Virus record (IMG/VR): IMGVR_UViG_3300007094_000006
Coordinates: 32,797 to 96,796 of that record
DNA: 64,000 bases
Reading direction: 5' to 3' (one strand)
DNA from: a virus
Translations under genes and position numbers: made by a program
Part shown: piece after piece, positions 1-64,000 of the stretch
How the letters are laid out: the number at the start of each line of letters is the position of its first letter
Position numbering within the stretch: the stretch's first letter is position 1
The notes under the pieces: model-generated
Seen by the model: the letters and a program-made list of their open reading frames with translations, nothing else
What the model was told of the DNA's origin: nothing
The model's database searches: none

Positions 1-20
1 CAAGAACTTCGGAGCGTTTA

Positions 21-437
21 ATGTTAAGTGTATCTAAACTAGAATCAGCATTATTTACTCTATTAACTGAATTTTTTGTAGATAGTAATATTACTTTTTC
101 AGTTAATTACCCAACAACAAAGAATATGTTAGATAATGGAAAAACTGTTATTACTTTCTCTGCTATATCTGATGACATTGAAGGTTCCATTATTTCTAGA
201 GAGATTATTCATCCTTTAGTTTCTTTTTTAGTTTTTAATGCTAATTATGCTAAAAACCGTCAAATTCAAGAATCTTTGATTCAATATTTGCAGTCTTTAA
301 ATCCTTTTAACCTTATTATGCTAAATCAGGAGTCTAATCATAGCTACTTAGCTCGTCGCATCCCTCCTACATTTGATAAATCCCGTGAAATTTTTATTAG
401 TGGCGTTGATTATCGATTTCATATACGAAATGTCTAA
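21..437 (+). CDS. putative tail terminator/completion protein
   Basis: 138 aa, immediately upstream of the tail tube gene; size and C-terminal pattern (FDKSREIFISGVDYRF) fit siphophage tail terminators; mostly positional. Confidence 0.5.
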   Translation: MLSVSKLESALFTLLTEFFVDSNITFSVNYPTTKNMLDNGKTVITFSAISDDIEGSIISREIIHPLVSFLVFNANYAKNRQIQESLIQYLQSLNPFNLIMLNQESNHSYLARRIPPTFDKSREIFISGVDYRFHIRNV

Positions 438-491
438 AAACGCTCATTACCTTAAATAAGTCTGCTAGTAAAAAAAGGATAAATTAAAAAA

Positions 492-1130
492 ATGGCAAAA
501 CGTTCCGGCCCATCTCTAATTGAAATTGGTACAGGTGCGGATAAAATTACTATCACCAATGACCAACAAATGAATGATGCCACGCTGAGGATTGAAAGGG
601 ATGAGTTTACCCTTAGAGACCAAAGTTCCTCTAAACCGGTTGGCTATATTAAAACAGGTATTGAAGGTAAATTGGAAATCTCTATTTCCGACATTTCTGC
701 TCAACAAATTTCTCTTCTTTTTGGTGTGGCTCTCGAATCTAACACTGATACTGTTAATGGTGTTAACTACACTATGCGAAAAGTAGCAGTTACAGACCAA
801 GCAGGTACTCTGATTACTGGTCAAAAAGTTGTATTAAAACCTTATCCCATTCTTACTGACCCCGGTACTACTGCTCCCACTACTACCACTTATAAGGGTA
901 AAACTTATGGTTCTGTCGCATTAGCCGAAGATGCTTTTGATGCTGATGTAGCCGCTTATAAAGCTTGGGTTAATAATTGGGTAACTTTTCCTAACGGTGC
1001 ATTAACCTCTATCAATGGTACTAACTTGGCTTTTGGGTTACAAACTCAACAAGAACTTAAAGTAACTCTAACATCTTTGCCTGATACAGATGGTGTTCGG
1101 ATTATTTTTGGTGATGAAACCGTAGTTTAA
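492..1130 (+). CDS. major tail (tube) protein
   Basis: 212 aa, Thr/Gly-rich, beta-type pattern; AAGGA RBS; followed by a hairpin terminator; next same-strand gene is a tail chaperone. Confidence 0.6.
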   Translation: MAKRSGPSLIEIGTGADKITITNDQQMNDATLRIERDEFTLRDQSSSKPVGYIKTGIEGKLEISISDISAQQISLLFGVALESNTDTVNGVNYTMRKVAVTDQAGTLITGQKVVLKPYPILTDPGTTAPTTTTYKGKTYGSVALAEDAFDADVAAYKAWVNNWVTFPNGALTSINGTNLAFGLQTQQELKVTLTSLPDTDGVRIIFGDETVV

Positions 1131-1146
1131 CCTAATTTTGAAACTG

Positions 1147-1194
1147 AAAAACCCCCCTCCCTTATCGAAAATTTTGGGGAAGGGGGGAATTTTT
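1147..1194 (+). terminator. intrinsic terminator-like hairpin
   Basis: CCCCCCTCCC...GGGGAAGGGGGG stem followed by a T run, after the tail tube stop. Confidence 0.5.
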
Positions 1195-1230
1195 AGCACT
1201 ATTTGAAAGCTTTTGTACTCTTTAGCTAAC

Positions 1231-1521
1231 TCAAATTAGCCCAGAACGCTGAGGTTTAAACTCTAAATTTTTCAATTTTTGAAGTTTTTTCTTAGCAGAG
1301 CGAATGGCAGAAGTTTTTCGTTTTTCAAAATTTGCTTTTGCTTTTTTAGCGGTAAAAAAAGCTGATTTTCCTAAAATATACACTGCGTCGACTCCTATCA
1401 GATTTTTTACGACCGCAAAACGTCCACAGTCTGAAATTTCTGCTTCAGCTTTGAAAACTCCAGATGTTAAGGAGTTCTCGGTTACAAATACTTTGACCAG
1501 TTTTGGTTGTGGATTATTCAT
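1231..1521 (-). CDS. hypothetical basic protein
   Basis: ORF 1231-1548 with likely ATG start (MNNPQPK); Lys-rich C-terminus. Confidence 0.55.
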   Translation of the reverse strand: MNNPQPKLVKVFVTENSLTSGVFKAEAEISDCGRFAVVKNLIGVDAVYILGKSAFFTAKKAKANFEKRKTSAIRSAKKKLQKLKNLEFKPQRSGLI

Positions 1522-1594
1522 CGAAAAAAAAAAAAAGAGAAGGTTCACTTAGTTGTTCCCACCCTATCAAAAAAAATTTTTTTTGTCAACACTC

Positions 1595-2577
1595 AAAAAC
1601 TGTACTACCCATACCAAAATCAATAAAACTCAGTCGTATCAAGGGTTTTAACGATTTAAACTTTAAAAAATACCATTTTAAAATCAATAAAACTCAGTCG
1701 TAGTATGGCTTAGACCCGTTTGTACTATGTAGTAGGGGGGATAACTTTATTTTTTTTGTCCCTACCCATTTGAATCATTGCATTGGGGGTTTAAACACAG
1801 GCATTCCTTTCTGTTCCTTTTGAGGTGGACAGACACTACAGACGCCAAAAACAGCCTTTTCTTGCACTTCGGAGCGGATAATGATACTTTTACCATTAAA
1901 CGAACTTTTAATGGCTAAAAATAGCTAAAAATGGGCAAAATGGCTAAAAATGCCTAAATGGGTAAATATGGGCTAAATATTTAAAATATATATTTAATTT
2001 TTTGATAGGTTGATTTGTGAATACCCTAGGAATAAAGTATCCTAGTATCCTATCCCCCATTCTATTTTTTTTTCGCTATGTATAGCATAGCATGGGAATA
2101 AACAAAATGTCAAGTGGTAGTGGAAAAATATTTTAGGGGGGTGGGGGTAGGCGGGAGTAAGCAAGCAAAAAGTATTAGAGCTTTTGAACTGCGATGATTC
2201 AAATAGGTAGAGACAAAAAAAAAGTTACCCCCCCCCTACTACATAGTACAAACGGGTCTAAGCCATAGCCTGATTGAGTTTTATTGATTTTAAAATGGTG
2301 TTTTTTATACTCTAAAATGTTAAAACCCTTGATATGATTGAGTTTTATTGATTTTGGAATGAGTAGTACAGTTTTTTAGTCCCAAAAATGCGATGATTCA
2401 AATGGGTAGATACAAAAAAAATAAAGTTACCCCCCCTACTACATAGTACAAACGGGTCAAAGCTATACCCTGATTGAGTTTTATTGATTTTAAAATGGTG
2501 TTTTTTAAATCTTAAAACGCTAAAACCCTTGATATGATTGAGTTTTATTGATTTTGGTATAAGTAGTACAGTTTTTT
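1595..2577. repeat. inverted-arm repeat locus 1: arm(+) ~1595-1784, core(-) ~1785-2189, arms(-) ~2190-2375 and ~2388-2577
   Basis: ~190-bp unit (tgtactacc...aaaatcaataaaactc x2...tttgtactatgtagtagggggg...tttgaatcatcgc) and core near-identical to loci at 27.5 and 46 kb. Confidence 0.95.
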
Positions 2578-2673
2578 GATAATCAAAAAAGTAGTTCAAA
2601 TTAGAGATTCTAAAGTTGCAGTATTTTTCGCTCAAATTAAGATTGACTTTCCACTTAAAGATTTGATTTAATT

Positions 2674-3156
2674 ATGCCCGAAACTTTGCCTAAGACTTCT
2701 ATAATTGCCCAATTTTTAGATGAAGGGGAACCATTAGGTACTTTAATGCTAGATGGGACAGAATATAAAATCACAGCCCCTGAAGATTTATCTGAAGCCG
2801 AATATATTGAATATTTTCAAGCTAGAGCAGAAGCTATGGATGTTTTGCTTAGTGTTTACGGTGTTGAAAATGAAGATGGAGAACTAATACTTGAAAAAAG
2901 TGTAGGTGCTTCGGATTCAGTAAAAAAAGCTAAATTAGAAGCTTTAATGTATAAACCTGCCCGTCGAATGGTAGAAGCATTATTAGGAGTACCGGCTGGG
3001 ACATTTAAACGAAAAAGAAGTAAAACAGTGATGTCATTATACAATCATTGTCAACAACTTTTAGAAGAAAAACAAACTGTCGAACCAGTCATCAAAAAAG
3101 AAGGTGTAGAGGAAGATTTAGAAGTCCCTTTGGGTGGGAAAATCGAGCAAGAGTAG
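2674..3156 (+). CDS. tail assembly chaperone (gpG-like)
   Basis: acidic 160 aa; slippery heptamer C CCT TTG at 3126-3132 with an overlapping -1 frame ORF. Confidence 0.65.
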   Translation: MPETLPKTSIIAQFLDEGEPLGTLMLDGTEYKITAPEDLSEAEYIEYFQARAEAMDVLLSVYGVENEDGELILEKSVGASDSVKKAKLEALMYKPARRMVEALLGVPAGTFKRKRSKTVMSLYNHCQQLLEEKQTVEPVIKKEGVEEDLEVPLGGKIEQE

Positions 3157-3467
3157 TGAGATATGTTAACACTCTTATCGATTGTCTACCAATATTTTAT
3201 AGTTTTGGTATTTCTAGATTAGAACTTTTAAAAATGCGCCATTGGGAAGTTCTAGAAATCATATCAGGACACTATAAACATCGTGCTAGATTAGTGCTTG
3301 ATTTGACCGATGCTGTAGCTTTAGGGGCTGGATGGGGTGATGCAGAATCTAAAGAACAAATGCAACGTAATTTAGTGGATAAAGCTGGATTCCCTCGTCG
3401 TAAAACGAAAGTACCTAAAAAGTTCACAGGAAAATCTTGGACTTCTGATTTGATGACTATGGTTTAA
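3126..3467 (+). CDS. -1 frameshift extension of the tail chaperone (gpT-like)
   Basis: ORF 3048-3467 is in the -1 frame relative to 2674-3156, has no obvious ATG/RBS of its own near its 5' end, and is open across the X XXY YYZ heptamer. Confidence 0.6.
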   Translation, partial: PFGWENRARVVRYVNTLIDCLPIFYSFGISRLELLKMRHWEVLEIISGHYKHRARLVLDLTDAVALGAGWGDAESKEQMQRNLVDKAGFPRRKTKVPKKFTGKSWTSDLMTMV

Positions 3468-3552
3468 AGTTCAAGCCCAGCCCTTTTAGAACGGTCAATA
3501 TGCCAATGATGTTCACCCTTTGAAAACAAATAGCCAAATTAAGCAAAATGGA

Positions 3553-4095
3553 ATGTCTAAACTAATTAAATTAACGAATCCTGAAGAAGTTCCTGAGTTA
3601 ATAAAAGAGGCTATTTGTTATTATAGGGGTTGTTTTCCTCAATATTCAGATGCTGAAATAGCCAGACGAGTGAATAAAAATCTTGATTGTATATCTATAG
3701 ACGAAAAACTTGTTTTAGAAATTTTAGAATTAGAGCCAGACCGTCTTTTTAAACATAAATTTGGCGGTGCAGAATCTGTAAAATTGGGGATACTTTTAGG
3801 GGAACTAAAATTTTCAACGTTACACTCTAGAGTCAAATTTTTAACCGATATAATGATAATGGGTAAAGAAGGATATGAAGAACAAAGAGCCACTAACAGA
3901 GGTGATATTGTAACTTTAACAGCTAAAAACCTAAATGCCTCATTAGAAGCACATAAACAATTAGGAATGATTCTAGAAAAAGTTGAAGCTCTGACTGAAC
4001 GAGAGGAAGAAGTCTTTTTAGAAGTTGATGTTTACCCACAATTTTTACCCACATCGAACCTAGCTTCTAATGAAGAAGACGAAGTTTTGAACTAA
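3553..4095 (+). CDS. hypothetical protein, possibly terminase small subunit
   Basis: HTH-like N-terminus (YSDAEIARRVN), helical body, acidic tail; lies upstream of the terminase large subunit. Confidence 0.4.
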   Translation: MSKLIKLTNPEEVPELIKEAICYYRGCFPQYSDAEIARRVNKNLDCISIDEKLVLEILELEPDRLFKHKFGGAESVKLGILLGELKFSTLHSRVKFLTDIMIMGKEGYEEQRATNRGDIVTLTAKNLNASLEAHKQLGMILEKVEALTEREEEVFLEVDVYPQFLPTSNLASNEEDEVLN

Positions 4096-4144
4096 AACAC
4101 ACCTCGCCCATTTCAAGATTAATCCTTCTATTAAAACCTACCAA

Positions 4145-4783
4145 ATGGTCAACATTGCAAAAGGTCTTAAACCCAAGAACCACTCGCAAGCAAAATTCTT
4201 ACAGTCCATTCGAGAAAATACCATAACTTTAGGGATTGGTGAAGCTGGTACAGGAAAAACGTTATTAGCCATGTATGCGGCTATTTTAGCTATAAATAAT
4301 CCTGAATCGCCTATTGATTCTATTCTTTATGTCAGACCATTTGTTAATGAACCAGATGAACAAGATATTGGGGCTTTGCCAGGAGAATACGAGGAAAAAA
4401 TTGATTTATTAGGACTTCCTCTTTGGACTAATTTATCTGAAATTTGTTCCCCTGATGAGCTTAGAAAGTTTAAATCCAGATTAGAAATTTCACATATTGG
4501 AAAACTTAAAGGGGCATCACTATCTAACACATTTATTATTTTTGATGAAGCAGAAGATGCGACTCAAAGACTATTTAATTGTGTAATCACTAGAATATCA
4601 CACGGTTCAAAACTTGTTATTATCGGCGACCCATCCCAAAGTAGTCTTCAATGTGGAGGCTTTTTTCATATTGCGGCACATAGACTATTTAATATTCCAG
4701 ATGTTGGCATTGTTTGGTTTCCTAAAGGTTCGTGCGTAAGACACCCTATAATTCCTCATGTTTTATCTGCTTTAGCGGCTTAA
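4145..4783 (+). CDS. phoH: PhoH-family ATPase
   Basis: GEAGTGKT Walker A, IGALPG, LKGASLSNTFIIFDEAE, TRIS..SKLVIIGDPSQ, VRHP motifs. Confidence 0.92.
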   Translation: MVNIAKGLKPKNHSQAKFLQSIRENTITLGIGEAGTGKTLLAMYAAILAINNPESPIDSILYVRPFVNEPDEQDIGALPGEYEEKIDLLGLPLWTNLSEICSPDELRKFKSRLEISHIGKLKGASLSNTFIIFDEAEDATQRLFNCVITRISHGSKLVIIGDPSQSSLQCGGFFHIAAHRLFNIPDVGIVWFPKGSCVRHPIIPHVLSALAA

Positions 4784-4852
4784 CCCAAAAAAAAGGTTGC
4801 CAACTTTTGTTGGCAACAGTTCACCTTAGTTTAGGGTAGAAAATGAAAAAAC

Positions 4853-5485
4853 TTAACGGAAATCGCCGTCTCCTCGAATAGTACCCGCATTTTTGCGTTT
4901 TGTCAACTTATTAGTATTATCGTCCATGACAGTTTTCAAATCACTATTCATGTCATAGGCGAGTTCATCAATTATCAAAAACATAATGAATAGGTAGGAT
5001 TCACAAAAAACTTGTAAAAGAGACAAGTCTTGATAATTAGAATCACCACGAACATATTTTTTGATAAGTCCTGCTAATGTTCCCGACGCAAAATTAAGAG
5101 CCATATAAGTCCTGAACAAATCAGATTCTTCAAGACTTTTAGTTGACACAGAATCTAGATAATTTTGAACATTAACTATAAAACCTTCGACAGAGCGATA
5201 ACCAAGGTGAATACACAAACGACTTACATAGTAAAGAATATCGCCTAGTTCTAAAAGCAACTTGGTTCGTTCTAAGTCTAAAACACTTTCTTCGATTTCT
5301 AACACACCTTCTTGAAAACCAACAAGCAAGGCAAAAGAGTCGTTAGCAAATTCGTTAATCTCACTAATTAAACCGAGAGTGACGTATTCCAGTGATTTGT
5401 CTGAAGGATATACGACGGTGGTATTTGTGAACTCCCAGTAAGAAGTTAGTGCATTAACAAAGCCATTGTCGATAGATTGACGCAT
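4853..5485 (-). CDS. mazG: MazG-like nucleotide pyrophosphohydrolase
   Basis: LGLISEINE, ELGDILYY and C-terminal NTNKLTKRKNAGTIRGDGDFR typical of phage MazG; apparent second degenerate repeat. Confidence 0.8.
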   Translation of the reverse strand: MRQSIDNGFVNALTSYWEFTNTTVVYPSDKSLEYVTLGLISEINEFANDSFALLVGFQEGVLEIEESVLDLERTKLLLELGDILYYVSRLCIHLGYRSVEGFIVNVQNYLDSVSTKSLEESDLFRTYMALNFASGTLAGLIKKYVRGDSNYQDLSLLQVFCESYLFIMFLIIDELAYDMNSDLKTVMDDNTNKLTKRKNAGTIRGDGDFR

Positions 5486-5632
5486 AATTTAATGGAGTCT
5501 AAATTTAGTTAGACCTAGTATAGCACCTAAAAAAAAATTTGTCAAGGGGGGTTTGAGAATCTGTGAGATTAGGCTCAAAGTTTCGCCCATTATTTAGCTG
5601 AGAGTTTCGATTAACTTTGAATTAAGTTTTGG

Positions 5633-8491
5633 ATGTTAAAAAAGGATAAAACATTAAAGTTATATTTGCACCCCGGTCAACAAACAGTATTTGTTAGTCC
5701 TAAAAGATTTAAAGTATTGGTGAGTTCCCGTAGATACGGTAAATCGAGACTCATGTTGACAATGATTATCGATAAGGCACTCAATTATAAAGGGGCGTAT
5801 GATAAAGCATCACCGCCGGTAGTTTTATTAGGAATGCCATCTTTAAAACAAGCCAAACAAATTCATTGGAATCCTTTAGTAAAATTATTAGAGGGGCATC
5901 CTGGAATCGAAAGAATCTATAAATCTGAATGTAGAATTTCCTTTAAAGGAAACAAACCAGATATAATTTTAAGGGGTTTAAATGAGGACAATGGGGACAA
6001 TTGTAGAGGGTTAAAAATTTATTTCGCAGGATTAGATGAAATGCAAGACATTAAACCTATAGCATGGACGGAAGTAATTATGCCAGCATTAATTGATACA
6101 AAAGGGTCATGTGCTTTATTGACAGGTTGTGTGGCTCCTAACACCTTTGTCTTACCAAGACAAGGCATGACAGAAATTGTTGAATTTAATCAGGATAGTT
6201 GTGCAAAAGAGTATCAACCGCTACAAGACGTTGAGCTTTATGGACTCAATAATGAATTTCATAAAGCAGATTCTTTTTTTAATAATGGATATAGCGATAC
6301 CAAAATCATCACATCTTCTTTTGGATTCACATTAGAAGCTACTTTAAACCATCCTATTTGGACAAAAAATGGCTGGAAAAAAATGGAAGAACTGAAAGAG
6401 GGTGACACAGTGGCTATAGCACATGGTATGAACATTTGGGGTAATAAAGACCCTATAGATGGTTTCAAAATCAAAAGACAATATGTGCCTAAAACAAAAG
6501 GTTGGCTACAACCTAATCAAGGGATGACCAAAGATTTTGCCTATTTTCTTGGTCTATGGTCATTTCAAGGAACCAACAAAAAACAAAATGGTAAGTCTTA
6601 CATTAGCGTAAAAACTACTACTCAACAAATAAGAGAGTTTTTAGAAAGTGGTAAGATTTTAGGGGCTATATTTAAACAAGATGAAGGAAATGTTTGGTCG
6701 TATGTAGATAATGATTTAGTAGAGTTACTAAAGCATATAGGGATGTCCACTGTAAGCCGAAGAAGAAGAACCTTACCATTATGGTTGTTTCAAGGGCGTA
6801 AATCTTGGGCTATCTCTTTTATTCAAGGGTTTATGGACATTGCTGGTTCAATTGGTACTACAGGTAACAGAGTATCAAAAATTATTCATTTCACTTGTAA
6901 TAAAACATTAGCTCAACAATTTCAATTGTTACTTTCTAACTTAGGTGTAATTGCAAAAGTTTTTTCATTACCGCATGACCCTGAAATGGCTCAATTAGAA
7001 CTAACTGGTTCACATTTTGATACTTATTGTGAATTAATTGGTTTTGGGTCTGATAACAAAAAAACAAGTAGTCTAGGAGTACAAAAGTTAAACCCACCCG
7101 ATGAACCTTTTAATTCTGATGACTATTTTTGGGACACTATAGAATCAATTAGTGACTCTGAAAATCAGACTTACGATTTTACAGTACCGAATACAAATTC
7201 TTTCTGGAGTAACGGGTTTATTAGTCATAATACACCTAAAGGTTATGGAACGTTCTTTCACAGTTTGTACGAAAATGGTGATAAATACAAAGATTGGGGT
7301 GCTTTTCATCGTACAATTTATGACAACCCCTTTATTCCTCGTGAAGAAATTGAACGTATAAAAGAATCTTTACCAGAAAAAGTATTTAGACAAGAATGTT
7401 TGGCTTCTTGGGAAAATTTTGATGGTCAGATTTTTTCTTCCTTATCTACTGACAATATTATTCCTGATGAGAATTTACCTACTTACTTTGAACAAGTATA
7501 TTTAGGTGTTGACTGGGGTGATGTCAATCCTGCTTTAGTTGTGGTGGGTAAAATGGGTAACACTTACTTTATTATTGATTTCTGGGAAAATCCTAACCCT
7601 AATACTGCCATTGAACAACGAGTTCATAACGACAAAGCTCTTCAGTTTGTGAGTGAACACAATGTGAGCCGTGCATTTGCTGACCCATCACAACCCGGTC
7701 GAATTTTAACTATGAGAAAGTCTGGGATTCCTAAACTTATGGGGGGTTATAATCGTGTTAATGAAGGTAATGGTATTGTAAACACTTTACTTTATCAAAA
7801 ACGCTTAATGATAGCCGAATCTTGCAGAAGGGTTTATGAAGATATGGGGGCATATCATCGGACAACCAAAGAAGGATTGATTAAAGAAGAAGTCGCTGAA
7901 GCTCAACAAGACCATCTTTGTTTTGTGGCTGGCACACAGGTTTTAACAGAAACTGGTTGGCAAAATATAGAAAGCCTGAAAGTTAAAGACAAAGTGTGGT
8001 CTTCTAAAGGATTACAAAATATTACTTTCACTGGTTCTCGATTAGCAGAAACGGTAGAAGTTAAAGATTACAATTCTTCTGGTATTGTGCGCTGTACTCC
8101 AGACCACCCTTTTTACACGAATAATGGTTTGATAAGTGCTGAAAATCTTAGTGTTATAAACCATTTAAACTATCTTGACCAATCTCAATGGGTGTCACTT
8201 TTAGGGAGCGTCAATAATTTAACGGATTCCCTATGGTCAAGCCCAGCCCTAGAATGTGTAGGTAAATACTCAATAAACCGAGTCTATAACATAGAAGTCG
8301 AAGAGTCACACAATTACTACATCAAAATTGGCTCAAACGCAGTATTAGTTAGTAATTGCGATGCTTTAAGATATGTGTTAGCAACTTTAGAACATAAAAA
8401 CATCGAAAACATTATTCCAGAGGGTTCTGTCATAACCACACCAGAAAGACCCGTTCCAAAGTCTAACTCTTTATTTGCGGGCTTAATTTAA
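5633..8491 (+). CDS. terL: terminase large subunit with two inteins (mature ~438 aa)
   Basis: LHPGQ, SRRYGKS Walker A, GLDE Walker B, TG|TPKG coupling motif, GVDWG nuclease motif, DHL|CDALRY. Confidence 0.95.
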   Translation: MLKKDKTLKLYLHPGQQTVFVSPKRFKVLVSSRRYGKSRLMLTMIIDKALNYKGAYDKASPPVVLLGMPSLKQAKQIHWNPLVKLLEGHPGIERIYKSECRISFKGNKPDIILRGLNEDNGDNCRGLKIYFAGLDEMQDIKPIAWTEVIMPALIDTKGSCALLTGCVAPNTFVLPRQGMTEIVEFNQDSCAKEYQPLQDVELYGLNNEFHKADSFFNNGYSDTKIITSSFGFTLEATLNHPIWTKNGWKKMEELKEGDTVAIAHGMNIWGNKDPIDGFKIKRQYVPKTKGWLQPNQGMTKDFAYFLGLWSFQGTNKKQNGKSYISVKTTTQQIREFLESGKILGAIFKQDEGNVWSYVDNDLVELLKHIGMSTVSRRRRTLPLWLFQGRKSWAISFIQGFMDIAGSIGTTGNRVSKIIHFTCNKTLAQQFQLLLSNLGVIAKVFSLPHDPEMAQLELTGSHFDTYCELIGFGSDNKKTSSLGVQKLNPPDEPFNSDDYFWDTIESISDSENQTYDFTVPNTNSFWSNGFISHNTPKGYGTFFHSLYENGDKYKDWGAFHRTIYDNPFIPREEIERIKESLPEKVFRQECLASWENFDGQIFSSLSTDNIIPDENLPTYFEQVYLGVDWGDVNPALVVVGKMGNTYFIIDFWENPNPNTAIEQRVHNDKALQFVSEHNVSRAFADPSQPGRILTMRKSGIPKLMGGYNRVNEGNGIVNTLLYQKRLMIAESCRRVYEDMGAYHRTTKEGLIKEEVAEAQQDHLCFVAGTQVLTETGWQNIESLKVKDKVWSSKGLQNITFTGSRLAETVEVKDYNSSGIVRCTPDHPFYTNNGLISAENLSVINHLNYLDQSQWVSLLGSVNNLTDSLWSSPALECVGKYSINRVYNIEVEESHNYYIKIGSNAVLVSNCDALRYVLATLEHKNIENIIPEGSVITTPERPVPKSNSLFAGLI
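6128..7231 (+). other. intein 1 in TerL (368 aa, with LAGLIDADG-type endonuclease domain)
   Basis: starts CVAPNT, block B TLNHP, ends SHN followed by Thr; internal AYFLGL and FIQGFMD blocks. Confidence 0.92.
7919..8356 (+). other. mini-intein 2 in TerL (146 aa)
   Basis: starts CFVAGTQV, block B CTPDHPF, block F VYNIEV, ends VSN followed by Cys. Confidence 0.92.
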
Positions 8492-8571
8492 TCAAAGTGG
8501 GTACGCTCAACACTCTAGTAGCGTTATAATAATTTCATTCAAGTTGGAAAAAATAAAAGTTGGAGATAAAA

Positions 8572-8817
8572 ATGAAGTTTAGGAAAAAACCCCTTGTTAT
8601 TGAAGCAGTTCAGTTTATAGGCAACGATGCAGAATGTTTGGCATTCTGTCCTATTGCGAAAGACCCCGTTGATAATAAGGACAACCTGATAATCCCTACA
8701 CTTGAAGGAGAAATGCGTGTTTCATTTGGCGATTGGATTATCAAGGGGGTGAACGGCGAGTTCTATCCGTGCAAGCCTGACATCTTTGAAAAGACTTATG
8801 ACAAAGTTAAAGTCTAA
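8572..8817 (+). CDS. small conserved phage protein (RKKPxVIEAVQF / [20 protein letters not shown] family)
   Basis: recognisable widespread phage family motif; flanked by a ~65-bp direct repeat. Confidence 0.85.
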
Positions 8818-8883
8818 CTCTTTATTTGCTGGTTTAATTTAATCCTAAAATCGCCCAACACTCTAGTAGCGTTGGGTTTTTAA

Positions 8884-10809
8884 ATGAAATATCCAAAAAA
8901 AGTAGCATTTGAAATTTTAGAATCTGTCCATCCTGAAGTTGAACAAAATCAGGAACTTTTTGACATGACTGACGACTTGTTAGGGGGTGGTCCAAGATTA
9001 AAAGATAATTTAGAAAAATATTTAGTTAAAAAACCAGATGAAGATGCTGAAATTTACAAATACCGTAAAAAACTCTTTACTTATGTTCCTATTTTAGGGC
9101 AATGTTTAGCTCAATTATTGAATAGGATGACTGCCTCTAATCATACTATTAATGGTTTTTCAGAAAGTCCTAAACACAAAGAATTTTGGTTTAAATTTAG
9201 AGAATCTGTTAACGGTAATCATCAAAAAGAAAAAGCTTTTATTAAAGATGTTTTCTTTAAACTTTTAAAATATGGAAAAGTATACGCAGTAATAGAAAAA
9301 GATTATTCAGACATTTTACCTACTAATAAAAAAGAAGAAGAAGAATTAGGTTTAATGCCTTATATTGCGTTGTATGACCCTCGTTCTGTTATCCACTATC
9401 AAGAACTTGATGGAAAGCTAAAATGGATAAAAATTAGAGAATTAGAAACCAATTATAGCCCTGTAGGTGAAACGCAATATTTTCTGAAATGGACATTTAT
9501 CGACGATAGTTTTATTACTAGCTATCGTTGTCCAATGATTTATAGTAATACAGGAAAACTTGAACCCGATGTCCAATCGGAGTTTAATTCAAGTTCTTAT
9601 ATGATTCCTTTGTATAAACAAGTTGCCCATGAAAGAGGCACTATTCCTGTTGTAAATATTAAAATTCCTGAAAATCTTTGGGTCACTAAAGAAGCTATAT
9701 TTTTAGTTTTGGAACATATTAGGGTTCATAATAATTTGACATATACCGCAAATGTTGCTGGTCAAATTCAAAGATTATTTACTCCTATGTCTGAATCCGC
9801 AGATAAAATGGTTGACTTGGAAGAAGCCAGAGGTCAAACAGGAAACCATCGAGTATTAATTGGACAAGGATTTACTTTTAATGAAACTACTGGTACTGCC
9901 ATTAATACCATTGCTGGCTATCTAGGAAAACTAGAAAGTAGAATTAAAGATTTAATTTTTTCTAATGGTATTTCTGCTGGTGATGATAGACCAATGCAAG
10001 AATCTGGCGTAGCTAAGAGTATGGACTTTATTAGTCAAGAACAAGCTCTTGCCGCTTACGGTGAACAATTATTGTTTTTTCTTGAAGAATGTTATAAATT
10101 AGTTGCTTTAACTCAGGGCTTTAGTAAAGAGGAAATTTCTCAAATTTCAGTTTCTGGTCTTAATGAATTTGTTTTAGATACTGTTGACACAAAAGTAAAT
10201 AGAATTTCCCTTTTAGAGGCTTTAGACACTCCTATTTCCAATACTGCTATGCGCCTAGTGGTTGAAGACCTACAACGAGCTTTAACTCCTAACGCTTCAA
10301 TTCTTGAACAAGAAATTATCCATAACGAAACTTTACAAGACTTCTCAGATGTCAACCATCCTAAACTTGGTTTAGAAGAACTTACGTCTTTAGTATTGAA
10401 CCAAATCGTTTCTGTTTCTACTGCTCAAGAATTATTAGGCTTTGACCCTTCAGTAGAATGGGACAGAATTAAAGAACAAATGCTTGAAATGCAAGCTATT
10501 CAAAACCCTGAAAATAAAAACTCACCTACAACTGAAACTGAAGAAACTGAAAAACCTGAAGAACCTGAAGAACCTGAAGAACCTGAAGAAAATGTTGACC
10601 CTCTTGAAACTGTGGTAAATCTAGCTAATGCTTTAGCTACTCTTTCTAATGATAAAACTGAAGATATTCTTGCTTCTGTTAATTTTAATGAAAATATTTC
10701 ACCTGACGAAGCAAAACCAATAATTATGATATTAGCTGAAAAATTAGGTAAATTAATTGACGCTACGCCAGAAGAAGTTTTAGAGGGGGTTGGTTATGAG
10801 GAGGATTAG
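8884..10809 (+). CDS. portal protein
   Basis: follows terL; YLVKKPDEDAEIYKYRKK and ESGVAKSMD motifs of siphophage portals; acidic EEP-repeat C-terminal extension. Confidence 0.8.
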   Translation: MKYPKKVAFEILESVHPEVEQNQELFDMTDDLLGGGPRLKDNLEKYLVKKPDEDAEIYKYRKKLFTYVPILGQCLAQLLNRMTASNHTINGFSESPKHKEFWFKFRESVNGNHQKEKAFIKDVFFKLLKYGKVYAVIEKDYSDILPTNKKEEEELGLMPYIALYDPRSVIHYQELDGKLKWIKIRELETNYSPVGETQYFLKWTFIDDSFITSYRCPMIYSNTGKLEPDVQSEFNSSSYMIPLYKQVAHERGTIPVVNIKIPENLWVTKEAIFLVLEHIRVHNNLTYTANVAGQIQRLFTPMSESADKMVDLEEARGQTGNHRVLIGQGFTFNETTGTAINTIAGYLGKLESRIKDLIFSNGISAGDDRPMQESGVAKSMDFISQEQALAAYGEQLLFFLEECYKLVALTQGFSKEEISQISVSGLNEFVLDTVDTKVNRISLLEALDTPISNTAMRLVVEDLQRALTPNASILEQEIIHNETLQDFSDVNHPKLGLEELTSLVLNQIVSVSTAQELLGFDPSVEWDRIKEQMLEMQAIQNPENKNSPTTETEETEKPEEPEEPEEPEENVDPLETVVNLANALATLSNDKTEDILASVNFNENISPDEAKPIIMILAEKLGKLIDATPEEVLEGVGYEED

Positions 10810-13336
10810 AAAATCTAAAGGCTTAAAAATAAATACCAAAGCCAAAATTAAAGGGTCAATTGCTTATCGCACAAAAGCTTTTGGTAAGTTTAACATATAC
10901 AGAATCTTTAAAGAATCTGATGTTAAAAGAGATGCTAGTGGAAAATTTACCTTTGAGGGAGCCGTAAGTAAGGCTTATGGTAAATTTAATCGTCAACAAA
11001 GTAAGGAAAAGATAGCTAATGATAAAAAATCTCAACTTAAAAATCAAAATCAGGAGTCTCAATCTAATCCTATAACTCAAGATTCCAAAAGTGCCAAAAA
11101 AAATCAACCTAACTCAAAATTGATTCGCATATCTTTGGCTAAAAAGATTCAGCCTCTTTTAGAAAAAATTGAAGAAATAGTTACTCAAAAAAGTAAACCC
11201 TTAAGTGCCAAAGGTACAGCTTTACCTAAAGATTCTAGAGGTAAAATAAAACCAGCCGGTATTATGCAAAAATCGGGTGAGCGAAACTTTTCTGTTATGG
11301 TAAACAACCTTAAAGAATTTAGAGAGGCTTTTGGAGAATTTTCAACAAAACAAATTTTATTGACTTATAACATTAGTCTGCTTACTGCTGAAAATAGAAA
11401 AAAACTCTTAGATGAATATCGAAGATTTCTGAATTTTAAGGCTCCTGAACTTTTTGCTGACGGTCAAGTTTACAATTCTTTAAAAGATATTAGAGCGGCA
11501 TTAGTTAAACAAAACGACGTTGACGCATTAAACAAAGAATTTTTTGAAAATAGATTAGTTGCTTCTTTTTTAAGTTCTACGACTTGGGCAAATTTAAGCA
11601 CTGTTCCAGAATATAAAGTTAATGAACTATTTAAAGATATTAAATCTATCTATGATTCTGCAAATTCAAAACGAAAAAACTTTAAAGCCGCAAAAGAAGC
11701 TGGTAGATATAAAGTCGAAAAAGTTGCTGACAAAGAGCAAATAGCACAGTTCTTGAAATCAGCTATAGACTCCATTAACATTCAAAAAGAAGAACTTATA
11801 CGAAATGCTTTAATTGCTAACGAATCCGCAAAAGTACCCAAATCAGATAAAGAAATAATAAAAGAAATAGAAACAGAAACAAAACTATTAATTGAGTATG
11901 TTACAAAACTTGGTAGAAATGCTGAGGTCGTAGGTGATAGAACTATTCTTAGTAATAAACTCCAAATTAAAGATACGTTTTTAAGAAAATTACCAATTTT
12001 AGAATTAATGCAATTACAAGAACAATTACGTTTTGAGATTGGTAATAATGTTGATAAGGCAAAAATTCAACTTTTTCTTTTTAACTTGGAAAAAGATGAT
12101 ATTTATAAAGTCCCTATTACTAAAATTAAACAGGGCTATCAACTCCATCATGTAAACCAATTTGCATCTTTTGATGTTAATGGTAATCCTTATTTTGCTA
12201 TTGAAAAAGCTTATGGTAGTAGTAATAAAGATTCACTTAAAGCTATTTCCGAAGAAGATTTGTTAGGTTTAACCGTAAACTATGATGAAAATGGTAATAT
12301 CTCTTATTTTTCTAAAGATTATTTCTCAGAAAAAGGCGCAAAATTAAAAGGTTCTGTTTTTTTAAAAGATTTACCATTAAGTTATTATCGCAATAATTGG
12401 GAGTTAATTGTAGACAAAATCGACAACACTATCATTGGGTTTAAAAATCCTGAATCCGGAGAAACTGTTTCTTGGGACAAAGCTATTTCTGAAATGAACC
12501 ACTCGCCTAAGTTATATCTGGATTTACCCATTGCTTATCATGAAAAGTCTAGAGTCAACAGTTTATATGGTTTATTACACCCTGTCGAAAATTATACTAT
12601 AAAATCTGATAATGATATTCAAAAATCTCAACTATCAAATCTTTCTGAATTAGCTTCTAAATTAAACGTCTCTAAAAAACTTCAGACAGAATTAGAAGAA
12701 GGACTCAAAACAGGAAAGTTAAAAGCTGGTAAAGGTCAAGTAGAGTCTGAAAGACATGATGAGGTTCGTGATAATTTAAACTTGTATCGTCGTCTTGAAC
12801 TTTTGGAACAAGTAGAAAAAGCTATAATATCTCAATTTGAAGAAATACCCTCAGCAAGAGATAAAGCTGTTATTTCTAATTCCGCTAAGTATAATTACTA
12901 TAAAAATGGAATCAGACCTTCTTATGTTAATAATTTGACTAAATTAGAGGAAAGATTAGCTTTTTTAACCCAGTCTGCGGCTTCAATAAATGATTTATTA
13001 CCTTCAGACCAAAATTCTGCCCAAATTGAGGCTATTAAAAATCTTCAAGAAAAAATAAAAAACACAAAAAACGTGATTAAAGAAATTGATAAGGTGACTA
13101 ATTCTATCATCAATCAAGGACTTAACGCTGATTATATTAGAAATCACACACCAAGCCAATTCTTTGACTCTGCTATTAAAAATCCTAGAATTTGGGGACT
13201 TCCTGCTAATGCTACCCCCAAAATGGTGATGAATGCTATAATGAATGAACTTAATGGCTCGACTTTAACCGACAACTTCCCTAATTTAGACGACCAATTA
13301 AAACCTTTGCCTAAAGACTCAAAAAACGATGATTAA
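10796..13336 (+). CDS. large head-associated protein, possible HNH/LHH-type nuclease domain
   Basis: overlaps portal stop; N-terminal KRDASGKF motif; GYQLHHVNQ and later H...LLH. Confidence 0.45.
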   Translation: MRRIRKSKGLKINTKAKIKGSIAYRTKAFGKFNIYRIFKESDVKRDASGKFTFEGAVSKAYGKFNRQQSKEKIANDKKSQLKNQNQESQSNPITQDSKSAKKNQPNSKLIRISLAKKIQPLLEKIEEIVTQKSKPLSAKGTALPKDSRGKIKPAGIMQKSGERNFSVMVNNLKEFREAFGEFSTKQILLTYNISLLTAENRKKLLDEYRRFLNFKAPELFADGQVYNSLKDIRAALVKQNDVDALNKEFFENRLVASFLSSTTWANLSTVPEYKVNELFKDIKSIYDSANSKRKNFKAAKEAGRYKVEKVADKEQIAQFLKSAIDSINIQKEELIRNALIANESAKVPKSDKEIIKEIETETKLLIEYVTKLGRNAEVVGDRTILSNKLQIKDTFLRKLPILELMQLQEQLRFEIGNNVDKAKIQLFLFNLEKDDIYKVPITKIKQGYQLHHVNQFASFDVNGNPYFAIEKAYGSSNKDSLKAISEEDLLGLTVNYDENGNISYFSKDYFSEKGAKLKGSVFLKDLPLSYYRNNWELIVDKIDNTIIGFKNPESGETVSWDKAISEMNHSPKLYLDLPIAYHEKSRVNSLYGLLHPVENYTIKSDNDIQKSQLSNLSELASKLNVSKKLQTELEEGLKTGKLKAGKGQVESERHDEVRDNLNLYRRLELLEQVEKAIISQFEEIPSARDKAVISNSAKYNYYKNGIRPSYVNNLTKLEERLAFLTQSAASINDLLPSDQNSAQIEAIKNLQEKIKNTKNVIKEIDKVTNSIINQGLNADYIRNHTPSQFFDSAIKNPRIWGLPANATPKMVMNAIMNELNGSTLTDNFPNLDDQLKPLPKDSKNDD

Positions 13337-13760
13337 CAATATCGATTTAACCATCTACTCCCCCTATAATGCTTCACTTATGCTGGCTGTTAATAATCTT
13401 TCTGAAGCTTTTTGGCTTAATGTGAAGGATTACTCCGACAATCCAAATTATTCCTTTTTTGGGTATGCTTTTGGTGGTGGTTCTGCTAAAGATATTCAAA
13501 ATCCTGATAAGTGGATTTTGATTAAAGACACTGATTTGCTCTCTATACGCCCTTCTGAAAATCCTAACGCCACTTCTGATTCTGTCTACGAATGGGATGT
13601 TTATAACGGTTTAGTTATTGGTTTAAAAGATGACCAATTTGAATTATTTGATTATCATAAAATTCCTTTTATTCATCCTGATATTTTGTATGCTAATTAC
13701 TATTTTTGGATTAACCTTCAGGACAAAATCTTTTTTCGACAAATAAGCTCAAAAGACTAA
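13329..13760 (+). CDS. hypothetical protein
   Basis: 143 aa, acidic and aromatic; overlaps the upstream stop by 8 nt. Confidence 0.7.
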   Translation: MINNIDLTIYSPYNASLMLAVNNLSEAFWLNVKDYSDNPNYSFFGYAFGGGSAKDIQNPDKWILIKDTDLLSIRPSENPNATSDSVYEWDVYNGLVIGLKDDQFELFDYHKIPFIHPDILYANYYFWINLQDKIFFRQISSKD

Positions 13761-13870
13761 TTTGAATTATCTTAATTGACAGGAAAAAAGTTTTTAGGCA
13801 TTAACCCCTTGACAGAATTAAAAACCTGTGATATGATAGAGGGGTTTAAGTTTCAAACCCATTATTTTTG

Positions 13871-14326
13871 ATGAACAAACAAGAAACAGCCACAGAAATA
13901 TTAGATTTCTGCCAAAAAACTTACCCAGAGCTAAAGTGGTCATTTACGTCTTTAACTAAAACTGAAGACATGATTTACGGGTATCGCACTATTCTTAATT
14001 CTATAAATGGAATACAAATAGATATAAGAGTCAATAGTAACAACTCTTATAGTAGTGACGGTTTACCTAGTGATTTTAAAAATTACATAGAAGGTCGATC
14101 TACTATTTCTAATTTAGAGTGGGAAGGGAGTTTTCTTGTATGGATAAATGATAGAAAAAACAGTACAATTTCATTCAAGAAAAGTGGAACCGCTAAACAT
14201 AAAGAATTAAATCTATGGCGTGAAAAAGGAACACAAATTATGATTAATATTCTTTCGTTTATTGAACATGAAATACAAACCGAGGCAACACTGTCACAAC
14301 AGCAAAAGAGTTTTTTGAAAAGCTAG
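13871..14326 (+). CDS. hypothetical protein
   Basis: ORF with an upstream TTGACA...TATGAT promoter. Confidence 0.7.
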   Translation: MNKQETATEILDFCQKTYPELKWSFTSLTKTEDMIYGYRTILNSINGIQIDIRVNSNNSYSSDGLPSDFKNYIEGRSTISNLEWEGSFLVWINDRKNSTISFKKSGTAKHKELNLWREKGTQIMINILSFIEHEIQTEATLSQQQKSFLKS

Positions 14327-14626
14327 AAGCTATAGAACGCTCAAAAGAGATAGATATACTTAAAAAAATTGCGGCTTTTGGTCATAAATTTCAGAAAAAA
14401 AGTTGTTGACAGATTTAAACCAATCGGCTATAATGAAATTGTAACTCCTTAGTAATTAAGCCCTCTATTTAACCCTCTACAAATTAGAGGGCTTTTTTTT
14501 GACCTTAAATAATAAGTTTTTCTTATGTGTACTATAAGAATCCTTAATATCAAACCAGTAGCATCTTTCAACCACATCTGCTATATTGTACTTTAAAACC
14601 TTTGTCAGCACAAGTACTTTAAAAAC

Positions 14627-15259
14627 ATGGATATTAATTTTCAAAATAAACTACCAGTGGCAATTTCTATTGGTGAGGATGTGGCTAAAAAAACCTTTAG
14701 TTTTGTTCAGCTATCTCGCCTACAGTCTAGTGAAAATATTTTGATGTTTCCTTTACTGGAATCCCAAAATTTAGAGGGTGGTTTCAAAAATATTCTTGAG
14801 CAAGCACGGCAAAAGGTAAACAATGCACTCAATCTAAATTGTCAATTTTCCATATCGGATTTAAAAGACAGAATAACGCAGTCACTATCTAATCAAGGTT
14901 GGAACGAGGTTGATTGGGCAAATTTTTGGGTTAAAGAATTTTCGAGAGCTTTGGGGTATAATCAGTGGTTGAATCGGTCTTGTTATTCATTCTCTATTTT
15001 GGATAAATACCTTAAACAAAAAAACTCGAAGATTATTATTTTGATAGATGGACTAGAAAATATTTTTCCGGATTTAGCCCATGATAACCTTCAACAAACA
15101 GCTTTGAAAGCATTGATAGAAAATTTGCCAAATAAATTGTCCGAAATTCGGCAATCTAATCTAGGATTGATCGTTTTTCTGCATAGAGATTCCATGAGAA
15201 AAACAATTAGGCAAAACTCAGGACAATTTGAAAGCTTGTACAGTGAATACCTTTTTTAG
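14627..15259 (+). CDS. fragment-like P-loop ATPase-related protein (Walker B-like IIILIDGLE, no Walker A)
   Basis: resembles an internal segment of large cyanobacterial ATPases (recognition by recall). Confidence 0.5.
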   Translation: MDINFQNKLPVAISIGEDVAKKTFSFVQLSRLQSSENILMFPLLESQNLEGGFKNILEQARQKVNNALNLNCQFSISDLKDRITQSLSNQGWNEVDWANFWVKEFSRALGYNQWLNRSCYSFSILDKYLKQKNSKIIILIDGLENIFPDLAHDNLQQTALKALIENLPNKLSEIRQSNLGLIVFLHRDSMRKTIRQNSGQFESLYSEYLF

Positions 15260-15367
15260 TGTGTGGTCAAACGACTAAGCCACTAAATTATCCTAAAATC
15301 ACCTAGCTTTAGGTGATTTTTTTTTGAAACCCAGACATATACTAATTAACTTTACCAGTCTTTAATT

Positions 15368-16270
15368 ATGTCTGATGTGTCAAATGCCCCTTTAGTGGTG
15401 GTAGATTTTCGAGTAGCTGTCTATCAAATATATTCTGAGTTTAAATTTATCAAAGCAAACTGTCCTCCTGAGATTGTGAAATCATGGTTAAAAGCGGCAT
15501 GGGCTTTAAAATTAAACAGGGGTTTTACTGGATTGCCTTATTTTCCACATACTGTGGTGGTAGTCGACGACAGTTCACCTTATTGGAGAAACGATTATTT
15601 AAGAGAACGAGGATTTCCAGAGTATAAGGGCGGAAGACCCACTAAAACAGACGAATGGTATGAAGTCAATCAAGCTGGTATTGACTACATTCACGCACCC
15701 AACTCCCCCTTGCATTACCTTAAATTTGAAAAATTTGAAGCAGATGACATAGCTTCGGCACTTGTCCGCACAAGTCCTAAACGTTTAATCTTTCTTCACA
15801 CTATTGACTCGGATTGGATGGGGTTAGTCAAGGATGGTTGTCTCAATGCGAATTTTTCTTTAGACGAGGCAATTAAGGAACCATGGGTCGATACAACTGT
15901 TCTATGGGTCAGCATGGATAAATGGACACCTCGTTTTAGAAATGTGGAAGGAGTAATAGCTCACACACTCAAAAGGGAAAAAACCCAAATTACTAACCCC
16001 GCTCAAGTCTGGGATATTAAGGCTGAAAAAGGCGATAAATCTGACAATTTAACCAAAGGTAGCCCTCTAGAGGTGATTAATCTATTAAATCCGCCACTTC
16101 AATACGATTTGCTCAATATCCCTAAATGTAAAACCCAAATAGTGCAAGTAGCAAATGCTGGCACACCTAACTCAAGTTTAAAGCATATCAAAAAAGCTCA
16201 TCAATGGTTTGTCAATGCTGGACACCGTGTACCATTCTGGGGGTACTACGACTTTGTTCCAGACTTTTGA
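15368..16270 (+). CDS. 5'-3' exonuclease (FEN/T5-exo/phage RNase H family)
   Basis: VVVDF, YWR, YKGGR, FEADDIAS, DSDW, GDKSDN motifs. Confidence 0.9.
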   Translation: MSDVSNAPLVVVDFRVAVYQIYSEFKFIKANCPPEIVKSWLKAAWALKLNRGFTGLPYFPHTVVVVDDSSPYWRNDYLRERGFPEYKGGRPTKTDEWYEVNQAGIDYIHAPNSPLHYLKFEKFEADDIASALVRTSPKRLIFLHTIDSDWMGLVKDGCLNANFSLDEAIKEPWVDTTVLWVSMDKWTPRFRNVEGVIAHTLKREKTQITNPAQVWDIKAEKGDKSDNLTKGSPLEVINLLNPPLQYDLLNIPKCKTQIVQVANAGTPNSSLKHIKKAHQWFVNAGHRVPFWGYYDFVPDF

Positions 16271-16453
16271 AAAATATTTTGAAAAAGGGGTTGACATCTT
16301 CAAAAAAACCAGCTAATATAGAAAACATAGACAAAGCAACAAGGTTCTAGTTCACACGCAGTCACTAACCCCGCCCAAGTCTAGGTTTGCAACTTTTGCT
16401 AAATCAAAAATCAAACCTCAAAATCAACCAAACTCTCTCAAAACCTACGAATT

Positions 16454-17431
16454 ATGTCCTACAACTCTGTCGTTTCTTATGATAAACTTGAATCCGTTCT
16501 TTCCTCGAAAAATTGGGATAAAGCCTACGTCAACCTTCCAAACTCGTCAATCGGAAATGTTCTTAAGTCCCAATTTAAATACATTTTCGAGTCCGTTGGG
16601 GAGACCTTCTCCGATAACGAATCAGTATTAACCGTACAAGCAGATAACGGAAACTTAAAACGCTTATACAGCCCTACTGTTTACCTCGTATCCAACGAGA
16701 AAATTCGTGAATCTGCCTACGCTAAAGCAAATCCTAGCCTATTTGAATGTGATAGCACCCCTGTTTCTGACGAAGAAAAAACCAAAGCAAAAACTCCTGA
16801 AGCCATCAAAGCTTATGAAGATTTATTGCTGAAAGGGCGGAATGTCGCTGTCCGTATGGGAGCTAAACTTTTTGTTCCTTTATTAGCTTTTAAAGCCATC
16901 GAAGGTTGCGATATTGCTTTAGATAACGGTGACATTGAAATTACCTTGCCAGAAACAGAACAGTTTCCTGAAGGTTTAACTGTAAAATTCAGTGTTCGTT
17001 ACTCTGAATCTGACCTAGATAAGCGGAAATCTCAAGAAGCATCTTTTAAACGGGCGTTTTCACGGTATCTCAAAAACTCCGAAAACAACTTTGGTGCTTT
17101 TCTATGTGAACCCCCTACCGGTGGTGGTAGCGGTATTCCTCTCCGTGACTTGGACGAAAATTCTGTTCATACCGTCATCGGTTATGAATTTAAAGAGTCG
17201 GAAAATGGAGGTTTTTATATTCTTTCCTTAGACTCTGGTATTCATGTCATGAGCAACAAGGCTTTAGCTACTACCTTGCGTGGAAACCCTATCATTACTC
17301 CTGACAAACCCGGTATTCTGCGAATTGCCGACAAGAAAAAAATGGCTAATGGCAACATGAAAGTAAATGCCGCTCTTTTAGTTCCTGTGGAAAACTATCC
17401 CAATGATGATGGGTTTAACCTAGACTGGTAG
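16454..17431 (+). CDS. hypothetical protein, possibly ssDNA-binding
   Basis: strong promoter upstream (TTGACA at 16291); acidic-aromatic C-terminus (DDGFNLDW); replication context. Confidence 0.45.
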   Translation: MSYNSVVSYDKLESVLSSKNWDKAYVNLPNSSIGNVLKSQFKYIFESVGETFSDNESVLTVQADNGNLKRLYSPTVYLVSNEKIRESAYAKANPSLFECDSTPVSDEEKTKAKTPEAIKAYEDLLLKGRNVAVRMGAKLFVPLLAFKAIEGCDIALDNGDIEITLPETEQFPEGLTVKFSVRYSESDLDKRKSQEASFKRAFSRYLKNSENNFGAFLCEPPTGGGSGIPLRDLDENSVHTVIGYEFKESENGGFYILSLDSGIHVMSNKALATTLRGNPIITPDKPGILRIADKKKMANGNMKVNAALLVPVENYPNDDGFNLDW

Positions 17432-17446
17432 TTCTAATGCGGTAGG

Positions 17447-17680
17447 TTGTCGACTGGCAGTGCCAACACTGCCAGAATCCAGCAAGAAGATAACATCTAT
17501 ACAATATCGCAGATGGAACAACAGAGACAAACACCTAATTTCAGGTTAATTGAAGTAATAGAAGATGATAGTGCCAAAACTTTTATTTACGAAGACCCTG
17601 AAAAAAACATTAACTCCAGCTTTTTTGCTCGATTAAAAGCTAAAATTCAACAAATACTCAGACTATTTCATCGGAAATAG
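17447..17680 (+). CDS. hypothetical protein
   Basis: ORF in operon position; start uncertain. Confidence 0.45.
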   Translation: MSTGSANTARIQQEDNIYTISQMEQQRQTPNFRLIEVIEDDSAKTFIYEDPEKNINSSFFARLKAKIQQILRLFHRK

Positions 17681-17729
17681 AAAAAAAAGCAAACCCCCCC
17701 ATTAACCCCCCCTAAAAATTTGAGGTCTT

Positions 17730-17957
17730 ATGTCTGATAACTTTGACTTTTCCGAATACGATGGTGAGCTTGAAAACGAATGTACTCTATTAACTCGAAG
17801 CATCATTAACACTCGTCGCCGCATTCAAAAACATACAGACAGTAACAAATTTAGTTTGGCTTCTCGTGCCAGATTATTAAACGCTATTACTCATCTGAAT
17901 TTGCTTCTAGAAGATATATTTGACACCTACGAAGAACTATTCTTCGACAAAGAGTAA
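17730..17957 (+). CDS. hypothetical protein
   Basis: GAGG RBS, 75 aa. Confidence 0.65.
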   Translation: MSDNFDFSEYDGELENECTLLTRSIINTRRRIQKHTDSNKFSLASRARLLNAITHLNLLLEDIFDTYEELFFDKE

Positions 17958-18012
17958 TAATTTTCTGCTTGAACGCTCAAACCCTAGATTAGTATATCTT
18001 GGGTTTTTTTAA

Positions 18013-18846
18013 ATGTTATCTGAAATTAGTAAGCCGCTTACTTTTAATCAACTAAAATCAAACTCTGAAATCCTTGCAGAATTGCAAACTTTGCTCAAAG
18101 AAAAAGGATTTTATCACTTAAAAATTGACGGAGTTTGGGGTCAAGGAACTGAAACAGCTATTGAGTCTGTCGCTAATTTATTAAATTTAAATAATTTCGA
18201 TAAAAAATTAATTGGTAAAACTTTTATCAGCAAATTAACAAGTTACAATCCTGAAAAAGATACTGAAACTGAATTGGATGTTAGCCCTATCACAGAAGCT
18301 GACATTTTAGCATTATCCAAATCTTTAGTCTTAGAATTAGCAACCATTAAAGCAGTTATAGAAGTAGAATCTTCTGGTTCTTGGGTACAAAAAGATGGAA
18401 AACCTATTATTCGCTTTGAATCTCATATTTTTAGTAGCCTAACTAATCATTTGTACGATAAAGATTATCCCAATATTTCCAGCAAAAAATACAATCCAAG
18501 TATAAATTTATCTACTTCTGAAAAAGAATATTGCCGATTAGATATTGCTAAAGATTTAAATGAAACAGCCGCTTTGAAATCTGCTTCTTATGGTGCTTTT
18601 CAGATTATGGGCTTCAATCATGCTCTTGTTGGATTTAAAACTGTACAAGATTTCTACCAAGCCATGTTTAGCCCTAAAGAGCAATTAAAAGCTTTTGGTC
18701 AATTTTTAATCAAAAACTCGTTAGTAAAAACTTTAAGCAATAAAGATTGGAAAGGGTTTGCGTATTCCTATAATGGGTCTAGTTATCATTTGCACAAACC
18801 GCCCTATGATGTTCGTTTAGAGAATGCCTATCAAAAATACAATTAG
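18013..18846 (+). CDS. endolysin: peptidoglycan-binding domain plus N-acetylmuramidase (DUF3380-type)
   Basis: LQTLL..GFY..IDGVWG.GT PG-binding motif; AVIEVESSG, IRFESHIF, SASYGAFQIMGFN, FAYSYNG. Confidence 0.92.
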   Translation: MLSEISKPLTFNQLKSNSEILAELQTLLKEKGFYHLKIDGVWGQGTETAIESVANLLNLNNFDKKLIGKTFISKLTSYNPEKDTETELDVSPITEADILALSKSLVLELATIKAVIEVESSGSWVQKDGKPIIRFESHIFSSLTNHLYDKDYPNISSKKYNPSINLSTSEKEYCRLDIAKDLNETAALKSASYGAFQIMGFNHALVGFKTVQDFYQAMFSPKEQLKAFGQFLIKNSLVKTLSNKDWKGFAYSYNGSSYHLHKPPYDVRLENAYQKYN

Positions 18847-18908
18847 GTTGACAAATATCCTTTTACGTCCTAAAATAGGATACATAACGAGTTAAGGAGT
18901 TTGTTTCC

Positions 18909-20858
18909 ATGCCCAGAAAAAAGGCATCATCTAACAACGTGGACAAATTTAACCACCCAGAGTATAATAGCCAAAATCACTTAAAAGATGTCGAAGATAC
19001 AGAAGATTTAGGGGATAACTATCTCAGTGACTACGATAAATATGCCGAAGGTATTCGGGTATTAAGTTCTTTAGGTTATACTTTCATTCCCCATTTTAAC
19101 CCAGACTGTCTTGGACACAGGGTTTATGTCGATACGCCTTTCACCCTGATTTCTAAAGATGGTAAAACAATTACTGATGTTAACCCTCCAAAAAATTTAA
19201 AATGGCGTAAAAGAATTAGCCTTGGTGATGATTTACCTTTATTGTCTAGTGCTTATTGTGCTATTCGTTCTCAATGTGGTAAATCAGTTGGTGATTTTTG
19301 GAAACCTATGGTAGAGTTAGGTGGTGATAAACGTAAAGCCATTTTTAATATGGCATCCCTTTTTCTTGATGCTGAAAAGTTTAATTCTCGTCAAAAGTCT
19401 GATAATCTAATCAGTCTTACAGGGGGCGATGGTGGTTTATATGTTGTCCCCCAAAAGTCTTGGTTTGACTCACGTTTTGATTCCATTTCTATTGACGACC
19501 TTTTATACCTTTTTCCCTCTGCTGAATCTAAAATGCTTCAGTACATCATTGGGCGGATTTTTGTCGGGCGTGGAGGTACAAAATCCATTGAGGGTATTGT
19601 CGTTGAACATAAAGCCCGTTATATGGGTATAATTACAGGCGAACCTCGTTTAGGCAAATCAACCTTTTTAGACGCTATATCCGAAGCTATTCAATCTTTA
19701 GGCTTTGAAACTACTACCATTTCTGAGTCTAGCGGTCGTTTTGGTTGGGCTGAAATTGCCAGCAGTCATTTTACGTTTATCGATGACTTAACCAAAGAAA
19801 CCCAACGTCGTATTATTTCTTCTGGCAAAATTAAACAGATTGTTTCTAACAATGTTCTCAAAACTGAAAATAAGGGTGAAAGTGCTGTTAACACCCAATC
19901 CCAGACCGTAATTATTGCCAGTAGCAATTCTTTCAATCTTCGTGATTTCTATAACGCTGACTCTGGTATTCAAGACAGAATAAAAATCTTAGAAATTAAA
20001 ACTAAGGCTGAACTTTGTAAAGACAAATCTTTACCTTATCAGGTTGACGAAACTTGTCCTTTTAACCTTCATCGACATTGGCAATTTATTGCTGATAAGA
20101 ACAATGTTTCTTATGAGTCTCTCATTTATTGGTTGATTTACCTTTGTGTTCAAGAATTTTTGTCTGTTGTGGGCTATACTGAGGAAATTCCTCTTTTTCA
20201 ACCTGAGAAATTTCCAGATATTGATGAAGAGACTTATAAACATCTTATGCGCTCTATAGCTCCTACTTTGAAAAAGACTAAGCCTTGTTCTCTTTATAAG
20301 ACTGTCGAAGACTTAGAACGCAATTTCCGAATCCAAACTATGACTAATTCTACTCAAGCTTTAGTTTACTTTTGGCGATTTTGTCTCATTCTTTTCACTT
20401 ATAACGTCGAAAAGAAACCTTCTTTACCACCTCCTGTTTTTGACGTTAATTTTCTTATTCACTTTTTAAAGGCTCATCAAGCTTTTTATTCCCCAGAATT
20501 TGAACCCTTACGCACTTTTCTAGAGGCTGATTATCTCTCTAATAACTCTCCTAAATGGCATCCTTATTCCGTGTTTTTAGAGGTTAACGGCTCTTGTATC
20601 TCTCAAGCTATTTTGAAATGTCTTGAGGCTGAAAATCTTTATTACCCTCCCGCTAAAATGGTCGAAATTTGTTTAAACTTTTTTACTTCTTCTAAAGGGT
20701 TTGAACTTCGTAAAGATTTACCTATCATTATGGAATCTTATTCCTTAGCTTCTGCTCATGATTCCTTTTTTGTTGAATTAACTTCTCATCTTTTTTATGA
20801 ACAACCAGCCCTCTTTGAATTAGTTCAAAAGGCTAAAAGACAAGTCCAATCTCGATAG
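18909..20858 (+). CDS. SF3/D5-like replicative helicase (primase-associated)
   Basis: GEPRLGKST Walker A, FIDDL Walker B, IIASSN motif C, DSGIQDR. Confidence 0.75.
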   Translation: MPRKKASSNNVDKFNHPEYNSQNHLKDVEDTEDLGDNYLSDYDKYAEGIRVLSSLGYTFIPHFNPDCLGHRVYVDTPFTLISKDGKTITDVNPPKNLKWRKRISLGDDLPLLSSAYCAIRSQCGKSVGDFWKPMVELGGDKRKAIFNMASLFLDAEKFNSRQKSDNLISLTGGDGGLYVVPQKSWFDSRFDSISIDDLLYLFPSAESKMLQYIIGRIFVGRGGTKSIEGIVVEHKARYMGIITGEPRLGKSTFLDAISEAIQSLGFETTTISESSGRFGWAEIASSHFTFIDDLTKETQRRIISSGKIKQIVSNNVLKTENKGESAVNTQSQTVIIASSNSFNLRDFYNADSGIQDRIKILEIKTKAELCKDKSLPYQVDETCPFNLHRHWQFIADKNNVSYESLIYWLIYLCVQEFLSVVGYTEEIPLFQPEKFPDIDEETYKHLMRSIAPTLKKTKPCSLYKTVEDLERNFRIQTMTNSTQALVYFWRFCLILFTYNVEKKPSLPPPVFDVNFLIHFLKAHQAFYSPEFEPLRTFLEADYLSNNSPKWHPYSVFLEVNGSCISQAILKCLEAENLYYPPAKMVEICLNFFTSSKGFELRKDLPIIMESYSLASAHDSFFVELTSHLFYEQPALFELVQKAKRQVQSR

Positions 20859-20872
20859 GTACGGAGGTTTTT

Positions 20873-21919
20873 ATGCGTTCCAGAGGCTTTGGTAAAAAAG
20901 TCACAGCTAACTCTTTTAAGTTTCGAGATTTTGATAACTTGTCCCTTTCTGCCATTCAATCCGAAATTACCGACAAATCCTCTTTCATTAAAGTTCATAA
21001 AGAATTTGAACTTTTTGTCTTAACCAATGTCCTTCCCGTTGGTTATACTTGCTCTCATCATCTCCAAATCTACAATCTTTTAAAATCCCTTCTTCCTCTC
21101 TTCAATCCTCCCAAATCTAACGCTACTTCTGCTCAAGGTCTTAATAGAGCTATTCTCCTCGCTTTAGGTAGTACCTTGACCAGTCTCAAAAACCTTCCTT
21201 TTTCTGATAAGGCTCCTAATTCTTTTTTAAAGGTTGAATCAATGGCATTATCTCAGAAATTAGTCTCCAAACTTGACTATTCTCTTAAATACTCTATCTT
21301 TTTTCTGAATCAATACGACTCTTGTTATCAGGCTTCTCAGTCTTTTGATTTGCTCTCTTATTCCCCCTTTTGGCATCTTTTCAACTCTGAACTTTCTCTC
21401 TCTCGTTCTGCCTATCTTGACCATTCTTTATCTCTTTGGTCTTCACTTTCTCATTTTTATCTCCAATGTTTCAACTCTGTTATTTCTTTTTCCCAGTCAA
21501 AATTTAATCTTCCTTGCCCTCTCGAAGGTTTATTTTCTCATTTTGCACACAATCTCAATCAGGGTAATTCTCTTTCCTTTTTGATTGAAGCTTGGCAAGT
21601 CCATTTGAATCTGGTTTCCCAAACTTCCTTTTTCTATAAGTCTCCTAATCTTAACAAATGGTCTTCTTATATTGAAACTGACTCTTGGGGTTCCTATTTT
21701 TATGATGGACATAACATTTCGGATTTGCTATCTGAAGCTTTTCCTTGGTTCATCAACAAATCCTATGCCCCTAGTGCTATTGTTTCCCTAAAACCCGCTC
21801 GTACTCAAAAATATATCAGGGAATGGGCTAACTCAAATTCTTTTTCAACTTGCTCTTTGCCCCATTTTGAACCCTGTCCCTATCTTTCTGGCTTGATTTC
21901 CCCCACTTTGGATTTTTAA
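20873..21919 (+). CDS. hypothetical protein (Ser/Leu/Phe-rich)
   Basis: 348-aa ORF with GGAGG RBS. Confidence 0.7.
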   Translation: MRSRGFGKKVTANSFKFRDFDNLSLSAIQSEITDKSSFIKVHKEFELFVLTNVLPVGYTCSHHLQIYNLLKSLLPLFNPPKSNATSAQGLNRAILLALGSTLTSLKNLPFSDKAPNSFLKVESMALSQKLVSKLDYSLKYSIFFLNQYDSCYQASQSFDLLSYSPFWHLFNSELSLSRSAYLDHSLSLWSSLSHFYLQCFNSVISFSQSKFNLPCPLEGLFSHFAHNLNQGNSLSFLIEAWQVHLNLVSQTSFFYKSPNLNKWSSYIETDSWGSYFYDGHNISDLLSEAFPWFINKSYAPSAIVSLKPARTQKYIREWANSNSFSTCSLPHFEPCPYLSGLISPTLDF

Positions 21920-21946
21920 CTTTTCTCCCCCCCCCCCTAAAAATTT

Positions 21947-22966
21947 ATGGAACGTAAACTTGCAACCTTAGAAGTCATCAAAGACCTTCAACCTATCCTC
22001 GGTGCTGACAATATTGAAGTGGCTACTGTCCGTGGTTGGAAAGTCGTAGTTAAAAAAGGAGAATTTCAAATTGGTAGCCTTTGTGTTTTTTTTGAAATTG
22101 ATTCTTTTCTACCTGAAATTCCAGAATTTGAATTTTTGCGGAAGTCTTGTTTTGCTACCTTAAACACTGGTGAAACTGGTTTTCGTATCAAAACCATTAA
22201 GCTGAAAAAACAATTAAGTCAGGGTCTAGCTTTGCCTTTATCTCTTTTTTCCTTGACTTCTAATACCTTTACACTAGGTACAGACCTCACTGATTTCTTA
22301 GGTGTCAAAAAATGGGAACACTCTGTCTCTGCTTCTTTAGGCGGTAATGTTTTAGGCAATTTTCCCTCTTTTGTTCCTAAAACTAACGAAGAACGCATTC
22401 AAAATTTAAGTGACCTATACCCTTTACTTTGTCAAAAATCCTTCAATGTTACCGAAAAACTAGACGGCACTAGCTTTACTGCTTTCTACTACAATGATAC
22501 TTTTGGTGTCTGCTCTCGAAATCAGGAATTAATGGAATCATCTACCAACATTTATTGGCAAATTTTTCACCAGTATAAAATTGGTGATTTCCTAAAATCT
22601 TTACCTTTCTTCTCCGCTATTCAAGGTGAAATTGTTGGTGGTAAAATTCAAGGCAATCCTTACAAACTTCCAAACTATCGGCTTTGTGTTTTCAATTTGA
22701 TTAACCTTGACAATCAAGAAAGATTAGACATTTTTTCCCCTTCTAACCTCTCCCTCTTGTCCAATGCTGGGCTTGATACTGTTCCTCTACTATTTCGTGA
22801 CTTTTCTCTACCTTCTTCCCTTGATTCTTTAATTGCTTTTTCCTCTGGTAATTCCCTTCTTAATCCCAATACTATTCGTGAAGGTCTGGTTTTCAGAAAC
22901 TTTGAAAATTCCTACACCAGTTTTAAAGTTATCAGCAACAATTTTTTGCTAAAACAAAAGATTTGA
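21947..22966 (+). CDS. RNA ligase (Rnl2 / DRB0094 family)
   Basis: N-terminal ERKLA..GADNIE..GWKVVVKKG, TEKLDGTS motif I, QGEI, REGLVF, SFKVISN. Confidence 0.92.
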   Translation: MERKLATLEVIKDLQPILGADNIEVATVRGWKVVVKKGEFQIGSLCVFFEIDSFLPEIPEFEFLRKSCFATLNTGETGFRIKTIKLKKQLSQGLALPLSLFSLTSNTFTLGTDLTDFLGVKKWEHSVSASLGGNVLGNFPSFVPKTNEERIQNLSDLYPLLCQKSFNVTEKLDGTSFTAFYYNDTFGVCSRNQELMESSTNIYWQIFHQYKIGDFLKSLPFFSAIQGEIVGGKIQGNPYKLPNYRLCVFNLINLDNQERLDIFSPSNLSLLSNAGLDTVPLLFRDFSLPSSLDSLIAFSSGNSLLNPNTIREGLVFRNFENSYTSFKVISNNFLLKQKI

Positions 22967-23070
22967 ACTTAGGATAGTTGATTCTAGCTAGTCTTCTTAA
23001 ATTCTAGGAAGACTTTTTTGCCTTCTTTAATTTAGAAGGCTTTTTTTCGCCCAAATTATAGTTAAAGCAA

Positions 23071-23144
23071 CGTGGGATAGAGCAGTCTGGTAGCTCATCA
23101 GCCTCATAAGCTGAAGGTCGTAGGTTCAAATCCTGCTCCCGCCA
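23071..23144 (+). tRNA. tRNA-Met (CAT), initiator-like
   Basis: cloverleaf: CGTGGGA/TCCCGCC acceptor with C1xC72, D-arm GAGC/GCTC, anticodon arm TCAGC-CTCATAA-GCTGA, TTCAAAT T-loop; CCA not encoded. Confidence 0.93.
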
Positions 23145-23225
23145 TTAAACTTAAATAGTCCTAATCGTTTGGCTTTTAGCTTCAATTGTGCTATAATTGG
23201 TTTGTATATTTTTAATAGAGAAAAA

Positions 23226-23954
23226 ATGTCTAAAAGTAATCTGATTGTATTCGATTTAGATGATACTTTGCTAAATACTAGCCATGTTTATTGGCTTGCA
23301 AAAAAGCTTTTTGTGGAAACTTTATCTGAAGAATTAAAAATTAACGAAAATAAATTAATTGAAGAATTTGAAAAAATTGATAGTATTCAAATGCAAATAC
23401 TAAAGCATTCTCCTTATCGTTATACTTTAAGTATGATAGAAACTTATAAATTGGTTTCTCATAAGATAAATCATCAAATATCTGAGGAAACTTTAAAGGC
23501 TATTAAAGAGTTTGGACGTTTAATTTTAAAAATTACACCAAATACTATTAAGGGGGCTAAAGAAATTCTTGCTTGGTCATCTCAAAACTATTCCCTTGCA
23601 TTATTGACAAGAGGTGAAAATTCATTTCAAAAAAAGAAATTACACAAAAATAAACTGTATAAATACTTTGATTTTATAAGAGTTGTACCTCACAAAAACG
23701 CCGAAGTTTTAAAAAATTTTATCACAGATATAGGCTTTGATTGTCAAGATGTTTGGGTTATTGGTGACTCATTAAAATCAGATACTAATCCGGGCATTGA
23801 AATTGGAGCAAAGTGTATCTTGTACACCTATCATCATCCTCATTATCATTGGATACAAGATACTGAAAGTGTTGCATTAGGCTCTTTTTACAAAGTTGAT
23901 AATTTATCAGATATTAGAGAAATTCTTGAATCAGATTCTATTTCTATTTCATAG
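23226..23954 (+). CDS. HAD-superfamily hydrolase
   Basis: FDLDDTL motif I, LLTRG, VIGDSLKSD motif IV. Confidence 0.9.
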   Translation: MSKSNLIVFDLDDTLLNTSHVYWLAKKLFVETLSEELKINENKLIEEFEKIDSIQMQILKHSPYRYTLSMIETYKLVSHKINHQISEETLKAIKEFGRLILKITPNTIKGAKEILAWSSQNYSLALLTRGENSFQKKKLHKNKLYKYFDFIRVVPHKNAEVLKNFITDIGFDCQDVWVIGDSLKSDTNPGIEIGAKCILYTYHHPHYHWIQDTESVALGSFYKVDNLSDIREILESDSISIS

Positions 23955-24044
23955 TCGATGAGTTGAAAAATCCAATATTTTGCAATTTTGCCTCAACAAC
24001 TTTCCATCTTTTAGTAGTTCACCTTTTCAGTGTGTGAACTACTC

Positions 24045-24239
24045 TCAAGTTTCTAAGGGATTGGGATAATAAATTATTTCGTTAGCACTTGGTATTGTTT
24101 GTCCAATTTCAAGCTCTGATACATAAAATATGTCTTTCAAACTTGTTACTGTTTGCACAACAACCCCCTCTGTATTAACGATATAAATTATATTTTCCAC
24201 CTTTGAGGCTAATATTTCCCCTAATATCTCAATTGCCAT
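24045..24239 (-). CDS. hypothetical protein
   Basis: MAIEILGE start directly after the upstream gene stop; the longer ORF start is a repeat artefact. Confidence 0.55.
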   Translation of the reverse strand: MAIEILGEILASKVENIIYIVNTEGVVVQTVTSLKDIFYVSELEIGQTIPSANEIIYYPNPLET

Positions 24240-24240
24240 T

Positions 24241-24708
24241 TTAATTACCCTCATCATTATCTTCATTATTACCCTCATTTTCATCATTATCTTCATTATT
24301 ATCTTCATTATTATCTTCATTATTATCTTCATCTAAAGTCACTTCTGGAGTAACATTCACTAAACCTTCAAATATTCTATACACTGTATTTCCATCTGGC
24401 GATTTCATTTCTAAATCATAAACCCACGCATTTTGCCCTATTTTATTTCCTAATGCCGGCGGTATTGTTTTCGATACTAAATGTCCTAGCACTGGTCTTA
24501 TTAATGTGTGATTTTCGTATGTGTTTTCCTCTATTACAATGTCATCAAATACTACTTCCACTTCTCCTTCTGCTAATAATGCCCCTTTAAATCTTTTTCT
24601 GATTTGCCACTTAAATTCCCACCCACTATAATCACCCGGTAAAAGTAATGATTTCCCTTTAAAATTGGCTCCTTGTCTTATTAATATGTTTTGTTTTATC
24701 GTTTCCAT
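24241..24708 (-). CDS. putative virion/tail-associated adaptor protein
   Basis: IRQGANF...DYSGWEFKWQIRK...YDLEM...RIFEG.VNVTPEVT pattern; C-terminal NNED repeats. Confidence 0.6.
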   Translation of the reverse strand: METIKQNILIRQGANFKGKSLLLPGDYSGWEFKWQIRKRFKGALLAEGEVEVVFDDIVIEENTYENHTLIRPVLGHLVSKTIPPALGNKIGQNAWVYDLEMKSPDGNTVYRIFEGLVNVTPEVTLDEDNNEDNNEDNNEDNDENEGNNEDNDEGN

Positions 24709-24816
24709 TTCTTTTTTCCCTTTTCTTTTAATTTTAACTTGAGCGACAAAAAACAGGGTTGACATTTTTTTTCTTTGTGCTATGATAGCTTTGTAGTCTT
24801 AGCAATCAAGAAAAAA

Positions 24817-25536
24817 ATGCCTAATCTCACGATTTTAGATTTTGAATCCTCTAACATCCGATTTGAAAACCGTGATGGACGAGTTTGGGTGAGTCTAACT
24901 GATATGGCAAACGCTAGTGGAAAACTCATTGGTCATTGGAACCGGCTAGACTCCACAAAGGAATTTCTGTCAGCCTTAGAGTCCGATATCCATCAACGGA
25001 TATCGGAAACCATAAAAGGTGGTGTCCCTTCAAAACAAGGAACTTGGGCTATCGAAGAAGTTGCCATCGAATTTGCTGGCTGGTGTTCTGTTCATTTCAA
25101 AATTTGGATGCTACGCCAGATTAAAACTTTGATGACTCAAGGCTATGTTGCATTGCCGCAAACTCAACAGCCTAAACTTCCCGCTCACAAACTCGCTGAA
25201 GAAATTACGGAATCTATTTTCCAAATTCAAAACAAAATTTCTGAAAACAATCCCCGATTGGCACAATTTCTCATCGATTTAGCAATTTCCGAAGTTATGC
25301 CCGCAGGTAACAGCTTAACAGGTGTTAAACTAAAAGGGGTCGCCGAAATTGCAGAATCTTTGGGTTTGCCAGTTAATTTTCAAAACCGTTCTTCTTTAGG
25401 CAAGTTTGTTAAAAAAACTTGTGGACATCTTGCTCAACAAGAAGAACGCTTGGTTAATGGACAGCAACGATTTGTTGCTTGCTACCCAGAGGATGAACCT
25501 GAAGTTATTCAAGCTATCAGAAATTTTTTTAGCTAG
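24817..25536 (+). CDS. KilA-N domain protein (antirepressor-like) 1
   Basis: WVSLTDMA, QGTWAIEEVAIEFAGWCS KilA-N motifs. Confidence 0.88.
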   Translation: MPNLTILDFESSNIRFENRDGRVWVSLTDMANASGKLIGHWNRLDSTKEFLSALESDIHQRISETIKGGVPSKQGTWAIEEVAIEFAGWCSVHFKIWMLRQIKTLMTQGYVALPQTQQPKLPAHKLAEEITESIFQIQNKISENNPRLAQFLIDLAISEVMPAGNSLTGVKLKGVAEIAESLGLPVNFQNRSSLGKFVKKTCGHLAQQEERLVNGQQRFVACYPEDEPEVIQAIRNFFS

Positions 25537-25835
25537 TTAGTTTGAATTTTTAATCTTTTGCCTTCTTCAATTAGAGGGCTTTTTTATGACCTTAAGCTAT
25601 AAGTTTTTCTTATGAGTAATATAAGAATTAATAATCCTAGACCACTTGCCATTTTTCATCGTGTTTGCTATACTTAGATTGGTGATTCAATTTCTTAAAA
25701 TCTAAGGATTAATTTTTCAGCCCGTCTTCCTACCTAAAATTGGAAGACTTTTTTTTTGTTTAAATTTTAATTTTTAGTTGACAACTTTTTTTATTTGTGT
25801 GATACTAGAATTTGTACCTTAACAATGCGAAAAAA

Positions 25836-26453
25836 ATGCCTACTCTAACAATTTTAGATTTTCAGTCCTCTAACATCCGATTTGAAAACCGTGATGGACG
25901 AGTTTGGGTGAGTCTGACTGATATGGCGAAAGCTAGTGGAAAACGCCTTAGTCATTGGAACCAGCTAAACTCCACGAAAAAATTACTGTCTGCATTAGAG
26001 TCCGTGGTCGGGAAAACGGCCACGGAAACAATTCAAGGTAGTGTTCCGTCAAAGCAAGGAACTTGGGCTATTGAAGAAGTTGCCATTGAGTTTGCCGGGT
26101 GGTGTTCTATCCATTTCAAGATTTGGATGCTACAGCAAATCAAAACCCTGATGACCCAAGGCTATGTTGCATTGCCGCAAACTCAACAGCCTCAAACACC
26201 CAAATTATCTGCCAACAAACAGGCATTGGAAATCAGCCGTGATGTTCGAGAAATCACTGATGTTCAACCAGAAAGTTTACACTTCTTGGAACAAACAGAA
26301 ATGGGAATAAAAGTTCATCCCGTGCAGGAGTCTTACGGCAAAAATGTTGACCAAATTTTGGAAGATTTGATGGGGTTAGAAACAACTCGTCCCAAAGAAA
26401 TCGCTGAAGCTTGGAAAGATATATATATGAACAAATTTCTCAAAATCAATTAG
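25836..26453 (+). CDS. KilA-N domain protein 2
   Basis: N-terminal domain near-identical to paralog 1; different C-terminus. Confidence 0.88.
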   Translation: MPTLTILDFQSSNIRFENRDGRVWVSLTDMAKASGKRLSHWNQLNSTKKLLSALESVVGKTATETIQGSVPSKQGTWAIEEVAIEFAGWCSIHFKIWMLQQIKTLMTQGYVALPQTQQPQTPKLSANKQALEISRDVREITDVQPESLHFLEQTEMGIKVHPVQESYGKNVDQILEDLMGLETTRPKEIAEAWKDIYMNKFLKIN

Positions 26454-26956
26454 AGACTTCTAAAAATAAAATCAATGACCTCAGAGCTAAAATTCAAAAT
26501 GACCCAGAATTAATTAAAGCTGAAGTTGTTATTCGACGCAAGGAAATTATCGGAAAATGAAGTATATTAGAAAAAGACAAGAACCACCAGAGTTTAAGAA
26601 TTGGAAAGAGCAAGCTAACCAAGTGAAGTCCTTCCTTCTATCCACAAAACTGGTAGCTATTCCTTACCTCAACAGCCTCAACTTCTTAGTGAAGAAAAAG
26701 CGCAGTTTAAAGACTTGGAAAAGACAAAATTAAAGGTCTATGTACCGCCCACACACCCAGTGAAGTCCAAGAAGCTATAGAAGAAAAATTGTTCCCTTGC
26801 CAAAATGGAAACGGAAACCGCAAATCAGTCTAAAAGTCTTCCAATTGAATGTTGGAAGATTTTTTTTTGTTTAAACTTTAATTTTAGTTTTGAGTAGACA
26901 ACTTTTTTTTTGTGCTATACTAAAAATGTCCAATTAAATAAATGTGTGTAAACTCT

Positions 26957-27331
26957 ATGTCTCAATCTTCATTTTTAGAATCCTACCCTAACGCTGGTGG
27001 GATTCGTATTGAAAATCGTGATGGTGTGATTTGGGTTAGCCTAACCGATATTGGTCGTGCGTGTGGAAAATTTTTTTGGGAATGGAAAGAACTGGAATCC
27101 ACAAAAAAGTTCCTGAACAGCTTAGGGTATGATAGAGGATTCAAACTCTTTGAAACTAAACAAGGTGGTGAAACTTCAAAACGGGGTACTTGGGCTATTG
27201 AAGAAGTAGCCATTGAGTTTGCTAACTGGTGTTATCCTAGCTTAAAAGATGTGGCGGTAGCTAAAGCGGTCGCTGAAATCCAAAATTTGCTTTCTGACGA
27301 CAACCCCCGATTTGCACAAGGAATTTTCTAA
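26957..27331 (+). CDS. KilA-N domain protein 3 (short)
   Basis: WVSLTDIG, RGTWAIEEVAIEFANWC. Confidence 0.82.
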   Translation: MSQSSFLESYPNAGGIRIENRDGVIWVSLTDIGRACGKFFWEWKELESTKKFLNSLGYDRGFKLFETKQGGETSKRGTWAIEEVAIEFANWCYPSLKDVAVAKAVAEIQNLLSDDNPRFAQGIF

Positions 27332-27529
27332 TGTCACTGAATTAACGACACTCAGTAGAGTCCAAAAAGGTATGGTTTTGAAAAAGGGAGTAACTATTAG
27401 TTAAACCCTTGGTGGAAACCAAAAAAGGCATGGAAAAAATCGTTCCCTTGACTGGAAAGCAACGGAAGCCAAAAAACAGTCTCATAGTCTTCCAATGAAA
27501 TGTTGGAAGATTTTTTTAGGTCTTAACCA

Positions 27530-28307
27530 TGTACTACCTATTCCAAAATCAATAAAACCCAATCATATCAAAGGTTTTAGCGTTTTAATCTTTAAAAAAC
27601 ACCATTTTAAAATCAATAAAACTCAGTCGTAGTATAGCTTTGACCCATTTGTACTATGTAGTAGGGGGGGGGGTAACTTTATTTTTTTTTTGTCTCTACC
27701 CATTTGAATCATCGCCGTTTAACGAAAAAAAAGTCCCACCTCACCACCCCACACCCCAAAAATATTTTTCCACTACCACTTGACATTTTGTTTATTTCTA
27801 TGCTATGCTATACATATAGCGAAAAAAAAAAAATAGAATGGGGGATAGGATACTAGGATACTTTAATCCTAGGGTATTCACAAATTAACCTATCAAAAAA
27901 TTAAATATATATTTTAAATATTTAGCCCATATTTACCCATTTTACCCATTTTGCCTATTTTTAGCCATTTTTAGCCATTTTTAGCCATTAAGAATCCGTT
28001 TAACGGTAAAAGTATTGTTACCCGCCCCGAAGTGCAAGGAATGGCTGTTTTTTGCCATCTGTAGTGTTTTTGTCCACCTCAAAAGAAACAGAAAGGAATG
28101 CCAGTGTTTTGAACTCCGATGCAATGATTCAAATGGGTAGTGACAAAAAAAATAAAGTTATCCCCCCTACTACATAGTACAAACAGGTCAAAGCCATACC
28201 CAGACTGAGTTTTATTGATTTTAAAATGGTGTTTTTTAAACTCTAAATCCTTAAAACCCTTGATATGATTGGGTTTTATTGATTTCCGACCAAGTAGTAC
28301 AGTTTTT
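27530..28307. repeat. inverted-arm repeat locus 2: arm(+) ~27530-27715, core(+), arm(-) ~28118-28307
   Basis: same arm and core sequences as loci 1 and 3. Confidence 0.95.
27780..27809 (+). promoter_or_regulatory. sigma70-type promoter in the repeat core (also ~46440 on + and ~2113 on -)
   Basis: TTGACA-18 nt-TATGCT with extended TGn; conserved in all three cores. Confidence 0.7.
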
Positions 28308-28389
28308 AGTGGCTCAAATAGTTCACCTTTCCCCTCAACCATGCTAAAATAGATGCTAGACGCAAAACAAAATACAGACCCGATTCCCG

Positions 28390-28656
28390 ATGAACTCAAT
28401 CAATGCCACGCTAATCCTCAAATTCATTGTTAAAACCAAAATCGTTGGTGACACTAAGCAGTTTGCCGTGTTTGTCAACGTCGTCATCACTACGGAACCT
28501 CACCCTAGTCTAAAGGAGGCAATGGACGAATATTCTTCTCTAATATCTGATATGTTTGAAAAAATAAAAACAGATTTGGAAAAAGAATACTGCGAACGTT
28601 CGATTGCTTTTTTGGACTCGGTAACGCCTACTTTCTTTCAGTCTAGCAAGTCCTAA
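28390..28656 (+). CDS. hypothetical protein
   Basis: 88-aa ORF with an upstream TGcTAAAAT -10 element. Confidence 0.55.
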   Translation: MNSINATLILKFIVKTKIVGDTKQFAVFVNVVITTEPHPSLKEAMDEYSSLISDMFEKIKTDLEKEYCERSIAFLDSVTPTFFQSSKS

Positions 28657-28934
28657 TCGTCAAATCGGGTATCAATCTTATTCCCTTGTGCCAAATTGCA
28701 ACTAGGACAAAGCAAAACTAAATTTTTTAAGTCAATGGCTAAAGATTTCGTTTGCTCTTCTAATTTTGATATGGGTATCAAATGGTGTACATGATACCCA
28801 TTGTTCAAATTATTAAAACAGTTTGGACACAGAAACCGTTGTTTTTTTTTCAGGAAATCGATTCCTGTTTTACCTACACTTGATTTTTTCCAATTGTTAA
28901 ATAATTTGCGATAATCGTTTTGCTTCTTATACAT
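28653..28934 (-). CDS. HNH endonuclease
   Basis: CPNC...HVHHLIP...NLVLLCPSCN. Confidence 0.88.
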   Translation of the reverse strand: MYKKQNDYRKLFNNWKKSSVGKTGIDFLKKKQRFLCPNCFNNLNNGYHVHHLIPISKLEEQTKSLAIDLKNLVLLCPSCNLAQGNKIDTRFDD

Positions 28935-28986
28935 TGGTTTAGATTTTTGAAGACTACCCTATATATGTCCTAAATGCCTTTATTAT

Positions 28987-30381
28987 CGCAAAAAGGGGGT
29001 TTAAAACCTCGCTCTTTAGGGCGACCACTTGGAATTAGTCTTCATGCTTTAAATTTAATTTAAAAAAGTGTTGACAACTTTTTTTCTTGTGCTATACTAA
29101 AGTAAAGACACACTCATCTGAGAATTTCATGAAAGCAAGGTATCAATTCCGTATTTACCCAACAGACCAACAAAAAAGGCTTTTGTCTCAGTTGTTCGGA
29201 TGTGTGCGTGTTGTATGGAACGATACCTTAGCTTATTGCCAAGAACTCTATCAACAAGGAGAGAAAAAGCCAAAATATACCGAGTTGTCTAAAAGACTAA
29301 CTCAAGTTAAAAATCTGAAGAAAAACGGTGGTTGACTGAGGTTTCTTCTATTCCTTTACAACAGTCTTTGAGAGACTTGGAGACTGCCTACTCTAACTTT
29401 TTCGCATCTTGTAAAGGAAAAAGGAAAGGAAAAAAAGTCAAACCTCCCAAGTTTAAAAAACGTAAATCTAAACAATCAGCGAGATTTACTGAAAACGGTT
29501 TTATCGTTAAGCAACACTGCGTCTATTTAACAAAAATCGGTGATTTAAAAATAGTTTGGAGTCGTCCATTACCCTCTAAACCTTCTAGTGTCACCGTGAT
29601 TAAAGACGCATCAGACCGCTATTTTCTTAGCTTTGTTGTCGAAGTTCAGCCCGAAATACTTCCTGATAATGGGGAGTCCGTGGGAATGGATTTAGGAATT
29701 GCTACCTTTGCTACCCTTTCAACGGGGGAAAAGATAGACGCACCGAAACCGTTAAAGAAACGATTGAAAAGGCTTAAAAAAGCACAGAGAAACCTTTCCA
29801 GAAAACAAAAAGGGAGTAAACGACGGGAAAAAGCCAGAAAACGAGTGGCTAAAATCCACGCAAAAATTAAGGACACTCGTACTGATTTCTTGCATAAACT
29901 ATCCACTAGAATTGTTCGTGAAAATCAAACAATAATTTTAGAGGATTTAAACACATCGGGAATGCTTAAGAATCGTAAGCTATCCCGTGCTATATCAGAC
30001 TTAGGATGGCGTTCTTTTCGAGATATGCTATCAGCAAAATCTGATAAATATGGACGTGATTTTCGGATAATTTCCAGATGGGAGCCAACGTCTCAAAGGT
30101 GTTCTTGTTGTGGGAATATCGGAGGTAAGAAAGCGTTAAATATTCGTGAGTGGGAATGTCTTTTCTGTGGGACTTTTCATGATAGGGATGTAAACGCCGC
30201 AATTAATATAAAGGTCGCCGGTGGACAATCGGAGACCTCAAAAAACGGACGTGGAGGACAGCGTAAGACTTCTGTTAAAGAAGCAGTATCCTGTGAAGCG
30301 TCAACCCAACCGAAGATTGAACAATTAAGTTTGTTTGATTTGCCGGGAATCACCGTCCGTTAACGACGGTGAGGATGTCAA
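28987..30381 (+). mobile_element. IS200/IS605-family (IS1341-like, tnpB-only) element
   Basis: left-end hairpin region aaaagggggtttaaaacc; right-end hairpin caccgtc-cgttaac-gacggtg ending GATGTCAA; no tnpA; left boundary 28987 or 28990. Confidence 0.85.
29129..30363 (+). pseudogene. tnpB: TnpB RNA-guided nuclease, frameshifted at ~29310
   Basis: KARYQFRIYPT HTH; RuvC motifs GMDLG, LEDL, DRDVNAA; Zn finger; split into two ORFs by an apparent 1-nt loss in an A run. Confidence 0.85.
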
Positions 30382-30606
30382 GCTAGTAGGTTTAGCGGTA
30401 GTGTCAAAACTTTGAGGAAGTTTAAACCCTAGACCGCTAGTAGAATCAGATACTGCTAACCCTGGTTCCATTAAATTGATTAAATCTCTCAAAGCTGGAG
30501 CATTATTTCCATTAACAAGTCTAGTATCGTAAGCAAATAAATTAGACCGAAAACCCATATAATAATTACCGACATTATCTGTGTTTTGTAAGTTTGGTGT
30601 AGTCAT
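30382..30606 (-). pseudogene. 5' part of a small gene interrupted by the IS
   Basis: MTTPNLQ...TAKPTS runs into the IS right end and resumes in frame past the left end as (A)IIKAFRTYIG*. Confidence 0.55.
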
Positions 30607-30639
30607 TAGGGAATCCTGTAAAATAAAGAAATGTTTTGA

Positions 30640-30817
30640 GAACAATAAATAAAACTACCATCAGAAGCACTGGTAGATGGTCGCCATGTCGTATTTATTA
30701 ATGAATTTTGTAAAGAACAATAAATAAAACTACCATCAGAAGCACTGGTAGATGGTCGCCATGTCGTATTTATTAATGAATTTTGTAAAGAACAATAAAC
30801 AAAACTGCCATCAGAAG
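30640..30817. repeat. 75-bp tandem repeat, about 2.4 copies
   Basis: gaacaataaataaaactaccatcagaag starts at 30640, 30715 and 30790; gives 25-aa repeats in minus ORF 30606-30851. Confidence 0.9.
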
Positions 30818-30997
30818 GATTTGTTTGGGTAGAAAAAAATAACCAAAGCACAAAACAATCTTAAATATTTAACAAAATCAAAGTGGGCGGTTTTTTTATG
30901 AGAGTCCCTAGTACAGATATATTATGAGTAAAATGCTTGACAAAATCAAAAAAATATGTTTAAATAAAGAAAAGTTTGCAAATCCATCATATTTGTT

Positions 30998-31765
30998 ATG
31001 ACAAAAAAAGCTTTTGTTGATATGGGTAATTTAGTCACTCCAAGCTTGTTACAATTGTACAAAGAGTTCACCCTTGATAAGTCAGTCTATAGTTTTGCAT
31101 CAAAAATCGACTTAGGAGATATTCAGTGTTTTGATTTTAAGAATTTGCCGATGCTATCTTGCCTAGAGGTTGACTGGCACAGAGACTGGGAAGGGCATAC
31201 TCTTTTGTGGGTCTTAAAGTCTCATGGTCACATTTTGCAAATAGAAAATAAAGTCTCTGGGAAAATTATTTCTAAGGAACTTAAATTTGGAGATTTGATT
31301 TGTTTCAATCTTGACCTTGAGCATCAATTAATAACAAGTGATGATAGTGATAGTAACTCACTTTTTGTTTCTTTGTCTTGGAATTTAGATGCGCTTCAGC
31401 TTCCCAACGGTTTTAGGATTAAAAAATGGGAAAACATAGCGCGTATCTTAATGAAAGAAAAAATGGTAAGCACAGAGTTAATCGGTTTAGTCAATTACTT
31501 TGCTAAAATCCCTTCTAAAAGTGTTGTTTTAACACAGTGGGAACGTTTACCAAACTCTGAAACCGAAGTTTTGCGAGAATGCAATAAGCCCTTAAAACCG
31601 CCTTATATTTGGGCAAAAGTGAGTCCTTATTACTCCAGAATCAGAGTTTTGCCTTATAGTGAACAAGACTACCGCAATTGGTTTACACTACCTTCTTATT
31701 GCGCCAAATGCAAAAAACAAATTGAAGGTTTTCTAGGTTTGAGTAAGCATTTGGTTGTTCAATAA
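30998..31765 (+). CDS. hypothetical protein with cupin/2OG-Fe(II) oxygenase-like HxD...H motif
   Basis: VDWHRD...LKFGDLICFNLDLEH; upstream TTGACA promoter. Confidence 0.5.
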   Translation: MTKKAFVDMGNLVTPSLLQLYKEFTLDKSVYSFASKIDLGDIQCFDFKNLPMLSCLEVDWHRDWEGHTLLWVLKSHGHILQIENKVSGKIISKELKFGDLICFNLDLEHQLITSDDSDSNSLFVSLSWNLDALQLPNGFRIKKWENIARILMKEKMVSTELIGLVNYFAKIPSKSVVLTQWERLPNSETEVLRECNKPLKPPYIWAKVSPYYSRIRVLPYSEQDYRNWFTLPSYCAKCKKQIEGFLGLSKHLVVQ

Positions 31766-31795
31766 ATTTTCCTGAAATAGCTAATCAGAGGTTTT

Positions 31796-32815
31796 ATGGT
31801 TTCTAATAGTTTCAAGTTTATCGACTTATTTGCGGGAATTGGCGGTTTTCGTCTTGCTTTAAGTAGTTTGGGTGGTGAGTGTGTATTTAGTTCGGAAATA
31901 GACAAGTTTTGTCAAAAAACGTATTTTGCAAATTTTGACAAGACCTTTGATAATTTAGACATTCGGGATTTAAACCCTGAAACTATTCCCGATTTTGATA
32001 TACTGACTGCCGGGTTTCCCTGTCAACCTTTTTCAACGGCTGGTAAAAGGTTAGGATTTCAAGATAAACGGGGTAATCTGTTTTTTGATATTGTCAAAGT
32101 TTTAAAGGCTAAAAGACCTAAAGCCTTTATTTTGGAAAATGTTAAAGGTTTAGTCTCTATTAAACGAGGAAAAACCTTAAAAACTATTTTGTCTATCTTA
32201 AGTGATGAGTTGGGCTATTTTGTCCCTGAACCAAAAATCTTGAATGCCCGCAATTTTTCAGTACCTCAAAATCGCCCTCGTGTTTTTATTGTAGGTTTTG
32301 AACCTAGTTCTTGCCAATATCACAGCTTTAACTATTTATTTGCCCCGTGTAGCTACAATCCCACTCCCGTAACCAGTTACCCCTCCCTTCGTTTTATTTT
32401 AGAAACAGAACCCGTTGATTTGAAATACTACCTAAACGAAGGTTATTGGCAAAGTTTACAGGCTCACAAAGCACGCCATTTAGAATTAGGTAACAACTTT
32501 GGGTACGAAATACTTGACAAGGAGGGTTGCTCTAATGCTATAATGGTTGGAGGTCAGGGGAGAGAGCGCAATCTTATTCAGGACAATAATCATCCTTCTA
32601 ATTATCCCCCTGAAAAAAATAGTCGGTTCCTTCGATTTTTAACACCTCGTGAATGGGCAAGATTGCAAGGATTTCCTGATTCTTTCCAAATTGTAGTGTC
32701 TGATACACAAGCCTATAAACAATTTGGTAATTCTGTTGCCGTTCCAGTTGTCAAAGCTGTTGCCCGTAGAGTATTGTTTAATCTCTACGGGGAGACTTTC
32801 CCTTCTGTCCACTAA
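31796..32815 (+). CDS. dcm: C5 DNA cytosine methyltransferase (M.HpaII-like TRD, possibly CCGG)
   Basis: DLFAGIGG, GFPCQPFS, ENVKG, QNRPR, YKQFGNSV; TRD segment FGYEI..NAIMVGG.GRERNL recalls M.HpaII. Confidence 0.93.
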   Translation: MVSNSFKFIDLFAGIGGFRLALSSLGGECVFSSEIDKFCQKTYFANFDKTFDNLDIRDLNPETIPDFDILTAGFPCQPFSTAGKRLGFQDKRGNLFFDIVKVLKAKRPKAFILENVKGLVSIKRGKTLKTILSILSDELGYFVPEPKILNARNFSVPQNRPRVFIVGFEPSSCQYHSFNYLFAPCSYNPTPVTSYPSLRFILETEPVDLKYYLNEGYWQSLQAHKARHLELGNNFGYEILDKEGCSNAIMVGGQGRERNLIQDNNHPSNYPPEKNSRFLRFLTPREWARLQGFPDSFQIVVSDTQAYKQFGNSVAVPVVKAVARRVLFNLYGETFPSVH

Positions 32816-32816
32816 A

Positions 32817-33146
32817 GTCACTAACCCTGCCCTAAAAGGGACGGGGCTTGCCTAGACCAATTAAAAGTCGGAGAATTTGATAAAGTGAAAGAAAATCTTG
32901 GGCGTGGTAATACACCCAAAAAACCGCAATTAACACCCTTGTCTGAAGAAGAGAGTAAGCTTCGTAGGCCTTTATCACCGGAGATATTAATTGATGCCTT
33001 AACAGATTCTATTCATCATAATATTGGACGCTCTAGACCTGCTAAAACATTCAGGAGTCGTAAAAATTGCAGTGGAAAGCAAACAGATTGGTCTCCGTGA
33101 ACTAGCGTCAGCCGAAGTCTCTCGCTTTTAGCGATGGGAGCGTCAA
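32817..33146. mobile_element. non-autonomous IS200/IS605-type remnant with two end hairpins
   Basis: gtcactaaccctgccctaaaagggacggggcttg at the left; tctcgcttttagcgatgggagcgtcaa at the right; no transposase or nuclease. Confidence 0.6.
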
Positions 33147-33219
33147 TAGGTTCTTTCGTTTTTCAAAGTAAGTTTCACTCAAAATTCGCCTTTTAATTTT
33201 CAACAAGGAGTTTGTTATT

Positions 33220-34827
33220 ATGTCCTCGTCTGTAACTATTGAAACCACACCTTTTCACTTAACCGAAGACCAAAAATTAGCTCTCGAAGATTTAGAACGT
33301 TGGTGGGGTTCAAAAAAGGGAGAACATTTAATTTCTGGGGGGGCTGGTACTGGTAAAACCACTTTAATTGCTCATTGGATACAGTCACACCCTAATCTAA
33401 AAATTGCTATTTTATGTCCTACCAATAAAGCGGCTTCTGTCCTTAAAGAAAAGTTGACATTTAAAGCAGATGTTTATACTATTCATGCCATTTTAGGACT
33501 TGTGATTCAAGAAAAAGGTGGGCAGTACAAAATGAAAGGTGTCCGAGTTACCAGAGACTCTGAAAAATCTACTTTAGATACTGGTAACTCTAAATTTGAC
33601 ACTAACCAATACCAGTTGATTATCGTTGATGAAGTTTCTATTCTTTCTAAGGATATGGAGTGTCGTTTAAGAGAAAAAGCGTCCCAAATCAAAGCTAAAA
33701 TTCTTTGGGTTGGTGATTCTTGTCAACTACCTCCACCCGGTCAAAAAGCTAGTAACGTTTTTAATTGTGGTAGCAGTTCTATTTTAGAACAAGTCATGCG
33801 TTATGATGCTGGTGTTCTTAAAATTGCTGAACATCTTCGGCAACTCATTAATGATTATAACTCCCCAAAGCCAACTTTAAAGTCTATTATCGATAAACAA
33901 TTGGTTTTAGACCCTGATTTGCACAATGTTGAACTTATTTCTGCTAATGAATGGTATGAAAAATTAAAAAATACTGTGGTTTCAGAAAATACTGAGTTCA
34001 AAATATTAGCTCATAAAAACGATAAAGTTTGTCACTATAACGAACTTATTCGTACAATAAAAGGTATCGCTAATAAACCCTTTGCTGATGGCGAACAACT
34101 TATTAGTTTACGACGTAATAACTACTTTAAATATGTTAACCGTACTAATAAAGTTGCCAATTTTGTTAATGGTGAAATCGTTTCCATCCTTAGTTCCCAT
34201 TTTTCAACTTCCAAACTTTGTGACCCATTTAAAGAGAAAGAAATAGACATTTTTGATGCTAAAGAATTAGTGGAATTTACTCTTAATTTTCACAAAATGT
34301 CTAACTTTATTGTTGAAGTTTGGGACACTACTGTTCAATCTTTAGACAGAGATTTACAATGGACGATTTCTTTTATTGACCCTCGTAATAACGATAAAAT
34401 GATTCAGGTCATGAATCGTTCTATAACTTTGCAAGAAGAATTGAAGGATTTGACAGCCATTCTTTATTGTATCGATGGTTTAATCTCTGGCATAATTCCT
34501 AAAGTTCAAGACCCTTCTATTTTGGCAATAGCTCAAGAAGCTTTAACTTATCTTGAACAAGCCTACCCTGATGCTCTTTATTCTGTCAGTTCTAAACTAC
34601 AATCCAATTGTAAAGCTCTTTATTCTGCCTATAAAGAATGGCAAAATTTAAGCTTTTTGACGTACCATTGGGCATATAACTATGCTTTAACGGTCTATAA
34701 AAGTCAAGGGTCTGGTTTTGATGTTGTTTTTATCGACGGTCTAGACGTGTTTAACGCCCCCAATTGGAAAAAATTACTCTATGTGGCTCTGACGCGTGCC
34801 AAACAAAAAGTTTTCATTAAAGAGTAG
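33220..34827 (+). CDS. Dda/RecD-like SF1B DNA helicase
   Basis: GGAGTGKT, CPTNKAA, IVDEVS, GDSCQLPP, YALTVYKSQGS, LYVALTRA. Confidence 0.92.
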   Translation: MSSSVTIETTPFHLTEDQKLALEDLERWWGSKKGEHLISGGAGTGKTTLIAHWIQSHPNLKIAILCPTNKAASVLKEKLTFKADVYTIHAILGLVIQEKGGQYKMKGVRVTRDSEKSTLDTGNSKFDTNQYQLIIVDEVSILSKDMECRLREKASQIKAKILWVGDSCQLPPPGQKASNVFNCGSSSILEQVMRYDAGVLKIAEHLRQLINDYNSPKPTLKSIIDKQLVLDPDLHNVELISANEWYEKLKNTVVSENTEFKILAHKNDKVCHYNELIRTIKGIANKPFADGEQLISLRRNNYFKYVNRTNKVANFVNGEIVSILSSHFSTSKLCDPFKEKEIDIFDAKELVEFTLNFHKMSNFIVEVWDTTVQSLDRDLQWTISFIDPRNNDKMIQVMNRSITLQEELKDLTAILYCIDGLISGIIPKVQDPSILAIAQEALTYLEQAYPDALYSVSSKLQSNCKALYSAYKEWQNLSFLTYHWAYNYALTVYKSQGSGFDVVFIDGLDVFNAPNWKKLLYVALTRAKQKVFIKE

Positions 34828-34923
34828 GTTGAAAACCCACCCGTAATATAGGTGGGTTTTTCTTGACTTTTTTTTCGTCAACCATGCTATGCTAAATATT
34901 AATCAATTTGGAGTATTTTTTCG

Positions 34924-35496
34924 ATGAACCATGTAGAAGCTGAAACCGTTAGTTCTTTAGTTACGCTTATCTCGAATAGACAATTTTCTACCTATTTGAA
35001 AACCTTACAGGTTTCTAAAGTTCCTCTGGAGTACAAAATGACCCTAAACCTCTATACTCTTGAAGCTGTTAAAGACCTTTTTCCTTCTTTAATTGGCGAG
35101 TATTTTGCTTGGCGTAACAAATGTTACCCTTTAGAGTCCATTCAAGATTGGTATGAATTTTTACCCCCTGAAGAACAAGGAAAAAAATACCCTTTTGAAC
35201 ATCTTTTCTCTTCTCAAGAATCTTGTCTTGAATATTTAAGCCATAATTATCATGCTTGGCTTTTATGTTTTATGCTAATTCGTGAAGAGCAATACTCTGA
35301 TTATATTTTGTCCTTTCGTAATTCTCGTTTGCCTCTGCTTGCCAAATTTGTCCTTCACAATGCTATTCTGTACGCTTGGGAATGGGACAAAAATGAACCA
35401 ATTGATGTGGATGCCGATACCCTCGATAATGATTTAAAATTGCTAACTTTTATCGAGGATAATTTTGGCTCTCTAATTAATGCTTTAGAGGAATAG
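34924..35496 (+). CDS. hypothetical protein
   Basis: 190-aa ORF with promoter and GGAG RBS. Confidence 0.7.
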   Translation: MNHVEAETVSSLVTLISNRQFSTYLKTLQVSKVPLEYKMTLNLYTLEAVKDLFPSLIGEYFAWRNKCYPLESIQDWYEFLPPEEQGKKYPFEHLFSSQESCLEYLSHNYHAWLLCFMLIREEQYSDYILSFRNSRLPLLAKFVLHNAILYAWEWDKNEPIDVDADTLDNDLKLLTFIEDNFGSLINALEE

Positions 35497-35552
35497 TTTC
35501 CAGAAATGTCTAATTCTACCCCCTAGTCCCCAATTTGTACCAAAAATTCGCC

Positions 35553-36050
35553 ATGTCTAACAGTCTGATTCACACACTATCTCCCCTTGAAACTGCTTAT
35601 GTCGCTGGTATCATTGAAGCCAAAGCCTCTATTAACTTAATGCGACATAAATACTTTGTTACCCCTGCCATCGAATTTCATCACAAAAATCTTAATTATT
35701 TGCATCTAGTTAGTCAAATGTTAGGGGGTACTGTTTATATCGCAAAACCCCCTAATCGTAACAAAAAATGGATTATCAAAGGTCAATTAGCTATCGACAT
35801 TTTGACGGCTATTCAACCTTATTGCATTGTCTTTTCCCCCTTAATTGATATTCTAATCGAATATCAAACTTGGTATCTTAATAGACCAAAATTTAAGGGT
35901 CTGGGTGAAGTCCATCAACGACAAACTATTGATTCCTACATTAAGAAAGTTAAAGATTTTAAAGCCAATGTCGAAATGGCTAAAGTCTCTAACCGTCCAG
36001 AAAACTATTTGCACGCTCGAACTAGAAAACACTTCACTGGCAGTGTCTAA
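35553..36050 (+). CDS. free-standing single-motif LAGLIDADG-family protein
   Basis: AYVAGIIEAKASI helix, LGGTVY, KWII, ILTAIQPY. Confidence 0.7.
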   Translation: MSNSLIHTLSPLETAYVAGIIEAKASINLMRHKYFVTPAIEFHHKNLNYLHLVSQMLGGTVYIAKPPNRNKKWIIKGQLAIDILTAIQPYCIVFSPLIDILIEYQTWYLNRPKFKGLGEVHQRQTIDSYIKKVKDFKANVEMAKVSNRPENYLHARTRKHFTGSV

Positions 36051-36302
36051 GCAACTTCACCCTGTCGCTCAAACCATTTACATTGATTGTAGTGATGTTG
36101 CTTAAAAATCTTTGTTAGATGGTTATAAAATTATTCAAGTTTTTTACATTGACTACAACCGTGGTCAATGTTTTTTTGTTTTCCCCCCCCCCTCTCAGCC
36201 CTTGCTGTTTAATTAACCCCTCCGCCCTCAATATTTCCACCTTGACAGATGACTAAAGTTGAGCTATAATAAAGTAGTTCACCCACTTAACTAAACCAGT
36301 GT

Positions 36303-39275
36303 ATGTCTAGAGTAAATCCTGTAGGGATTCCTTTGATTTCTGAATCTTTAAGGCTACAATTATTTGGCGATTTAGAAAACCACCCAAGCAAAACGGCTCG
36401 TGAAGAAGCCAAAAGACAGTTACAGAGCTTCAATCTGAGTAGCTCTAACATTCCTACTCCTCCTATTATTGAATTTGATTTACCCCCTCTTGAAGGTGAA
36501 GACCTTGAAAAACATTTTCACAACATTGCTATTCAGCGTTCTAAACCTTATTTAGATTTAGCAGAGTCTTTAGCTCGTACCAGTATTCCACCTATTCCTT
36601 CTGAATTTATTTTCAAGTGTGGTTGGACTTGTTACCCTATGGATGGGTCTGAACCTTATTCTGTCCCTTACCCTCTGGAGATGGCTATTGTTTATGACTG
36701 TGAGGTTGCTGTTACTAGCTCTAATTACCCTGTCATGGCTTGTGCTGTTTCTTCAGTCGCTTGGTATTTTTGGGTTTCCCCCAAACTGGTTTCAAACGGT
36801 TCTGATACTCTTTGTCCTTTGGGTAAATCCGACAAATTTGTTGTTGCTCATTATATGAGTTATGATCGTGCAAGAACCTTAGAAACTTATGACCTCAAAC
36901 TCTCAGGCGTTCGTTTTTGGGATACTTTGTCTATGCACCAATGCGTCGCTGGTCTAAGTTCTAAACAACGTCCTCTTAGCATCAAACACAATAAAGCTCT
37001 TGATGACCAAGGTGAGTCTCCTTTTTATCATGATTGGCTTGAGGTTTCTAGCGGTAATTCTTTAGCCGAAACTTCTAAATTGCATTTAGGTTTTTCTATT
37101 TCCAAATCCGACCGTGATTATTTTGTTACCGGTACTCTTTTGGAAATAAAAAATCGTTTTCAGCAATTAGCTCAATACTGTGCTAATGATGTTAAAGTCA
37201 CTTTTCAACTTTATCAAGTTTTATGGTTCCGTTTTAAGGAAAAATGCCCTTCTGTTGTGACTTTTTGCGGAATGTTGCAAATGGGTACTGCTATCCTTCC
37301 TGTTACCCGTGAAAGTTGGTATGGCTATATCAATCGCTGTGAAGAGTTGTTTCATTCTGAACGCTTAAAAGTTAATTCCCATTTGCAAATGTTGGCTGAT
37401 GATGCAGTTTCTAAGTTTATTAGCGGTGAATTAGACCCTAACTCTGATCCTTGGCTTCGACATTTAGATTGGTCTATGCCTTCTTCACGGGCTAAAAAAC
37501 ATAAAGACAAACCAGAATGGTATCGTAAGCTTTTCAAGGGTGATAAACTCAACCTTACTGTTCGTTCCCAATGTACCCCCTATCTTTTACGTCTCTCTTG
37601 GATGGGTTTCCCTCTTTATCATCATAAGGAACGTAAGTGGGGTTTTCTTGCCACTCAAGGTGCTGATGTCTCTTCCAATACTACACCTTTGCTTCTTGAA
37701 AACTTTTATTCTCCCGATGGTGGTCTTTCTTATGTCGATACTCTGTTTTATCCCTTACCTCACAAAGCCGGTGAAAATTCCAATGTTGGTTCGCCTTTGT
37801 CTAAAGATTATCTTTCGGAAATGGAGGCAGGTATTCTTGATTCTGACTTCCCTGAAGCTAAATTAGCCCTCAAATCTGCTATTTCTTGTGCTTATTGGGT
37901 TTCTGTTCAAGACCGTGTAAAAAATCAATTTGTTGTTCTGTCTTCTGACAATTGCACTGGTTTTATTTGTCCTCAATTAATTACTGCTGGTACTGTCACT
38001 GGTCGTGCTGTTGAAAACACTTGGCTTACTGCCGCTAATCCTCGTCCCAATCGTATTGGTAGTGAAATTAAAACTACTGTTCGTATGCCTCAAGGCTATG
38101 TCCAGATTGGGGCTGATGTGGACAGTTAACGCAATGGCTGTCGTTAAATTCCTTTAATTGCGGGAAATTCCTTAGAGCCTAGATAACTACAACGTGACTT
38201 GAAAAGGTGAGCGTGAACGTTTTAAAAATATCTAGGATTGGACAATCCGCCGCTAAGACCCTCACCTAATCTAGAAGGGTAAAGTTCACAGACTATCCGT
38301 AAGGAGTAGGGCTTAAGCAAGCTCGAAATAGGGAAAAATGGGAAACCATTTAAGATATAGTCGAATCTGTAGGGAAACTTACAGAGAATAGGCGGAAGCG
38401 GTCTATTCGTAATACAAATGCAAGAGTTATGGATTTCTGACTTATTAGCAGATGCTTATGTTGGCATTATTGGTGGTACGCCCTCCTCTTTTCAAACACT
38501 TGTTGGCTCTAAAGAAGATGGCACTGACCCTCACTCCATGACTGCTTCTTTATTAGGTATCAGTCGTGATAATGCTAAAACTGTCGTCTATAGCCGTCGA
38601 TATTCTGCTGGTCTTAAATCGATGATTAATTATATGCGGGAGTTCCGTAAAACTTTGACTTCTGCTGAGGCTAAACAGCTTGCTTCTGATATGTTTGCCA
38701 AAACAAAAGGTAAAAAAATTGAAGGACGTTGGCGTTTAGGTACTGAGTCCGTTATGTTCAACGAACTTGAACGTATTGCCACATCTAGCGACCCTCGCAC
38801 TCCTACCTTGAAACGTACTATGAGTGATGCCATTCATCCACGTTTTACTGGACACAAAGATTATCTAACTAGCAAAATTAATTTTTGTGTTCAAAGCTCC
38901 GGTGTTGATTTTTTACACATCTGTCTTTCTGGTGTTGATTATCTTTGTTCCAAATATGACATTGATGCTCGACTTTGTATTACCATTCATGATGAATACC
39001 GATACATTGTTCTTGCTAAAGATTCTGCTCGTTTTTGTTTAGCTTTGCAAATCGCTCACCTTTGGACTAGAGCTTATATCTCCTACTCTGTAGGACTTTA
39101 TGATTTGCCTGCTTCTGTTGCTTGGTTTTCGGGTGTCGATATAGACTTCACTATTCGTAAGTCCCCCGACAAACCCGCTATCACCCCTTCTCAACCTTTA
39201 GGTCTTCCTTTAGGGCGAGTCACTACCATTCAAGAGATTCTTGAGGTTACTAAGGGTTCTCTTTTGAAATCTTAG
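36303..39275 (+). CDS. mitochondrial-type DNA polymerase gamma (family A); exons 36303-38126 and 38421-39275, spliced 892 aa
   Basis: RVNPVGI N-terminus, Exo I DCE, Exo II SYDRAR, Exo III YCANDV, AGTVTGRAVENTWLTA, motif A GADVDS|QELWI, motif B RDNAK..Y..RY, motif C IHDEYRY. Confidence 0.93.
38127..38420 (+). ncRNA. group I self-splicing intron (294 nt, no ORF)
   Basis: exon ends in U; P1 gacagU pairs with Gctgtc; P aattgcgggaa, Q aatccgccgc, R gttcacagacta, S aagatatagtc; terminal G; removal restores motif A in frame. Confidence 0.95.
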
Positions 39276-39400
39276 TAGTTCACTTCCTCACCTTAGTTCT
39301 CGCTCAAAATCAAAATTGTATTAGCTTTTTTTCGTGGTTCAAAAATACTCAAACTATGGGTATCTTTGAACCACCTTTCAAAAAAAAAAACCATTTTTTC

Positions 39401-39617
39401 GATGAAAAAAAAGAATGTCTTGAAAAAAACTACCACTACTATCAATATAAACCTTTTAAAATCCATCGCAAATCATAAAACGATTTGGACAAAACCTTAT
39501 GAACCTGATTTACAACCTCTTTTAAGTTTAGGCTTAATTAAAAAAGTTGCTGTTGGTCGTGAACTTGAACTTTTTATGATAACGCTTGCTGGTGAGTTTT
39601 TTGTTAAGAATTTCTAA
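39401..39617 (+). CDS. hypothetical protein
   Basis: short ORF downstream of a CGCTCAA motif; start uncertain. Confidence 0.4.
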
Positions 39618-40036
39618 TCTTCAAAAACTTCAGTTAAAATCCATGAAAGCCAAACACTAAATATTGCTTGTATACTACTCATTATCGTAAAATATGTGGC
39701 AAATACGCTTAACGTAGGAATTGGTAATACTCTTAACAGATTGGTTAAACTTATTGCTATTCCGTAAACTCTCGCCACTCCTAACACTATACTGCTTCCT
39801 TCTAATGTAAACTTAATGGTTTGTTTTTGAGCTTCTCCTCTTATAAAATATTTCAAAATAGGTATGCTAAAATTTGTCACAGACGATAATAATAGCAACA
39901 ATGTATATTGAAATTGCTCGTCTGTTAATCCCCCAACTACTCTCACCAAAGTTGTAGTCCAAAATATAAACCCTATGGCTATAAAGTATTCTTTTCCTAA
40001 TTTTTGCTTAATCTCTAGTGTCTGTTTTGGGTTCAC
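39614..40036 (-). CDS. membrane protein (3-4 TM segments)
   Basis: hydrophobic segments. Confidence 0.6.
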   Translation of the reverse strand: MNPKQTLEIKQKLGKEYFIAIGFIFWTTTLVRVVGGLTDEQFQYTLLLLLSSVTNFSIPILKYFIRGEAQKQTIKFTLEGSSIVLGVARVYGIAISLTNLLRVLPIPTLSVFATYFTIMSSIQAIFSVWLSWILTEVFED

Positions 40037-40640
40037 TTATGGCTTTTCCTAAATCTGCTAAAAACCTTTCTAAATACTCCTTAACATTTTGGGCGGAGTC
40101 ACTTTCTAATTGGGTAAATTCTTTGCTTGGAGGTGGTAAAAATGGGTTTCCTGAAGCTATTTTAACGGTTGCTATTAAGTAAAGTTTATAATTATCCTTA
40201 CTTCCCGCTACAAATAAAACCATTCTCACTTTTTCCCACCCTAAAAAACTTATTTGTCTTTTATTATAACCTAAATCCACTAATATTTTGTCATTATTTG
40301 ATTTTAAAATTGTTGACTCTGGATAATTTGTAGAAATGTATGTTATAATATTTTCTAACAGTATTTCTTGGTTCTCTTTATTTAATCCTATTCCTTTCGG
40401 CAGTTTTAACGTTGTACTTTTGGTTATATGCCCATCTAATAAATAAACTAAATTTTCTGTATCCTTTGTAAGTGTTATGTTATCTTTTGTTTTTACATAT
40501 TTTTGAAGGATTACTTTTTCTTTTATATCTATTTTTTCTTCTCCAAAAATTTGAAAATAAATTACTAATATATTTACGCTTATATTTAACACATAAATTA
40601 ATAACTTTTCTCTTACTAACCGTTTTAAAAATCTAATCAT
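40008..40640 (-). CDS. membrane-anchored hypothetical protein
   Basis: N-terminal TM segment; overlaps the downstream gene. Confidence 0.65.
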   Translation of the reverse strand: MIRFLKRLVREKLLIYVLNISVNILVIYFQIFGEEKIDIKEKVILQKYVKTKDNITLTKDTENLVYLLDGHITKSTTLKLPKGIGLNKENQEILLENIITYISTNYPESTILKSNNDKILVDLGYNKRQISFLGWEKVRMVLFVAGSKDNYKLYLIATVKIASGNPFLPPPSKEFTQLESDSAQNVKEYLERFLADLGKAISEPKTDTRD

Positions 40641-40651
40641 TTTTTAAATAT

Positions 40652-41119
40652 ATGGAATTAATACCTGATTTTAACCCTTCTATTTCCGTTATTAACCACG
40701 ACACAATTCCCTATTTTATCGCTTTACAAAAATCAAATGTAAATAGGATTTTTGTAAATTCTAAAGGGGGTGACATTCTTTCAGCTATCCATATTGCTGA
40801 AGTTTGTCACACCCCTTTAATTGTAATTAAGGCTATTAGTTCTTCAGCAGTTATGTCTTTGCTTATTAAGCCTCAATTTCGTTTTGTTTTACCCAGTGGT
40901 TTCCTTTTTTTGCACCCTCTATCCTGTAATAAATCTTGTTTAAATGATGATGAATTTGATTTATTTCTAGATTTTAAATCAAAACTTCCTCATCTATTAA
41001 GTGAGCGTAATCCTCAGTATTCCCCCAAAACTTTTGAGACTTGGCTTAAAGGTCGGTGTTTTTCTGATAATGAATTACAAAACCTTTTTAGTTTCTCGTT
41101 AGCTAAACTTGACCTTTAG
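40652..41119 (+). CDS. ClpP-like protease subunit (divergent)
   Basis: IFVNSKGGD, SSAV (Ser) and FLHP (His) in ClpP-like order. Confidence 0.55.
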   Translation: MELIPDFNPSISVINHDTIPYFIALQKSNVNRIFVNSKGGDILSAIHIAEVCHTPLIVIKAISSSAVMSLLIKPQFRFVLPSGFLFLHPLSCNKSCLNDDEFDLFLDFKSKLPHLLSERNPQYSPKTFETWLKGRCFSDNELQNLFSFSLAKLDL

Positions 41120-41563
41120 TGGGATTCTGAGAATTTTTGCATTTTTCGCTTTTAACATTAGCGGGACTATTGTATCTAAAAAACTGTTTTTATTTTGAAT
41201 CACAATACATCCTGCTGAACCCGGTACATTTGCGTCGAAATGCAACCCTAATTCAGACCGTCCGTACATTGGCACAGGACTAGGTTCAATAGGGTAAAAC
41301 ATACCTTCGACCCCTTTTGTTGCCAATCGATACCCATCGGTTCTGATTTGAAATTTATCGAATGGTGGAATCAATCCCTTTCCTATTCTTTGAAAATCTG
41401 TCCAATTTTGATAGCCTGCCGCACCAGATGTAGCCACTACCGCGCATAATTGCTTTTGGTCTTTATCTCTCAGTACAAATGTACCATATAGTAACTTTGT
41501 ACTTCTCTGAGGCTTAAATAGGTACTCCGCAAATGTGGGAATTTGTTGCTCTTCTTTTGACAT
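41099..41563 (-). CDS. L,D-transpeptidase-fold (YkuD/Tlde1-like) protein
   Basis: LGLHFDANVPGSAGCI His/Cys motif. Confidence 0.7.
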   Translation of the reverse strand: MSKEEQQIPTFAEYLFKPQRSTKLLYGTFVLRDKDQKQLCAVVATSGAAGYQNWTDFQRIGKGLIPPFDKFQIRTDGYRLATKGVEGMFYPIEPSPVPMYGRSELGLHFDANVPGSAGCIVIQNKNSFLDTIVPLMLKAKNAKILRIPLKVKFS

Positions 41564-41613
41564 TTTGTTTTTCTTGTGATAGGGTATAACTTTACTTTGA
41601 GTGGAAAATTTTT

Positions 41614-42318
41614 ATGGCTATAAAAGAATTACTGAATCCCATCGGAAATCAGGTGGTAACTTGGATGTTTCCAACTGATAATGAATGGGGCATCCCTGTC
41701 CTTCCTTTAAATATGGCTGGGAAATATCCAGAAACTCCTATTCACATTTGGGGGGCTAAGGCTCGAAACAAATCACTTACCGGTACAGTCTTTCACTACA
41801 CTGACGATTACCGCTTTAGTGGTCATTGGAAAAATCCTTCTAAATTAATTGATACTTCTATCACTCTTGTTGGTGAAGTTAACTACACCATGACTCTCCA
41901 AACTCCTAAAGCTATCGCTATTGAACTAATTTTCAAAAAACGTTGGCTTTCTCGTTATTGGGCTGAAGCAGGTATTCGTATTCTTGTTGATGTTAATGTT
42001 CCCACTGAATTTGAGGATATTGCTCTTTTAGGCGTTCCTAAAGGTTGGGATGCCTATTGTACTCATGGCTATTCTGATGGTATTGCCGCGACTTACGAAG
42101 AATTTGATATGGCTTGCCGTCACGCTGGTACTTCCGACATTTTTTTTACCGTTTATGGCGGGGGACGAAAAGTCAAAGAGGAGTGTCAAAAAATGGGGTG
42201 GTGTCATGTTATCGAGGAGTCTGACAGAGCTAGAGGACGGTTTAAGGATGATTTTAACGTCTCAAACTACCTGAAAACGGAAAATAAAGCTTCGGTTTCA
42301 CAATCTGTAGGTATTTGA
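41614..42318 (+). CDS. DUF4417-like phage protein
   Basis: NEWGIPVL, HYTDDYRF, RWLSRYW...GI, F.VYGGG. Confidence 0.7.
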   Translation: MAIKELLNPIGNQVVTWMFPTDNEWGIPVLPLNMAGKYPETPIHIWGAKARNKSLTGTVFHYTDDYRFSGHWKNPSKLIDTSITLVGEVNYTMTLQTPKAIAIELIFKKRWLSRYWAEAGIRILVDVNVPTEFEDIALLGVPKGWDAYCTHGYSDGIAATYEEFDMACRHAGTSDIFFTVYGGGRKVKEECQKMGWCHVIEESDRARGRFKDDFNVSNYLKTENKASVSQSVGI

Positions 42319-42392
42319 ACTAATCTATTGACATTTGGGGTCAACTTCTGCTATAGTGTGTATATCGCAAACTCTACAAAAAAAAAAAACAC

Positions 42393-42695
42393 ATGACTCT
42401 TTTTCTTTTAGAAACCTTATCGACCTCTAATCAGTGCCATTCAACCTATTTTCCGGCTCAACACTCCGCTATTCGTCGCTCTCTTTATAAAGAAATGCTC
42501 GACTTTGTTTTAGAAAAATTGCCTCCTAATACTCCTTTTCTACTAGAATTTTCTGAACGTCTAAATACGTTTCCAGCCGACAATGGCTCTCTTGTTGAAA
42601 CTATCCTCACTGCCAAATTGTTCGTTAGTGCCGAAACCAAAAACAGTCTTTTGCCATCTATCGACGGTCAATACGAAGTTTTAGGCAAAAAATAA
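42393..42695 (+). CDS. hypothetical protein
   Basis: ORF after a TTGACA...TATAGT promoter. Confidence 0.65.
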   Translation: MTLFLLETLSTSNQCHSTYFPAQHSAIRRSLYKEMLDFVLEKLPPNTPFLLEFSERLNTFPADNGSLVETILTAKLFVSAETKNSLLPSIDGQYEVLGKK

Positions 42696-42759
42696 TCGTC
42701 GTTCAAGAAAAAAAATTGATCACGCTCGTTTTTAAAGTGTAGTGTGATCAATTTTTTTT

Positions 42760-42897
42760 ATGGTAAAAACTTCTGGTGGTGATGGTCGGCAAGAACGTCG
42801 TCAACGTTCTAATGATTCCACTAAAAAACCCCGCAAAGCTACTTCTAATCCCGTTGAATCCGTTTTCGCCCTTCGTAAAAAAGCTCGTAAGTCTTAA
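42760..42897 (+). CDS. small basic protein (45 aa, MVKTSGGDGRQERRQR...)
   Basis: not in the ORF track; codon usage like its neighbours. Confidence 0.55.
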   Translation: MVKTSGGDGRQERRQRSNDSTKKPRKATSNPVESVFALRKKARKS

Positions 42898-42980
42898 AAA
42901 AAATTTTTTTTCTAGCTACCCCTTGACAAGAGTTCTTTTTTTTTGCTATTCTTAAAAAGAACTCTTAACTTTTAAAGTTT

Positions 42981-43331
42981 ATGCCTGTTTTAGAGCCTGA
43001 AAATTCTCCAGAAGACGAGCCAACCCGTTCTTATTTTCACGGTGAAAAAGAGAATCGTTTAGATATTGCTCACAATCTTTCCCTAACTAACCAATTCGAG
43101 TTAGCACGAATAATGCTTGAAGTCGATAAAGCTTTTGGCTTAGATTGTTTGCCCCAGAATGCCTCGCATATTCGATTTTCTATCCCAGATTTGAATACTC
43201 GCAGTGAGCGCATCAAAGAGCTAATCACTTTGCTGTTTCAGAAAACTGTCTCTCAGCATAATCTTCTGTTAACTTTGCAACAACGGTCTCTTGGTTTAGA
43301 GACTCCACCTTTCTATCAACCACCTCAATAA
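42981..43331 (+). CDS. hypothetical protein
   Basis: 116-aa ORF with an upstream promoter. Confidence 0.65.
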   Translation: MPVLEPENSPEDEPTRSYFHGEKENRLDIAHNLSLTNQFELARIMLEVDKAFGLDCLPQNASHIRFSIPDLNTRSERIKELITLLFQKTVSQHNLLLTLQQRSLGLETPPFYQPPQ

Positions 43332-43381
43332 TTTTTTGAGCCTTTCTTTTGTTCACCTTTTTACTTTTTTGGAGATTTTTT

Positions 43382-44893
43382 ATGAATGAATCCGAACGTC
43401 AAGCTTTAAAAAATGACCTTTTTAACAAAATCCCACATGGATTAGCCCTTACTGGTCGTATTCGTGATTGGGGCGAAGGTCGTCTTCCTGTTAGTTGTAC
43501 TGTCTTCCATGTCGAAGACTCTATGGAAGGTGATAATGGCATTGAAGCTAGTTGGATTTTTACTTCTCATGCCCTGCGTAATGCCGCAGGCTGTGCTATT
43601 GATCTTAACGCTTTACGCCCCTCTGGTACTACTAACGATAAAGGTCTTGTCGCTTCTGGTGCTGTTAGTTTTATGTCTCTTTACTCTCGACTTAATGAAA
43701 CTCTTCGTCGAGGTGGGGTTTTTAAAAATGGGGCTGTTACTGTTTATCTTGACTATGACCACCCTGACGCTTTGGCTTTTTTAAATGCTGACGAATTTGA
43801 AAATGCTTGGATTAAATTAGCCATGTACGTTGATGATGGTCTAAAAACCCATCCTATCAAAGCAAAATTAGCTGACGCTGTTGACAATGGTACAGTTTGG
43901 TTAGCTAAAAAGCAATACGATAAACATGGTGAACGTCTTTATAGTAATGTTTGTTTAGAAATTTTACTAAAAAGTCGAGCTACCTGTCTTATCTCTAATA
44001 TCAATTTGGGTTTACTTTCTCCTCATGAGATTCCAACTGCTTTCCGTCAAGGGGCTGAATGGTTAGCTCGTTTACACCCTCTTACTGGTGTTGGTGAAAC
44101 TGGTCAATATCTTTCCCCTGCCGAAGACAGACAAATTGGACTTGGTGTTATTGGTTTAGCTTCTTTTTTAGCTATCCATGATGTTTCCTATTCCGATTTC
44201 GTTTCTGCGTTAGTGTCCATAGAAGAGATGACTTCTGGTTTCCGTCCTGATATTCTCCGTGCTTCTCTTCCTATTGTTTCTTCTTTACTTCTCCCTCAAC
44301 AAATTGCTTTCTATCTTGCTTTAGGCTACCATGAAGCGGCTGATATTGGTCGGGTTTACAACTTTGACCGTGTTTTCTGTGTTGCTCCTACCGCAACTTC
44401 TTTTACTAAGCATTTTGATTCTCAAGGCTTCTCTATTACTCCCGAAATTAGCCCTCCTTTAAGTCGTTCTATTGAACGTACCTCTGAAACTTTTGGTTCT
44501 CAAATTTTTCATTTTCACCCTAACGTTCAAATTGCTCCACAGGTTGGTTGGAATACTCAATGGCGACTTCTTAATATTTGGCAACGTTTAATGGATTCTA
44601 CTGGTCTTAGTCATTCTATTTCTGCTAATATTTGGGATACTTGTCCTGTTGATGAATCTTTTATCGATACTTTCCTAGATTCCGACCTCAAAACTACTTA
44701 TTACCGTCTCGCTACTCTCCAATCTTCTAATGATAAGTCTCGTCTCATTTCCGATGAGGCTCTTGATGCTCTTTCCTATCTGCCTAATTCTCAGTCTTTC
44801 TCAGACGTGGACTTTGATGCTTTATTTCCTTCCGACGATATTGTTGTCTGTAATCTCGATTCCCAATATTGTCCCGCTTGTGCCGGTGATTAA
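43382..44893 (+). CDS. nrdA: ribonucleotide reductase alpha subunit (small cyanophage type)
   Basis: GRLPVSCTVF, RRGG, SNVCLEI (radical Cys), APTAT, C-terminal CPAC. Confidence 0.88.
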   Translation: MNESERQALKNDLFNKIPHGLALTGRIRDWGEGRLPVSCTVFHVEDSMEGDNGIEASWIFTSHALRNAAGCAIDLNALRPSGTTNDKGLVASGAVSFMSLYSRLNETLRRGGVFKNGAVTVYLDYDHPDALAFLNADEFENAWIKLAMYVDDGLKTHPIKAKLADAVDNGTVWLAKKQYDKHGERLYSNVCLEILLKSRATCLISNINLGLLSPHEIPTAFRQGAEWLARLHPLTGVGETGQYLSPAEDRQIGLGVIGLASFLAIHDVSYSDFVSALVSIEEMTSGFRPDILRASLPIVSSLLLPQQIAFYLALGYHEAADIGRVYNFDRVFCVAPTATSFTKHFDSQGFSITPEISPPLSRSIERTSETFGSQIFHFHPNVQIAPQVGWNTQWRLLNIWQRLMDSTGLSHSISANIWDTCPVDESFIDTFLDSDLKTTYYRLATLQSSNDKSRLISDEALDALSYLPNSQSFSDVDFDALFPSDDIVVCNLDSQYCPACAGD

Positions 44894-45035
44894 TTTGGTT
44901 TAGGCATACCCACGCACTTTTAGTGCGGGTGAGTTTCAAAATTAAAAATTTTCGGTCAACTACCTAAAATAGTTGACTTTTTTTTCTAGTTCACGCTATA
45001 CTATATATTAATGTTTAATTATCCCACTTTTTCCT

Positions 45036-45875
45036 ATGCCTAATGTTGCTTCCCCCAATTTGTCTGTTCTACCTAAATTGGTTCTTATCTTTGGTGATTC
45101 TGGTTCGGGTAAATCCGTAGCTCAAAAAGCTTTTCAGTTTCATTCTTTTGTTCCTTTGCATCCTATTCAAGACCTAAAAACTTTCTTAGAGTCTATGTGC
45201 GATTTACCAGCCGGTTCTTTGCATACTCCCGAAGGTAAAGCTTCTGTTCCAAATTTCCACCGCTTATTATTTTATCGTAATCGCAAAACAAATATTCTTT
45301 TTGACCGATGTTTTGAATTTCTACATCGTCATTACACTAATACCTTTTGGGTTCCTAACATTCTTGTCAATTCTAATTCTGAACTTTATGGTGCTTATCA
45401 GGTTTCTCTTGATGAAATGACTCACCTTTTCATTAACCATATTCTTTTGCCAGATGGTGTCGACCATCTTTCTTTTAAAGATTTGGAAATCTGCGCTTGG
45501 TCTGTTATGCGTGACCGAATTGACCCTGAGTTTTCTGCCCCTTTTCTTCGTCATTCTTTAGATTTTTTGCTTCTTCAACGTCGTCATGATGTTGTTCTTA
45601 ATGCTATCCGTAACTCTCATGAATTAGCTATTCTCCAATCTTACATCCTTTCTCAATCCTGTATTCCCTATTGCATTTCAATTGAACGTCCCGGTATTTC
45701 TTCTCTTCATACTGACGTTGAACAACCTAAACTTTTAGACTGGTGTTTAAACAATCTTCCTTCTGAACAATGCCTTAAACTTTCTAATTCCCATTCCCTT
45801 GAACATTGGAGTTCCTTTAGCCGTCAGTTAGCTTTTGAACTCAAATATCGACTTGGTTCTGTTTGTTCTGTTTAA
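45036..45875 (+). CDS. deoxynucleoside monophosphate kinase-like
   Basis: GDSGSGKS P-loop; VVLNAIRNSHE and IERPG motifs of phage dNMP kinases. Confidence 0.65.
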   Translation: MPNVASPNLSVLPKLVLIFGDSGSGKSVAQKAFQFHSFVPLHPIQDLKTFLESMCDLPAGSLHTPEGKASVPNFHRLLFYRNRKTNILFDRCFEFLHRHYTNTFWVPNILVNSNSELYGAYQVSLDEMTHLFINHILLPDGVDHLSFKDLEICAWSVMRDRIDPEFSAPFLRHSLDFLLLQRRHDVVLNAIRNSHELAILQSYILSQSCIPYCISIERPGISSLHTDVEQPKLLDWCLNNLPSEQCLKLSNSHSLEHWSSFSRQLAFELKYRLGSVCSV

Positions 45876-45977
45876 CCGTGTGAACCGTTCTTTTAGTCCC
45901 CAAAAGGGGGCTTTTTTGTGGAAATGCTAAAAAGTGCTTTAACGCAAATCGGCATTTTTAGGGGGGTCTGCTCTATT

Positions 45978-47189
45978 CAAAAAACTGTACTACCTATACC
46001 AAAATCAATAAAACTCAATCATATCAAGGGTTTTGACGTTTTAGACTTTAAAAAACACCATTTTAAAATTAATAAAACTCAGTCTGGGTATAGCTTTGAC
46101 CCGTTTGTACTATGTGGTAGGGGGGATAACTTTATTTTTTTTGTCGCTACCCATTTGAATCATCGCATTGGGGGTTTAAAAACTGTACTACCTATACCAA
46201 AATCAATAAAACTCAGTCGTATCAAGGGTTTTAACGTTTTAAGCTTTTAAAAACACCATTTTAAAATCAATAAAACTCAGTCAGGGTATGGCTTTGACCT
46301 GTTTGTACTATGTAGTAGGGGGGGATAACTTTATTTTTTTTTGTCTTTACCCACTTGAATCATCGCATTGAAAACGTGAACTACTTTTTGATTTGCTCCC
46401 ACCTACCCTTACCCCCCAAAAATATTTTTCCACTACCACTTGACATTTTGTTTATTCCTATGTTATGCTATACACATAGCAAGAATAGAATGGAGGATAG
46501 GATACTAGGATAATTTATTCCTAGGGTATTCACAAATCAACCTATCAAAAATTAAATCTATATTTTAAATATTTAGCCTATATTTACCCATTTAGCCATT
46601 TTTTGCCCCTTAGACCAAAGGAATGGCTGTTTTTCGGTGTCTGTAGTGTATGTCCACCTCAAGTTGAACAATGCTAAAAGCCATTGTTGGAAGAAGCCTA
46701 TAGCTCACCCTGTGAGAGCAAAAAACGGTAGTTCACATCGTTGAGCCTTCCAAATGCTTCTATCTGCTCACTCTAGCGGGTATATGTTTTTCACGGGTGA
46801 ACTGCGATGATTCAAATGGGTAGAGACAAAAAAAATAAAGTTATCCCCCCCCACTACATAGTACAAACAGGTCAAAGCCATACTACGACTGAGTTTTATT
46901 GATTTTAAAATGGTGTTTTTTAAAGTCAAAAACGTTAAAACCCCTGATATGATTGGGTTTTATTGATTTTAGAATAGGTAGTACAGGGTTAAGTGTTCAA
47001 ATGCTATGATTCAAATGGGTAGGGACAAAAAAAATAAAGTTACCCCCCCCACTACATAGTACAAACGGGTCAAAGCTATACTACGACTGAGTTTTATTGA
47101 TTTTAAAATGATGTTTTTTAAAGCTTAAAACGCTAAAACCTTTGATATGATTGAGTTTTATTGATTTTGGAATAGGTAGTACAGTTTTT
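45978..47189. repeat. inverted-arm repeat locus 3: arms(+) ~45978 and ~46178, core(+), arms(-) ~46803 and ~47001
   Basis: two plus two arms around the same core. Confidence 0.95.
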
Positions 47190-47542
47190 AACCCCAAATT
47201 GATTTTTCGATTTCAAAAAAAATTTTTTAGGACAAAAAGGAGGCACTCCCCTTTTTAGCCTAAAAGAGGGGTATGGGGTATTTCTCCTGCATAAACTTTG
47301 AACTTTGTCAAGTCCTAGTGTGACACTTTATAAACTGGCACATTTGGACTTGACATTTTACTTTTTTGTGATAGTGTGACACTTTTTAAACTGGCACATT
47401 TGGACTTGACATTTTGACCTTTTTTGGCAGTGTGACACTTTTTAAACTGGCACATTTGGACTTGACATTTAAACCTTTTTGTGGTAGATGTGCCAATTAA
47501 TAAACTGGCACATTACCTGTTGACATTTTTAGGCTTTTGTGG

Positions 47543-47788
47543 TTATTGGTTGCCAGCCGAAAGGTAGCATTGAGGGTAGCTTAAGAACCACCGACTTGTC
47601 TGACCATCTTCATAGATTACACAGTCTATGGTTCCAATCTCAAATAAGACACAGAGAACAACTAAGAAGTCTTTTTGGTGTGTCTGTTCAGCATAGCTGT
47701 ATAACGCATCACTGGTTGTTTTTCCTTCAACTACTTGTTTGAATAGGTTGAATAGTTGATTTTGTTGGTTGCGACGTGTAAATTTCAT
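47543..47788 (-). CDS. early hypothetical protein
   Basis: shared promoter and CAGGAG RBS cassette. Confidence 0.7.
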   Translation of the reverse strand: MKFTRRNQQNQLFNLFKQVVEGKTTSDALYSYAEQTHQKDFLVVLCVLFEIGTIDCVIYEDGQTSRWFLSYPQCYLSAGNQ

Positions 47789-48193
47789 TTGGAACTCCTG
47801 TGTTTTTCTTTATGTTATTATTATGTCATCTTTTTTTGGATTTGTATATACCCTGTGTGACACTTTCCAAACTGGCATAATTGGTATTGACATTTAAAAC
47901 TTTTTGTGATAGCTGTGACACTTTATAAACTGGCACATTTGGACTTGACATTTAAAACTTTTTGTGGTAGATGTGACAATTAAATAACTGGCACATTACC
48001 TGTTGACATTTTGACTTTTTTGTGGTAGTTGTGCCAATTAAAGAATTGGCTCATTTGGACTTGACATTTTTACCTTTTTGTGATAGCTGTTACACTTTAT
48101 AAACTGCCACATCAAGACTAGACATTTTTACCTTTTTGTGGTAGCTGTGCCAATTTATAAACTGGCACATTTCCTATTGACATTTTGACTTTT

Positions 48194-48370
48194 TTATCTT
48201 ATGTCTAAGTATATTTTCCTTACCGTTGCAGGTCTTAAAACTTCACCTTCACATTCAACTTTTTTTCCTTCTACTTCACATTCAACTTTTTGGACTATCT
48301 GGTTAACTATCGTAGCCATAAATACAACGGGAATGACTACTACTGAAATTATTAGCGCTACAGTTTTCAT
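48194..48370 (-). CDS. small membrane peptide, KKVECE family copy 1 (58 aa)
   Basis: MKTVALIISVVVIPVVFMAT...; cassette promoter and RBS; not in the ORF track. Confidence 0.75.
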   Translation of the reverse strand: MKTVALIISVVVIPVVFMATIVNQIVQKVECEVEGKKVECEGEVLRPATVRKIYLDIR

Positions 48371-48484
48371 GTCTAACTCCTGTGTTTTTCTTTATGTTAC
48401 CATTATGTCATCTTTTTTTAGAATTGTCTATACCCTATGTGACACTTTCTAAACTGGCACATCAAGATTTGACATTTTGACTTT

Positions 48485-48640
48485 TTATCTCATGCACATA
48501 TTTAAATAGTCTTTCTTTACTGTTGCAGGACTATGACGCTCAACTTCACATTCAACTTTTTTGGGTATCTGGTTATCCTTCGTAGCCAAATATACGAGTG
48601 GAAGAATTATTCCTGAAAGGATTAGTGCGATTGTTCTCAT
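48485..48640 (-). CDS. small membrane peptide, KKVECE family copy 2 (51 aa)
   Basis: MRTIALILSGIILPLVYLAT...KKVECEVE; cassette promoter and RBS. Confidence 0.72.
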   Translation of the reverse strand: MRTIALILSGIILPLVYLATKDNQIPKKVECEVERHSPATVKKDYLNMCMR

Positions 48641-49004
48641 TTGGAACTCCTGTTTTTTGCTTATGTACCCATTATGCCACTTATCTCTTAGAATGTCAAA
48701 GGTTTGTAGTTAGATTGTGACAGTTTTTTAATTGTCACAATATCACCAGTTCTCTGATTTTTTCTGAGTTAGTACCCTTGTATTATCTTTGAACGAGCCA
48801 TCATTTTTGAGAATACAATACTGCCCGATTACCCCCCAAAGAAATATTAGAATTAGCAATTCTAACAATGCTTTTCTATGTGAGTCTGTGTACTGTGGAA
48901 ACAATTTCTTTAGCATTCTTTTAAGGGTACAAACACTTTGATTTTCGCTTGTAATCTATTAGACACAAATTAAAGATTGAGCTATTGAACTCAACCTTTT
49001 TTTG

Positions 49005-49352
49005 TTAGCACTCGTTTTTAATTAATTCTAACTCTTTTAGCTTTAAGTTGATTTCCCTGATTTTAACCTCTAAGTTTTCAGACTGGTCACTTTTTAACTC
49101 TAAATGGTAGCTCATGTCTCCCGAATACCAATAACGAAAATCACCTAATGAACCATTAGCTTCTATTCCTAACTTTGCACAATATTCACAAACATTTTCT
49201 AAATTTTCAGCCGTTAACTCTAACCATCCAAAATTATCATAATCTTCGATTTCTGATAGTGATACTGGACACTTAGTATTTAAATCTATGACCCCCGCAT
49301 CAAATAAATTAAAAAGGTAGTCGAAACTGTGATAGCTTAATCTTACAAACAT
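49005..49352 (-). CDS. early hypothetical protein, MFVRLSYHS family copy 1
   Basis: paralog of 53143-53520. Confidence 0.78.
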   Translation of the reverse strand: MFVRLSYHSFDYLFNLFDAGVIDLNTKCPVSLSEIEDYDNFGWLELTAENLENVCEYCAKLGIEANGSLGDFRYWYSGDMSYHLELKSDQSENLEVKIREINLKLKELELIKNEC

Positions 49353-49535
49353 AATTGATTACTCCTGTTTTTTGCTTATGTATCTATTATGCCACTTAAC
49401 TCTTTTAATGTGGATAAGTCTTAGGTGTTTTGAGACACTTTATGAACTGGCACATCAAGATTTGACATTTTGACTTTTTTGTGGTAGATGTGCCAATTTA
49501 TAAACTGGCACATTTCCTATTGACATTTTTACTTT

Positions 49536-49712
49536 TTAATGGAAGTCTAAGTATTCTTTCCGTACCGTTACTGGTCTTAGAACTTCACCTTCACATTCAA
49601 CTTTTTTTCCTTCACCTTCACATTCAACTTTTTTGGGTATCTGGTTAACAATCGTAGCCATGAAGATAACGGGAATCACTACGACTGAAATTATTAGAGC
49701 GATAGTTTTCAT
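49536..49712 (-). CDS. small membrane peptide, KKVECE family copy 3
   Basis: paralog; cassette promoter. Confidence 0.75.
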   Translation of the reverse strand: MKTIALIISVVVIPVIFMATIVNQIPKKVECEGEGKKVECEGEVLRPVTVRKEYLDFH

Positions 49713-50058
49713 TGGAAACACCTGTGTTTTTTCTTTATGTTACCATTATGTCATCTTTTTTTAGAGATGTCTATACCCTATGTGACACTTTCTAAACTGG
49801 CATAATCAGACTTGACACTTTTAGTTTTTTGTGGTATATATAATAATTATTAAACTACCACATTACCTCTGCATAAACTTTGCTTTTTGTCAAGTATTAT
49901 TGTGACACTTTGTGAACTGACACATTATCCCTGCAATAAACTTTACTTTTTGTCAAGTCTAATTATGCCAATTTATAAACTGGCACAATTGGACTTGACA
50001 ATTTTAGTTTTTGTAGTAGATGTGCCAATTTTTAAACTGGCACATCTGGACTTGACAA

Positions 50059-50202
50059 TTAGCTAAACAATAGTCTTGCTAACCACTTAGCTTTTTTTTC
50101 CCAATCATTGGTAGGCATGAAATTATAAAGCAATACAATTTCTTTGCCTCGTTTTGCAACTTTATGCTTAACCGATAATTTGATTCTGAGTGGGTTAATC
50201 AT
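50059..50202 (-). CDS. 47-aa basic peptide, NPLRIKLS family copy 1
   Basis: cassette promoter and RBS; three copies of identical length. Confidence 0.72.
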   Translation of the reverse strand: MINPLRIKLSVKHKVAKRGKEIVLLYNFMPTNDWEKKAKWLARLLFS

Positions 50203-50546
50203 TGGAACTCCTGTGTTTTTTTGTATATTACTATTATGTCATCTTTTTTTAGAAATGTCTATTGCGTATGTGACACTTTCTAAACTGGCATAATCGGTAT
50301 TGACATTTTTAGTTTTTTGTGCTTAATATAATAATTAATAAACTACCACATGACCTCTACATAAACTTTGCTTTTTTTCAAGTATTATTGTGACACTTTA
50401 TGAACCAGTACATTATGCCTGCATAAACTTTGCTTTTTGTCAAGTCTAATTGTGACAATTTTTAAACTGGCACATTAGGGCTTGACGTTTTACGCTTTTG
50501 TGACAAAATGTGCCAATTAAATAACTGGCACATTAGGGCTTGACAA

Positions 50547-50690
50547 TTAGCTAAACATTAGTCTTTCTAACCATTTAGCTTTCTTTTCCAAATTATTTTT
50601 CGACAAAAAATTAAAAACCAATACTATTTCTTTTCCACGTTTAGCAACAATATGTTTAGCCGACAATTTGATTCTGAGTGGGTTAACCAT
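50547..50690 (-). CDS. 47-aa basic peptide, NPLRIKLS family copy 2
   Basis: diverged paralog with the frame preserved. Confidence 0.72.
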   Translation of the reverse strand: MVNPLRIKLSAKHIVAKRGKEIVLVFNFLSKNNLEKKAKWLERLMFS

Positions 50691-50975
50691 TTCTAACTCC
50701 TGTGTTTTTTCTTTATGTTACCATTATGTCATCTTTTTTTAGAAATGTCTATGTCCTATGTGACACTTTCTAAACTGGCATAATTTGACTTGATATTTTA
50801 ACTTTTTTGTGGTAGCTGTGACAAATTATAAACTGACACATTTCCTCCTGCATAAATTTTGCTTTTTATCAAGTCCTATTGTGCCAATTAAATAACTGGG
50901 ACATTTGGACTTGACATTTTGACCTTTTGTGATAAATGTGCCAATTATTTAATTGGCACATTACCTGTTGACATT

Positions 50976-51224
50976 TTAGGCTTTTCTTGCTACTTTTAGC
51001 ACTTGTACCACCGTACAGTCATATTTGTTCCGAATAGTACGATTGAACTCTCGCCCCATAGATTCTGCATTACAGAGATTTCTGTACACCTGTATTGGTA
51101 CACCAGTATATCTGTACTCACTCCCAGAGGTGAATATAACTCTTAATGTTTCGCTAATTTGTTCATAACCAACAGCTAATATTACTGAGGATTGAACTTC
51201 TATCAGGGGAATGTCGTAAATCAT
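50976..51224 (-). CDS. KTSC domain protein
   Basis: VQSSVILAVGY...LRVIF.SG..Y.Y.GVP...Y..L..AES.G..FN..IR. Confidence 0.88.
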   Translation of the reverse strand: MIYDIPLIEVQSSVILAVGYEQISETLRVIFTSGSEYRYTGVPIQVYRNLCNAESMGREFNRTIRNKYDCTVVQVLKVARKA

Positions 51225-51399
51225 TGTCTAACTCCTGTGTCTTTCTGTATGTTACCATTATGTCATCTTTTTTTAGAAATGTCTATGTCCTATGTGACAC
51301 TTTCTAAACTGGCATATTTTGACTTGACCTTTTAACCTTTTTGTGGTAGATGTGCCAATTCATAAACTGACACATTTCCTATTGACATTTTGACTTTTT

Positions 51400-51576
51400 T
51401 TATTTCATGTCTAAATATTCTTTCCTTACCGTTGCAGGTCTTAAAACTTCACCTTCACATTCAACTTTTTTTCCTTCACCTTCACATTCAACTTTTTTGG
51501 GTATCTGGTTAACAATCGTAGCCATAAATACAACGGGAATGATTACTACTGAAATTATTAGCACTACAGTTTTCAT
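51400..51576 (-). CDS. small membrane peptide, KKVECE family copy 4 (58 aa)
   Basis: paralog; cassette promoter and RBS. Confidence 0.75.
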   Translation of the reverse strand: MKTVVLIISVVIIPVVFMATIVNQIPKKVECEGEGKKVECEGEVLRPATVRKEYLDMK

Positions 51577-51919
51577 GTCTAACTCCTGTGTTTTTCTTTA
51601 TATTACCATTATGTCATCTTTTTTTAGAATTGTCTATGCCGTATGTGAGACTTTATAAACTGGCATAATCGGTATTGACATTTTTAGTTTTTGTGGAATA
51701 TATAATAATTATTAAACTACCTCATTATCTCTACATAAACTTTGCTTTTTGTCAAGTCTAATTGTGACACTTTGTGAACTGTCACATTACACCTGCAATA
51801 AACTTTACTTTTTGTCAAGTATAATTGTGACACTTTCTAAACTGGCACAATTGGACTTGACAATTTTAGTTTTTGTAGTAGATGTGCCAATTTTTAAACT
51901 GGCACATCTGGACTTGACA

Positions 51920-52063
51920 CTAACTAAACAATAGTCTTGCTAACCACTTAGCTTTTTTTTCCCAATCATTGGTAGGCATGAAATTATAAATCAATACAAT
52001 TTCTTTGCCTCGTTTTGCAACTTTATGTTTAGCCGACAATTTGATTCTGAGTGGGTTAATCAT
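51920..52063 (-). CDS. 47-aa basic peptide, NPLRIKLS family copy 3
   Basis: near-identical to 50059-50202. Confidence 0.72.
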   Translation of the reverse strand: MINPLRIKLSAKHKVAKRGKEIVLIYNFMPTNDWEKKAKWLARLLFS

Positions 52064-52408
52064 TGGAACTCCTGTGTTTTTTTGTATATTACTATTATGT
52101 CATCTTTTTTTAGAAATGTCTATTGCGTATGTGACACTTTCTAAACTGGCATAATCGGTATTTACATTTTTAGTTTTTGTGGAATATATAATAATTATTA
52201 AACTACCTCATTATCTCTACATAAACTTTGCTTTTTGTCAAGTCTAATTGTGACACTTTGTGAACTGTCACATTATCCCTGCAATAAACTTTACTTTTTG
52301 TCAAGTCTAATTATGCCAATTTATAAACTGGCACATTAAGACTTGAAAATTCTGAAAAACTGATATACGATGTATATAGACACATAGAGAAATTAAAGGG
52401 AGTATTTT

Positions 52409-52747
52409 ATGGCGATGTCTTGGAATTTTACCCTAGAAAAATTAAAAATTGCACGGCACAATCTATCAACCATTCCTCATGGCACATTATGGGAAATTTG
52501 GTGTGAAATTCAAACATTTTTAGAAGTGTGTGAACGTGAAGGTGTAAACCCTGCTACGTTGGTATGTCGGGGTCACTTTTGGGATGAAGTTGTTTACTCC
52601 GGTTTCCTTAGCCGTCCGATATGGGAGGACAGAGAAGATTTAGAAAAAAGCATCTGGGAGTATGCTGAAAGTTTGAAAGAATGTGACAACGATTTTTCAA
52701 TTATCTTCTTATGCCCCTACGGTTGTCACGCAGTCAAGTTAGACTAA
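52409..52747 (+). CDS. hypothetical protein
   Basis: palindrome plus TTGAAA...TACGAT promoter; GGGAG RBS. Confidence 0.72.
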   Translation: MAMSWNFTLEKLKIARHNLSTIPHGTLWEIWCEIQTFLEVCEREGVNPATLVCRGHFWDEVVYSGFLSRPIWEDREDLEKSIWEYAESLKECDNDFSIIFLCPYGCHAVKLD

Positions 52748-53142
52748 CCTAAACCAAATTTGAACAGAACACTAACCATCAATTCGGTTGGTGTTTTTTA
52801 TAATTAGCACTTTGGAATAGGCTCTAAGGTTTATTAGGTGGTTCATCATTTTGTTTCGCCAAAGCGATAACTGACGTTAATAGCATTGCCGTTATTTCTA
52901 CAACGTTGCGCCCGAATTTGTCAGGGTTTTTAATAGCCAATACATTAACCGCTATTAAGCTCACAGAAGACATTAATATTAACCAAATTTTTATCTGATT
53001 CATAACTTTATTAAAAATAAAATAGGACGGTATATCCCGTCCATATCTTGACTATTTATAAGGTTTAACCGGTTTTGGAGTAACCTTTTTAATCTTCTTT
53101 CCGCACGATTTCTTTTTCATTGTGACCTTAGAAAATAAACAC

Positions 53143-53520
53143 TCACTTAAAGATTGAGCGAATTAGATTATTTACTTCCCTTGTTAACTTTGATTTACAA
53201 AGTCCTAACTCTATTTCAAATATTTTATTGATTAAACCTAAATACTCACTTGAATCACTTTTTATCTCTAAACGGTAACTTTTGTCATCAGAATACCAAT
53301 AAGAAAGTTGCCCCTTTAAACCATTAGCCTCAATACCTAAATTTGAACAATACTCACAAACATTTTCTAAATTATCAGCCGTCAACTCTAGCCATCCAAA
53401 GTTATCATAGTCTTCGATTTCTGATAGTGATACCTGACACTTAGTGTTCAAGTCAATGACCCCCGCATCAAACAAATTAAATAATTCGTCGTAACTGTGA
53501 TAGCTTAATCTTACGAACAT
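53143..53520 (-). CDS. early hypothetical protein, MFVRLSYHS family copy 2
   Basis: paralog of 49005-49352. Confidence 0.78.
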   Translation of the reverse strand: MFVRLSYHSYDELFNLFDAGVIDLNTKCQVSLSEIEDYDNFGWLELTADNLENVCEYCSNLGIEANGLKGQLSYWYSDDKSYRLEIKSDSSEYLGLINKIFEIELGLCKSKLTREVNNLIRSIFK

Positions 53521-53644
53521 GATTGGTTACTCCTGTTTTTTGCTTATGTACCCATTATGTCATTTATCCCAGAAAGTGTCAAGGAGTTTTTTGTCGGTTG
53601 TGACACTTTTTAAACTGGCACATAACCCCTTGACTTTTTTTTTC

Positions 53645-54058
53645 TCAACAGAGTTGAATTTTTTCTAACAATTGTTTTTTTGTCATACTGCCATAACCTT
53701 TAATTTTTAATTCTCTAGCCATCTCTTTCAATTGTTTGACCGTTAAAACTTTAGATTCTACCTGTTCCTGTTTAATCGCTACTTGAGATATTGACTCTAT
53801 TTTAGACACTAAATTTAAATCTTCCTCTACATTTTCTAAATTGGGAATTTGAGTCTTAATTTCTGTATCGGTATTGTCCATATCAAGCAAGTTTTGAGGA
53901 TAAAATACACGGTTATCCACCCTCTCCAAAATTCCCCAGAATGCGTGCAACATACCCGATATTATCATCATTAATAGAAAGAACACAACGGTAGCGTTAA
54001 ATGCCCAATATGTCCCAATTGAGATATAATCCAAAATCATTTTATCTAGTGTAGTCAT
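53645..54058 (-). CDS. membrane protein with C-terminal Rho-N/SAP-like nucleic-acid-binding motif
   Basis: N-terminal TM segment; LTVKQLKEMARELKIKGYGSMTKKQLL. Confidence 0.75.
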   Translation of the reverse strand: MTTLDKMILDYISIGTYWAFNATVVFFLLMMIISGMLHAFWGILERVDNRVFYPQNLLDMDNTDTEIKTQIPNLENVEEDLNLVSKIESISQVAIKQEQVESKVLTVKQLKEMARELKIKGYGSMTKKQLLEKIQLC

Positions 54059-54403
54059 AGGGGTTAACTCCTGTTTTCGATATATTTATAGTATGTGATC
54101 TTTTTCAAAGATTGTCAATACCTTTAGTTTTATCTTTTTTTATCTGTTTTAGGCATTCTCATAAGTTTATCTAATATAACTTTTGATTATAATTTTCCCA
54201 CCTTGTCATTAGATTGCATAATATAACTTTTGATTATCCTTGTAATAATTTTTTATTATGTGCTAACCCTATGCACGCACCTGCAATTGTTATTTTAGAT
54301 TAAAGCAGTGAATATTACCACTGCTTAACTTTTTTGATCTGTTAGTTTAGTTAGGGTTTTCGCTTCAATTAACCCCATTTTGCCAAACAAGGATTAAGTA
54401 GAT

Positions 54404-54823
54404 TTAATCCTCTGTAACGGACCATCCAAAGTCTTTAAGAACCTTTATTACAGAGTCTAGTCTAGATTTTATGTCTTCTTTATTCTTCTCCAAAACTTCA
54501 TAATCTTTCATTAATGCTTCACAAAAAACATCCTGTAAGTATGATTTAATGTTGTCCACATTTTTTCCCGTTACTCGTATTTTTATTTCCCCCTCAAAAC
54601 TAGGTGTTATTATTACTTGATGATCTGTCCATTCTTGCCGTAGCTCATGCCAATAAGCTGTGTCTATCACTATTCTTTTTTCTGTTGATTTTAGTAATAT
54701 CACACTTTTTGCCTCGATTCCATTACCTATCGGTAATAATTTCTGCAACTTAACAAATTCTTGCCATTTTAGCATTGCATTTTTTTGACTAGCCACTCTT
54801 GCAATCTTTTGGTACAACTTCAC
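54404..54823 (-). CDS. early hypothetical protein, KLYQKIAR family copy 1
   Basis: tandem paralog; GTG start. Confidence 0.8.
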   Translation of the reverse strand: MKLYQKIARVASQKNAMLKWQEFVKLQKLLPIGNGIEAKSVILLKSTEKRIVIDTAYWHELRQEWTDHQVIITPSFEGEIKIRVTGKNVDNIKSYLQDVFCEALMKDYEVLEKNKEDIKSRLDSVIKVLKDFGWSVTED

Positions 54824-55065
54824 GGGGTTAACTCCTGTTTTTTGCTTATGTACCTATTATGCCATTTTTTTCAAAGACTGTCAATGCCTTTAGATTAGTC
54901 TTTTTTATAGGGCTTAGATATTTTCATAAGTTTATCTAATATAGCTTTTGATTATCCTTGTAATAATTTTTTATTATGCGTTAACCCCATGCACGCACCT
55001 GCAATTGTTATTTTAGATTAAAGCAGTGAATATTACCACTGCTTTAGCCTTTTTGATCTGTTAGT

Positions 55066-55461
55066 TTAGTTCGATTCAGATTCTGACGAGTCTTTTAAAT
55101 CCCATCCCTTTTTAAAAACCTCATACTCTTTCATTAATGCTTTACGAAAAACTTCCTCTAAGTATTCTTTAATGTTGTCCACATTTTTTCCTGTTACTCG
55201 GATTTTTATTTCTCCCTCAAAACTAGGTGTTATTACTATTTCATGGTGTGTCCATTGACTTGTCTCAAAACTATCTTTAGGATGCCAATAAGCTGTGTAT
55301 ATCACTATTCTTTTTTCTGTTGATTTTTTTTTTGATATTACACATCCCATATCGCTTCCATTGCCTATTGGCAATAACTCTTGCAACTTAACGAATTCTT
55401 CCCGTTTTAGCATCGCATCTTTTTGACTAGCTACTCTTGCAATCTTTTGGTACAACTTCAT
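55066..55461 (-). CDS. early hypothetical protein, KLYQKIAR family copy 2
   Basis: tandem paralog. Confidence 0.8.
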   Translation of the reverse strand: MKLYQKIARVASQKDAMLKREEFVKLQELLPIGNGSDMGCVISKKKSTEKRIVIYTAYWHPKDSFETSQWTHHEIVITPSFEGEIKIRVTGKNVDNIKEYLEEVFRKALMKEYEVFKKGWDLKDSSESESN

Positions 55462-55751
55462 AATGGGTTTTCCTGTTTTTTGCTTATGTTATTAGTATGT
55501 CATATTTTTCAAAGAATATCAATACCTTTAGTTTTGTATTTTCTTATTTGTTTTTGAATTTGTCATAAGTTTATCTAATATGATTTTTTATTATGGTTTT
55601 GTTAGCTAGTCATTAGATTAACTAATATCACTTTTAATTATCCTTGAGTTAAGTTTTTAATCTGTGCTAACCTCATGCACACACCTGCAATTCTTAATCT
55701 TGATTAAAGCAGTGATTTTAACCACTGCTTTAACCTTTTTGAACTGTTAGT

Positions 55752-56144
55752 TTAGTTCGATTCAGATTCTGACGAGTCTTTTATCTCCCATCCCTTTTTA
55801 AAAACCTCATACTCTTTCATTAATGCCTCATAAAAAATATCATATAAGTAGTCCTTAACGTTGTTCTCATTTTTACCAGTTATTCTGATGTTTATTTCCC
55901 CCTCAAAACTAGGTGTTATTACTATTTGATGATCTGTCCATCGACTTGTCTCATAACTATCGTTATGATGCCAATAAGCTGTGTCTATCACTATTCTTTT
56001 TTCTGTTGATTTTAGTAATATCACACTTTTTGCCTCGATTCCATTACCTATCGGTAATAATTTCCGCAACTTATCAAATTCTTGCCATTTTAGTATCGCA
56101 TTTTTTTGACTAGCCACTCTTGCAATCTTTTGGTACAACTTCAT
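55752..56144 (-). CDS. early hypothetical protein, KLYQKIAR family copy 3
   Basis: tandem paralog; start trimmed to MKLYQK. Confidence 0.8.
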   Translation of the reverse strand: MKLYQKIARVASQKNAILKWQEFDKLRKLLPIGNGIEAKSVILLKSTEKRIVIDTAYWHHNDSYETSRWTDHQIVITPSFEGEINIRITGKNENNVKDYLYDIFYEALMKEYEVFKKGWEIKDSSESESN

Positions 56145-56404
56145 AATGGATAACTCTTGTTTTTTGCTTATGTACCTATTATGCCATTTATCTCTTAAAA
56201 TATCAAGTGGTTTTTGGTGTTTTGGGACAGTTTCTAAACTGTCACATACATTCTTGACTTTTTGGCTTTTTAGTGCATATACTACCATGATTTTTTTTTA
56301 TTTAAAAAAATTTTTTATGTGTTATAGTGCAGGGGTAATCTTTCCCTCTAGGGATTCACTCAATCCTTAAATACAAGGAAAAACTTTTTAACCGGGAAAA
56401 CTTT

Positions 56405-57175
56405 ATGTCTGAACAATTAATTTTTCAGCGTCTATTAAGTGCTAAACGAGATTGGGCAGTTATGCCTATTCAAAACGGTCACTGTATTTCTGGTGCAGAA
56501 AAAACTATCCAAAAAGCTCTAGAGGCTCGGCACTTAGAATTACCCGTTGGTCAATGGATTAAAGAGTGTGCTAGTCTTGAGAGAAAGTGGTTATCTGACT
56601 ACGGTGTTTTATTACTATCCTCTAATTTTAAAGACGAAAAAAAACATGATTCTCAGTTAAATTATGCCTATTCCAATATCTCTTTAGCTAAATTAACTGA
56701 TAAGCTACAAATTGAGTATGAATCTCGTTCTTTAGTCTCTAAATGGTTAAAAATGGGAGAGAAATATCACCCCGTTTTAGTTACTTGGGTTATCGAACAA
56801 TCTATCTTTTTTCCCGTTCTAACTTTATACCGCCGTCTAGGTGGTACTCAGTTGGCTATGGTTTCCGCAGAAATTAGCAGGGATGAGTCAATTCACGCTA
56901 GAACTAACGGTACTATCGTTAATTTGTTAGGACTTTCTATTCCTTCTGACTTGGATGACCTTAGACAACAAACTATTGAGTGGCTTGTTTCAGACCTTGA
57001 TGAGTCTGGCATTGATGGTAAATACGGTCAATCTCAAAATTATATTGACCAGTCTTTTCAATTACTCCATCAAGGTTCTTATGCTAAGTTTAAAGATACT
57101 TCTTTTGCAGTTATGCCTGGTTTCTTTGAAACACATCGTAGCCATTTACCCAAGTACGGACGTTCTCAAATTTAA
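56405..57175 (+). CDS. nrdB: ribonucleotide reductase beta subunit (ferritin-like)
   Basis: two DExxH motifs (DEKKH, DESIH), LELPVG, IEQSIFF. Confidence 0.78.
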   Translation: MSEQLIFQRLLSAKRDWAVMPIQNGHCISGAEKTIQKALEARHLELPVGQWIKECASLERKWLSDYGVLLLSSNFKDEKKHDSQLNYAYSNISLAKLTDKLQIEYESRSLVSKWLKMGEKYHPVLVTWVIEQSIFFPVLTLYRRLGGTQLAMVSAEISRDESIHARTNGTIVNLLGLSIPSDLDDLRQQTIEWLVSDLDESGIDGKYGQSQNYIDQSFQLLHQGSYAKFKDTSFAVMPGFFETHRSHLPKYGRSQI

Positions 57176-57271
57176 TTTGACCTTTAACAAGTCTTAATCC
57201 TGTCTTAAAACTAGGTAACTTTTTAGTTACCCAGTTTTTTGTCCCGGTGTTTTTCTCACGGAAATTTTGGG

Positions 57272-57688
57272 TTAATCGAAAATCTTATCGATTGCATCAA
57301 ATACTTGTGGCAATACTATATGATTAATTCTGTTAACTTCTGCTTGATTTTTGATTACTTCTGATAACGGGTTTTCCGTTATATGAGAACTCCCCCGTCC
57401 TAATATTTCCGCTACTTCTTTTAATTGATAAGCGGTTTTCGCTAACTCATAAAACTTCCATAGGTTATCCCCTCTCAATTTTTTGTTTAAAGTGTAGTCT
57501 CTTTCTAAGGCATCTCTCCAATTTTTATCCCCATAGTTTCGCAAGTGAAAATGTTCCCCTGTAGCTTGTAAATACCCTAATGACCAGTACCAATTACAAT
57601 CCCTTGTCGGGGCGACGATATATACCCTTTTTCCATCTTCTTTTCTTTTTCCCAGATAATGTCTTTTTGTCCATTTTGTGCTATACAT
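57272..57688 (-). CDS. hypothetical phage protein
   Basis: 138 aa; promoter-like CATAAT upstream. Confidence 0.72.
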   Translation of the reverse strand: MYSTKWTKRHYLGKRKEDGKRVYIVAPTRDCNWYWSLGYLQATGEHFHLRNYGDKNWRDALERDYTLNKKLRGDNLWKFYELAKTAYQLKEVAEILGRGSSHITENPLSEVIKNQAEVNRINHIVLPQVFDAIDKIFD

Positions 57689-57831
57689 TGTCTTTTTCCT
57701 CTTTGTTTGGTTGATGTGTCTATTATGTCACACTTTTTAGGTTTTGTAAATGTCCATAACTTCAACTTTGCTTATTGCCGTCATTAGTTTAGCTTATATA
57801 GGTTAACTTTTTTAAGGCTACCCTATTTTTT

Positions 57832-58194
57832 TTACCTTCCTAACAACTGGTTAATCCTGTTAAAGATTGACTTGAATTTTTTAGGGTCACTTGTTTCTAA
57901 GTGCATAGAGTAGTATGTTACCTCCCCGTTGAACAAACATATATCGCCATCTACTGATGAGAACCATCTTTTATCTTCTCTTGGGTCATTAGCACATACT
58001 CCTAAGTTTTTAGCACAATTTATCAACCAGTCTAAACCATAAAGACCTACCTCATACTTTAGCTGTATGTGTGTGTTTTCTGATTCCCATTCTAAAGGAT
58101 AAAAATTATTTGTTTCAACTTGTACATATCCATTCGCTAATAGTTCCCCCTCATGTGAATAAGTTTCAAAGGTATAGCTGATTGTTGTCGTCAT
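57832..58194 (-). CDS. hypothetical protein
   Basis: cassette promoter and RBS. Confidence 0.72.
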   Translation of the reverse strand: MTTTISYTFETYSHEGELLANGYVQVETNNFYPLEWESENTHIQLKYEVGLYGLDWLINCAKNLGVCANDPREDKRWFSSVDGDICLFNGEVTYYSMHLETSDPKKFKSIFNRINQLLGR

Positions 58195-58475
58195 GATTGG
58201 TTACTCCTGTTTTTTGCTTATGTACCCATTATGCTATCTTTTCAACGCCTTGTCAATACTTTTCCTATTTGTTTCTGTTATGTATCTCTGTTCTCCCTAT
58301 AACCTTATCTTATATAAATTTTTCTTATCTTTGTTATTAGTTTTGCTTATATTGAAACCTCATACACACAAACATTTGCATTATTCTTTCTTTAAGTAGT
58401 CACTCCTTGCATATTTCTGCTTTATTTGGTATAGACAAGAAAAGGTGAGTACATTAACTCACCCTTCTGTTTTAG

Positions 58476-59057
58476 TTATTTTTCCGCAGTTCGGCTTAGA
58501 ATAACCTCTAGTTCTTTGAGTAGCAATTCCTTCTCAGACTCGCTAAATTCAAAACTAATACTAAAATCGTCTAGATGCCCAAAATTGTCAGCATAATCCT
58601 CAAGTAACTCACCTAGTTCGTCACAGGTTAATAAACACTTTTCATCCTCACTGGTTACTCGTTTATCATCTTTTAACTCTGGTATTGCTTCTAACAATTG
58701 CTCAAAACAATCAATATAGCCACAACTTGACCAAAACTCATACCACTGTTCGTATTCTAAGTCAGACCAATCTTGGTCATCTAGTATTGAGTAATCTTTT
58801 AAGCTTTTCTTTTTCTCGTCTATTGCTTCTAATTGCAAAGAGTCTTTATGAACCATTAAAGCTTTAAATTTCATAAAACCCCCAAAACTATACTCTTCTA
58901 AGTCGGGAAATAATCGATGCCAGACTCGATAATTACTCATATCTACTGTATCACTCTGCTCCGATTCAACTGCCACTACATAGTAATCCGTTAAATCCAC
59001 TCCTAAGTAATTTGGTGCTTCTATCCATTTTTTTAGATGTTGCGGTTGATAGTTCAT
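58476..59057 (-). CDS. acidic hypothetical protein
   Basis: cassette promoter and RBS; D/E-rich. Confidence 0.75.
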   Translation of the reverse strand: MNYQPQHLKKWIEAPNYLGVDLTDYYVVAVESEQSDTVDMSNYRVWHRLFPDLEEYSFGGFMKFKALMVHKDSLQLEAIDEKKKSLKDYSILDDQDWSDLEYEQWYEFWSSCGYIDCFEQLLEAIPELKDDKRVTSEDEKCLLTCDELGELLEDYADNFGHLDDFSISFEFSESEKELLLKELEVILSRTAEK

Positions 59058-59208
59058 ATTCGGTAACTCCTGTTTTTTGCTTATGTACCCATTGTGTCAT
59101 TTATCTCTTGGAATGTCAAGGGGTTTTTTGTTTGTTGTGACACTTTATAAACTGGCATATCTCCCCTTGACTTTTTGGCTTTTTTTACTGATAACTGATA
59201 ACCCCTAA

Positions 59209-59400
59209 TTAATCTTCTAATTCCCAATTATTTTCAAGTGCATAGAGATTATCACTTAATATCTCTATCTCTTTGTCTCCCTCATTTTCGACTGAGACAT
59301 TTAGGTATAAATCGTCAAACAGTGTCAACGCTTGTTTTCTGTTTTTTGCCTTGATTGTGACCTCAATTGTGAGGTTTAAAGTCCCGGTGTATTCTTTCAT
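59209..59400 (-). CDS. small acidic protein, KEYTG family copy 1
   Basis: paralog of 59906-60112; both end WELED. Confidence 0.72.
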   Translation of the reverse strand: MKEYTGTLNLTIEVTIKAKNRKQALTLFDDLYLNVSVENEGDKEIEILSDNLYALENNWELED

Positions 59401-59431
59401 TTTTTTTGTCCCCTATTAGGTGTTATTGACA

Positions 59432-59518
59432 GATAACTGATAACTGATTACTGATAACTGATAACTGATAACTGATTACTGATTACTGATAACTGATAAC
59501 TCATTACTAATTACTGAC
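59432..59518. repeat. ACTGAT(A/T) heptamer tandem repeat (STRR-like)
   Basis: about 12 copies; short runs also near 59180, 59885 and 60145. Confidence 0.9.
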
Positions 59519-59521
59519 CAC

Positions 59522-59851
59522 TTAAAATTGGTGAAAAATTACGCCCCCCTCAAATTGGATAACTGTAGTCCGATCTTCCAAATATTTTAAAGCCGCCGCT
59601 TCTTTCTCACCCTCTTCATCATTGTCATCATTGTAAATAAAATCATATTGTTCCGCCGCTTCTAGTGCGCTAGAGTATTCGGAATACTCGCAACGGAAAG
59701 CGATTCTATCAAATTGGATTGGCTCATCAAGGCTATCCTCTAAGTCTTCTAGATGCTTGACTAACGCCTCAGCACCAGACCATGACCAGTTGGCATATTC
59801 ATCACTTACAAGTAAACTAATGGCTTCTGTGGTGCTTAAATTCGTGTACAT
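59522..59851 (-). CDS. acidic phage protein (possible DNA mimic)
   Basis: WS..GAEAL...LE...RCEYSEY family; highly acidic. Confidence 0.7.
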   Translation of the reverse strand: MYTNLSTTEAISLLVSDEYANWSWSGAEALVKHLEDLEDSLDEPIQFDRIAFRCEYSEYSSALEAAEQYDFIYNDDNDEEGEKEAAALKYLEDRTTVIQFEGGVIFHQF

Positions 59852-59905
59852 TTTGTAACTCCTAAATAAATGTGTTAGTGTTTACTGATAACTGATAACT
59901 GGCAA

Positions 59906-60112
59906 TTAATCCTCTAGTTCCCAATCTGCATAGTCAATATCATCTCGCCAGTATAAGAGTTCAGGCATATCATCCATATCTTCCCCAAAACTAAGAGAGA
60001 TAGCAGGGTAAATATTTTCTAGCAATTCTAAGGCTTCTTTGTTGCTTTTTGCTGCTAATGTGACCTCAAGATTGATTTTGAGTCTTCCAGTGTATTCCTT
60101 ACGTTCCTTCAT
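59906..60112 (-). CDS. small acidic protein, KEYTG family copy 2
   Basis: paralog of 59209-59400. Confidence 0.72.
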   Translation of the reverse strand: MKERKEYTGRLKINLEVTLAAKSNKEALELLENIYPAISLSFGEDMDDMPELLYWRDDIDYADWELED

Positions 60113-60172
60113 GTTTTTTGATCTCCTAATGGGTGAGTTTTTTACTGATAGTTGATAACTGTTTCTTGATAA

Positions 60173-60466
60173 TTAATGCTTCACAATTTTGTCAACTTCC
60201 TCATCATACCAAGAAAAAAGACACTCATAACACCTCGAAATATGACAAAAATCATAAACGTCTAGGGTGATTTTTCTGTCTGGCATCCACGCCTTTAAGG
60301 TTTTTCCCGTTGATTTTAGCAGAGAAATTACCTCTTTTTCGGTCAACTCATCTAAGTCAAAACTAATCCGATAGTTATCAGTTGTTTCGTCAGACTGTAT
60401 TAGTTTTCCGTCCTTATCTCTGACTCTTAGCCATAAGGTGTAATTACTTTTGTTTTCCTGTTTCAT
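60173..60466 (-). CDS. hypothetical protein
   Basis: operon position. Confidence 0.7.
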   Translation of the reverse strand: MKQENKSNYTLWLRVRDKDGKLIQSDETTDNYRISFDLDELTEKEVISLLKSTGKTLKAWMPDRKITLDVYDFCHISRCYECLFSWYDEEVDKIVKH

Positions 60467-60475
60467 GATTCCATC

Positions 60476-60796
60476 CTATAATTGGGCAATGATTTTGCTT
60501 CTGACCTTTATGGCAGTTCTGGGAACTCTTTTAAGAACCCTTAACTTTAACCCGTAATGACTCTCTAGGTGGTTTAGTGCTTCTAGGTATTCACTTTCAG
60601 CCGCAAGTTTTGAACCCTTTACCACTACTTCTGGAACGCATGGTCCCCAATCATCAGTATCTCTTTCCCATGACTCACAGTCACACCTTGAGTTTGTCCA
60701 GGCTATCTCTTCTGGGAATATTGCTATTATTCCTTGATTTTTGTCCACCGACTTATTCCATTTACGGAATATTACTTTAGTTTCTTGATTGTCCAT
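60476..60796 (-). CDS. hypothetical protein, KVIFRKW family copy 1
   Basis: tandem paralog. Confidence 0.75.
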   Translation of the reverse strand: MDNQETKVIFRKWNKSVDKNQGIIAIFPEEIAWTNSRCDCESWERDTDDWGPCVPEVVVKGSKLAAESEYLEALNHLESHYGLKLRVLKRVPRTAIKVRSKIIAQL

Positions 60797-61112
60797 TGCC
60801 TATCTCCCGTATTTTTTGTTGTCTGATTTCTATTGTATTGTCTCGTAGTCTTTGGATAACCTCTAATTTGTACCCGTAATGCTTTTCTAGGTAGCTTTTG
60901 ATCTCTTGGTATTCTCTTTCAGTCGCAGGTTTTGAATTTTTGATTACCTGTACAGGATCGCACGCACCATGCTCACCTACCCACTCCCACGAATTGCAAG
61001 TATAACAAGACATTGTACCTACATCTTCAGGAAATATTGCTATTATCCCTTGATTTTTGCCTACAGACTTATTCCATTTACGGAATATTACTTTTGTACT
61101 TTCAGTGTCCAT
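60777..61112 (-). CDS. hypothetical protein, KVIFRKW family copy 2
   Basis: tandem paralog; own promoter and RBS. Confidence 0.75.
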   Translation of the reverse strand: MDTESTKVIFRKWNKSVGKNQGIIAIFPEDVGTMSCYTCNSWEWVGEHGACDPVQVIKNSKPATEREYQEIKSYLEKHYGYKLEVIQRLRDNTIEIRQQKIREIGNGQSRN

Positions 61113-61159
61113 TGATTTACTCCTAACTTGCTATTGTCTCTATTATGTCACAATCTGCA

Positions 61160-61468
61160 TTACTTGTCAAGTGTCTCAAATTCTAAATTGTCCCAAAATT
61201 TACCTTGACTTTTTTTGACACCTGAAAAGGTTTTTTTGCAATCCTTGCATTGAAACATAGGGTATTTATCTCCCTTAACTGTCTCTTTATATGCCCTGAT
61301 TACCACGTCATAACTTCCACAATGTGGACACTGGCGACCTTTTAGAATTTCGTAGAACTTATTACAGGTTCTCAGAAATTCTTGATCTGTTACTGTTTTG
61401 TTACCCCATTCTACTATTAATGGTAACAATCTCTTTACTAGCGGTTCTCTTGAATGTGTCGGTGACAT
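61160..61468 (-). CDS. zinc-ribbon protein
   Basis: CPHCGS...FQCKDCKKTF. Confidence 0.75.
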   Translation of the reverse strand: MSPTHSREPLVKRLLPLIVEWGNKTVTDQEFLRTCNKFYEILKGRQCPHCGSYDVVIRAYKETVKGDKYPMFQCKDCKKTFSGVKKSQGKFWDNLEFETLDK

Positions 61469-61661
61469 TTAACTCCTATGTTTCTTTGCTTATGTACCTA
61501 TTATGGCATCCTTTTACTTCTTTGTCAATTAGTTTGTGACACTTTTCAAATTGGCATATCTTTGTCCTCACTATGTCACTCTCTTTTTTTTTGGAACCCC
61601 CTATTTTGGTTTTTTTTTAATACCATTTTGGGTGTTTTTTCAGGCTGTCTTGAGGTTTATA

Positions 61662-61979
61662 CTAATCCTCTAAACCGTTCATACAGTCAAAATAGACAAA
61701 ATCACTATCTTCTTTTAGCCACTCTACCGTGACATTGCCCCCATCTCCCAACTCTATGTCAGCTTCATAGTCTAAGATTTCTTGAAAATCCCCGCTATTC
61801 ATTGCCAACCATCTTTCAACGACTTCTCTTTTTTGTTCTTTGGTCAATTCCTTACCTAATCCTGAGTCTTCTAAATTCCCTACATCATAGGGGGATAACT
61901 CTTTTAACATAGCACAAGTCTGACCGTACCATCCTAATCCCACTATTCTGATTATGCTTTTGATTACCGTGTACTTCAT
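61662..61979 (-). CDS. hypothetical protein
   Basis: GGAGG RBS; cassette-type promoter. Confidence 0.72.
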   Translation of the reverse strand: MKYTVIKSIIRIVGLGWYGQTCAMLKELSPYDVGNLEDSGLGKELTKEQKREVVERWLAMNSGDFQEILDYEADIELGDGGNVTVEWLKEDSDFVYFDCMNGLED

Positions 61980-62202
61980 TTTTGACCTCCTATGGTCACT
62001 TCTCTATGTTCCTATTATGTCACTATTTCTCTCGACTTGTCCCTCGCTAGTGGACACTTTCAGAATTGGCACACATAGCCTATTTAAAATCTATATATAT
62101 ATATCACATTTTTTGACCGTCTTTCACCTTACAGTAGCACGTCTTTTGCTCTCTTTGATAGGGTTAGAAACATCATTTTATCTGTTTTTCCCTGCAATAG
62201 CT

Positions 62203-62395
62203 AGTGGTCTAAGTATTTATACCTATAGTATGCCCGTTCTGTCCCCCTTTTGGAGTGGTCTAAGTATTTTTACTCATAGTATGCCTGTACTAACCCCCTT
62301 TTGGAGTGGTCTAAGTATTTTTACTCATAGTATGCCTGTACTAACCCCTCTTTGCAGTGGTCTAAGTATTTATACTCATAGTCTCCCTGTACTAT
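62203..62395. repeat. 51-bp tandem repeat x4 containing AGTATGCCTGTACT (LexA-box-like)
   Basis: units start at 62203, 62254, 62305, 62356; degenerate copies at ~62560 and ~62759. Confidence 0.85.
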
Positions 62396-62536
62396 CCTTT
62401 TTTCGGCTATCCCCTCGCATGGTGCAAACTTCATTTTTGCCCCTGCATTTATTTTTAACTTTCAGCCTTTTCTACACATGGCGCAAACTTCATTTTCGCC
62501 CCTGCATTTCTTTTGGTTGCATTAGGTTGTGATTTG

Positions 62537-62920
62537 TGTCACAGGTTTTTGGGCTTTTTGTGGTCTAGGTATTTATACTCATGGCATCCCTGTCCTGCCC
62601 TCCCCTTGAAGACTATAGTATTCACGGGTTTTTGGACTTTTTGTTTCAATCCAGTTACGATTGAGTTTCGATTGTATTACATTTGTGTTTCAATCGTGTT
62701 ACATTTGTGTTTCGATTGTATTTCGATTGGTTCACACAGGTTTTTGGACTTTGTGTTTGTGGTCTAGGTATTTATACTCATGGCATCCCTGTCTCTCCCT
62801 ATCCGCCTTCCTGTGTACACTATGGTATTCACAAGTTTTTGGTCTTTTTGTTTCAATCCTGTTACGATTGTGTTACATTTGTATTTCATTTGTGTTACAG
62901 GGTTTTTGGACTTTGTGTGT
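62537..62920. repeat. ~199-bp duplication containing 11-bp-period GT(G/A)TT(A/T)C repeats
   Basis: periodic blocks at ~62643-62730 and ~62850-62900. Confidence 0.75.
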
Positions 62921-62958
62921 GTGACCGCCCCGCCTCCTTGTCTCTTCTATGTCTTCTT

Positions 62959-63244
62959 ATTGAGAATGATTCTCATTATCATTTTTTGTCCTCTTATTGA
63001 GAATGATTCTCATTATCCTTTTTCTGTCTTCTTATTGAGAATGATTCTCATTATCATTTTTTGTCCTCTTATTGAGAATGGTTCTCATTATCCTTTTTCT
63101 GTTATCTTATTGAGAATGATTCTCAATATCCTTTTTCTGTTATCTTATTGAAAATGATTCTCAATATCCTTTTTCTGTTATCTTATTGAAAATGATTCTC
63201 AATATCCTTTTTCTGTTATCTTATTGAAAATGATAATCATTCTC
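62959..63244. promoter_or_regulatory. tandem array of 8 Fur-box-like palindromes (37-38 bp period)
   Basis: TGAGAATGATTCTCA 7-1-7 palindrome; copies at 62959, 62996, 63034, 63071, 63109, 63147, 63185, 63223. Confidence 0.8.
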
Positions 63245-63543
63245 CTTTTTCTCATAATCTTCTCATAATCTTCTCATAATGGTTTTTGGTGAAATTTACC
63301 AATTATGGTGAGTCTGGTCAGCATTGGAGTTTCTCTATGCTGAATACGGTTTGCATTTGGTTTTCTCTATGCTAAGATTGCTAAATCTTCAACATTTAAT
63401 GCTTTTTCGCTCCTATCGAAAAATTTTGAGTCGAAAACCTGTCCGTTTTAGTGGTGGTTAATGAATGGTCTGGCTAAGTTCACCCAGATTTTTCCCAGTC
63501 TAGTACAATTTGTCGACGGTTTGCACCTTTAGTGACACCCAGA

Positions 63544-64000
63544 CTGTACTACTTTTAAAAAATCAATAAAACTCAGTCATATCAAGGGTTTTAATTTTTT
63601 GGTACTAATAAAATGCCATTAAAAAATCAATAAAACCCAGTCACTGTATGGGTTGGGTCTGTTTTGTACTATGTAGTGGGGGGGATAACTTTATTTTTTT
63701 TATCCACCCCTACTTGAATCGTCGCATTAAAAAAACCTCTAAAAAAGCTTTTCGTACCTTTTGCAAGCATTTGGAAGCTACAAGTACCTTTAAGTACCTT
63801 GAAATATTTCCTGCCATATTTTAACTGTTTTTAGATTTTTGAAATGTAACACCCAAGGTGTACTACTTTTAAAAAATCAATAAAACTCAATCATATCAAG
63901 GGTTTTAATTTTTTGACACTATTAAAACACCTTAAAAAATCAATAAAACCCAGTCACCGTATAGGTTAGGTCTGTTTTGTACTATGTAGTAGGGGGGGGG
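63544..64000 (+). repeat. repeat locus 4: two diverged arms(+) at ~63544-63728 and ~63859 to window end
   Basis: same arm motifs with variant spacers; truncated by the window. Confidence 0.9.

Follow-up and report, generated by a model that had tools for sequence, protein, structure and literature searches.

Baculovirus homologous regions (hrs), which have been proposed as origins and as protein-bound enhancers, are dispersed intergenic loci with repeat units in variable number, inverted symmetry and lineage-specific sequence, situated at gene-block borders and tied to genome rearrangement. The loci described here, found in a 64-kb window (the whole stretch of DNA analyzed) from a relative of the Microcystis phage Mic1, are alike in these respects. 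However, hrs are tandem arrays of ~70-bp units that each contain a 30-bp palindrome, without any unique core, whereas in the phage a unique core with a promoter is enclosed by ~200-bp arms in a single large inverted pair, and the host is bacterial. We draw the hr analogy for architecture only. The T4 origins oriF and oriG and the primary origin of T7 share with these cores a promoter from which transcription enters an AT-rich unwinding element after a few tens of nucleotides, and T4 also has several origins, but they lack flanking inverted arrays of 200–400 bp and are not sequence paralogues of one another; R-loop priming would be hypothetical here. In P4 (ori/crr), SV40, papillomavirus and herpesvirus (oriS/oriL) origins, short repeated motifs, partly inverted, flank an AT-rich tract as they do here, P4 requires a second distant repeat region (crr), and herpesviruses have two or three paralogous origins. 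Their motif sequences are unrelated, though, and the phage arms are far longer. The P4 initiator-helicase (alpha) is of the SF3 class, which includes origin-binding initiators, and the 'primase' of our phage likewise has an SF3 (DUF5906) helicase domain, although no binding domain was identified in this protein.

The window is part of a 96,796-bp circular-map genome (~95% identity to Mic1), whose record ends are joined at 100% identity by an independent metagenome contig (L197). Judged by their sequence, all four of its loci are copies of the same non-coding 'foldback' module, which is specific to the lineage of Mic1-like Microcystis siphophages. In this previously undescribed type, ~200-bp arms point inwards around a core with a promoter; the Mic1 papers searched do not describe it. 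The modules take up 5% of the genome and occupy the four borders between its gene blocks, with spacings of 25.9, 18.5 and 17.4 kb in the window and 34 kb from locus 4, which wraps around the record ends, to locus 1. Repeat finding recovered direct-repeat families at ~1.6–2.6, 27.5–28.3, 46.0–47.2 and 63.5–64.0 kb and inverted pairs of 190–362 nt with 88–93% complementarity, and one arm compared with the whole genome by BLAST gave E-values from 1e-104 to 1e-26. The family of ~190-bp arms that a sequence-only reading had placed at ~2, ~28, ~46.5 and ~64 kb was recovered with all its elements in those positions. The window has 11 arms (3+2+4+2, with the final one truncated where the window stops) and the genome 13 (1+2, 1+1, 2+2 and 2+2), because locus 4 runs across the record ends. 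Every module has one or two arms per side, all directed inwards. An arm carries two AAAATCAATAAAACYCA boxes ~64 bp apart, an outer CTGTACTAC and an inner TTTGTACTATGTAGT, a run of at least seven G and then ATAACTTTA-T8, with GTACTA half-sites among its repeated motifs; all 24 copies of AATCAATAAAAC and all 13 of TTGTACTATGT in the genome lie within modules. RNA folding of arms gave z-scores of +0.4 and +0.6, and arms are therefore not structured RNAs.

Locus 1 (window coordinates throughout, unless stated) begins with a single inward arm on the plus strand (L1a, 1592–1792; 211 bits with the nhmmer arm profile, also found by BLAST and alignment), followed by a core on the minus strand (1793–2180) and a tandem pair of minus-strand arms (2181–2578; L1b 2181–2383, L1c 2382–2578; BLAST, alignment and nhmmer). 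Its promoter (TTGACA-18-TATGCT, minus strand, 2113 to 2084) is directed leftwards through the hairpin, the AT tract and TTTAGCCAT-type repeats to the gp18 homologue (1548 to 1231). As had been claimed, this core runs opposite to those of loci 2 and 3, but the locus does not split the tail tube gene (492–1130, plus) from the chaperone-like gp18 homologue (1231–1548, minus), as had also been claimed, since both lie to its left. At locus 2, the plus-strand left arm (L2a, 27520–27724) and minus-strand right arm (L2b, 28111–28309), both found by BLAST and nhmmer, enclose a plus-strand core (27725–28110), and the terminator of the upstream operon (27486–27512) lies just beyond L2a. This core contains a C-rich patch, a promoter (27780–27809), a hairpin element (27844–27894; GATAGG / ATA-CTAGGAT..ATCCTAG-GG-TAT / CCTATC), an AT tract (~27895–27925), TTTA(G/C)CCAT repeats of 9–10 bp (~27922–27989) and a second small hairpin (ACCATTAA..TTTAACGGT). 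Locus 3 has tandem pairs on both sides (plus-strand arms 45979–46378, divided as 45979–46176 and 46172–46378, from repeat finding, BLAST and nhmmer; minus-strand arms 46792–47194, divided as 46792–46991 and 46992–47194, from BLAST and nhmmer) and a terminator upstream (45895–45912). Its plus-strand core (46379–46791; promoter 46440–46469) has the same hairpin/AT/repeat block as locus 2 and ~150 nt of additional, locus-specific sequence. Locus 4 is of a divergent type, whose first left arm (63533–63732, plus; BLAST and nhmmer) has ~80% identity to the other arms and a repeat unit of ~314 bp; the second (63849–64000, plus) is cut in its G-run by the window and record end. The remainder lies at genome positions 1–1393, with the core at 59–874 (promoter ~548) and minus-strand right arms at 875–1079 and 1190–1393 (BLAST and nhmmer).

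All core elements claimed by the earlier reading, from the C-rich patch, promoter, hairpin and AT tract to the TTTA(G/C)CCAT repeats of loci 1–3, were found. The predicted promoter is a near-consensus sigma70 type (TTGACA-18-TATGCT with a TG extension), like the early promoters of the phage, and its predicted transcript would start with the hairpin and continue through AACCTATC-A(n), the alternating-AT tract and, in loci 1–3, the phased 9–10-bp repeats. Twelve distinct cores hardly differ in their promoter, their hairpin, AACCTATC-A(n) and their AT tract, and the same elements are recognizable in the locus-4 type, which is ~20% diverged. Three of the 10 hairpin pairs show two-sided compensatory changes and none is broken. 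Taken together, a promoter that reads into a probably unwinding-prone AT tract, short phased repeats and flanking motif arrays make up what reads as an origin-like grammar.

The modules are a family confined to Mic1-like phage DNA. More than 15 independent metagenome or virome contigs carry them, as does the genome of the Mic1 isolate, which argues against an assembly artefact, and a search of ~185,000 prokaryotic species genomes, host genomes included, found no copies; the 22 loose-pattern matches in prokaryotic genomes were all chance, without an arm, and none was cyanobacterial. Phage A-HIS1 encodes a Pol gamma and has the closest other match (25% identity) to the primase-helicase of this phage, and its genome has no such modules; they are therefore not general to phages with these replication genes. 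Across the relatives, the main four sites and their core orientations are kept, arm copies per side vary from one to two, and extra or partial modules are present at two further sites. A full extra module lies upstream of a KilA-N gene in three contigs (L004, L153 and L219); the same site holds a solo arm in Mic1 (19,551–19,742) and is empty in this genome. An additional arm is present at the other site, at the edge of contig L013.

Strand composition switches sharply at locus 4 and sets it apart. The global minima of both cumulative skews lie within it (GC: genome 96,754, window 63,958; AT: genome 96,636, window 63,840), at a resolution of ~1 kb at best, and the maxima (48,755 and 51,845) lie on the opposite side of the circle, although at third codon positions alone the maximum is a broad plateau at 16–48 kb and not a clean V. 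When third-codon-position GC skew was regressed on both, the effect lay with genome half (t = 7.2) and not with gene orientation (t = −0.9), and the skew of minority-strand genes agrees with their genome half. In Mic1, the GC minimum (52,597) falls at the distal edge of a tnpB insertion, 1.3 kb away from the orthologue of locus 4. No inflection was found at loci 1–3, and the opposite skew-switch zone has neither iterons nor repeats. The sequence-only reading had proposed a multi-origin system, to be checked by skew inflections at the loci; a coherent family of origin-like modules and an inflection at locus 4 stand, but four equal origins are not supported. The sign of the skew cannot separate an origin from a terminus for an unknown replisome, and early and late gene blocks also diverge where the skew switches at locus 4. 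An array of palindromic boxes (62,959–63,244; 8 x 38 bp, each a 7-1-7 palindrome), present in all relatives, adjoins locus 4 and may itself be the actual origin or serve as a regulatory site. By the strand rule used for tnpB, the orientation of the two insertions, together with that of all three core promoters of loci 1–3, would fit forks heading to locus 4, in what is a small sample. Both insertions lie <0.7 kb from a module, and IS200/IS605 elements target stalled forks and single-stranded DNA (PMC5027513).

Our preferred reading, held tentatively, is that the modules are most likely cis-acting replication/recombination elements. The arms would be double-stranded site arrays for putative binding by a phage or host protein (no arm-binding protein was identified among the phage gene products checked). 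An initiator or architectural protein would load onto them, and the AT tract may be opened by transcription of the core, in the manner of T4 oriF/oriG or T7. The candidate for the principal bidirectional origin is locus 4, and its paralogues at loci 1–3 may be auxiliary origins, enhancers or fork-interacting sites.

A somewhat unlikely alternative is that the modules are transcription cassettes or boundary elements, in which a core promoter for the host RNA polymerase and a long structured leader drive the gene block past the far arm (gp18, gp93 and gp48, and gp16 at the extra site), while a phage regulator times or insulates this transcription through the arms as its operator arrays, and position and repetition account for the skew coincidence and the inversion as side effects. 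The core may be a plain mRNA promoter because it faces a co-oriented gene at four of five sites (in this genome, Mic1 and the L004 extra site), and it shares its CTTGACATTT context with six early-region promoters. The G-U pairs of the hairpin, found on the promoter-sense strand only, indicate an RNA-level element; the modules sit exactly at temporal-block borders, and neighbouring operons end in their own terminators just beyond loci 2 and 3. In Mic1, gp18 and gp93 are both middle-phase (M1), and gp18, just downstream of a core promoter, is highly expressed (log2 TPM 14.5 at 4 h); its M1 timing is that of the replication genes, which also suits the preferred reading. However, gp93 reads zero at 0.5 h despite its upstream consensus sigma70 promoter, the leaders would span 530–960 nt through the far arm(s), and the locus 3 promoter has no gene to drive and faces the 3' end of an early operon that converges on it. 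Strictly inverted arms, an AT tract with phased repeats and two-sided arm conservation are also left unexplained.

We consider it doubtful that the modules are selfish, non-autonomous foldback elements (MITE-like) that spread in the Mic1-like lineage and affect the phage only through rearrangements. Foldback transposons and MITEs have long terminal inverted repeats of tandem subunits in variable number and a small non-coding center, and they promote inversions, as the modules appear to do; the outer module ends read TG...CA, arms on opposite sides of the same module are often sisters in sequence, and presence or absence differs among relatives at the KilA-N site and the L013 edge. Nevertheless, no target-site duplications were seen at loci 1–3 or the L004 extra module, where the flanks only extend the inverted repeat as AAAAACTGTAC, and the polymorphic site does not resolve into cleanly filled and empty versions. 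Together with the lack of copies in the prokaryotic genomes searched, this leaves two expectations of a MITE, host copies and target-site duplications, without a match. The syntenic positions and core orientations of the four main sites are conserved, with the locus-4 type an old paralogue kept in place, and the conservation of promoter and hairpin goes beyond the needs of a passive passenger. No cognate transposase is known in the phage: the proteins annotated as 'transposases' are TnpB and a small one, the homologue of which in this genome has weak zinc-ribbon matches only.

Still less probable are centromere-like or genome-organizing arrays, bound by a ParB-like or nucleoid-type protein for plasmid-prophage partition or for compaction and packaging. 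The four dispersed inverted-repeat loci resemble the layout of the phage-plasmid N15, which has four scattered centromere sites, and the 12-mer box has 24 exclusive copies. ParA and ParB homologues are annotated in Mic1, for which turbid plaques are reported (PMC7156551). On the other hand, the homologues here have no Pfam match at E <= 0.01, the parS proposed by the Mic1 authors is a different palindrome, the array of 8 x 38 bp next to locus 4 is the better centromere- or iteron-like candidate, and this reading offers no explanation for a core in which promoter, hairpin and AT tract are conserved. Invertible promoter switches (invertons), with cores that flip between the arms to drive genes on the left or right, are highly improbable: inverted repeats around a promoter are the defining inverton layout and core orientation differs between loci, but each site shows one orientation relative to its flanks across all independent assemblies examined, the annotation contains no invertase or recombinase gene, and the arms are ten times the typical inverton repeat length.

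As replication/recombination elements, loci 1–3 would also act as recombination substrates, and any pair of modules could recombine and invert the DNA in between because each has arms in both orientations. The proposal that the loci could drive inversions is borne out by the sole large rearrangement between this genome and Mic1, a 25-kb block inversion (35.4–60.3 kb of this genome) with breakpoints within loci 1 and 2. Mic1 gene order was derived from 12 Velvet contigs joined by PCR, and none of the metagenome contigs checked has Mic1-type junctions, which leaves room for the inversion to be a minority isomer or an error of scaffolding. Replication-axis-symmetric bacterial inversions and the flip-flop isomers of chloroplasts and herpesviruses are similar in that inversion endpoints lie in inverted repeats, near-symmetric about the skew minimum, and strand-composition polarity is therefore kept in both arrangements; for the phage, by contrast, a single event is on record, between two genomes. 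Its endpoints are roughly equidistant from the center of locus 4 (locus 1, 34.4 kb; locus 2, 36.5 kb), and the one recorded inversion is the one that is roughly symmetric about this locus.

The window is 93-96% identical to the Microcystis siphophage Mic1 (MN013189, 92.6 kb) across most genes and represents bases 32,797-96,796 of a 96,796-bp virus record. Both ends of that record lie inside the G-run of a single repeat arm. The junction is spanned at 100% identity by L197, an independent metagenome contig, making the map circular or permuted. Based on repeat finding, BLAST, and an arm profile applied to the whole genome, the dispersed arm-and-core loci proposed in the sequence-only reading were confirmed, with 13 arms in four loci (hereafter, modules): locus 1 (window 1592-2578; arms 1+2), locus 2 (window 27520-28309; arms 1+1), locus 3 (window 45979-47194; arms 2+2), and locus 4 (window 63533 to the window end, continuing at genome 1-1393; arms 2+2). 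The modules divide four gene blocks, comprising tail and capsid genes (A), PhoH-MazG-TerL-portal-primase-KilA-N (B), helicase, Pol gamma, and NrdA (C), and early genes (D), in the order A-L1-B-L2-C-L3-D-L4, where L1-L4 are the loci. The finding is real, and the modules are undescribed in the literature searched here: papers on Mic1 describe early-region promoter repeats and a heptamer repeat, not these modules, and the Mic1 gene annotation places nothing within them. Dispersed, paralogous palindromic cis-elements at block borders and inversion breakpoints are familiar in large eukaryotic DNA viruses; in tailed phages they have, as far as we know, not been described. The only Rfam matches in the window lie outside the modules and are a group I intron (71 bits; 38081-38384) between two Pol gamma ORFs and a tRNA (23071-23144).

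Our leading reading, held tentatively and at somewhat less than even confidence, is that the modules are a cis-acting replication and recombination family, with locus 4 as the foremost candidate for an origin and loci 1-3 as paralogues whose origin function is putative. Over the whole genome, the cumulative skew minima both fall within locus 4 (GC: 96,754; AT: 96,636), with maxima at 48,755 (GC) and 51,845 (AT). The GC minimum of Mic1 (52,597) and the orthologous module are 1.3 kb apart, with an inserted tnpB gene whose far edge coincides with the minimum; the GC maximum of Mic1 is at the orthologous opposite point, the skew pattern being preserved through the inversion that distinguishes the two genomes. 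When third-codon-position GC (GC3) skew was regressed on genome half (t = 7.2) and gene orientation (t = -0.9), the skew followed the former, as it does in minority-strand genes. Coding strands are usually purine-loaded; contrary to this, the plus-strand genes encoding primase, RNA ligase, helicase, Pol gamma, and NrdA (window 16000-46000, genome 48.7-78.7 kb) have C-/T-rich coding strands, with GC3 skew down to -0.5. With the analysis restricted to third positions, the minimum is still at the D/A boundary (95,827), and the maximum becomes a broad plateau. The polarity is of the replication type and switches sharply once, at or beside locus 4; the orientation-independent skew shows that such polarity is readable from a phage genome. 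Four equivalent origins are not supported, since loci 1-3 show no skew inflection; origin-like repeats were absent at the opposite skew switch (window 15-20 kb).

The usual sign rule, by which the leading strand is G-rich, and the orientation of most genes would make locus 4 the origin rather than the terminus. Against this assignment, the core promoters of loci 1, 2, and 3 are all directed at locus 4, as are two tnpB insertions, and the skew itself separates neither origin from terminus nor locus 4 from an adjoining palindrome array. This array, located 0.3-1 kb beside locus 4, consists of eight tandem 37-38-bp repeats (window 62959-63244), each with a TGAGAATGATTCTCA-type palindrome, and it is variable but present in all relatives, which carry 2-5 such boxes in the same place (Mic1 sequence L015 at ~8580-9300, and contigs L012, L072, L079, and L157). 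The array could be the real site instead, as an alternative origin, a centromere, or a regulator site. In either genome arrangement, each of the locus 1-3 core promoters aims at locus 4 along the half circle to which it belongs. The orientation of IS200/IS605 elements serves as a caveat only, and not as an indicator of fork direction, because there are just two elements and their strand assignment is tentative.

The arms point inward at every locus, with one or two per side (2-4 per locus here, variable among relatives). From outside to inside, each arm begins with CTGTACTAC, followed by the box AAAATCAATAAAACYCA and, after ~45 nt, a second copy of the same box; the inner part contains TTTGTACTATGTAGT (GTACTA and its inverted copy), a run of at least seven Gs, ATAACTTTA-T8, and CCCATTTGAATCATCGCAT. 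The repeated boxes are AAAATCAATAAAAC and GTACTA, and whole-genome counts showed that AATCAATAAAAC (n = 24) and TTGTACTATGT (n = 13) are exclusive to the modules, which make up 5% of the genome. Locus 4 has a distinct arm type (~80% identity to the other arms, 314-bp repeat unit) that is held at the same position in Mic1 and other relatives. Within one module, the left arm and the right arm are often each other's sister sequence, suggesting that arms are homogenised inside modules. Because the arms fold no better than shuffled sequence (z = +0.4 and +0.6), they were discarded as structured RNA or single-stranded DNA elements and look like putative double-stranded binding arrays. Consensus sites for NtcA or LexA did not fit the arms by eye, and coding was rejected because the length of the G-run differs between arm copies.

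An alignment of 12 distinct cores, taken from this genome, from Mic1, and from metagenome contigs, revealed a near-invariant block that starts with AAAAATATTTTTCCACTACC, runs through CTTGACATTTTG-N-TGCTATGCT (TTGACA, 18 nt, TATGCT with a TG extension), and continues with TAGAATGGGGGATAGG, the hairpin ATA-CTAGGAT/ATCCTAG-GG-TAT, AACCTATC, an A-run, and an alternating-AT tract. The A-run and AT tract lie ~85 nt downstream of the promoter, which is thus closely followed by an unwinding element, the arrangement also seen at T4 oriF and oriG; the tract is 36-37/40 A+T and, in loci 1-3, among the AT-richest 40-bp windows of the genome. The modules also resemble baculovirus hr elements in being several intergenic loci, dispersed over the genome and built from repeated units that show dyad symmetry and vary in number. 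Beyond the AT tract, loci 1-3 contain 3-7 TTTA(G/C)CCAT units at 9-10-bp spacing and then a small ACCATTAA/TTAATGGT hairpin. These units may be iterons or, equally, phased T-tracts that give bent DNA; no initiator gene adjoins them. The locus 4 core retains the promoter, hairpin, AACCTATC, A-run, and (AT)n, with TTTAGCCAT units ~270 nt upstream of the promoter, not beside the AT tract. A DnaA-box search found a single TTTTCCAC in each of the cores of loci 1-3 and two in that of locus 4 (counts that depend on one another), and the full consensus is absent from the cores, leaving putative DnaA boxes as a weak lead. A short core ORF was rejected, as its ATG is replaced and the A-run varies in length among copies, so that the frame is not kept.

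The main competitor, which we regard as unlikely yet worth keeping in play, is that the modules are promoter cassettes, whose role would be to drive neighbouring genes. In both genomes the breakpoint-side core promoters fire away from block B, towards gp18 and gp93 (gene products of Mic1) in the sense direction, and that of locus 4 fires towards gp48; the locus 3 promoter faces a converging early operon. Mic1 RNA-seq tables assign gp18 and gp93 to the middle phase (M1), together with primase and polymerase, and show gp18 abundant from 0.5 h, a timing that fits either a leader or promoter role or transcripts made during replication. The core hairpin (14 sequences) has 10 pairs, of which three show two-sided compensatory changes and none is broken, and its G-U pairs occur on the promoter-sense strand only, which argues that it is an RNA-level element. 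Rfam covariance models at the gathering score matched no known RNA family in the modules of the window. CCTAGG occurs four times in 96.8 kb, once per core hairpin, against ~9.6 expected from base composition; within the window these sites are near 2020-2050, 27866-27875, and 46520-46530, the sequence outside modules being without the site and the modules retaining it.

A selfish foldback element, in which the modules would be mobile DNA, is a clearly improbable explanation. Like MITE and foldback elements, the modules have terminal inverted repeats (88-93% complementarity between inverted arms), and one site is polymorphic among relatives, yet not as a clean insertion. As for the two signs of a MITE named in the sequence-only reading, no target-site duplication was seen flanking loci 1-3 or the extra module of contig L004, where the flanks are themselves inverted (AAAAACTGTAC / GTACAGTTTTT), and a search for host copies with two patterns (one genome per species, exact words only, checked with the arm profile) found no arm. 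Among ~185,000 prokaryotic species, the first pattern had no match and the second, looser one had 22 chance matches, of which none is cyanobacterial or fits the arm profile. In IMG/VR, all 13 loci with the exact arm pattern are Mic1-like, and a looser two-box pattern added nine further Mic1-like metagenome contigs. A 15-mer scan of viral contigs gave mostly chance matches, the only modules among them being the followed-up loci with paired inverted matches. No comparable repeats occur in phage A-HIS1, which of the other complete phages carrying this primase is the nearest (25% identity); the repeats that it does have are limited to terminators, promoters, and AP2-endonuclease paralogues.

That the modules are organiser or centromere arrays is more doubtful still. 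In a Pfam search for arm-binding candidates, two KilA-N proteins and an SF3 helicase domain were recovered, with nothing specific tying them to the arms, and all that the early-region proteins showed was a weak zinc ribbon. No Pfam match at E <= 0.01 was obtained for the homologues of Mic1 'ParA' and 'ParB' (window 14627-15259 and 40008-40640), indicating that the published partition-system annotation rests on weak similarity.

Compared to Mic1, which has the order B-Ma-A'-Mb-D'-Mc-C'-Md (Ma-Md, modules; A'-D', counterparts of blocks A-D), this genome differs by a single inversion. Either block B (25 kb) or, to the same effect, the remaining 66 kb is inverted, and each of the two breakpoints lies within a module. 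In the two breakpoint cores, the halves nearest the promoter remain joined to the ends of block B, which places the exchange in the distal core or arms. The centre of locus 4 is 34.4 kb away from locus 1 and 36.5 kb away from locus 2, so the inversion is nearly symmetric about locus 4. Invertons, which switch a segment in place, are very hard to credit: they would need both core orientations at one site, and all assemblies show one per site (assemblies display the majority state only). The Mic1 genome was built from 12 Velvet contigs ordered by PCR, and all junction-spanning metagenome contigs have the arrangement found here; the Mic1 arrangement may reflect a true difference between lineages, isomers that coexist, or an error. 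No paper linking Mic1 with an inversion was found in the literature. For the reference Mic1 genome, the modules point to a possible problem with isomers or scaffolding; they also explain the breaks between contigs that Mic1-like genomes show at module sites.

A broader version of the replication and recombination reading, speculative, clearly improbable, and modelled on herpesviruses and baculoviruses, is that palindromic origin modules organise the Mic1-like chromosome: locus 4 and its paralogues would all fire, core transcripts would prime the Pol gamma-type polymerase, and recombination between modules would keep making inversion isomers symmetric about the main origin. To our knowledge, no replication origin has been mapped for a Pol gamma-encoding cyanophage, and none is reported in the Mic1 literature searched; the modules provide a concrete, testable candidate. 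In engineering this bloom-control phage, module sites should be kept or handled carefully.

The sequence upstream of the first KilA-N gene (window 24745-25180 vs L004 10388-11984) is a variation hot spot. Some relatives have a full module there, Mic1 has a solo arm, and this genome has no module; relatives with the full module also have a different KilA-N N-terminus. In one contig, an arm at the contig start marks yet another site. Beside its solo arm, Mic1 has an array of its own (L014 19750-20500), absent from this genome, of about seven ~100-bp tandem units, each combining a GTGTTGCCATTTTGGCAACAC-type hairpin with a conserved segment of 65 nt. Relative to Mic1, a 1.9-kb insertion (window 28983-30900) lies 0.7 kb from locus 2 and bears a tnpB gene (29332-30363; Pfam OrfB_IS605 and Cas12f1-like TNB). 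Mic1's own tnpB (gp49) abuts the locus 4 orthologue and takes the place of one arm, so both genomes have IS200/IS605-family insertions beside modules.

Follow-up and report, generated by a model that had tools for sequence, protein, structure and literature searches.

A gene-free hub next to the early operon

The window, i.e. the whole stretch of 64,000 nucleotides that was analysed, covers positions 32,797 to 96,796 of the IMG/VR record IMGVR_UViG_3300007094_000006. A genome comparison revealed that the record is a 96.8-kb relative of the Microcystis siphophage Mic1. Close to the right end of the window lies a panel of repeats (62200-63280). The following features were found at the panel and on both sides of it:

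61662-61979, minus strand: first leftward early gene, 76 % identity to Mic1 gp50
62014..62043, minus strand: GGGACA-18-TG-CATAAT, the first canonical early promoter, which immediately precedes the gene at 61662-61979
62203..62406, no strand: four tandem 51-bp units (90 % matches, Tandem Repeats Finder)
62401..62514, no strand: 55-nt motif in two copies 59 bp apart, with a GCAAA-N7-TTTGC dyad and GCCCCTGCATTT
62540..62920, no strand: super-repeat of about 200 bp with five 24-nt CACRGG-T5-GG motifs, two 51-type units and two blocks with an 11-bp period
62950..63252, no strand: eight Fur-type units of 37/38 bp (92 % matches, Tandem Repeats Finder)
63249..63280, no strand: three 11-bp copies of TTCTCATAATC, with which the array ends in a series of hexamers similar to Fur half-sites
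63530..64000, no strand: two direct "arm" units of about 300 bp, members of a dispersed module family (repeat comparison)

The panel sits upstream of the early promoter, and the preliminary description had rightly placed it next to the early region, as both this promoter and the gp50-like first early gene adjoin it. In published Mic1 work gp49-gp73 are early, co-directional genes. The panel had further been described as a non-coding region of 1.1 kb. It is indeed gene-free, but its extent had to be revised, because it is only the left third of a gene-free hub of about 3.6 kb, which is flanked by the late (structural) module on one side and by the leftward early operon on the other and spans the record ends. 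The hub crosses the poly-G break at the record ends and reaches record position ~1545. Its part past the record end contains a promoter-bearing core, one inverted head of the 51-bp type (record positions 210-226, 1.45 kb away) and two inverted arms.

A genome-wide motif search revealed that within the 96.8-kb genome all motif families are restricted to the hub. Rfam and tRNA scans yielded no RNA genes in the hub, and promoter-like sites were not enriched in the region (15 sites in a consensus scan versus 10.9 +/- 3.6 expected). The gene-free gap is not discussed in the Mic1 papers.

Repeat families of the panel

The repeat families were verified at their positions with Tandem Repeats Finder and a second repeat search. 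For the first family, four copies of a 51-bp unit had been reported. The four tandem copies are present, but the count was incomplete, because two further copies were found at 62557-62601 and 62756-62800, in addition to the inverted one. Each unit consists of a head of about 23 nt (GTGGTYTA-RGTATTT-ATAC...), which contains the palindrome AGTAT-TT-ATACT, and of a variable tail, which holds a LexA-like 14-mer. The head is common to 24 units in four phages, while the tails vary. The two blocks of 11-bp direct repeats that had been noted were likewise found (62638-62733 and 62845-62907), but they do not stand alone and belong to the ~200-bp super-repeat. Each unit of the Fur-type array has a 7-1-7 palindrome, TGAGAAT-N-ATTCTCA, which is overlapped by a second half-site ending with ATTATC(A).

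The Microcystis chromosome had no match to the CACRGG motif at up to three mismatches. The 51-bp head had seven weak matches (three mismatches), which lacked a regulon theme, and four of the seven adjoin IS-type transposase genes or gene fragments. The 51-bp heads, the CACRGG motif and the GCAAA-N7-TTTGC pair are clade-specific putative sites. A CRISPR-like reading of the repeats was also considered and was rejected, because the "spacers" show the same degree of conservation as the "repeats".

Conservation in related phages

The same motif families were found in the same order, with varying copy number, in Mic1, L006 and L007-L009. As the order of the families is kept in three other relatives, the repeat pattern is far beyond chance. 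The 55-nt motif was present in all relatives compared, and hexamer runs like that at 63249..63280 occur also in Mic1, L006 and L008. Fur-type boxes number eight in this phage and two to five in the relatives. The five best Fur-matrix sites of the whole Mic1 genome also fall in its hub. L006 and L008 have no 11-bp blocks, and Mic1 has three degenerate units of them.

The Fur-type array and host iron operators

The 37/38-bp units had been interpreted as an array of Fur sites, to be checked by matrix scans against shuffled controls. A Fur matrix was built from six sites of the Microcystis chromosome (4.9 Mb). With this matrix seven phage copies scored 18.6-22.9 bits and the host sites 16.9-22.0 bits, and the phage unit and the host operator consensus were identical at 18 of 19 positions; however, the host sites had been found with a phage-derived pattern, and therefore the phage-host similarity is partly circular and the location of the sites at iron genes is the only independent element of the comparison. 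The mean maximum score of the shuffled array was only 4.3. The seven copies are the top seven sites of the phage genome, and the next best site reached 12.9 bits.

In the Microcystis chromosome the 7-1-7 family had 25 sites versus 6 in the control, and the G-variant had 17 matches versus none. The intergenic G-variant boxes are located upstream of isiA-isiB (three boxes), feoA-feoB, the gene of a futA-like binding protein and a sigma-70 gene. Host T-variant boxes, in turn, precede the Zur-type genes znuA, folE and a thrS paralogue. Seven of the eight phage units have the G/A variant and are thus set apart from the Zur-type T-variant. For Anabaena FurA a consensus has been derived from footprints (PMC4005646), and in a comparison made here the isiA box of the host agreed with it at 15 of 19 positions. 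One pattern had 13 matches in 300 bp of phage DNA versus 17 in the 4.9-Mb host chromosome, and the number of top-grade boxes in one phage genome is about half that of the host chromosome. It is therefore supported that the array units equal the predicted host operators at isiA, feoA and the futA-like gene, and the iron part of the earlier interpretation was borne out at the sequence level.

Cyanobacterial Fur operators (PMC4005646; Synechocystis Fur box, PMC8634477) are, like the array units, AT-rich palindromes of 19-21 nt with a single central base, and they share with the array the half-site ATTCTCA, the flanks and the score level. The arrangement is different. In the host one to three boxes overlap a promoter, whereas the eight head-to-tail copies of the phage lie in DNA without genes and are not directly followed by an obvious regulated gene. 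Inside the array weak leftward promoter-like pairs (TTCTCA-17/18-GATAAT) are overlapped by the Fur boxes.

LexA-like sites and 11-bp blocks

An SOS component had been proposed based on 13/14 matches of the two best 51-bp copies to the cyanobacterial LexA consensus (RGTAC-N3-DGTWCB; AGTAC-WNW-TGTACT). Units 2 and 3, which are identical, indeed reach 13/14 matches to the degenerate consensus, while units 1 and 4 match at 12/14 positions. However, 13/14 matches are found at chance frequency (31 genome-wide versus 28 +/- 7 in shuffles), and while the right arm, CTGTMCT, is conserved across the units, the left arm varies, and thus the SOS component was not supported by this phage alone. None of the 24 units across four relatives has a perfect LexA box. 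The LexA-like 14-mer has one to three mismatches in 20 plus-strand units and four or more in most inverted copies. The host recA box (CATAC-N4-GTACT type; PMC3091678; seen in the Microcystis chromosome) is no closer to the consensus than the phage units, and the hubs of five other, unrelated viral contigs contain perfect LexA boxes of the cyanobacterial type in alternation with the Fur-type palindrome of the array. Together with the conserved right arm, these observations leave LexA as a possible, though less likely, binder of the tails of the 51-bp units.

The 11-bp blocks had been compared with the head-to-tail spacing of PhoB/OmpR-family sites. This two-component reading was not supported, because the period of the phage blocks is 11 bp, while that of the HLR1-type sites of the host is 10 bp, and because L006 and L008 lack the blocks. 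At up to one mismatch, the Microcystis chromosome has 38 HLR1-type pairs with a 2-nt spacer versus 7 with a 3-nt spacer. The HLR1 8-mer is fully matched in only four of the 11-bp units of the phage, and the neighboring units deviate at core positions. Both an RpaB/HLR1 and a Pho-type reading of the blocks were rejected due to the wrong spacing and the missing conservation.

Comparison with known systems

The preliminary description had stated that no such panel was known. This part has to be qualified, as a panel of the same kind has been described for phage T5: its injection-stop signal region, Repeat Region 3, lies in the terminal repeat (Heusterspreute 1987; Wang 2005; Davison preprint 10.1101/866236) and is the closest known analogue. 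Like the panel it is a gene-free set of unrelated direct repeats and palindromes, which is about 1.2 kb long, lies beside the (pre-)early genes and is conserved across its group. The T5 region has the same 7-1-7 palindrome in tandem as well as an E. coli-type LexA box, and a T5-like locus (L011) combines a box of this type, CTGT-N8-ACAG, with a tandem array of the palindrome. The spacer is 52 bp in T5 and 51 bp in this phage, in both cases about five helical turns. DnaA boxes have been described in the T5 region, while Fur and LexA are not mentioned in that preprint (10.1101/866236). In contrast to T5, the Mic1-like hub is not enriched in DnaA boxes. In addition, the T5 region lies in a long terminal repeat, where the DNA of the first-step transfer ends, while no end repeats were found in the record, and T5 has fixed ends and a two-step entry, whereas phages of the Mic1 type are predicted headful packagers.

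A literature search yielded no phage genome for which arrays of Fur boxes have been reported. Phages that use host repressors include GIL01 (LexA plus gp7), CTXphi (LexA) and stx1 (Fur), and marine cyanophages have Pho boxes and NtcA sites. In all these cases, as might hold for the panel, the control DNA of the phage contains sites for host transcription factors, through which the phage can sense the physiology of its host; however, a defined promoter has only one or two such sites, and there are no multi-copy arrays of several families. Tandem sites are also typical of lambda ori, P1 oriR, F sopC (12x43 bp), R1 parC (11-bp repeats) and the baculovirus hr regions. These iteron origins, centromere arrays and hr regions resemble the panel in their tandem binding repeats, their helical-phase spacing and their location in gene-free DNA. 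The panel differs from iteron and centromere arrays in that its families differ in copy number or are lacking among close relatives and that one of them equals a host operator, and no cognate initiator or ParB site was found for it.

Possible functions of the panel

With about even chances of being correct, the panel can be interpreted as the promoter-proximal part of a conserved control hub, a platform of repeated protein-binding sites that would include predicted operators of the host Fur protein. As the largest array repeats the operator type of the iron-starvation genes of the host, it is probable that the host iron repressor, Fur, is either sensed or titrated by the phage. Fur-Fe of the host would bind to the array as it does at the isiA, feoA and futA operators, and an early phage protein probably binds to the 51-bp heads, the CACRGG motif and the GCAAA-N7-TTTGC pair. 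The occupancy by Fur could make the firing of the early operon, or the start of replication at the skew minimum nearby, dependent on the iron status of the cell, and upon amplification of the phage genome the array might draw Fur off the host operators.

The last step could also be the only function. A decoy or sensing panel for several regulators (SOS, two-component, iron) had been proposed in the preliminary description. In the decoy version the panel would have no role in cis: replicating phage DNA would titrate Fur, and perhaps LexA, and the derepressed iron uptake would feed iron-dependent enzymes such as class I ribonucleotide reductase. NrdA and NrdB are indeed encoded by Mic1, one phage genome has eight top-grade boxes versus about a dozen in the host chromosome, and the copy number differs among the relatives, as would be expected of a dosage trait. 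The FURTA assay is based on multicopy Fur boxes that titrate Fur. Repeated decoy sites also changed target expression in a synthetic system (PMC3322331). In both set-ups many operator copies compete with chromosomal targets, as they might in the phage, but, unlike the phage array, these set-ups are synthetic or plasmid-borne. We know of no natural phage-borne sponge that has been demonstrated so far. Such an exclusive decoy function seems unlikely, because the array keeps a fixed place and order in a conserved hub beside the early promoter, which suggests an action in cis, there are relatives that cope with only two to three boxes, and the other repeats lack a host counterpart. Furthermore, iron genes are absent from the reported host responses to Mic1: neither the text nor the host expression tables of the published infection transcriptome contain iron-uptake genes among the host changes, which counts against the platform interpretation, too, although the tables may be selective.

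It was also considered, and given a similarly small chance, that the region is a replication origin or partition region, with the repeats as iterons or centromere-like sites for phage proteins (an initiator or a ParB-like protein); a phage protein would bind to the Fur-type palindrome, and the likeness to Fur boxes would be due to composition only. The minimum of the cumulative GC skew of the record coincides with the panel (95-96 kb) and the maximum lies half a genome away (44-48 kb), yet the skew follows the direction of transcription, too. The location of the gene-free hub between divergent modules, the 51-bp spacing of about five helical turns, the 11-bp period of the blocks and the inverted head are consistent with an origin, and Mic1 has ParA and ParB homologues, but its authors placed parS elsewhere. 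DnaA boxes are not enriched (0.28 per kb in the hub versus 0.35 in the rest), and the 11-bp "iterons" are missing in two relatives. Composition can hardly account for the 18/19 identity to the host operator consensus, nor for the recurrence of the palindrome in unrelated phages whose GC contents differ widely. The resemblance to the gene-free multi-repeat panel beside the pre-early genes of T5, with its palindromes, DnaA boxes and LexA box, raised the question whether the panel binds host proteins and thereby pauses DNA entry after the early genes. Such an injection stop is very improbable: apart from the palindrome there is no homology to T5, the record has no long terminal repeats, and the Mic1 TerL groups with P22-like headful packagers, and therefore the ends are predicted to be permuted, with no fixed region entering first. 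Least probable of all are functionless slippage repeats or coding repeats in overlapping plus-strand ORFs. The copy numbers are variable, and one frame of the 51-bp units is open, with ORFs of 135-223 codons in four phages; however, the heads do not vary among the 24 units from four diverged phages, in contrast to the drifting flanks and tails, the order of the families is conserved, and no gene was called here by the Mic1 annotators. The coding version was rejected, because the 51-bp units have no codon-position bias (8/6/9 variable columns), a stop breaks the frame in L008, and dispersed copies are in another frame, one of them on the other strand.

If Fur sits on the array, as the platform interpretation predicts, the phage of a bloom-forming cyanobacterium would couple its early programme or its replication to the iron status, or, alternatively, it would reprogram iron uptake without a dedicated phage protein. 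As iron is often limiting in Microcystis blooms, this would bear on when an infection succeeds.

Wider occurrence of the palindrome

In an IMG/VR scan tandem copies of the palindrome were found in at least 41 viral contigs that are unrelated; the T-variant, the one other palindrome used for comparison, was arrayed at 11 loci (versus 41). The arrays occur in contigs with GC contents from 29 to 65 %, and a widespread phage-encoded binder might be an alternative explanation for them. The cultured cyanopodoviruses S-SRP01 and P-SSP2, in which the homologue of a neighbor gene matches one array-bearing contig, contained no such arrays in 10-16 kb of each.

It is tempting to speculate, though we regard it as rather doubtful, that phages of very different hosts carry, in gene-free hubs next to the earliest genes, tandem operators of global host repressors (Fur, LexA and others), with a box type that tracks the host. 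In the present case the array of the amplifying genome would either outnumber the Fur operators of the host and derepress iron uptake, or the release of Fur would be a go signal. This would be a protein-free way to rewire or read host physiology. Because the palindrome is found in at least 41 viral contigs and in the T5 region, the Fur interpretation could explain a widespread class of "junk" repeats in phages. The LexA boxes are of the cyanobacterial type in the cyanophage-like contigs and of the E. coli type in T5.

Location of the Repeat Panel

The IMG/VR record of the virus has a length of 96.8 kb, and the window comprises its final 64 kb. A BLAST search yielded the Microcystis siphophage Mic1 as the only cultured relative. 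The first leftward gene beside the repeat panel (61662-61979) is 76 % identical to Mic1 gp50, and the early genes of Mic1 run from gp49 to gp73, all with a single transcription direction (PMC11237433). Therefore, the panel indeed lies next to the early region, as had been proposed in the preliminary description. The record is broken within a poly-G run, and non-coding DNA resumes at the record start and reaches to about position 1545, so that the panel represents the left third of a gene-free region of about 3.6 kb, denoted the hub. The Mic1 counterpart is the gap between gp49 and gp50, which is devoid of annotated genes and is not discussed in either of two Mic1 papers. A G run is present at both record ends (window 63990-64000; record 1-9), inside a repeated arm, so the linear form of the record probably reflects a break in the assembly of a circular or permuted genome. 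Cumulative GC skew over the record reaches its minimum exactly at the panel and its maximum half a genome distant, which is compatible with an origin and also with a change of transcription direction.

The right border of the hub differs among the relatives. The TnpB-like gp49 of Mic1 (L003:7288-8532), its "earliest" gene, is an insertion at this border; it is missing from this record and from the relative L006 (an IMG/VR contig), where the hub directly adjoins the gp48 homologue.

Repeat Families and Their Conservation

All repeat families named in the preliminary description were found in the window.

Features of the panel and its border (window coordinates)
62014-62043, first canonical early promoter; the panel lies upstream of it
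62203-62406, four 51-bp units
62401-62514, two copies of a 55-nt motif, 59 bp apart
62638-62733 and 62845-62907, two blocks with an 11-bp period
62950-63252, eight 37/38-bp units (Fur-type array)
63249-63280, three 11-bp units

Absent from that description are further copies of the 51-bp unit (at 62557, at 62756, and one inverted, 1.45 kb rightward past the record end), a super-repeat of about 200 bp that encloses the 11-bp blocks, and five copies of a 24-nt motif, CACRGG-T5-GG. A scan of the whole genome revealed that every family occurs only in the hub. No matches were obtained with Rfam and tRNA scans of the hub, and neither promoter-like sites nor DnaA boxes were enriched in it.

The family set and its order are common to this phage, Mic1, L006 and a third type (L007-L009). 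In each, the series begins with the early gene and the early promoter; then come the 51-bp units, the 55-nt motif, additional 51-type units together with CACRGG motifs, the Fur-type palindromes and runs of TTCTCAT type, and the series closes with direct arms of about 300 bp, a core that holds a single inverted 51-type head, and inverted arms. Copy numbers vary, from 2 to 4 for the tandem 51-bp units and from 2 to 8 for the Fur-type boxes; the 11-bp blocks are missing from L006 and L008, and three units are left in Mic1. In two relatives an extra ORF of about 126 codons separates the Fur-type boxes from the arms (L006:4512-4892; L008:~9700-10000); it is missing from this record and Mic1.

Comparison of 24 51-bp units from four phages showed that the first ~23 nt are nearly invariant (type copy window:62204-62226), while the tail drifts. 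It was ruled out that the units are coding repeats. Their single open frame has 8, 6 and 9 variable columns by codon position and thus no third-position bias, in L008 it is interrupted by a stop, and the dispersed copies lie in another frame or on the opposite strand. Therefore, the 51-bp repeats are to be regarded as DNA elements.

The Fur-Type Array

The units of the array contain a 7-1-7 palindrome, TGAGAAT-N-ATTCTCA, which has a G at arm position 4 (G-variant). A complete Microcystis chromosome of 4.9 Mb, which was reached via a host-type heptamer repeat, served as stand-in host. It contains 25 sites of the 7-1-7 family versus 6 for the reversed control, and 17 matches to the G-variant versus none. 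The eight intergenic places of the G-variant include the isiA-isiB operon, with three boxes in a 200-bp span, feoA-feoB, a futA-like binding-protein gene and a sigma-70 gene. Because the host sites were retrieved with a phage-derived pattern, they count as independent evidence solely through their location at iron genes. The host isiA box matched the footprint-derived Anabaena FurA consensus (PMC4005646) at 15 of 19 positions in our comparison. T-variant palindromes (TGATAAT-N-ATTATCA), which have a T at arm position 4, were found upstream of znuA, folE (GTP cyclohydrolase I) and a thrS (threonyl-tRNA synthetase) paralogue (L132, L133, L137, L138), a Zur-type regulon that this single position sets apart from the Fur type.

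A weight matrix was built from six host sites alone. Seven phage units scored 18.6-22.9 bits (host sites themselves 16.9-22.0) and were the top seven sites of the 96.8-kb genome, the next best reaching 12.9; the mean maximum of the shuffled array was 4.3. The five best sites of Mic1 also lie within its hub. With one pattern, 13 matches were obtained in 300 bp of the phage versus 17 in 4.9 Mb of the host. The iron reading of the array was thus substantiated at the sequence level. The Fur units also generate weak leftward promoter-like pairs (TTCTCA-17/18-GATAAT).

The SOS and Two-Component Readings

It had also been proposed that the 51-bp units contain LexA sites, the two best copies matching the cyanobacterial consensus at 13 of 14 positions. 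Two units indeed match to this degree, but the number of such matches is at chance level (31 in the genome versus 28 +/- 7 after shuffling). No perfect LexA box exists among the 51-bp units of any relative, and conservation is confined to the right arm, so that the SOS reading fails on this phage alone. On the other hand, the recA and ssb boxes predicted for Microcystis (PMC3091678), located upstream of recA in the stand-in host, are themselves half-degenerate and have an equally good right arm, and several units have the AGTAT left arm used by Anabaena recA. Because of these likenesses, and because perfect boxes stand beside Fur-type palindromes in other viruses (see below), occupation of the unit tails by LexA is a possibility, albeit a rather unlikely one.

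The suggestion that the 11-bp blocks are two-component regulator sites was not sustained. One 8-mer within the repeat equals an RpaB HLR1 half-site. However, host HLR1-type pairs prefer a 2-nt spacer (38 sites with at most one mismatch, versus 7 with a 3-nt spacer), the neighbouring units depart from this 8-mer in core positions, and the blocks lack conservation.

The CACRGG motif had no match in the host genome, and the 51-bp head had weak host matches only, several of them adjoining IS transposase genes. A DNA-binding protein made early by the phage probably recognises the 51-bp heads, the CACRGG motif and the 55-nt motif.

Similar Regions in Other Viruses

Host-factor sites in phage control DNA are already known. 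A BLAST match led to a T5-like coliphage, the matching stretch being the injection-stop region (T5 Repeat Region 3), and 581 phage records contain it. It has the identical 7-1-7 palindrome, a tandem array of variants, the DnaA boxes described earlier for T5, and a CTGT-N8-ACAG box of E. coli type. In the T5-like phage Lindwurm (locus L011) this LexA box lies at L011:2309-2324 and the Fur-type array at L011:2440-2600, adjoining the DnaA boxes; the Davison preprint on the T5 region makes no mention of Fur or LexA. The T5 region is a described panel of like kind, and the preliminary remark that no description of such a panel was known has to be narrowed: neither a tandem host-Fur-operator array in a cyanophage nor its recurrence in unrelated viral contigs was found in the literature searched.

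Two exact palindrome copies within 10-40 nt were present in 41 IMG/VR loci (29-65 % GC), mostly in gene-free gaps; the same tandem search with the T-variant yielded 11 loci. The 41 loci form several groups, and no protein common with this phage was found in the contig fragments compared. Neighbouring genes include the DUF7227, DUF932 and GP88 families. In five loci (L191, L194, L198, L200, L214) the gap with the Fur-type boxes also harbors 3-12 cyanobacterial-type LexA-like palindromes, at a density of 0.62 per kb versus 0.03 outside. About twelve of them are interleaved with about six Fur-type boxes at L198:540-930, and perfect AGTAC-N4-GTACT boxes alternate with the Fur-type palindrome in these contigs. 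A neighbour gene in L200 is closest to T7-like cyanopodoviruses; the arrays are absent from the examined parts of two cultured members of that group. The LexA-type box follows the host, being of E. coli type in T5 and of cyanobacterial type in the contigs, while the near-universal Fur box is constant, which favours host proteins as putative binders over a single conserved phage protein.

Possible Mode of Action

The reading with the best support is a conserved control hub that combines two kinds of sites, every functional statement on it being based on sequence. Host Fur-Fe is predicted to occupy the Fur-type array. In cis, bound Fur could act on leftward transcription into the early operon by blocking or phasing it, or could help to assemble a complex at an adjacent putative origin; iron starvation would then alter early expression or replication. 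The fixed position and order of the array argue for such a role in cis. In trans, the amplifying phage genome would have to compete with about a dozen host operators, and the copy number of the boxes, which is high and varies, points to an effect of dosage.

Two further observations concern promoters. The low-GC contigs L184, L192, L202, L218 and L224 encode a ribosomal protein S21 homologue, and in them successive TTGACA promoters are each preceded by the palindrome at a distance of 20-40 nt, which is an activator-like and not an operator position. The core of the hub, which lies beyond the window (within record 1-1545, locus L002; Mic1 counterpart L003:6300-7250), contains a strong promoter, TTGACA-17-TATGAT (L002:549-577), without an ORF behind it. 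It is followed by a hairpin-forming stretch that is conserved in Mic1 and L006 and may represent a small RNA or an origin transcript.

Follow-up and report, generated by a model that had tools for sequence, protein, structure and literature searches.

Eight tandem Fur-type boxes in the divergent control region of a Mic1-like Microcystis phage: candidate operators for a host repressor

The window analysed here, 64,000 nucleotides that form the last 64 kb of a 96,796-bp IMG/VR record with a completeness rating of 100%, carries close to its right end an array of eight tandem repeat units, each built around a palindrome of the type bound by Fur repressors. Binding of the array by a Fur-family protein is probable, as judged from the motif and from its occurrence in front of iron genes of the host. 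We favour, with a little less than even confidence, the interpretation that the array consists of recently amplified operators on which host Fur would act in cis, titration of the repressor being a possible by-product. The features on which the analysis rests are collected in Table 1.

Table 1. Features of the window and of related loci (positions in the window unless stated otherwise)
Feature	Position	Strand	Remarks
Homologue of Mic1 'ParA'	14627-15259	+	
Homologue of Mic1 'ParB'	40008-40640	-	
gp73 homologue	47543-47788	-	
Protein annotated NrdB in Mic1	56405-57175	+	no match to Pfam Ribonuc_red_sm or any PDB sequence
gp50 homologue, first gene of the leftward early block	61662-61979	-	start at 61979, 978 bp left of the array
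51-bp x 3.8 repeats with conserved GGTCTAAGTATTTATACT element (minus strand: TATAAAT)	62203-62394	-	
Single copies of the GGTCTAAGTATTTATACT promoter-like module	about 62560-62640 and 62760-62850		
11-bp-period repeats (GTTTCGATTGT / TGTTACATTTG)	62638-62899	.	between the promoter-like modules and the array
Array of eight 37/38-bp units	62957-63246	.	unit: ~25-bp box (TTATTGA[G/A]AATGAT..TCA..) plus 12-13 bp pyrimidine-rich spacer; unit starts 62957, 62994, 63032, 63069, 63107, 63145, 63183, 63221
7-1-7 core, unit 1	62961-62975	.	TGAGAAT-G-ATTCTCA, perfect palindrome
Cores, units 2-4	62998-63012, 63036-63050, 63073-63087		unit 4: one mismatch
Cores, units 5-8	63111-63125, 63149-63163, 63187-63201, 63225-63239		unit 8: TGAAAAT-G-ATAATCA
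Four weak sigma-70-like matches (TTCTCA, 17/18 nt, GATAAT; 9/12)	62975-63116	-	built from neighbouring boxes, reading leftwards
Three tandem 11-bp units TTCTCATAATC, half-box-like	63249-63280	.	directly after unit 8; also in Mic1
Copies of a ~190-bp dispersed arm repeat	63500-64000	.	record end falls within the module; genome continues into record 1-1450
gp48 homologue (HTH)	record 1545-2033, outside the window	+	~2.3 kb right of the array, across the record junction
Example clusters in other IMG/VR contigs (among loci L015-L405)	L357:10736-10946; L356:3477-3680; L286:4754-4990; L328:2654-2804		

Tandem Repeats Finder delimited the array at 62950-63252, with a period of 38 bp and 8.0 copies, or alternatively 75 bp and 4.0 copies, at 92% matches; together with the unit starts, this confirmed the original prediction of eight copies spaced by 37-38 bp and separated by pyrimidine-rich spacers. 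The degenerate 19-mer given in that prediction was matched exactly by seven units and with one mismatch (G for A) by unit 4, and it occurred nowhere else in the 96,796-bp genome, the reversed control also giving no match. The core had further been described as a perfect 7-1-7 palindrome, which holds for units 1-3 and 5, while units 4 and 6-8 each show one to three departures. Units 1 and 3, 2 and 4, and 5, 6 and 7 are identical or nearly so (unit identity 92-100%), and these near-identical units, the 75-bp super-period and the run of three identical units point to a recent tandem duplication of the array.

A coding role was rejected, as the open reading frames at 62683-63000 and 62780-63151 arise where T-rich repeats contain no stop codon; we regard them as repeat artefacts because the 37/38-bp period breaks the frame and copy number differs among relatives. 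The sigma-70-like matches within the array are probably incidental, since their arrangement is not kept in relatives. A role at the RNA level was likewise discarded: the unit hairpins are weak (-4.3 to -7.6 kcal/mol), no terminator-like site was found within the array, and an Rfam search of the array gave no credible match. An iteron-type replication origin was also set aside, the units being dyads and no initiator gene lying alongside.

In the model of Baichoo and Helmann, the Fur site is a 7-1-7 inverted repeat, TGATAAT-N-ATTATCA. The half-site of the array agrees with TGATAAT at six of its seven positions, a G replacing the consensus T once per half-site. All eight units match the E. coli Fur 19-mer GATAATGATAATCATTATC at 15-17 of 19 positions, and the scores originally given for copy 1 (16/19) and copy 8 (17/19) were reproduced, copy 1 reaching 16/19 on the plus strand and 17/19 on the minus strand. 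Across the genome, on both strands, 19 matches of at least 15/19 were counted, against a mean of 1.15 (maximum 4) in shuffled sequence. The FurA consensus of Anabaena is AAATAAATTCTCAATAAAT (PMC4005646), and its central 11 nucleotides, ATTCTCAATAA, occur as five exact copies in the genome, all of them in the array and in five different units. The full Anabaena 19-mer scored only 13/19 against the array, a value that does not discriminate in an AT-rich genome, so that only the 11-nucleotide core of this consensus is informative. Like Fur operators (PMC4005646, PMC8634477), the array thus has AT-rich 7-1-7 dyads with a single central base; in contrast to ordinary Fur operators, it comprises eight tandem copies, is borne by a virus and has no gene within about 1 kb.

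The same motif was then sought in host DNA. Microcystis genomes were reached by way of the Mic1 transposase, which is 98% identical in M. aeruginosa, and searched for the palindrome; a position weight matrix derived from the eight near-identical units was too strict for use on host loci. With at most one mismatch, the palindrome was found at 3-6 sites per Microcystis genome (control, 0-2), and the 19-mer with at most three mismatches at 20 sites (control, 8). One of the host sites, ATTGAGAATAATTCTTATC, lies 45 bp upstream of futA and is kept in three Microcystis species, this gene having been identified through its match to the Synechocystis FutA1 (2PT1, E=6e-128) and FutA2 structures. A second site, AATGCTAATTATTCTCAAT, precedes feoA by 165 bp, without any difference among three Microcystis species. 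In Synechocystis, the fut and feo systems are under Fur control (PMC8634477). The Microcystis host carries three Fur paralogues, and no Fur was found among the proteins encoded by the phage genome. The identity of the boxes as Fur boxes, as originally proposed, is therefore supported by the host futA and feoA sites, by the exact ATTCTCAATAA core in five units and by a phage that lacks a Fur of its own. Neither isiA nor isiB was found in the Microcystis genome examined.

The remaining Microcystis matches fell at the ends of insertion sequences, within genes, and upstream of a sigma factor and of dndE. The insertion sequence ends (L214:1490-1530 and L233:1490-1530, each with an adjoining DDE_3 transposase) carry TTAAGAATTTATTGA[G/A]AATAATT..., which resembles the phage box; such box-like ends in M. 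aeruginosa account for several of the host matches, and an insertion sequence end could there overlap a Fur-like site.

In E. coli K-12, the near-perfect G-variant box was found three times (control, 0), once at 28 bp upstream of gpmA, which we take to be a reported Fur target. The rarity of the G-variant half-site among E. coli chromosomal sites counts against a host-Fur reading. One near-perfect box, TGAGAATCATTCTGA, lies between map and rpsB (NC_000913.3:189583-189597), at a distance of 77 bp upstream from the methionine aminopeptidase start.

The window is collinear with the Microcystis phage Mic1 (MN013189) at 77-96% identity, which identifies its source, at the level of sequence, as a Mic1-like Microcystis siphophage. 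Comparison with Mic1 showed that the record end continues directly into the record start; the record break is therefore arbitrary, and the array lies inside a single gene-free stretch of ~3.5 kb that joins window positions 61980-64000 to record positions 1-1545. To the left of this stretch lie small minus-strand genes homologous to Mic1 gp50-gp66, all assigned to the early cluster E2 by RNA-seq (PMC11237433, Table S1), gp50 included (PMC11237433). To its right, and transcribed away from it, lies the homologue of gp48, a late (L1) gene in Mic1 (PMC11237433). The gp48 homologue encodes a protein of 162 aa with an N-terminal HTH_psq-type motif (E=3.6e-5) followed by long predicted helices, and the gene next after it encodes a capsid cement protein. 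The stretch is thus a divergent control region, with the leftward early (E2) operon on one side and a late HTH gene on the other. The absence of an adjacent gene and the gene-free character of the DNA, both claimed at the outset, are accordingly correct locally and within the array, but the nearest real genes follow at distances of 978 bp (left) and ~2.3 kb (right), and what they enclose is a control region.

The 51-bp repeats between the array and the early genes are candidate tandem early promoters facing those genes. Boxes and conserved promoter-like modules are separate, the latter lying at least 130 bp to the left of the array. The modules at 62560-62640 and 62760-62850, and those at L001:3860-4140, repeat a dyad of type GTGAATACTATAGTATTCAC, followed by CACAGGTTTTTGGACTTT and then by the GGTCTAAGTATTTATACT element, and the arms of the dyad are 8/9 matches to the DnaA box TTATNCACA; the repeated unit looks like a promoter cassette combined with a site for a second regulator. 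The 11-bp-period repeats contain GTTACATTTGTGTTACA-like words (62638-62729 and 62860-62899), which recall the RpaB HLR1 direct repeat, although the spacing differs, being 11 here and 10 for HLR1.

A scan of related genomes, which had been suggested together with the original prediction, recovered the boxes in every relative. Mic1 has five of them, dispersed over 720 bp of the syntenic region, and two of these abut the conserved GGTCTAAGTATTTATACT element, a TATAAAT-containing promoter-like module on the early-gene strand. Four further Mic1-like IMG/VR contigs have exactly two boxes each, 43-44 bp apart and in the same relative place, in surroundings otherwise too diverged for blastn. As the relatives keep the box in two or five copies, the box itself is conserved and the number eight is not.

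Arrays of the same type were found well beyond the Mic1 group. A scan of IMG/VR with the single 15-mer gave mostly single-copy matches, probably due to chance, and was replaced by scans for pairs of exact Fur-type 7-1-7 boxes at a distance of 12-42 bp. The first version of the paired scan gave more than 120 contigs among the matches listed, and a scan with complete counts gave 81 contigs, against 2 for a composition-matched control with everted half-sites. The clusters comprise 2-7 boxes, and those with 3-7 were found in non-coding DNA; the GC content of the contigs is 21-63%. At least two boxes were clustered at 149 loci. For 58 of these a TerL (T4-type Terminase_6 or lambda gpA type) could be recognised in the DNA retrieved, and in all 58 the cluster was situated upstream of where TerL starts, usually at a distance of 0.3-3 kb. 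In several contigs it lay about 200 bp upstream of a small-subunit gene (terS) of the phrog_57/DUF1441 type, the distance often falling between 80 and 300 bp. The placing of the clusters ahead of the terminase operon is, as a comparative finding, new. The open reading frames preceding TerL, which are candidates for TerS, fell into at least six groups unrelated by BLAST, and the only proteins common to these contigs and the phage studied here were TerL, NrdA and a few other unrelated enzymes or small open reading frames. That one and the same motif precedes unrelated proteins over so wide a range of GC content fits a conserved host factor better than it fits converging phage proteins. Several arrays lay less than 250 bp from contig ends, which is suggestive only, as repeats that break assemblies confound this measure. 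A blastn comparison of two array-bearing contigs with cultured phages was uninformative.

Among cultured phages, the T5-like Escherichia phage Lindwurm gave a blastn alignment with the array (74% over 106 nt) in an untranslated stretch. This stretch (L133:2090-2600) contains one perfect TGAGAAT-C-ATTCTCA and about five related boxes in repeat-rich DNA beside early genes, adjoining a pair of TGTGGATAA DnaA boxes and consecutive GTGCAAATCCGACA repeats. By position and order it looks like Repeat Region 3 of T5, the injection-stop region with its DRC repeats and palE-palJ. In T5, this region has DRC direct repeats with the palindromes palE-palJ near DnaA boxes, and the preprint describing the repeats makes no mention of Fur (Davison, bioRxiv 10.1101/866236). 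Against the E. coli Fur 19-mer, the T5 units score no higher than 14-15/19. T5-sized IMG/VR contigs carry the array some 500-560 bp inside one end. The T5 genome has long terminal repeats, enters the cell in two steps and carries its array near the repeat boundary, whereas the TerL of the Mic1 type groups with those of headful packagers. A T5-type injection-stop region was therefore rejected for the phage studied here: the box array is shared, but no end repeats are recorded for this IMG/VR record and the Mic1 TerL is of the headful type. DnaA-like matches in this phage, noticed by eye, reach only 8/9 (GTATTCACA).

If the array indeed consists of cis-acting operators, the ligand would be a Fur-family repressor of the host, most likely FurA, and metal-loaded Fur dimers would occupy each 7-1-7 palindrome, so that ~290 bp of phage DNA would be coated. 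We infer that the selected role would be exerted in cis, Fur occupancy rendering some transaction of the phage DNA dependent on Fur and iron; candidate steps are the firing of flanking promoters, or the onset of late-gene expression and packaging. With eight sites per genome copy, replication would also soak up Fur, the repression exerted by the array itself could be relieved as copy number rises, and host iron genes could be derepressed as a side effect. Two features of its position count against host-Fur operators, namely that the array is about 2.3 kb from the late HTH gene and that it lies at least 130 bp upstream of the promoter-like modules.

A broader proposal, which we consider doubtful, is that Fur-operator arrays are a general DNA-only device of tailed phages, from T5 to cyanophages, serving as a copy-number timer that also derepresses the iron regulon of the host. 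In this speculative model, an abundant host repressor would block late or packaging expression, or DNA entry, while a single genome copy is present, and replication would then titrate the repressor away from the phage DNA. A timer of this kind would reconcile a role in cis with titration, and the expansion to eight copies in this phage would strengthen the titration. Sites for host regulators are known from cyanophages in the form of NtcA and PhoB boxes, which occur singly at promoters of identifiable genes. Like these, the array would let the phage read the nutrient status of the host through a regulator of the host; it differs from them in being eight-fold, in having no adjacent gene and in that the regulator would be Fur.

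Were Fur to bind the arrays, phages of very different hosts would couple a core step of their cycle to the iron sensor of the host by DNA sites alone. Such binding would also give a concrete starting point for testing what the repeats in the T5 injection-stop region do, and would bear on the iron responses of bloom-forming Microcystis and its phages, iron often being limiting for growth in lakes. The positional rule relating the clusters to the terminase (58 of 58) can be checked on cultured phages. No description of phage Fur-box arrays was found in the literature on Fur boxes in conjunction with T5, cyanophages, terminase or phage Fur titration. Phages seem to recruit Fur for a purpose absent from the literature searched.

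Alternatively, the array might be an operator or enhancer array for a dimeric regulator encoded by the phage itself, such as the gp73 or gp48 homologue, its likeness to Fur boxes being coincidence or mimicry. Where palindromes are arrayed in the control region of a phage, their ligand is usually a regulator of the phage itself, the switch from E1 to E2 expression needs a regulator acting in this region, and two proteins present themselves: the gp48 homologue, whose HTH_psq-bearing gene adjoins the region, and the homologue of Mic1 gp73, an immediate-early (E1) product annotated as HTH. Together with gp59, called DNA-binding in the Mic1 RNA-seq paper (PMC11237433), these phage HTH proteins could be the true ligands of the array. 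However, a random AT-rich half-site would reach 6/7 of TGATAAT in well under 1% of cases by our estimate, the same variant marks the futA and feoA promoters of the host, and the palindrome turns up, unchanged, in unrelated phages with which this one has no small protein in common. We therefore judge a phage-encoded ligand unlikely.

The function originally proposed for the array was that of a sponge, without any target in cis, selected to titrate host Fur and so to derepress iron uptake for iron-requiring enzymes of the phage. Multicopy Fur boxes titrate Fur in the FURTA assay, which provides a precedent, and eight good sites per genome copy in gene-free DNA would be well suited to this end; the expansion from two to eight copies is also what selection for titration capacity would be expected to produce. 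Like the sites in FURTA, in datA of E. coli (DnaA) and in incA of P1 (RepA), the array offers many copies of a site that could lower the free pool of a regulator, but datA and incA titrate the initiator of the element itself, whereas the supposed target of the array is a repressor of the host. The Mic1 cycle lasts 10 h with low replacement of host transcripts, which lets host gene expression continue (PMC11237433).

As to the enzymes to be supplied with iron, the phage has an RNR large subunit (PF02867) and possibly a di-iron R2-like protein. The RNR beta subunit named as an example in the original prediction proved weakly supported: in the ESM Atlas the protein annotated NrdB falls, at 0.95, in a neighbourhood of viral 'class I RNR beta' clusters and is also near other di-iron ferritin-like families, but it gave no Pfam or PDB sequence match.

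Against a pure sponge stand the four related contigs with only two boxes and the transcriptional record of Mic1, which has five boxes. The Mic1 RNA-seq paper highlights induction of PKS, CRISPR III-B and nblA (PMC11237433), and the word 'iron' occurs 0 times in its main text (PMC11237433). In its annotated supplement (PMC11237433) iron appears only in the down-regulated petC and chlL; the full table gives locus tags only, so that this is absence of evidence. The strict position upstream of terminase genes in other phages would be needless for a pure decoy, and an equivalent array is kept in T5-like phages, which destroy host DNA early. These phages degrade the DNA of the host within minutes. 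The two-box relatives, a Mic1 paper that does not report iron uptake, the T5-type arrays and the fixed position beside the terminase together favour a role in cis over a sponge, which we rate as rather improbable.

The terminase connection raises a further possibility, namely that the array is an element of the packaging site, of pac or cosB-like type, where the small terminase subunit would bind or where Fur would serve as an accessory host factor. IHF is such an accessory host factor at lambda cosB, and the Fur-type clusters of other phages occupy the same position as cosB and its IHF site, 80-300 bp upstream of terS and 5' of TerL. The invariable position upstream of nearby TerL genes, the proximity of several arrays to contig ends and, in T5-like contigs, to one end of the genome agree with such a role, as does the finding that no TerS has been identified in Mic1 while the next gene to the right encodes the late HTH protein gp48. 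In contrast to lambda, however, TerL lies 57 kb from the array in this genome, no TerS is identified, and the boxes, as Fur-type dyads, are neither IHF nor R sites; a dimeric repressor is a more fitting ligand for perfect dyads than a TerS ring. The gp48 homologue gave no terminase match in Pfam or PHROGs, its structural model was poor (pLDDT 46), and the array is 2.3 kb away from it. The pac sites of P22-like headful packagers usually lie inside terS. Mic1 TerL clusters with those packagers (PMC7156551). A packaging site is, on balance, decidedly unlikely. The gp48 homologue (L362) could nevertheless be a small terminase subunit, and is noted here as a candidate; the Mic1 genome paper names no TerS (PMC7156551).

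A plasmid-type centromere of the sopC or parS kind is highly improbable. F sopC consists of tandem ~40-bp repeats, each with a short dyad, which the array resembles. The Mic1 authors proposed a ParABS system and a lysogenic state (PMC7156551), for which the array could serve the ParA/ParB pair, but their parS candidate is a different palindrome adjoining parA (PMC7156551). In the phage studied here, the array is separated by 48 kb from the ParA homologue and by 23 kb from the ParB homologue; the two do not form an adjacent parA-parB pair, and neither gave a match in Pfam (E<0.01) or PHROG (E<0.001), so that the proposed ParABS rests on weak annotation. A ParABS centromere was rejected on these grounds.

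Functionless slippage, in which a pair of ancestral sites expanded neutrally, agrees with the identity among units, the super-period, the three identical units in a row and the varying copy number, and the range of two to eight copies among relatives could itself be due to neutral slippage; as an account of the array as a whole it is scarcely credible, the box being conserved at this position in all relatives within a region otherwise too diverged for blastn. The control region of Mic1 also contains gp49 (L011:2610-3854), absent from the phage studied here, whose TnpB-like product shares 98% identity with one encoded in a genome of Microcystis aeruginosa (L134); by this identity, gp49 is a recent host-to-phage insertion.
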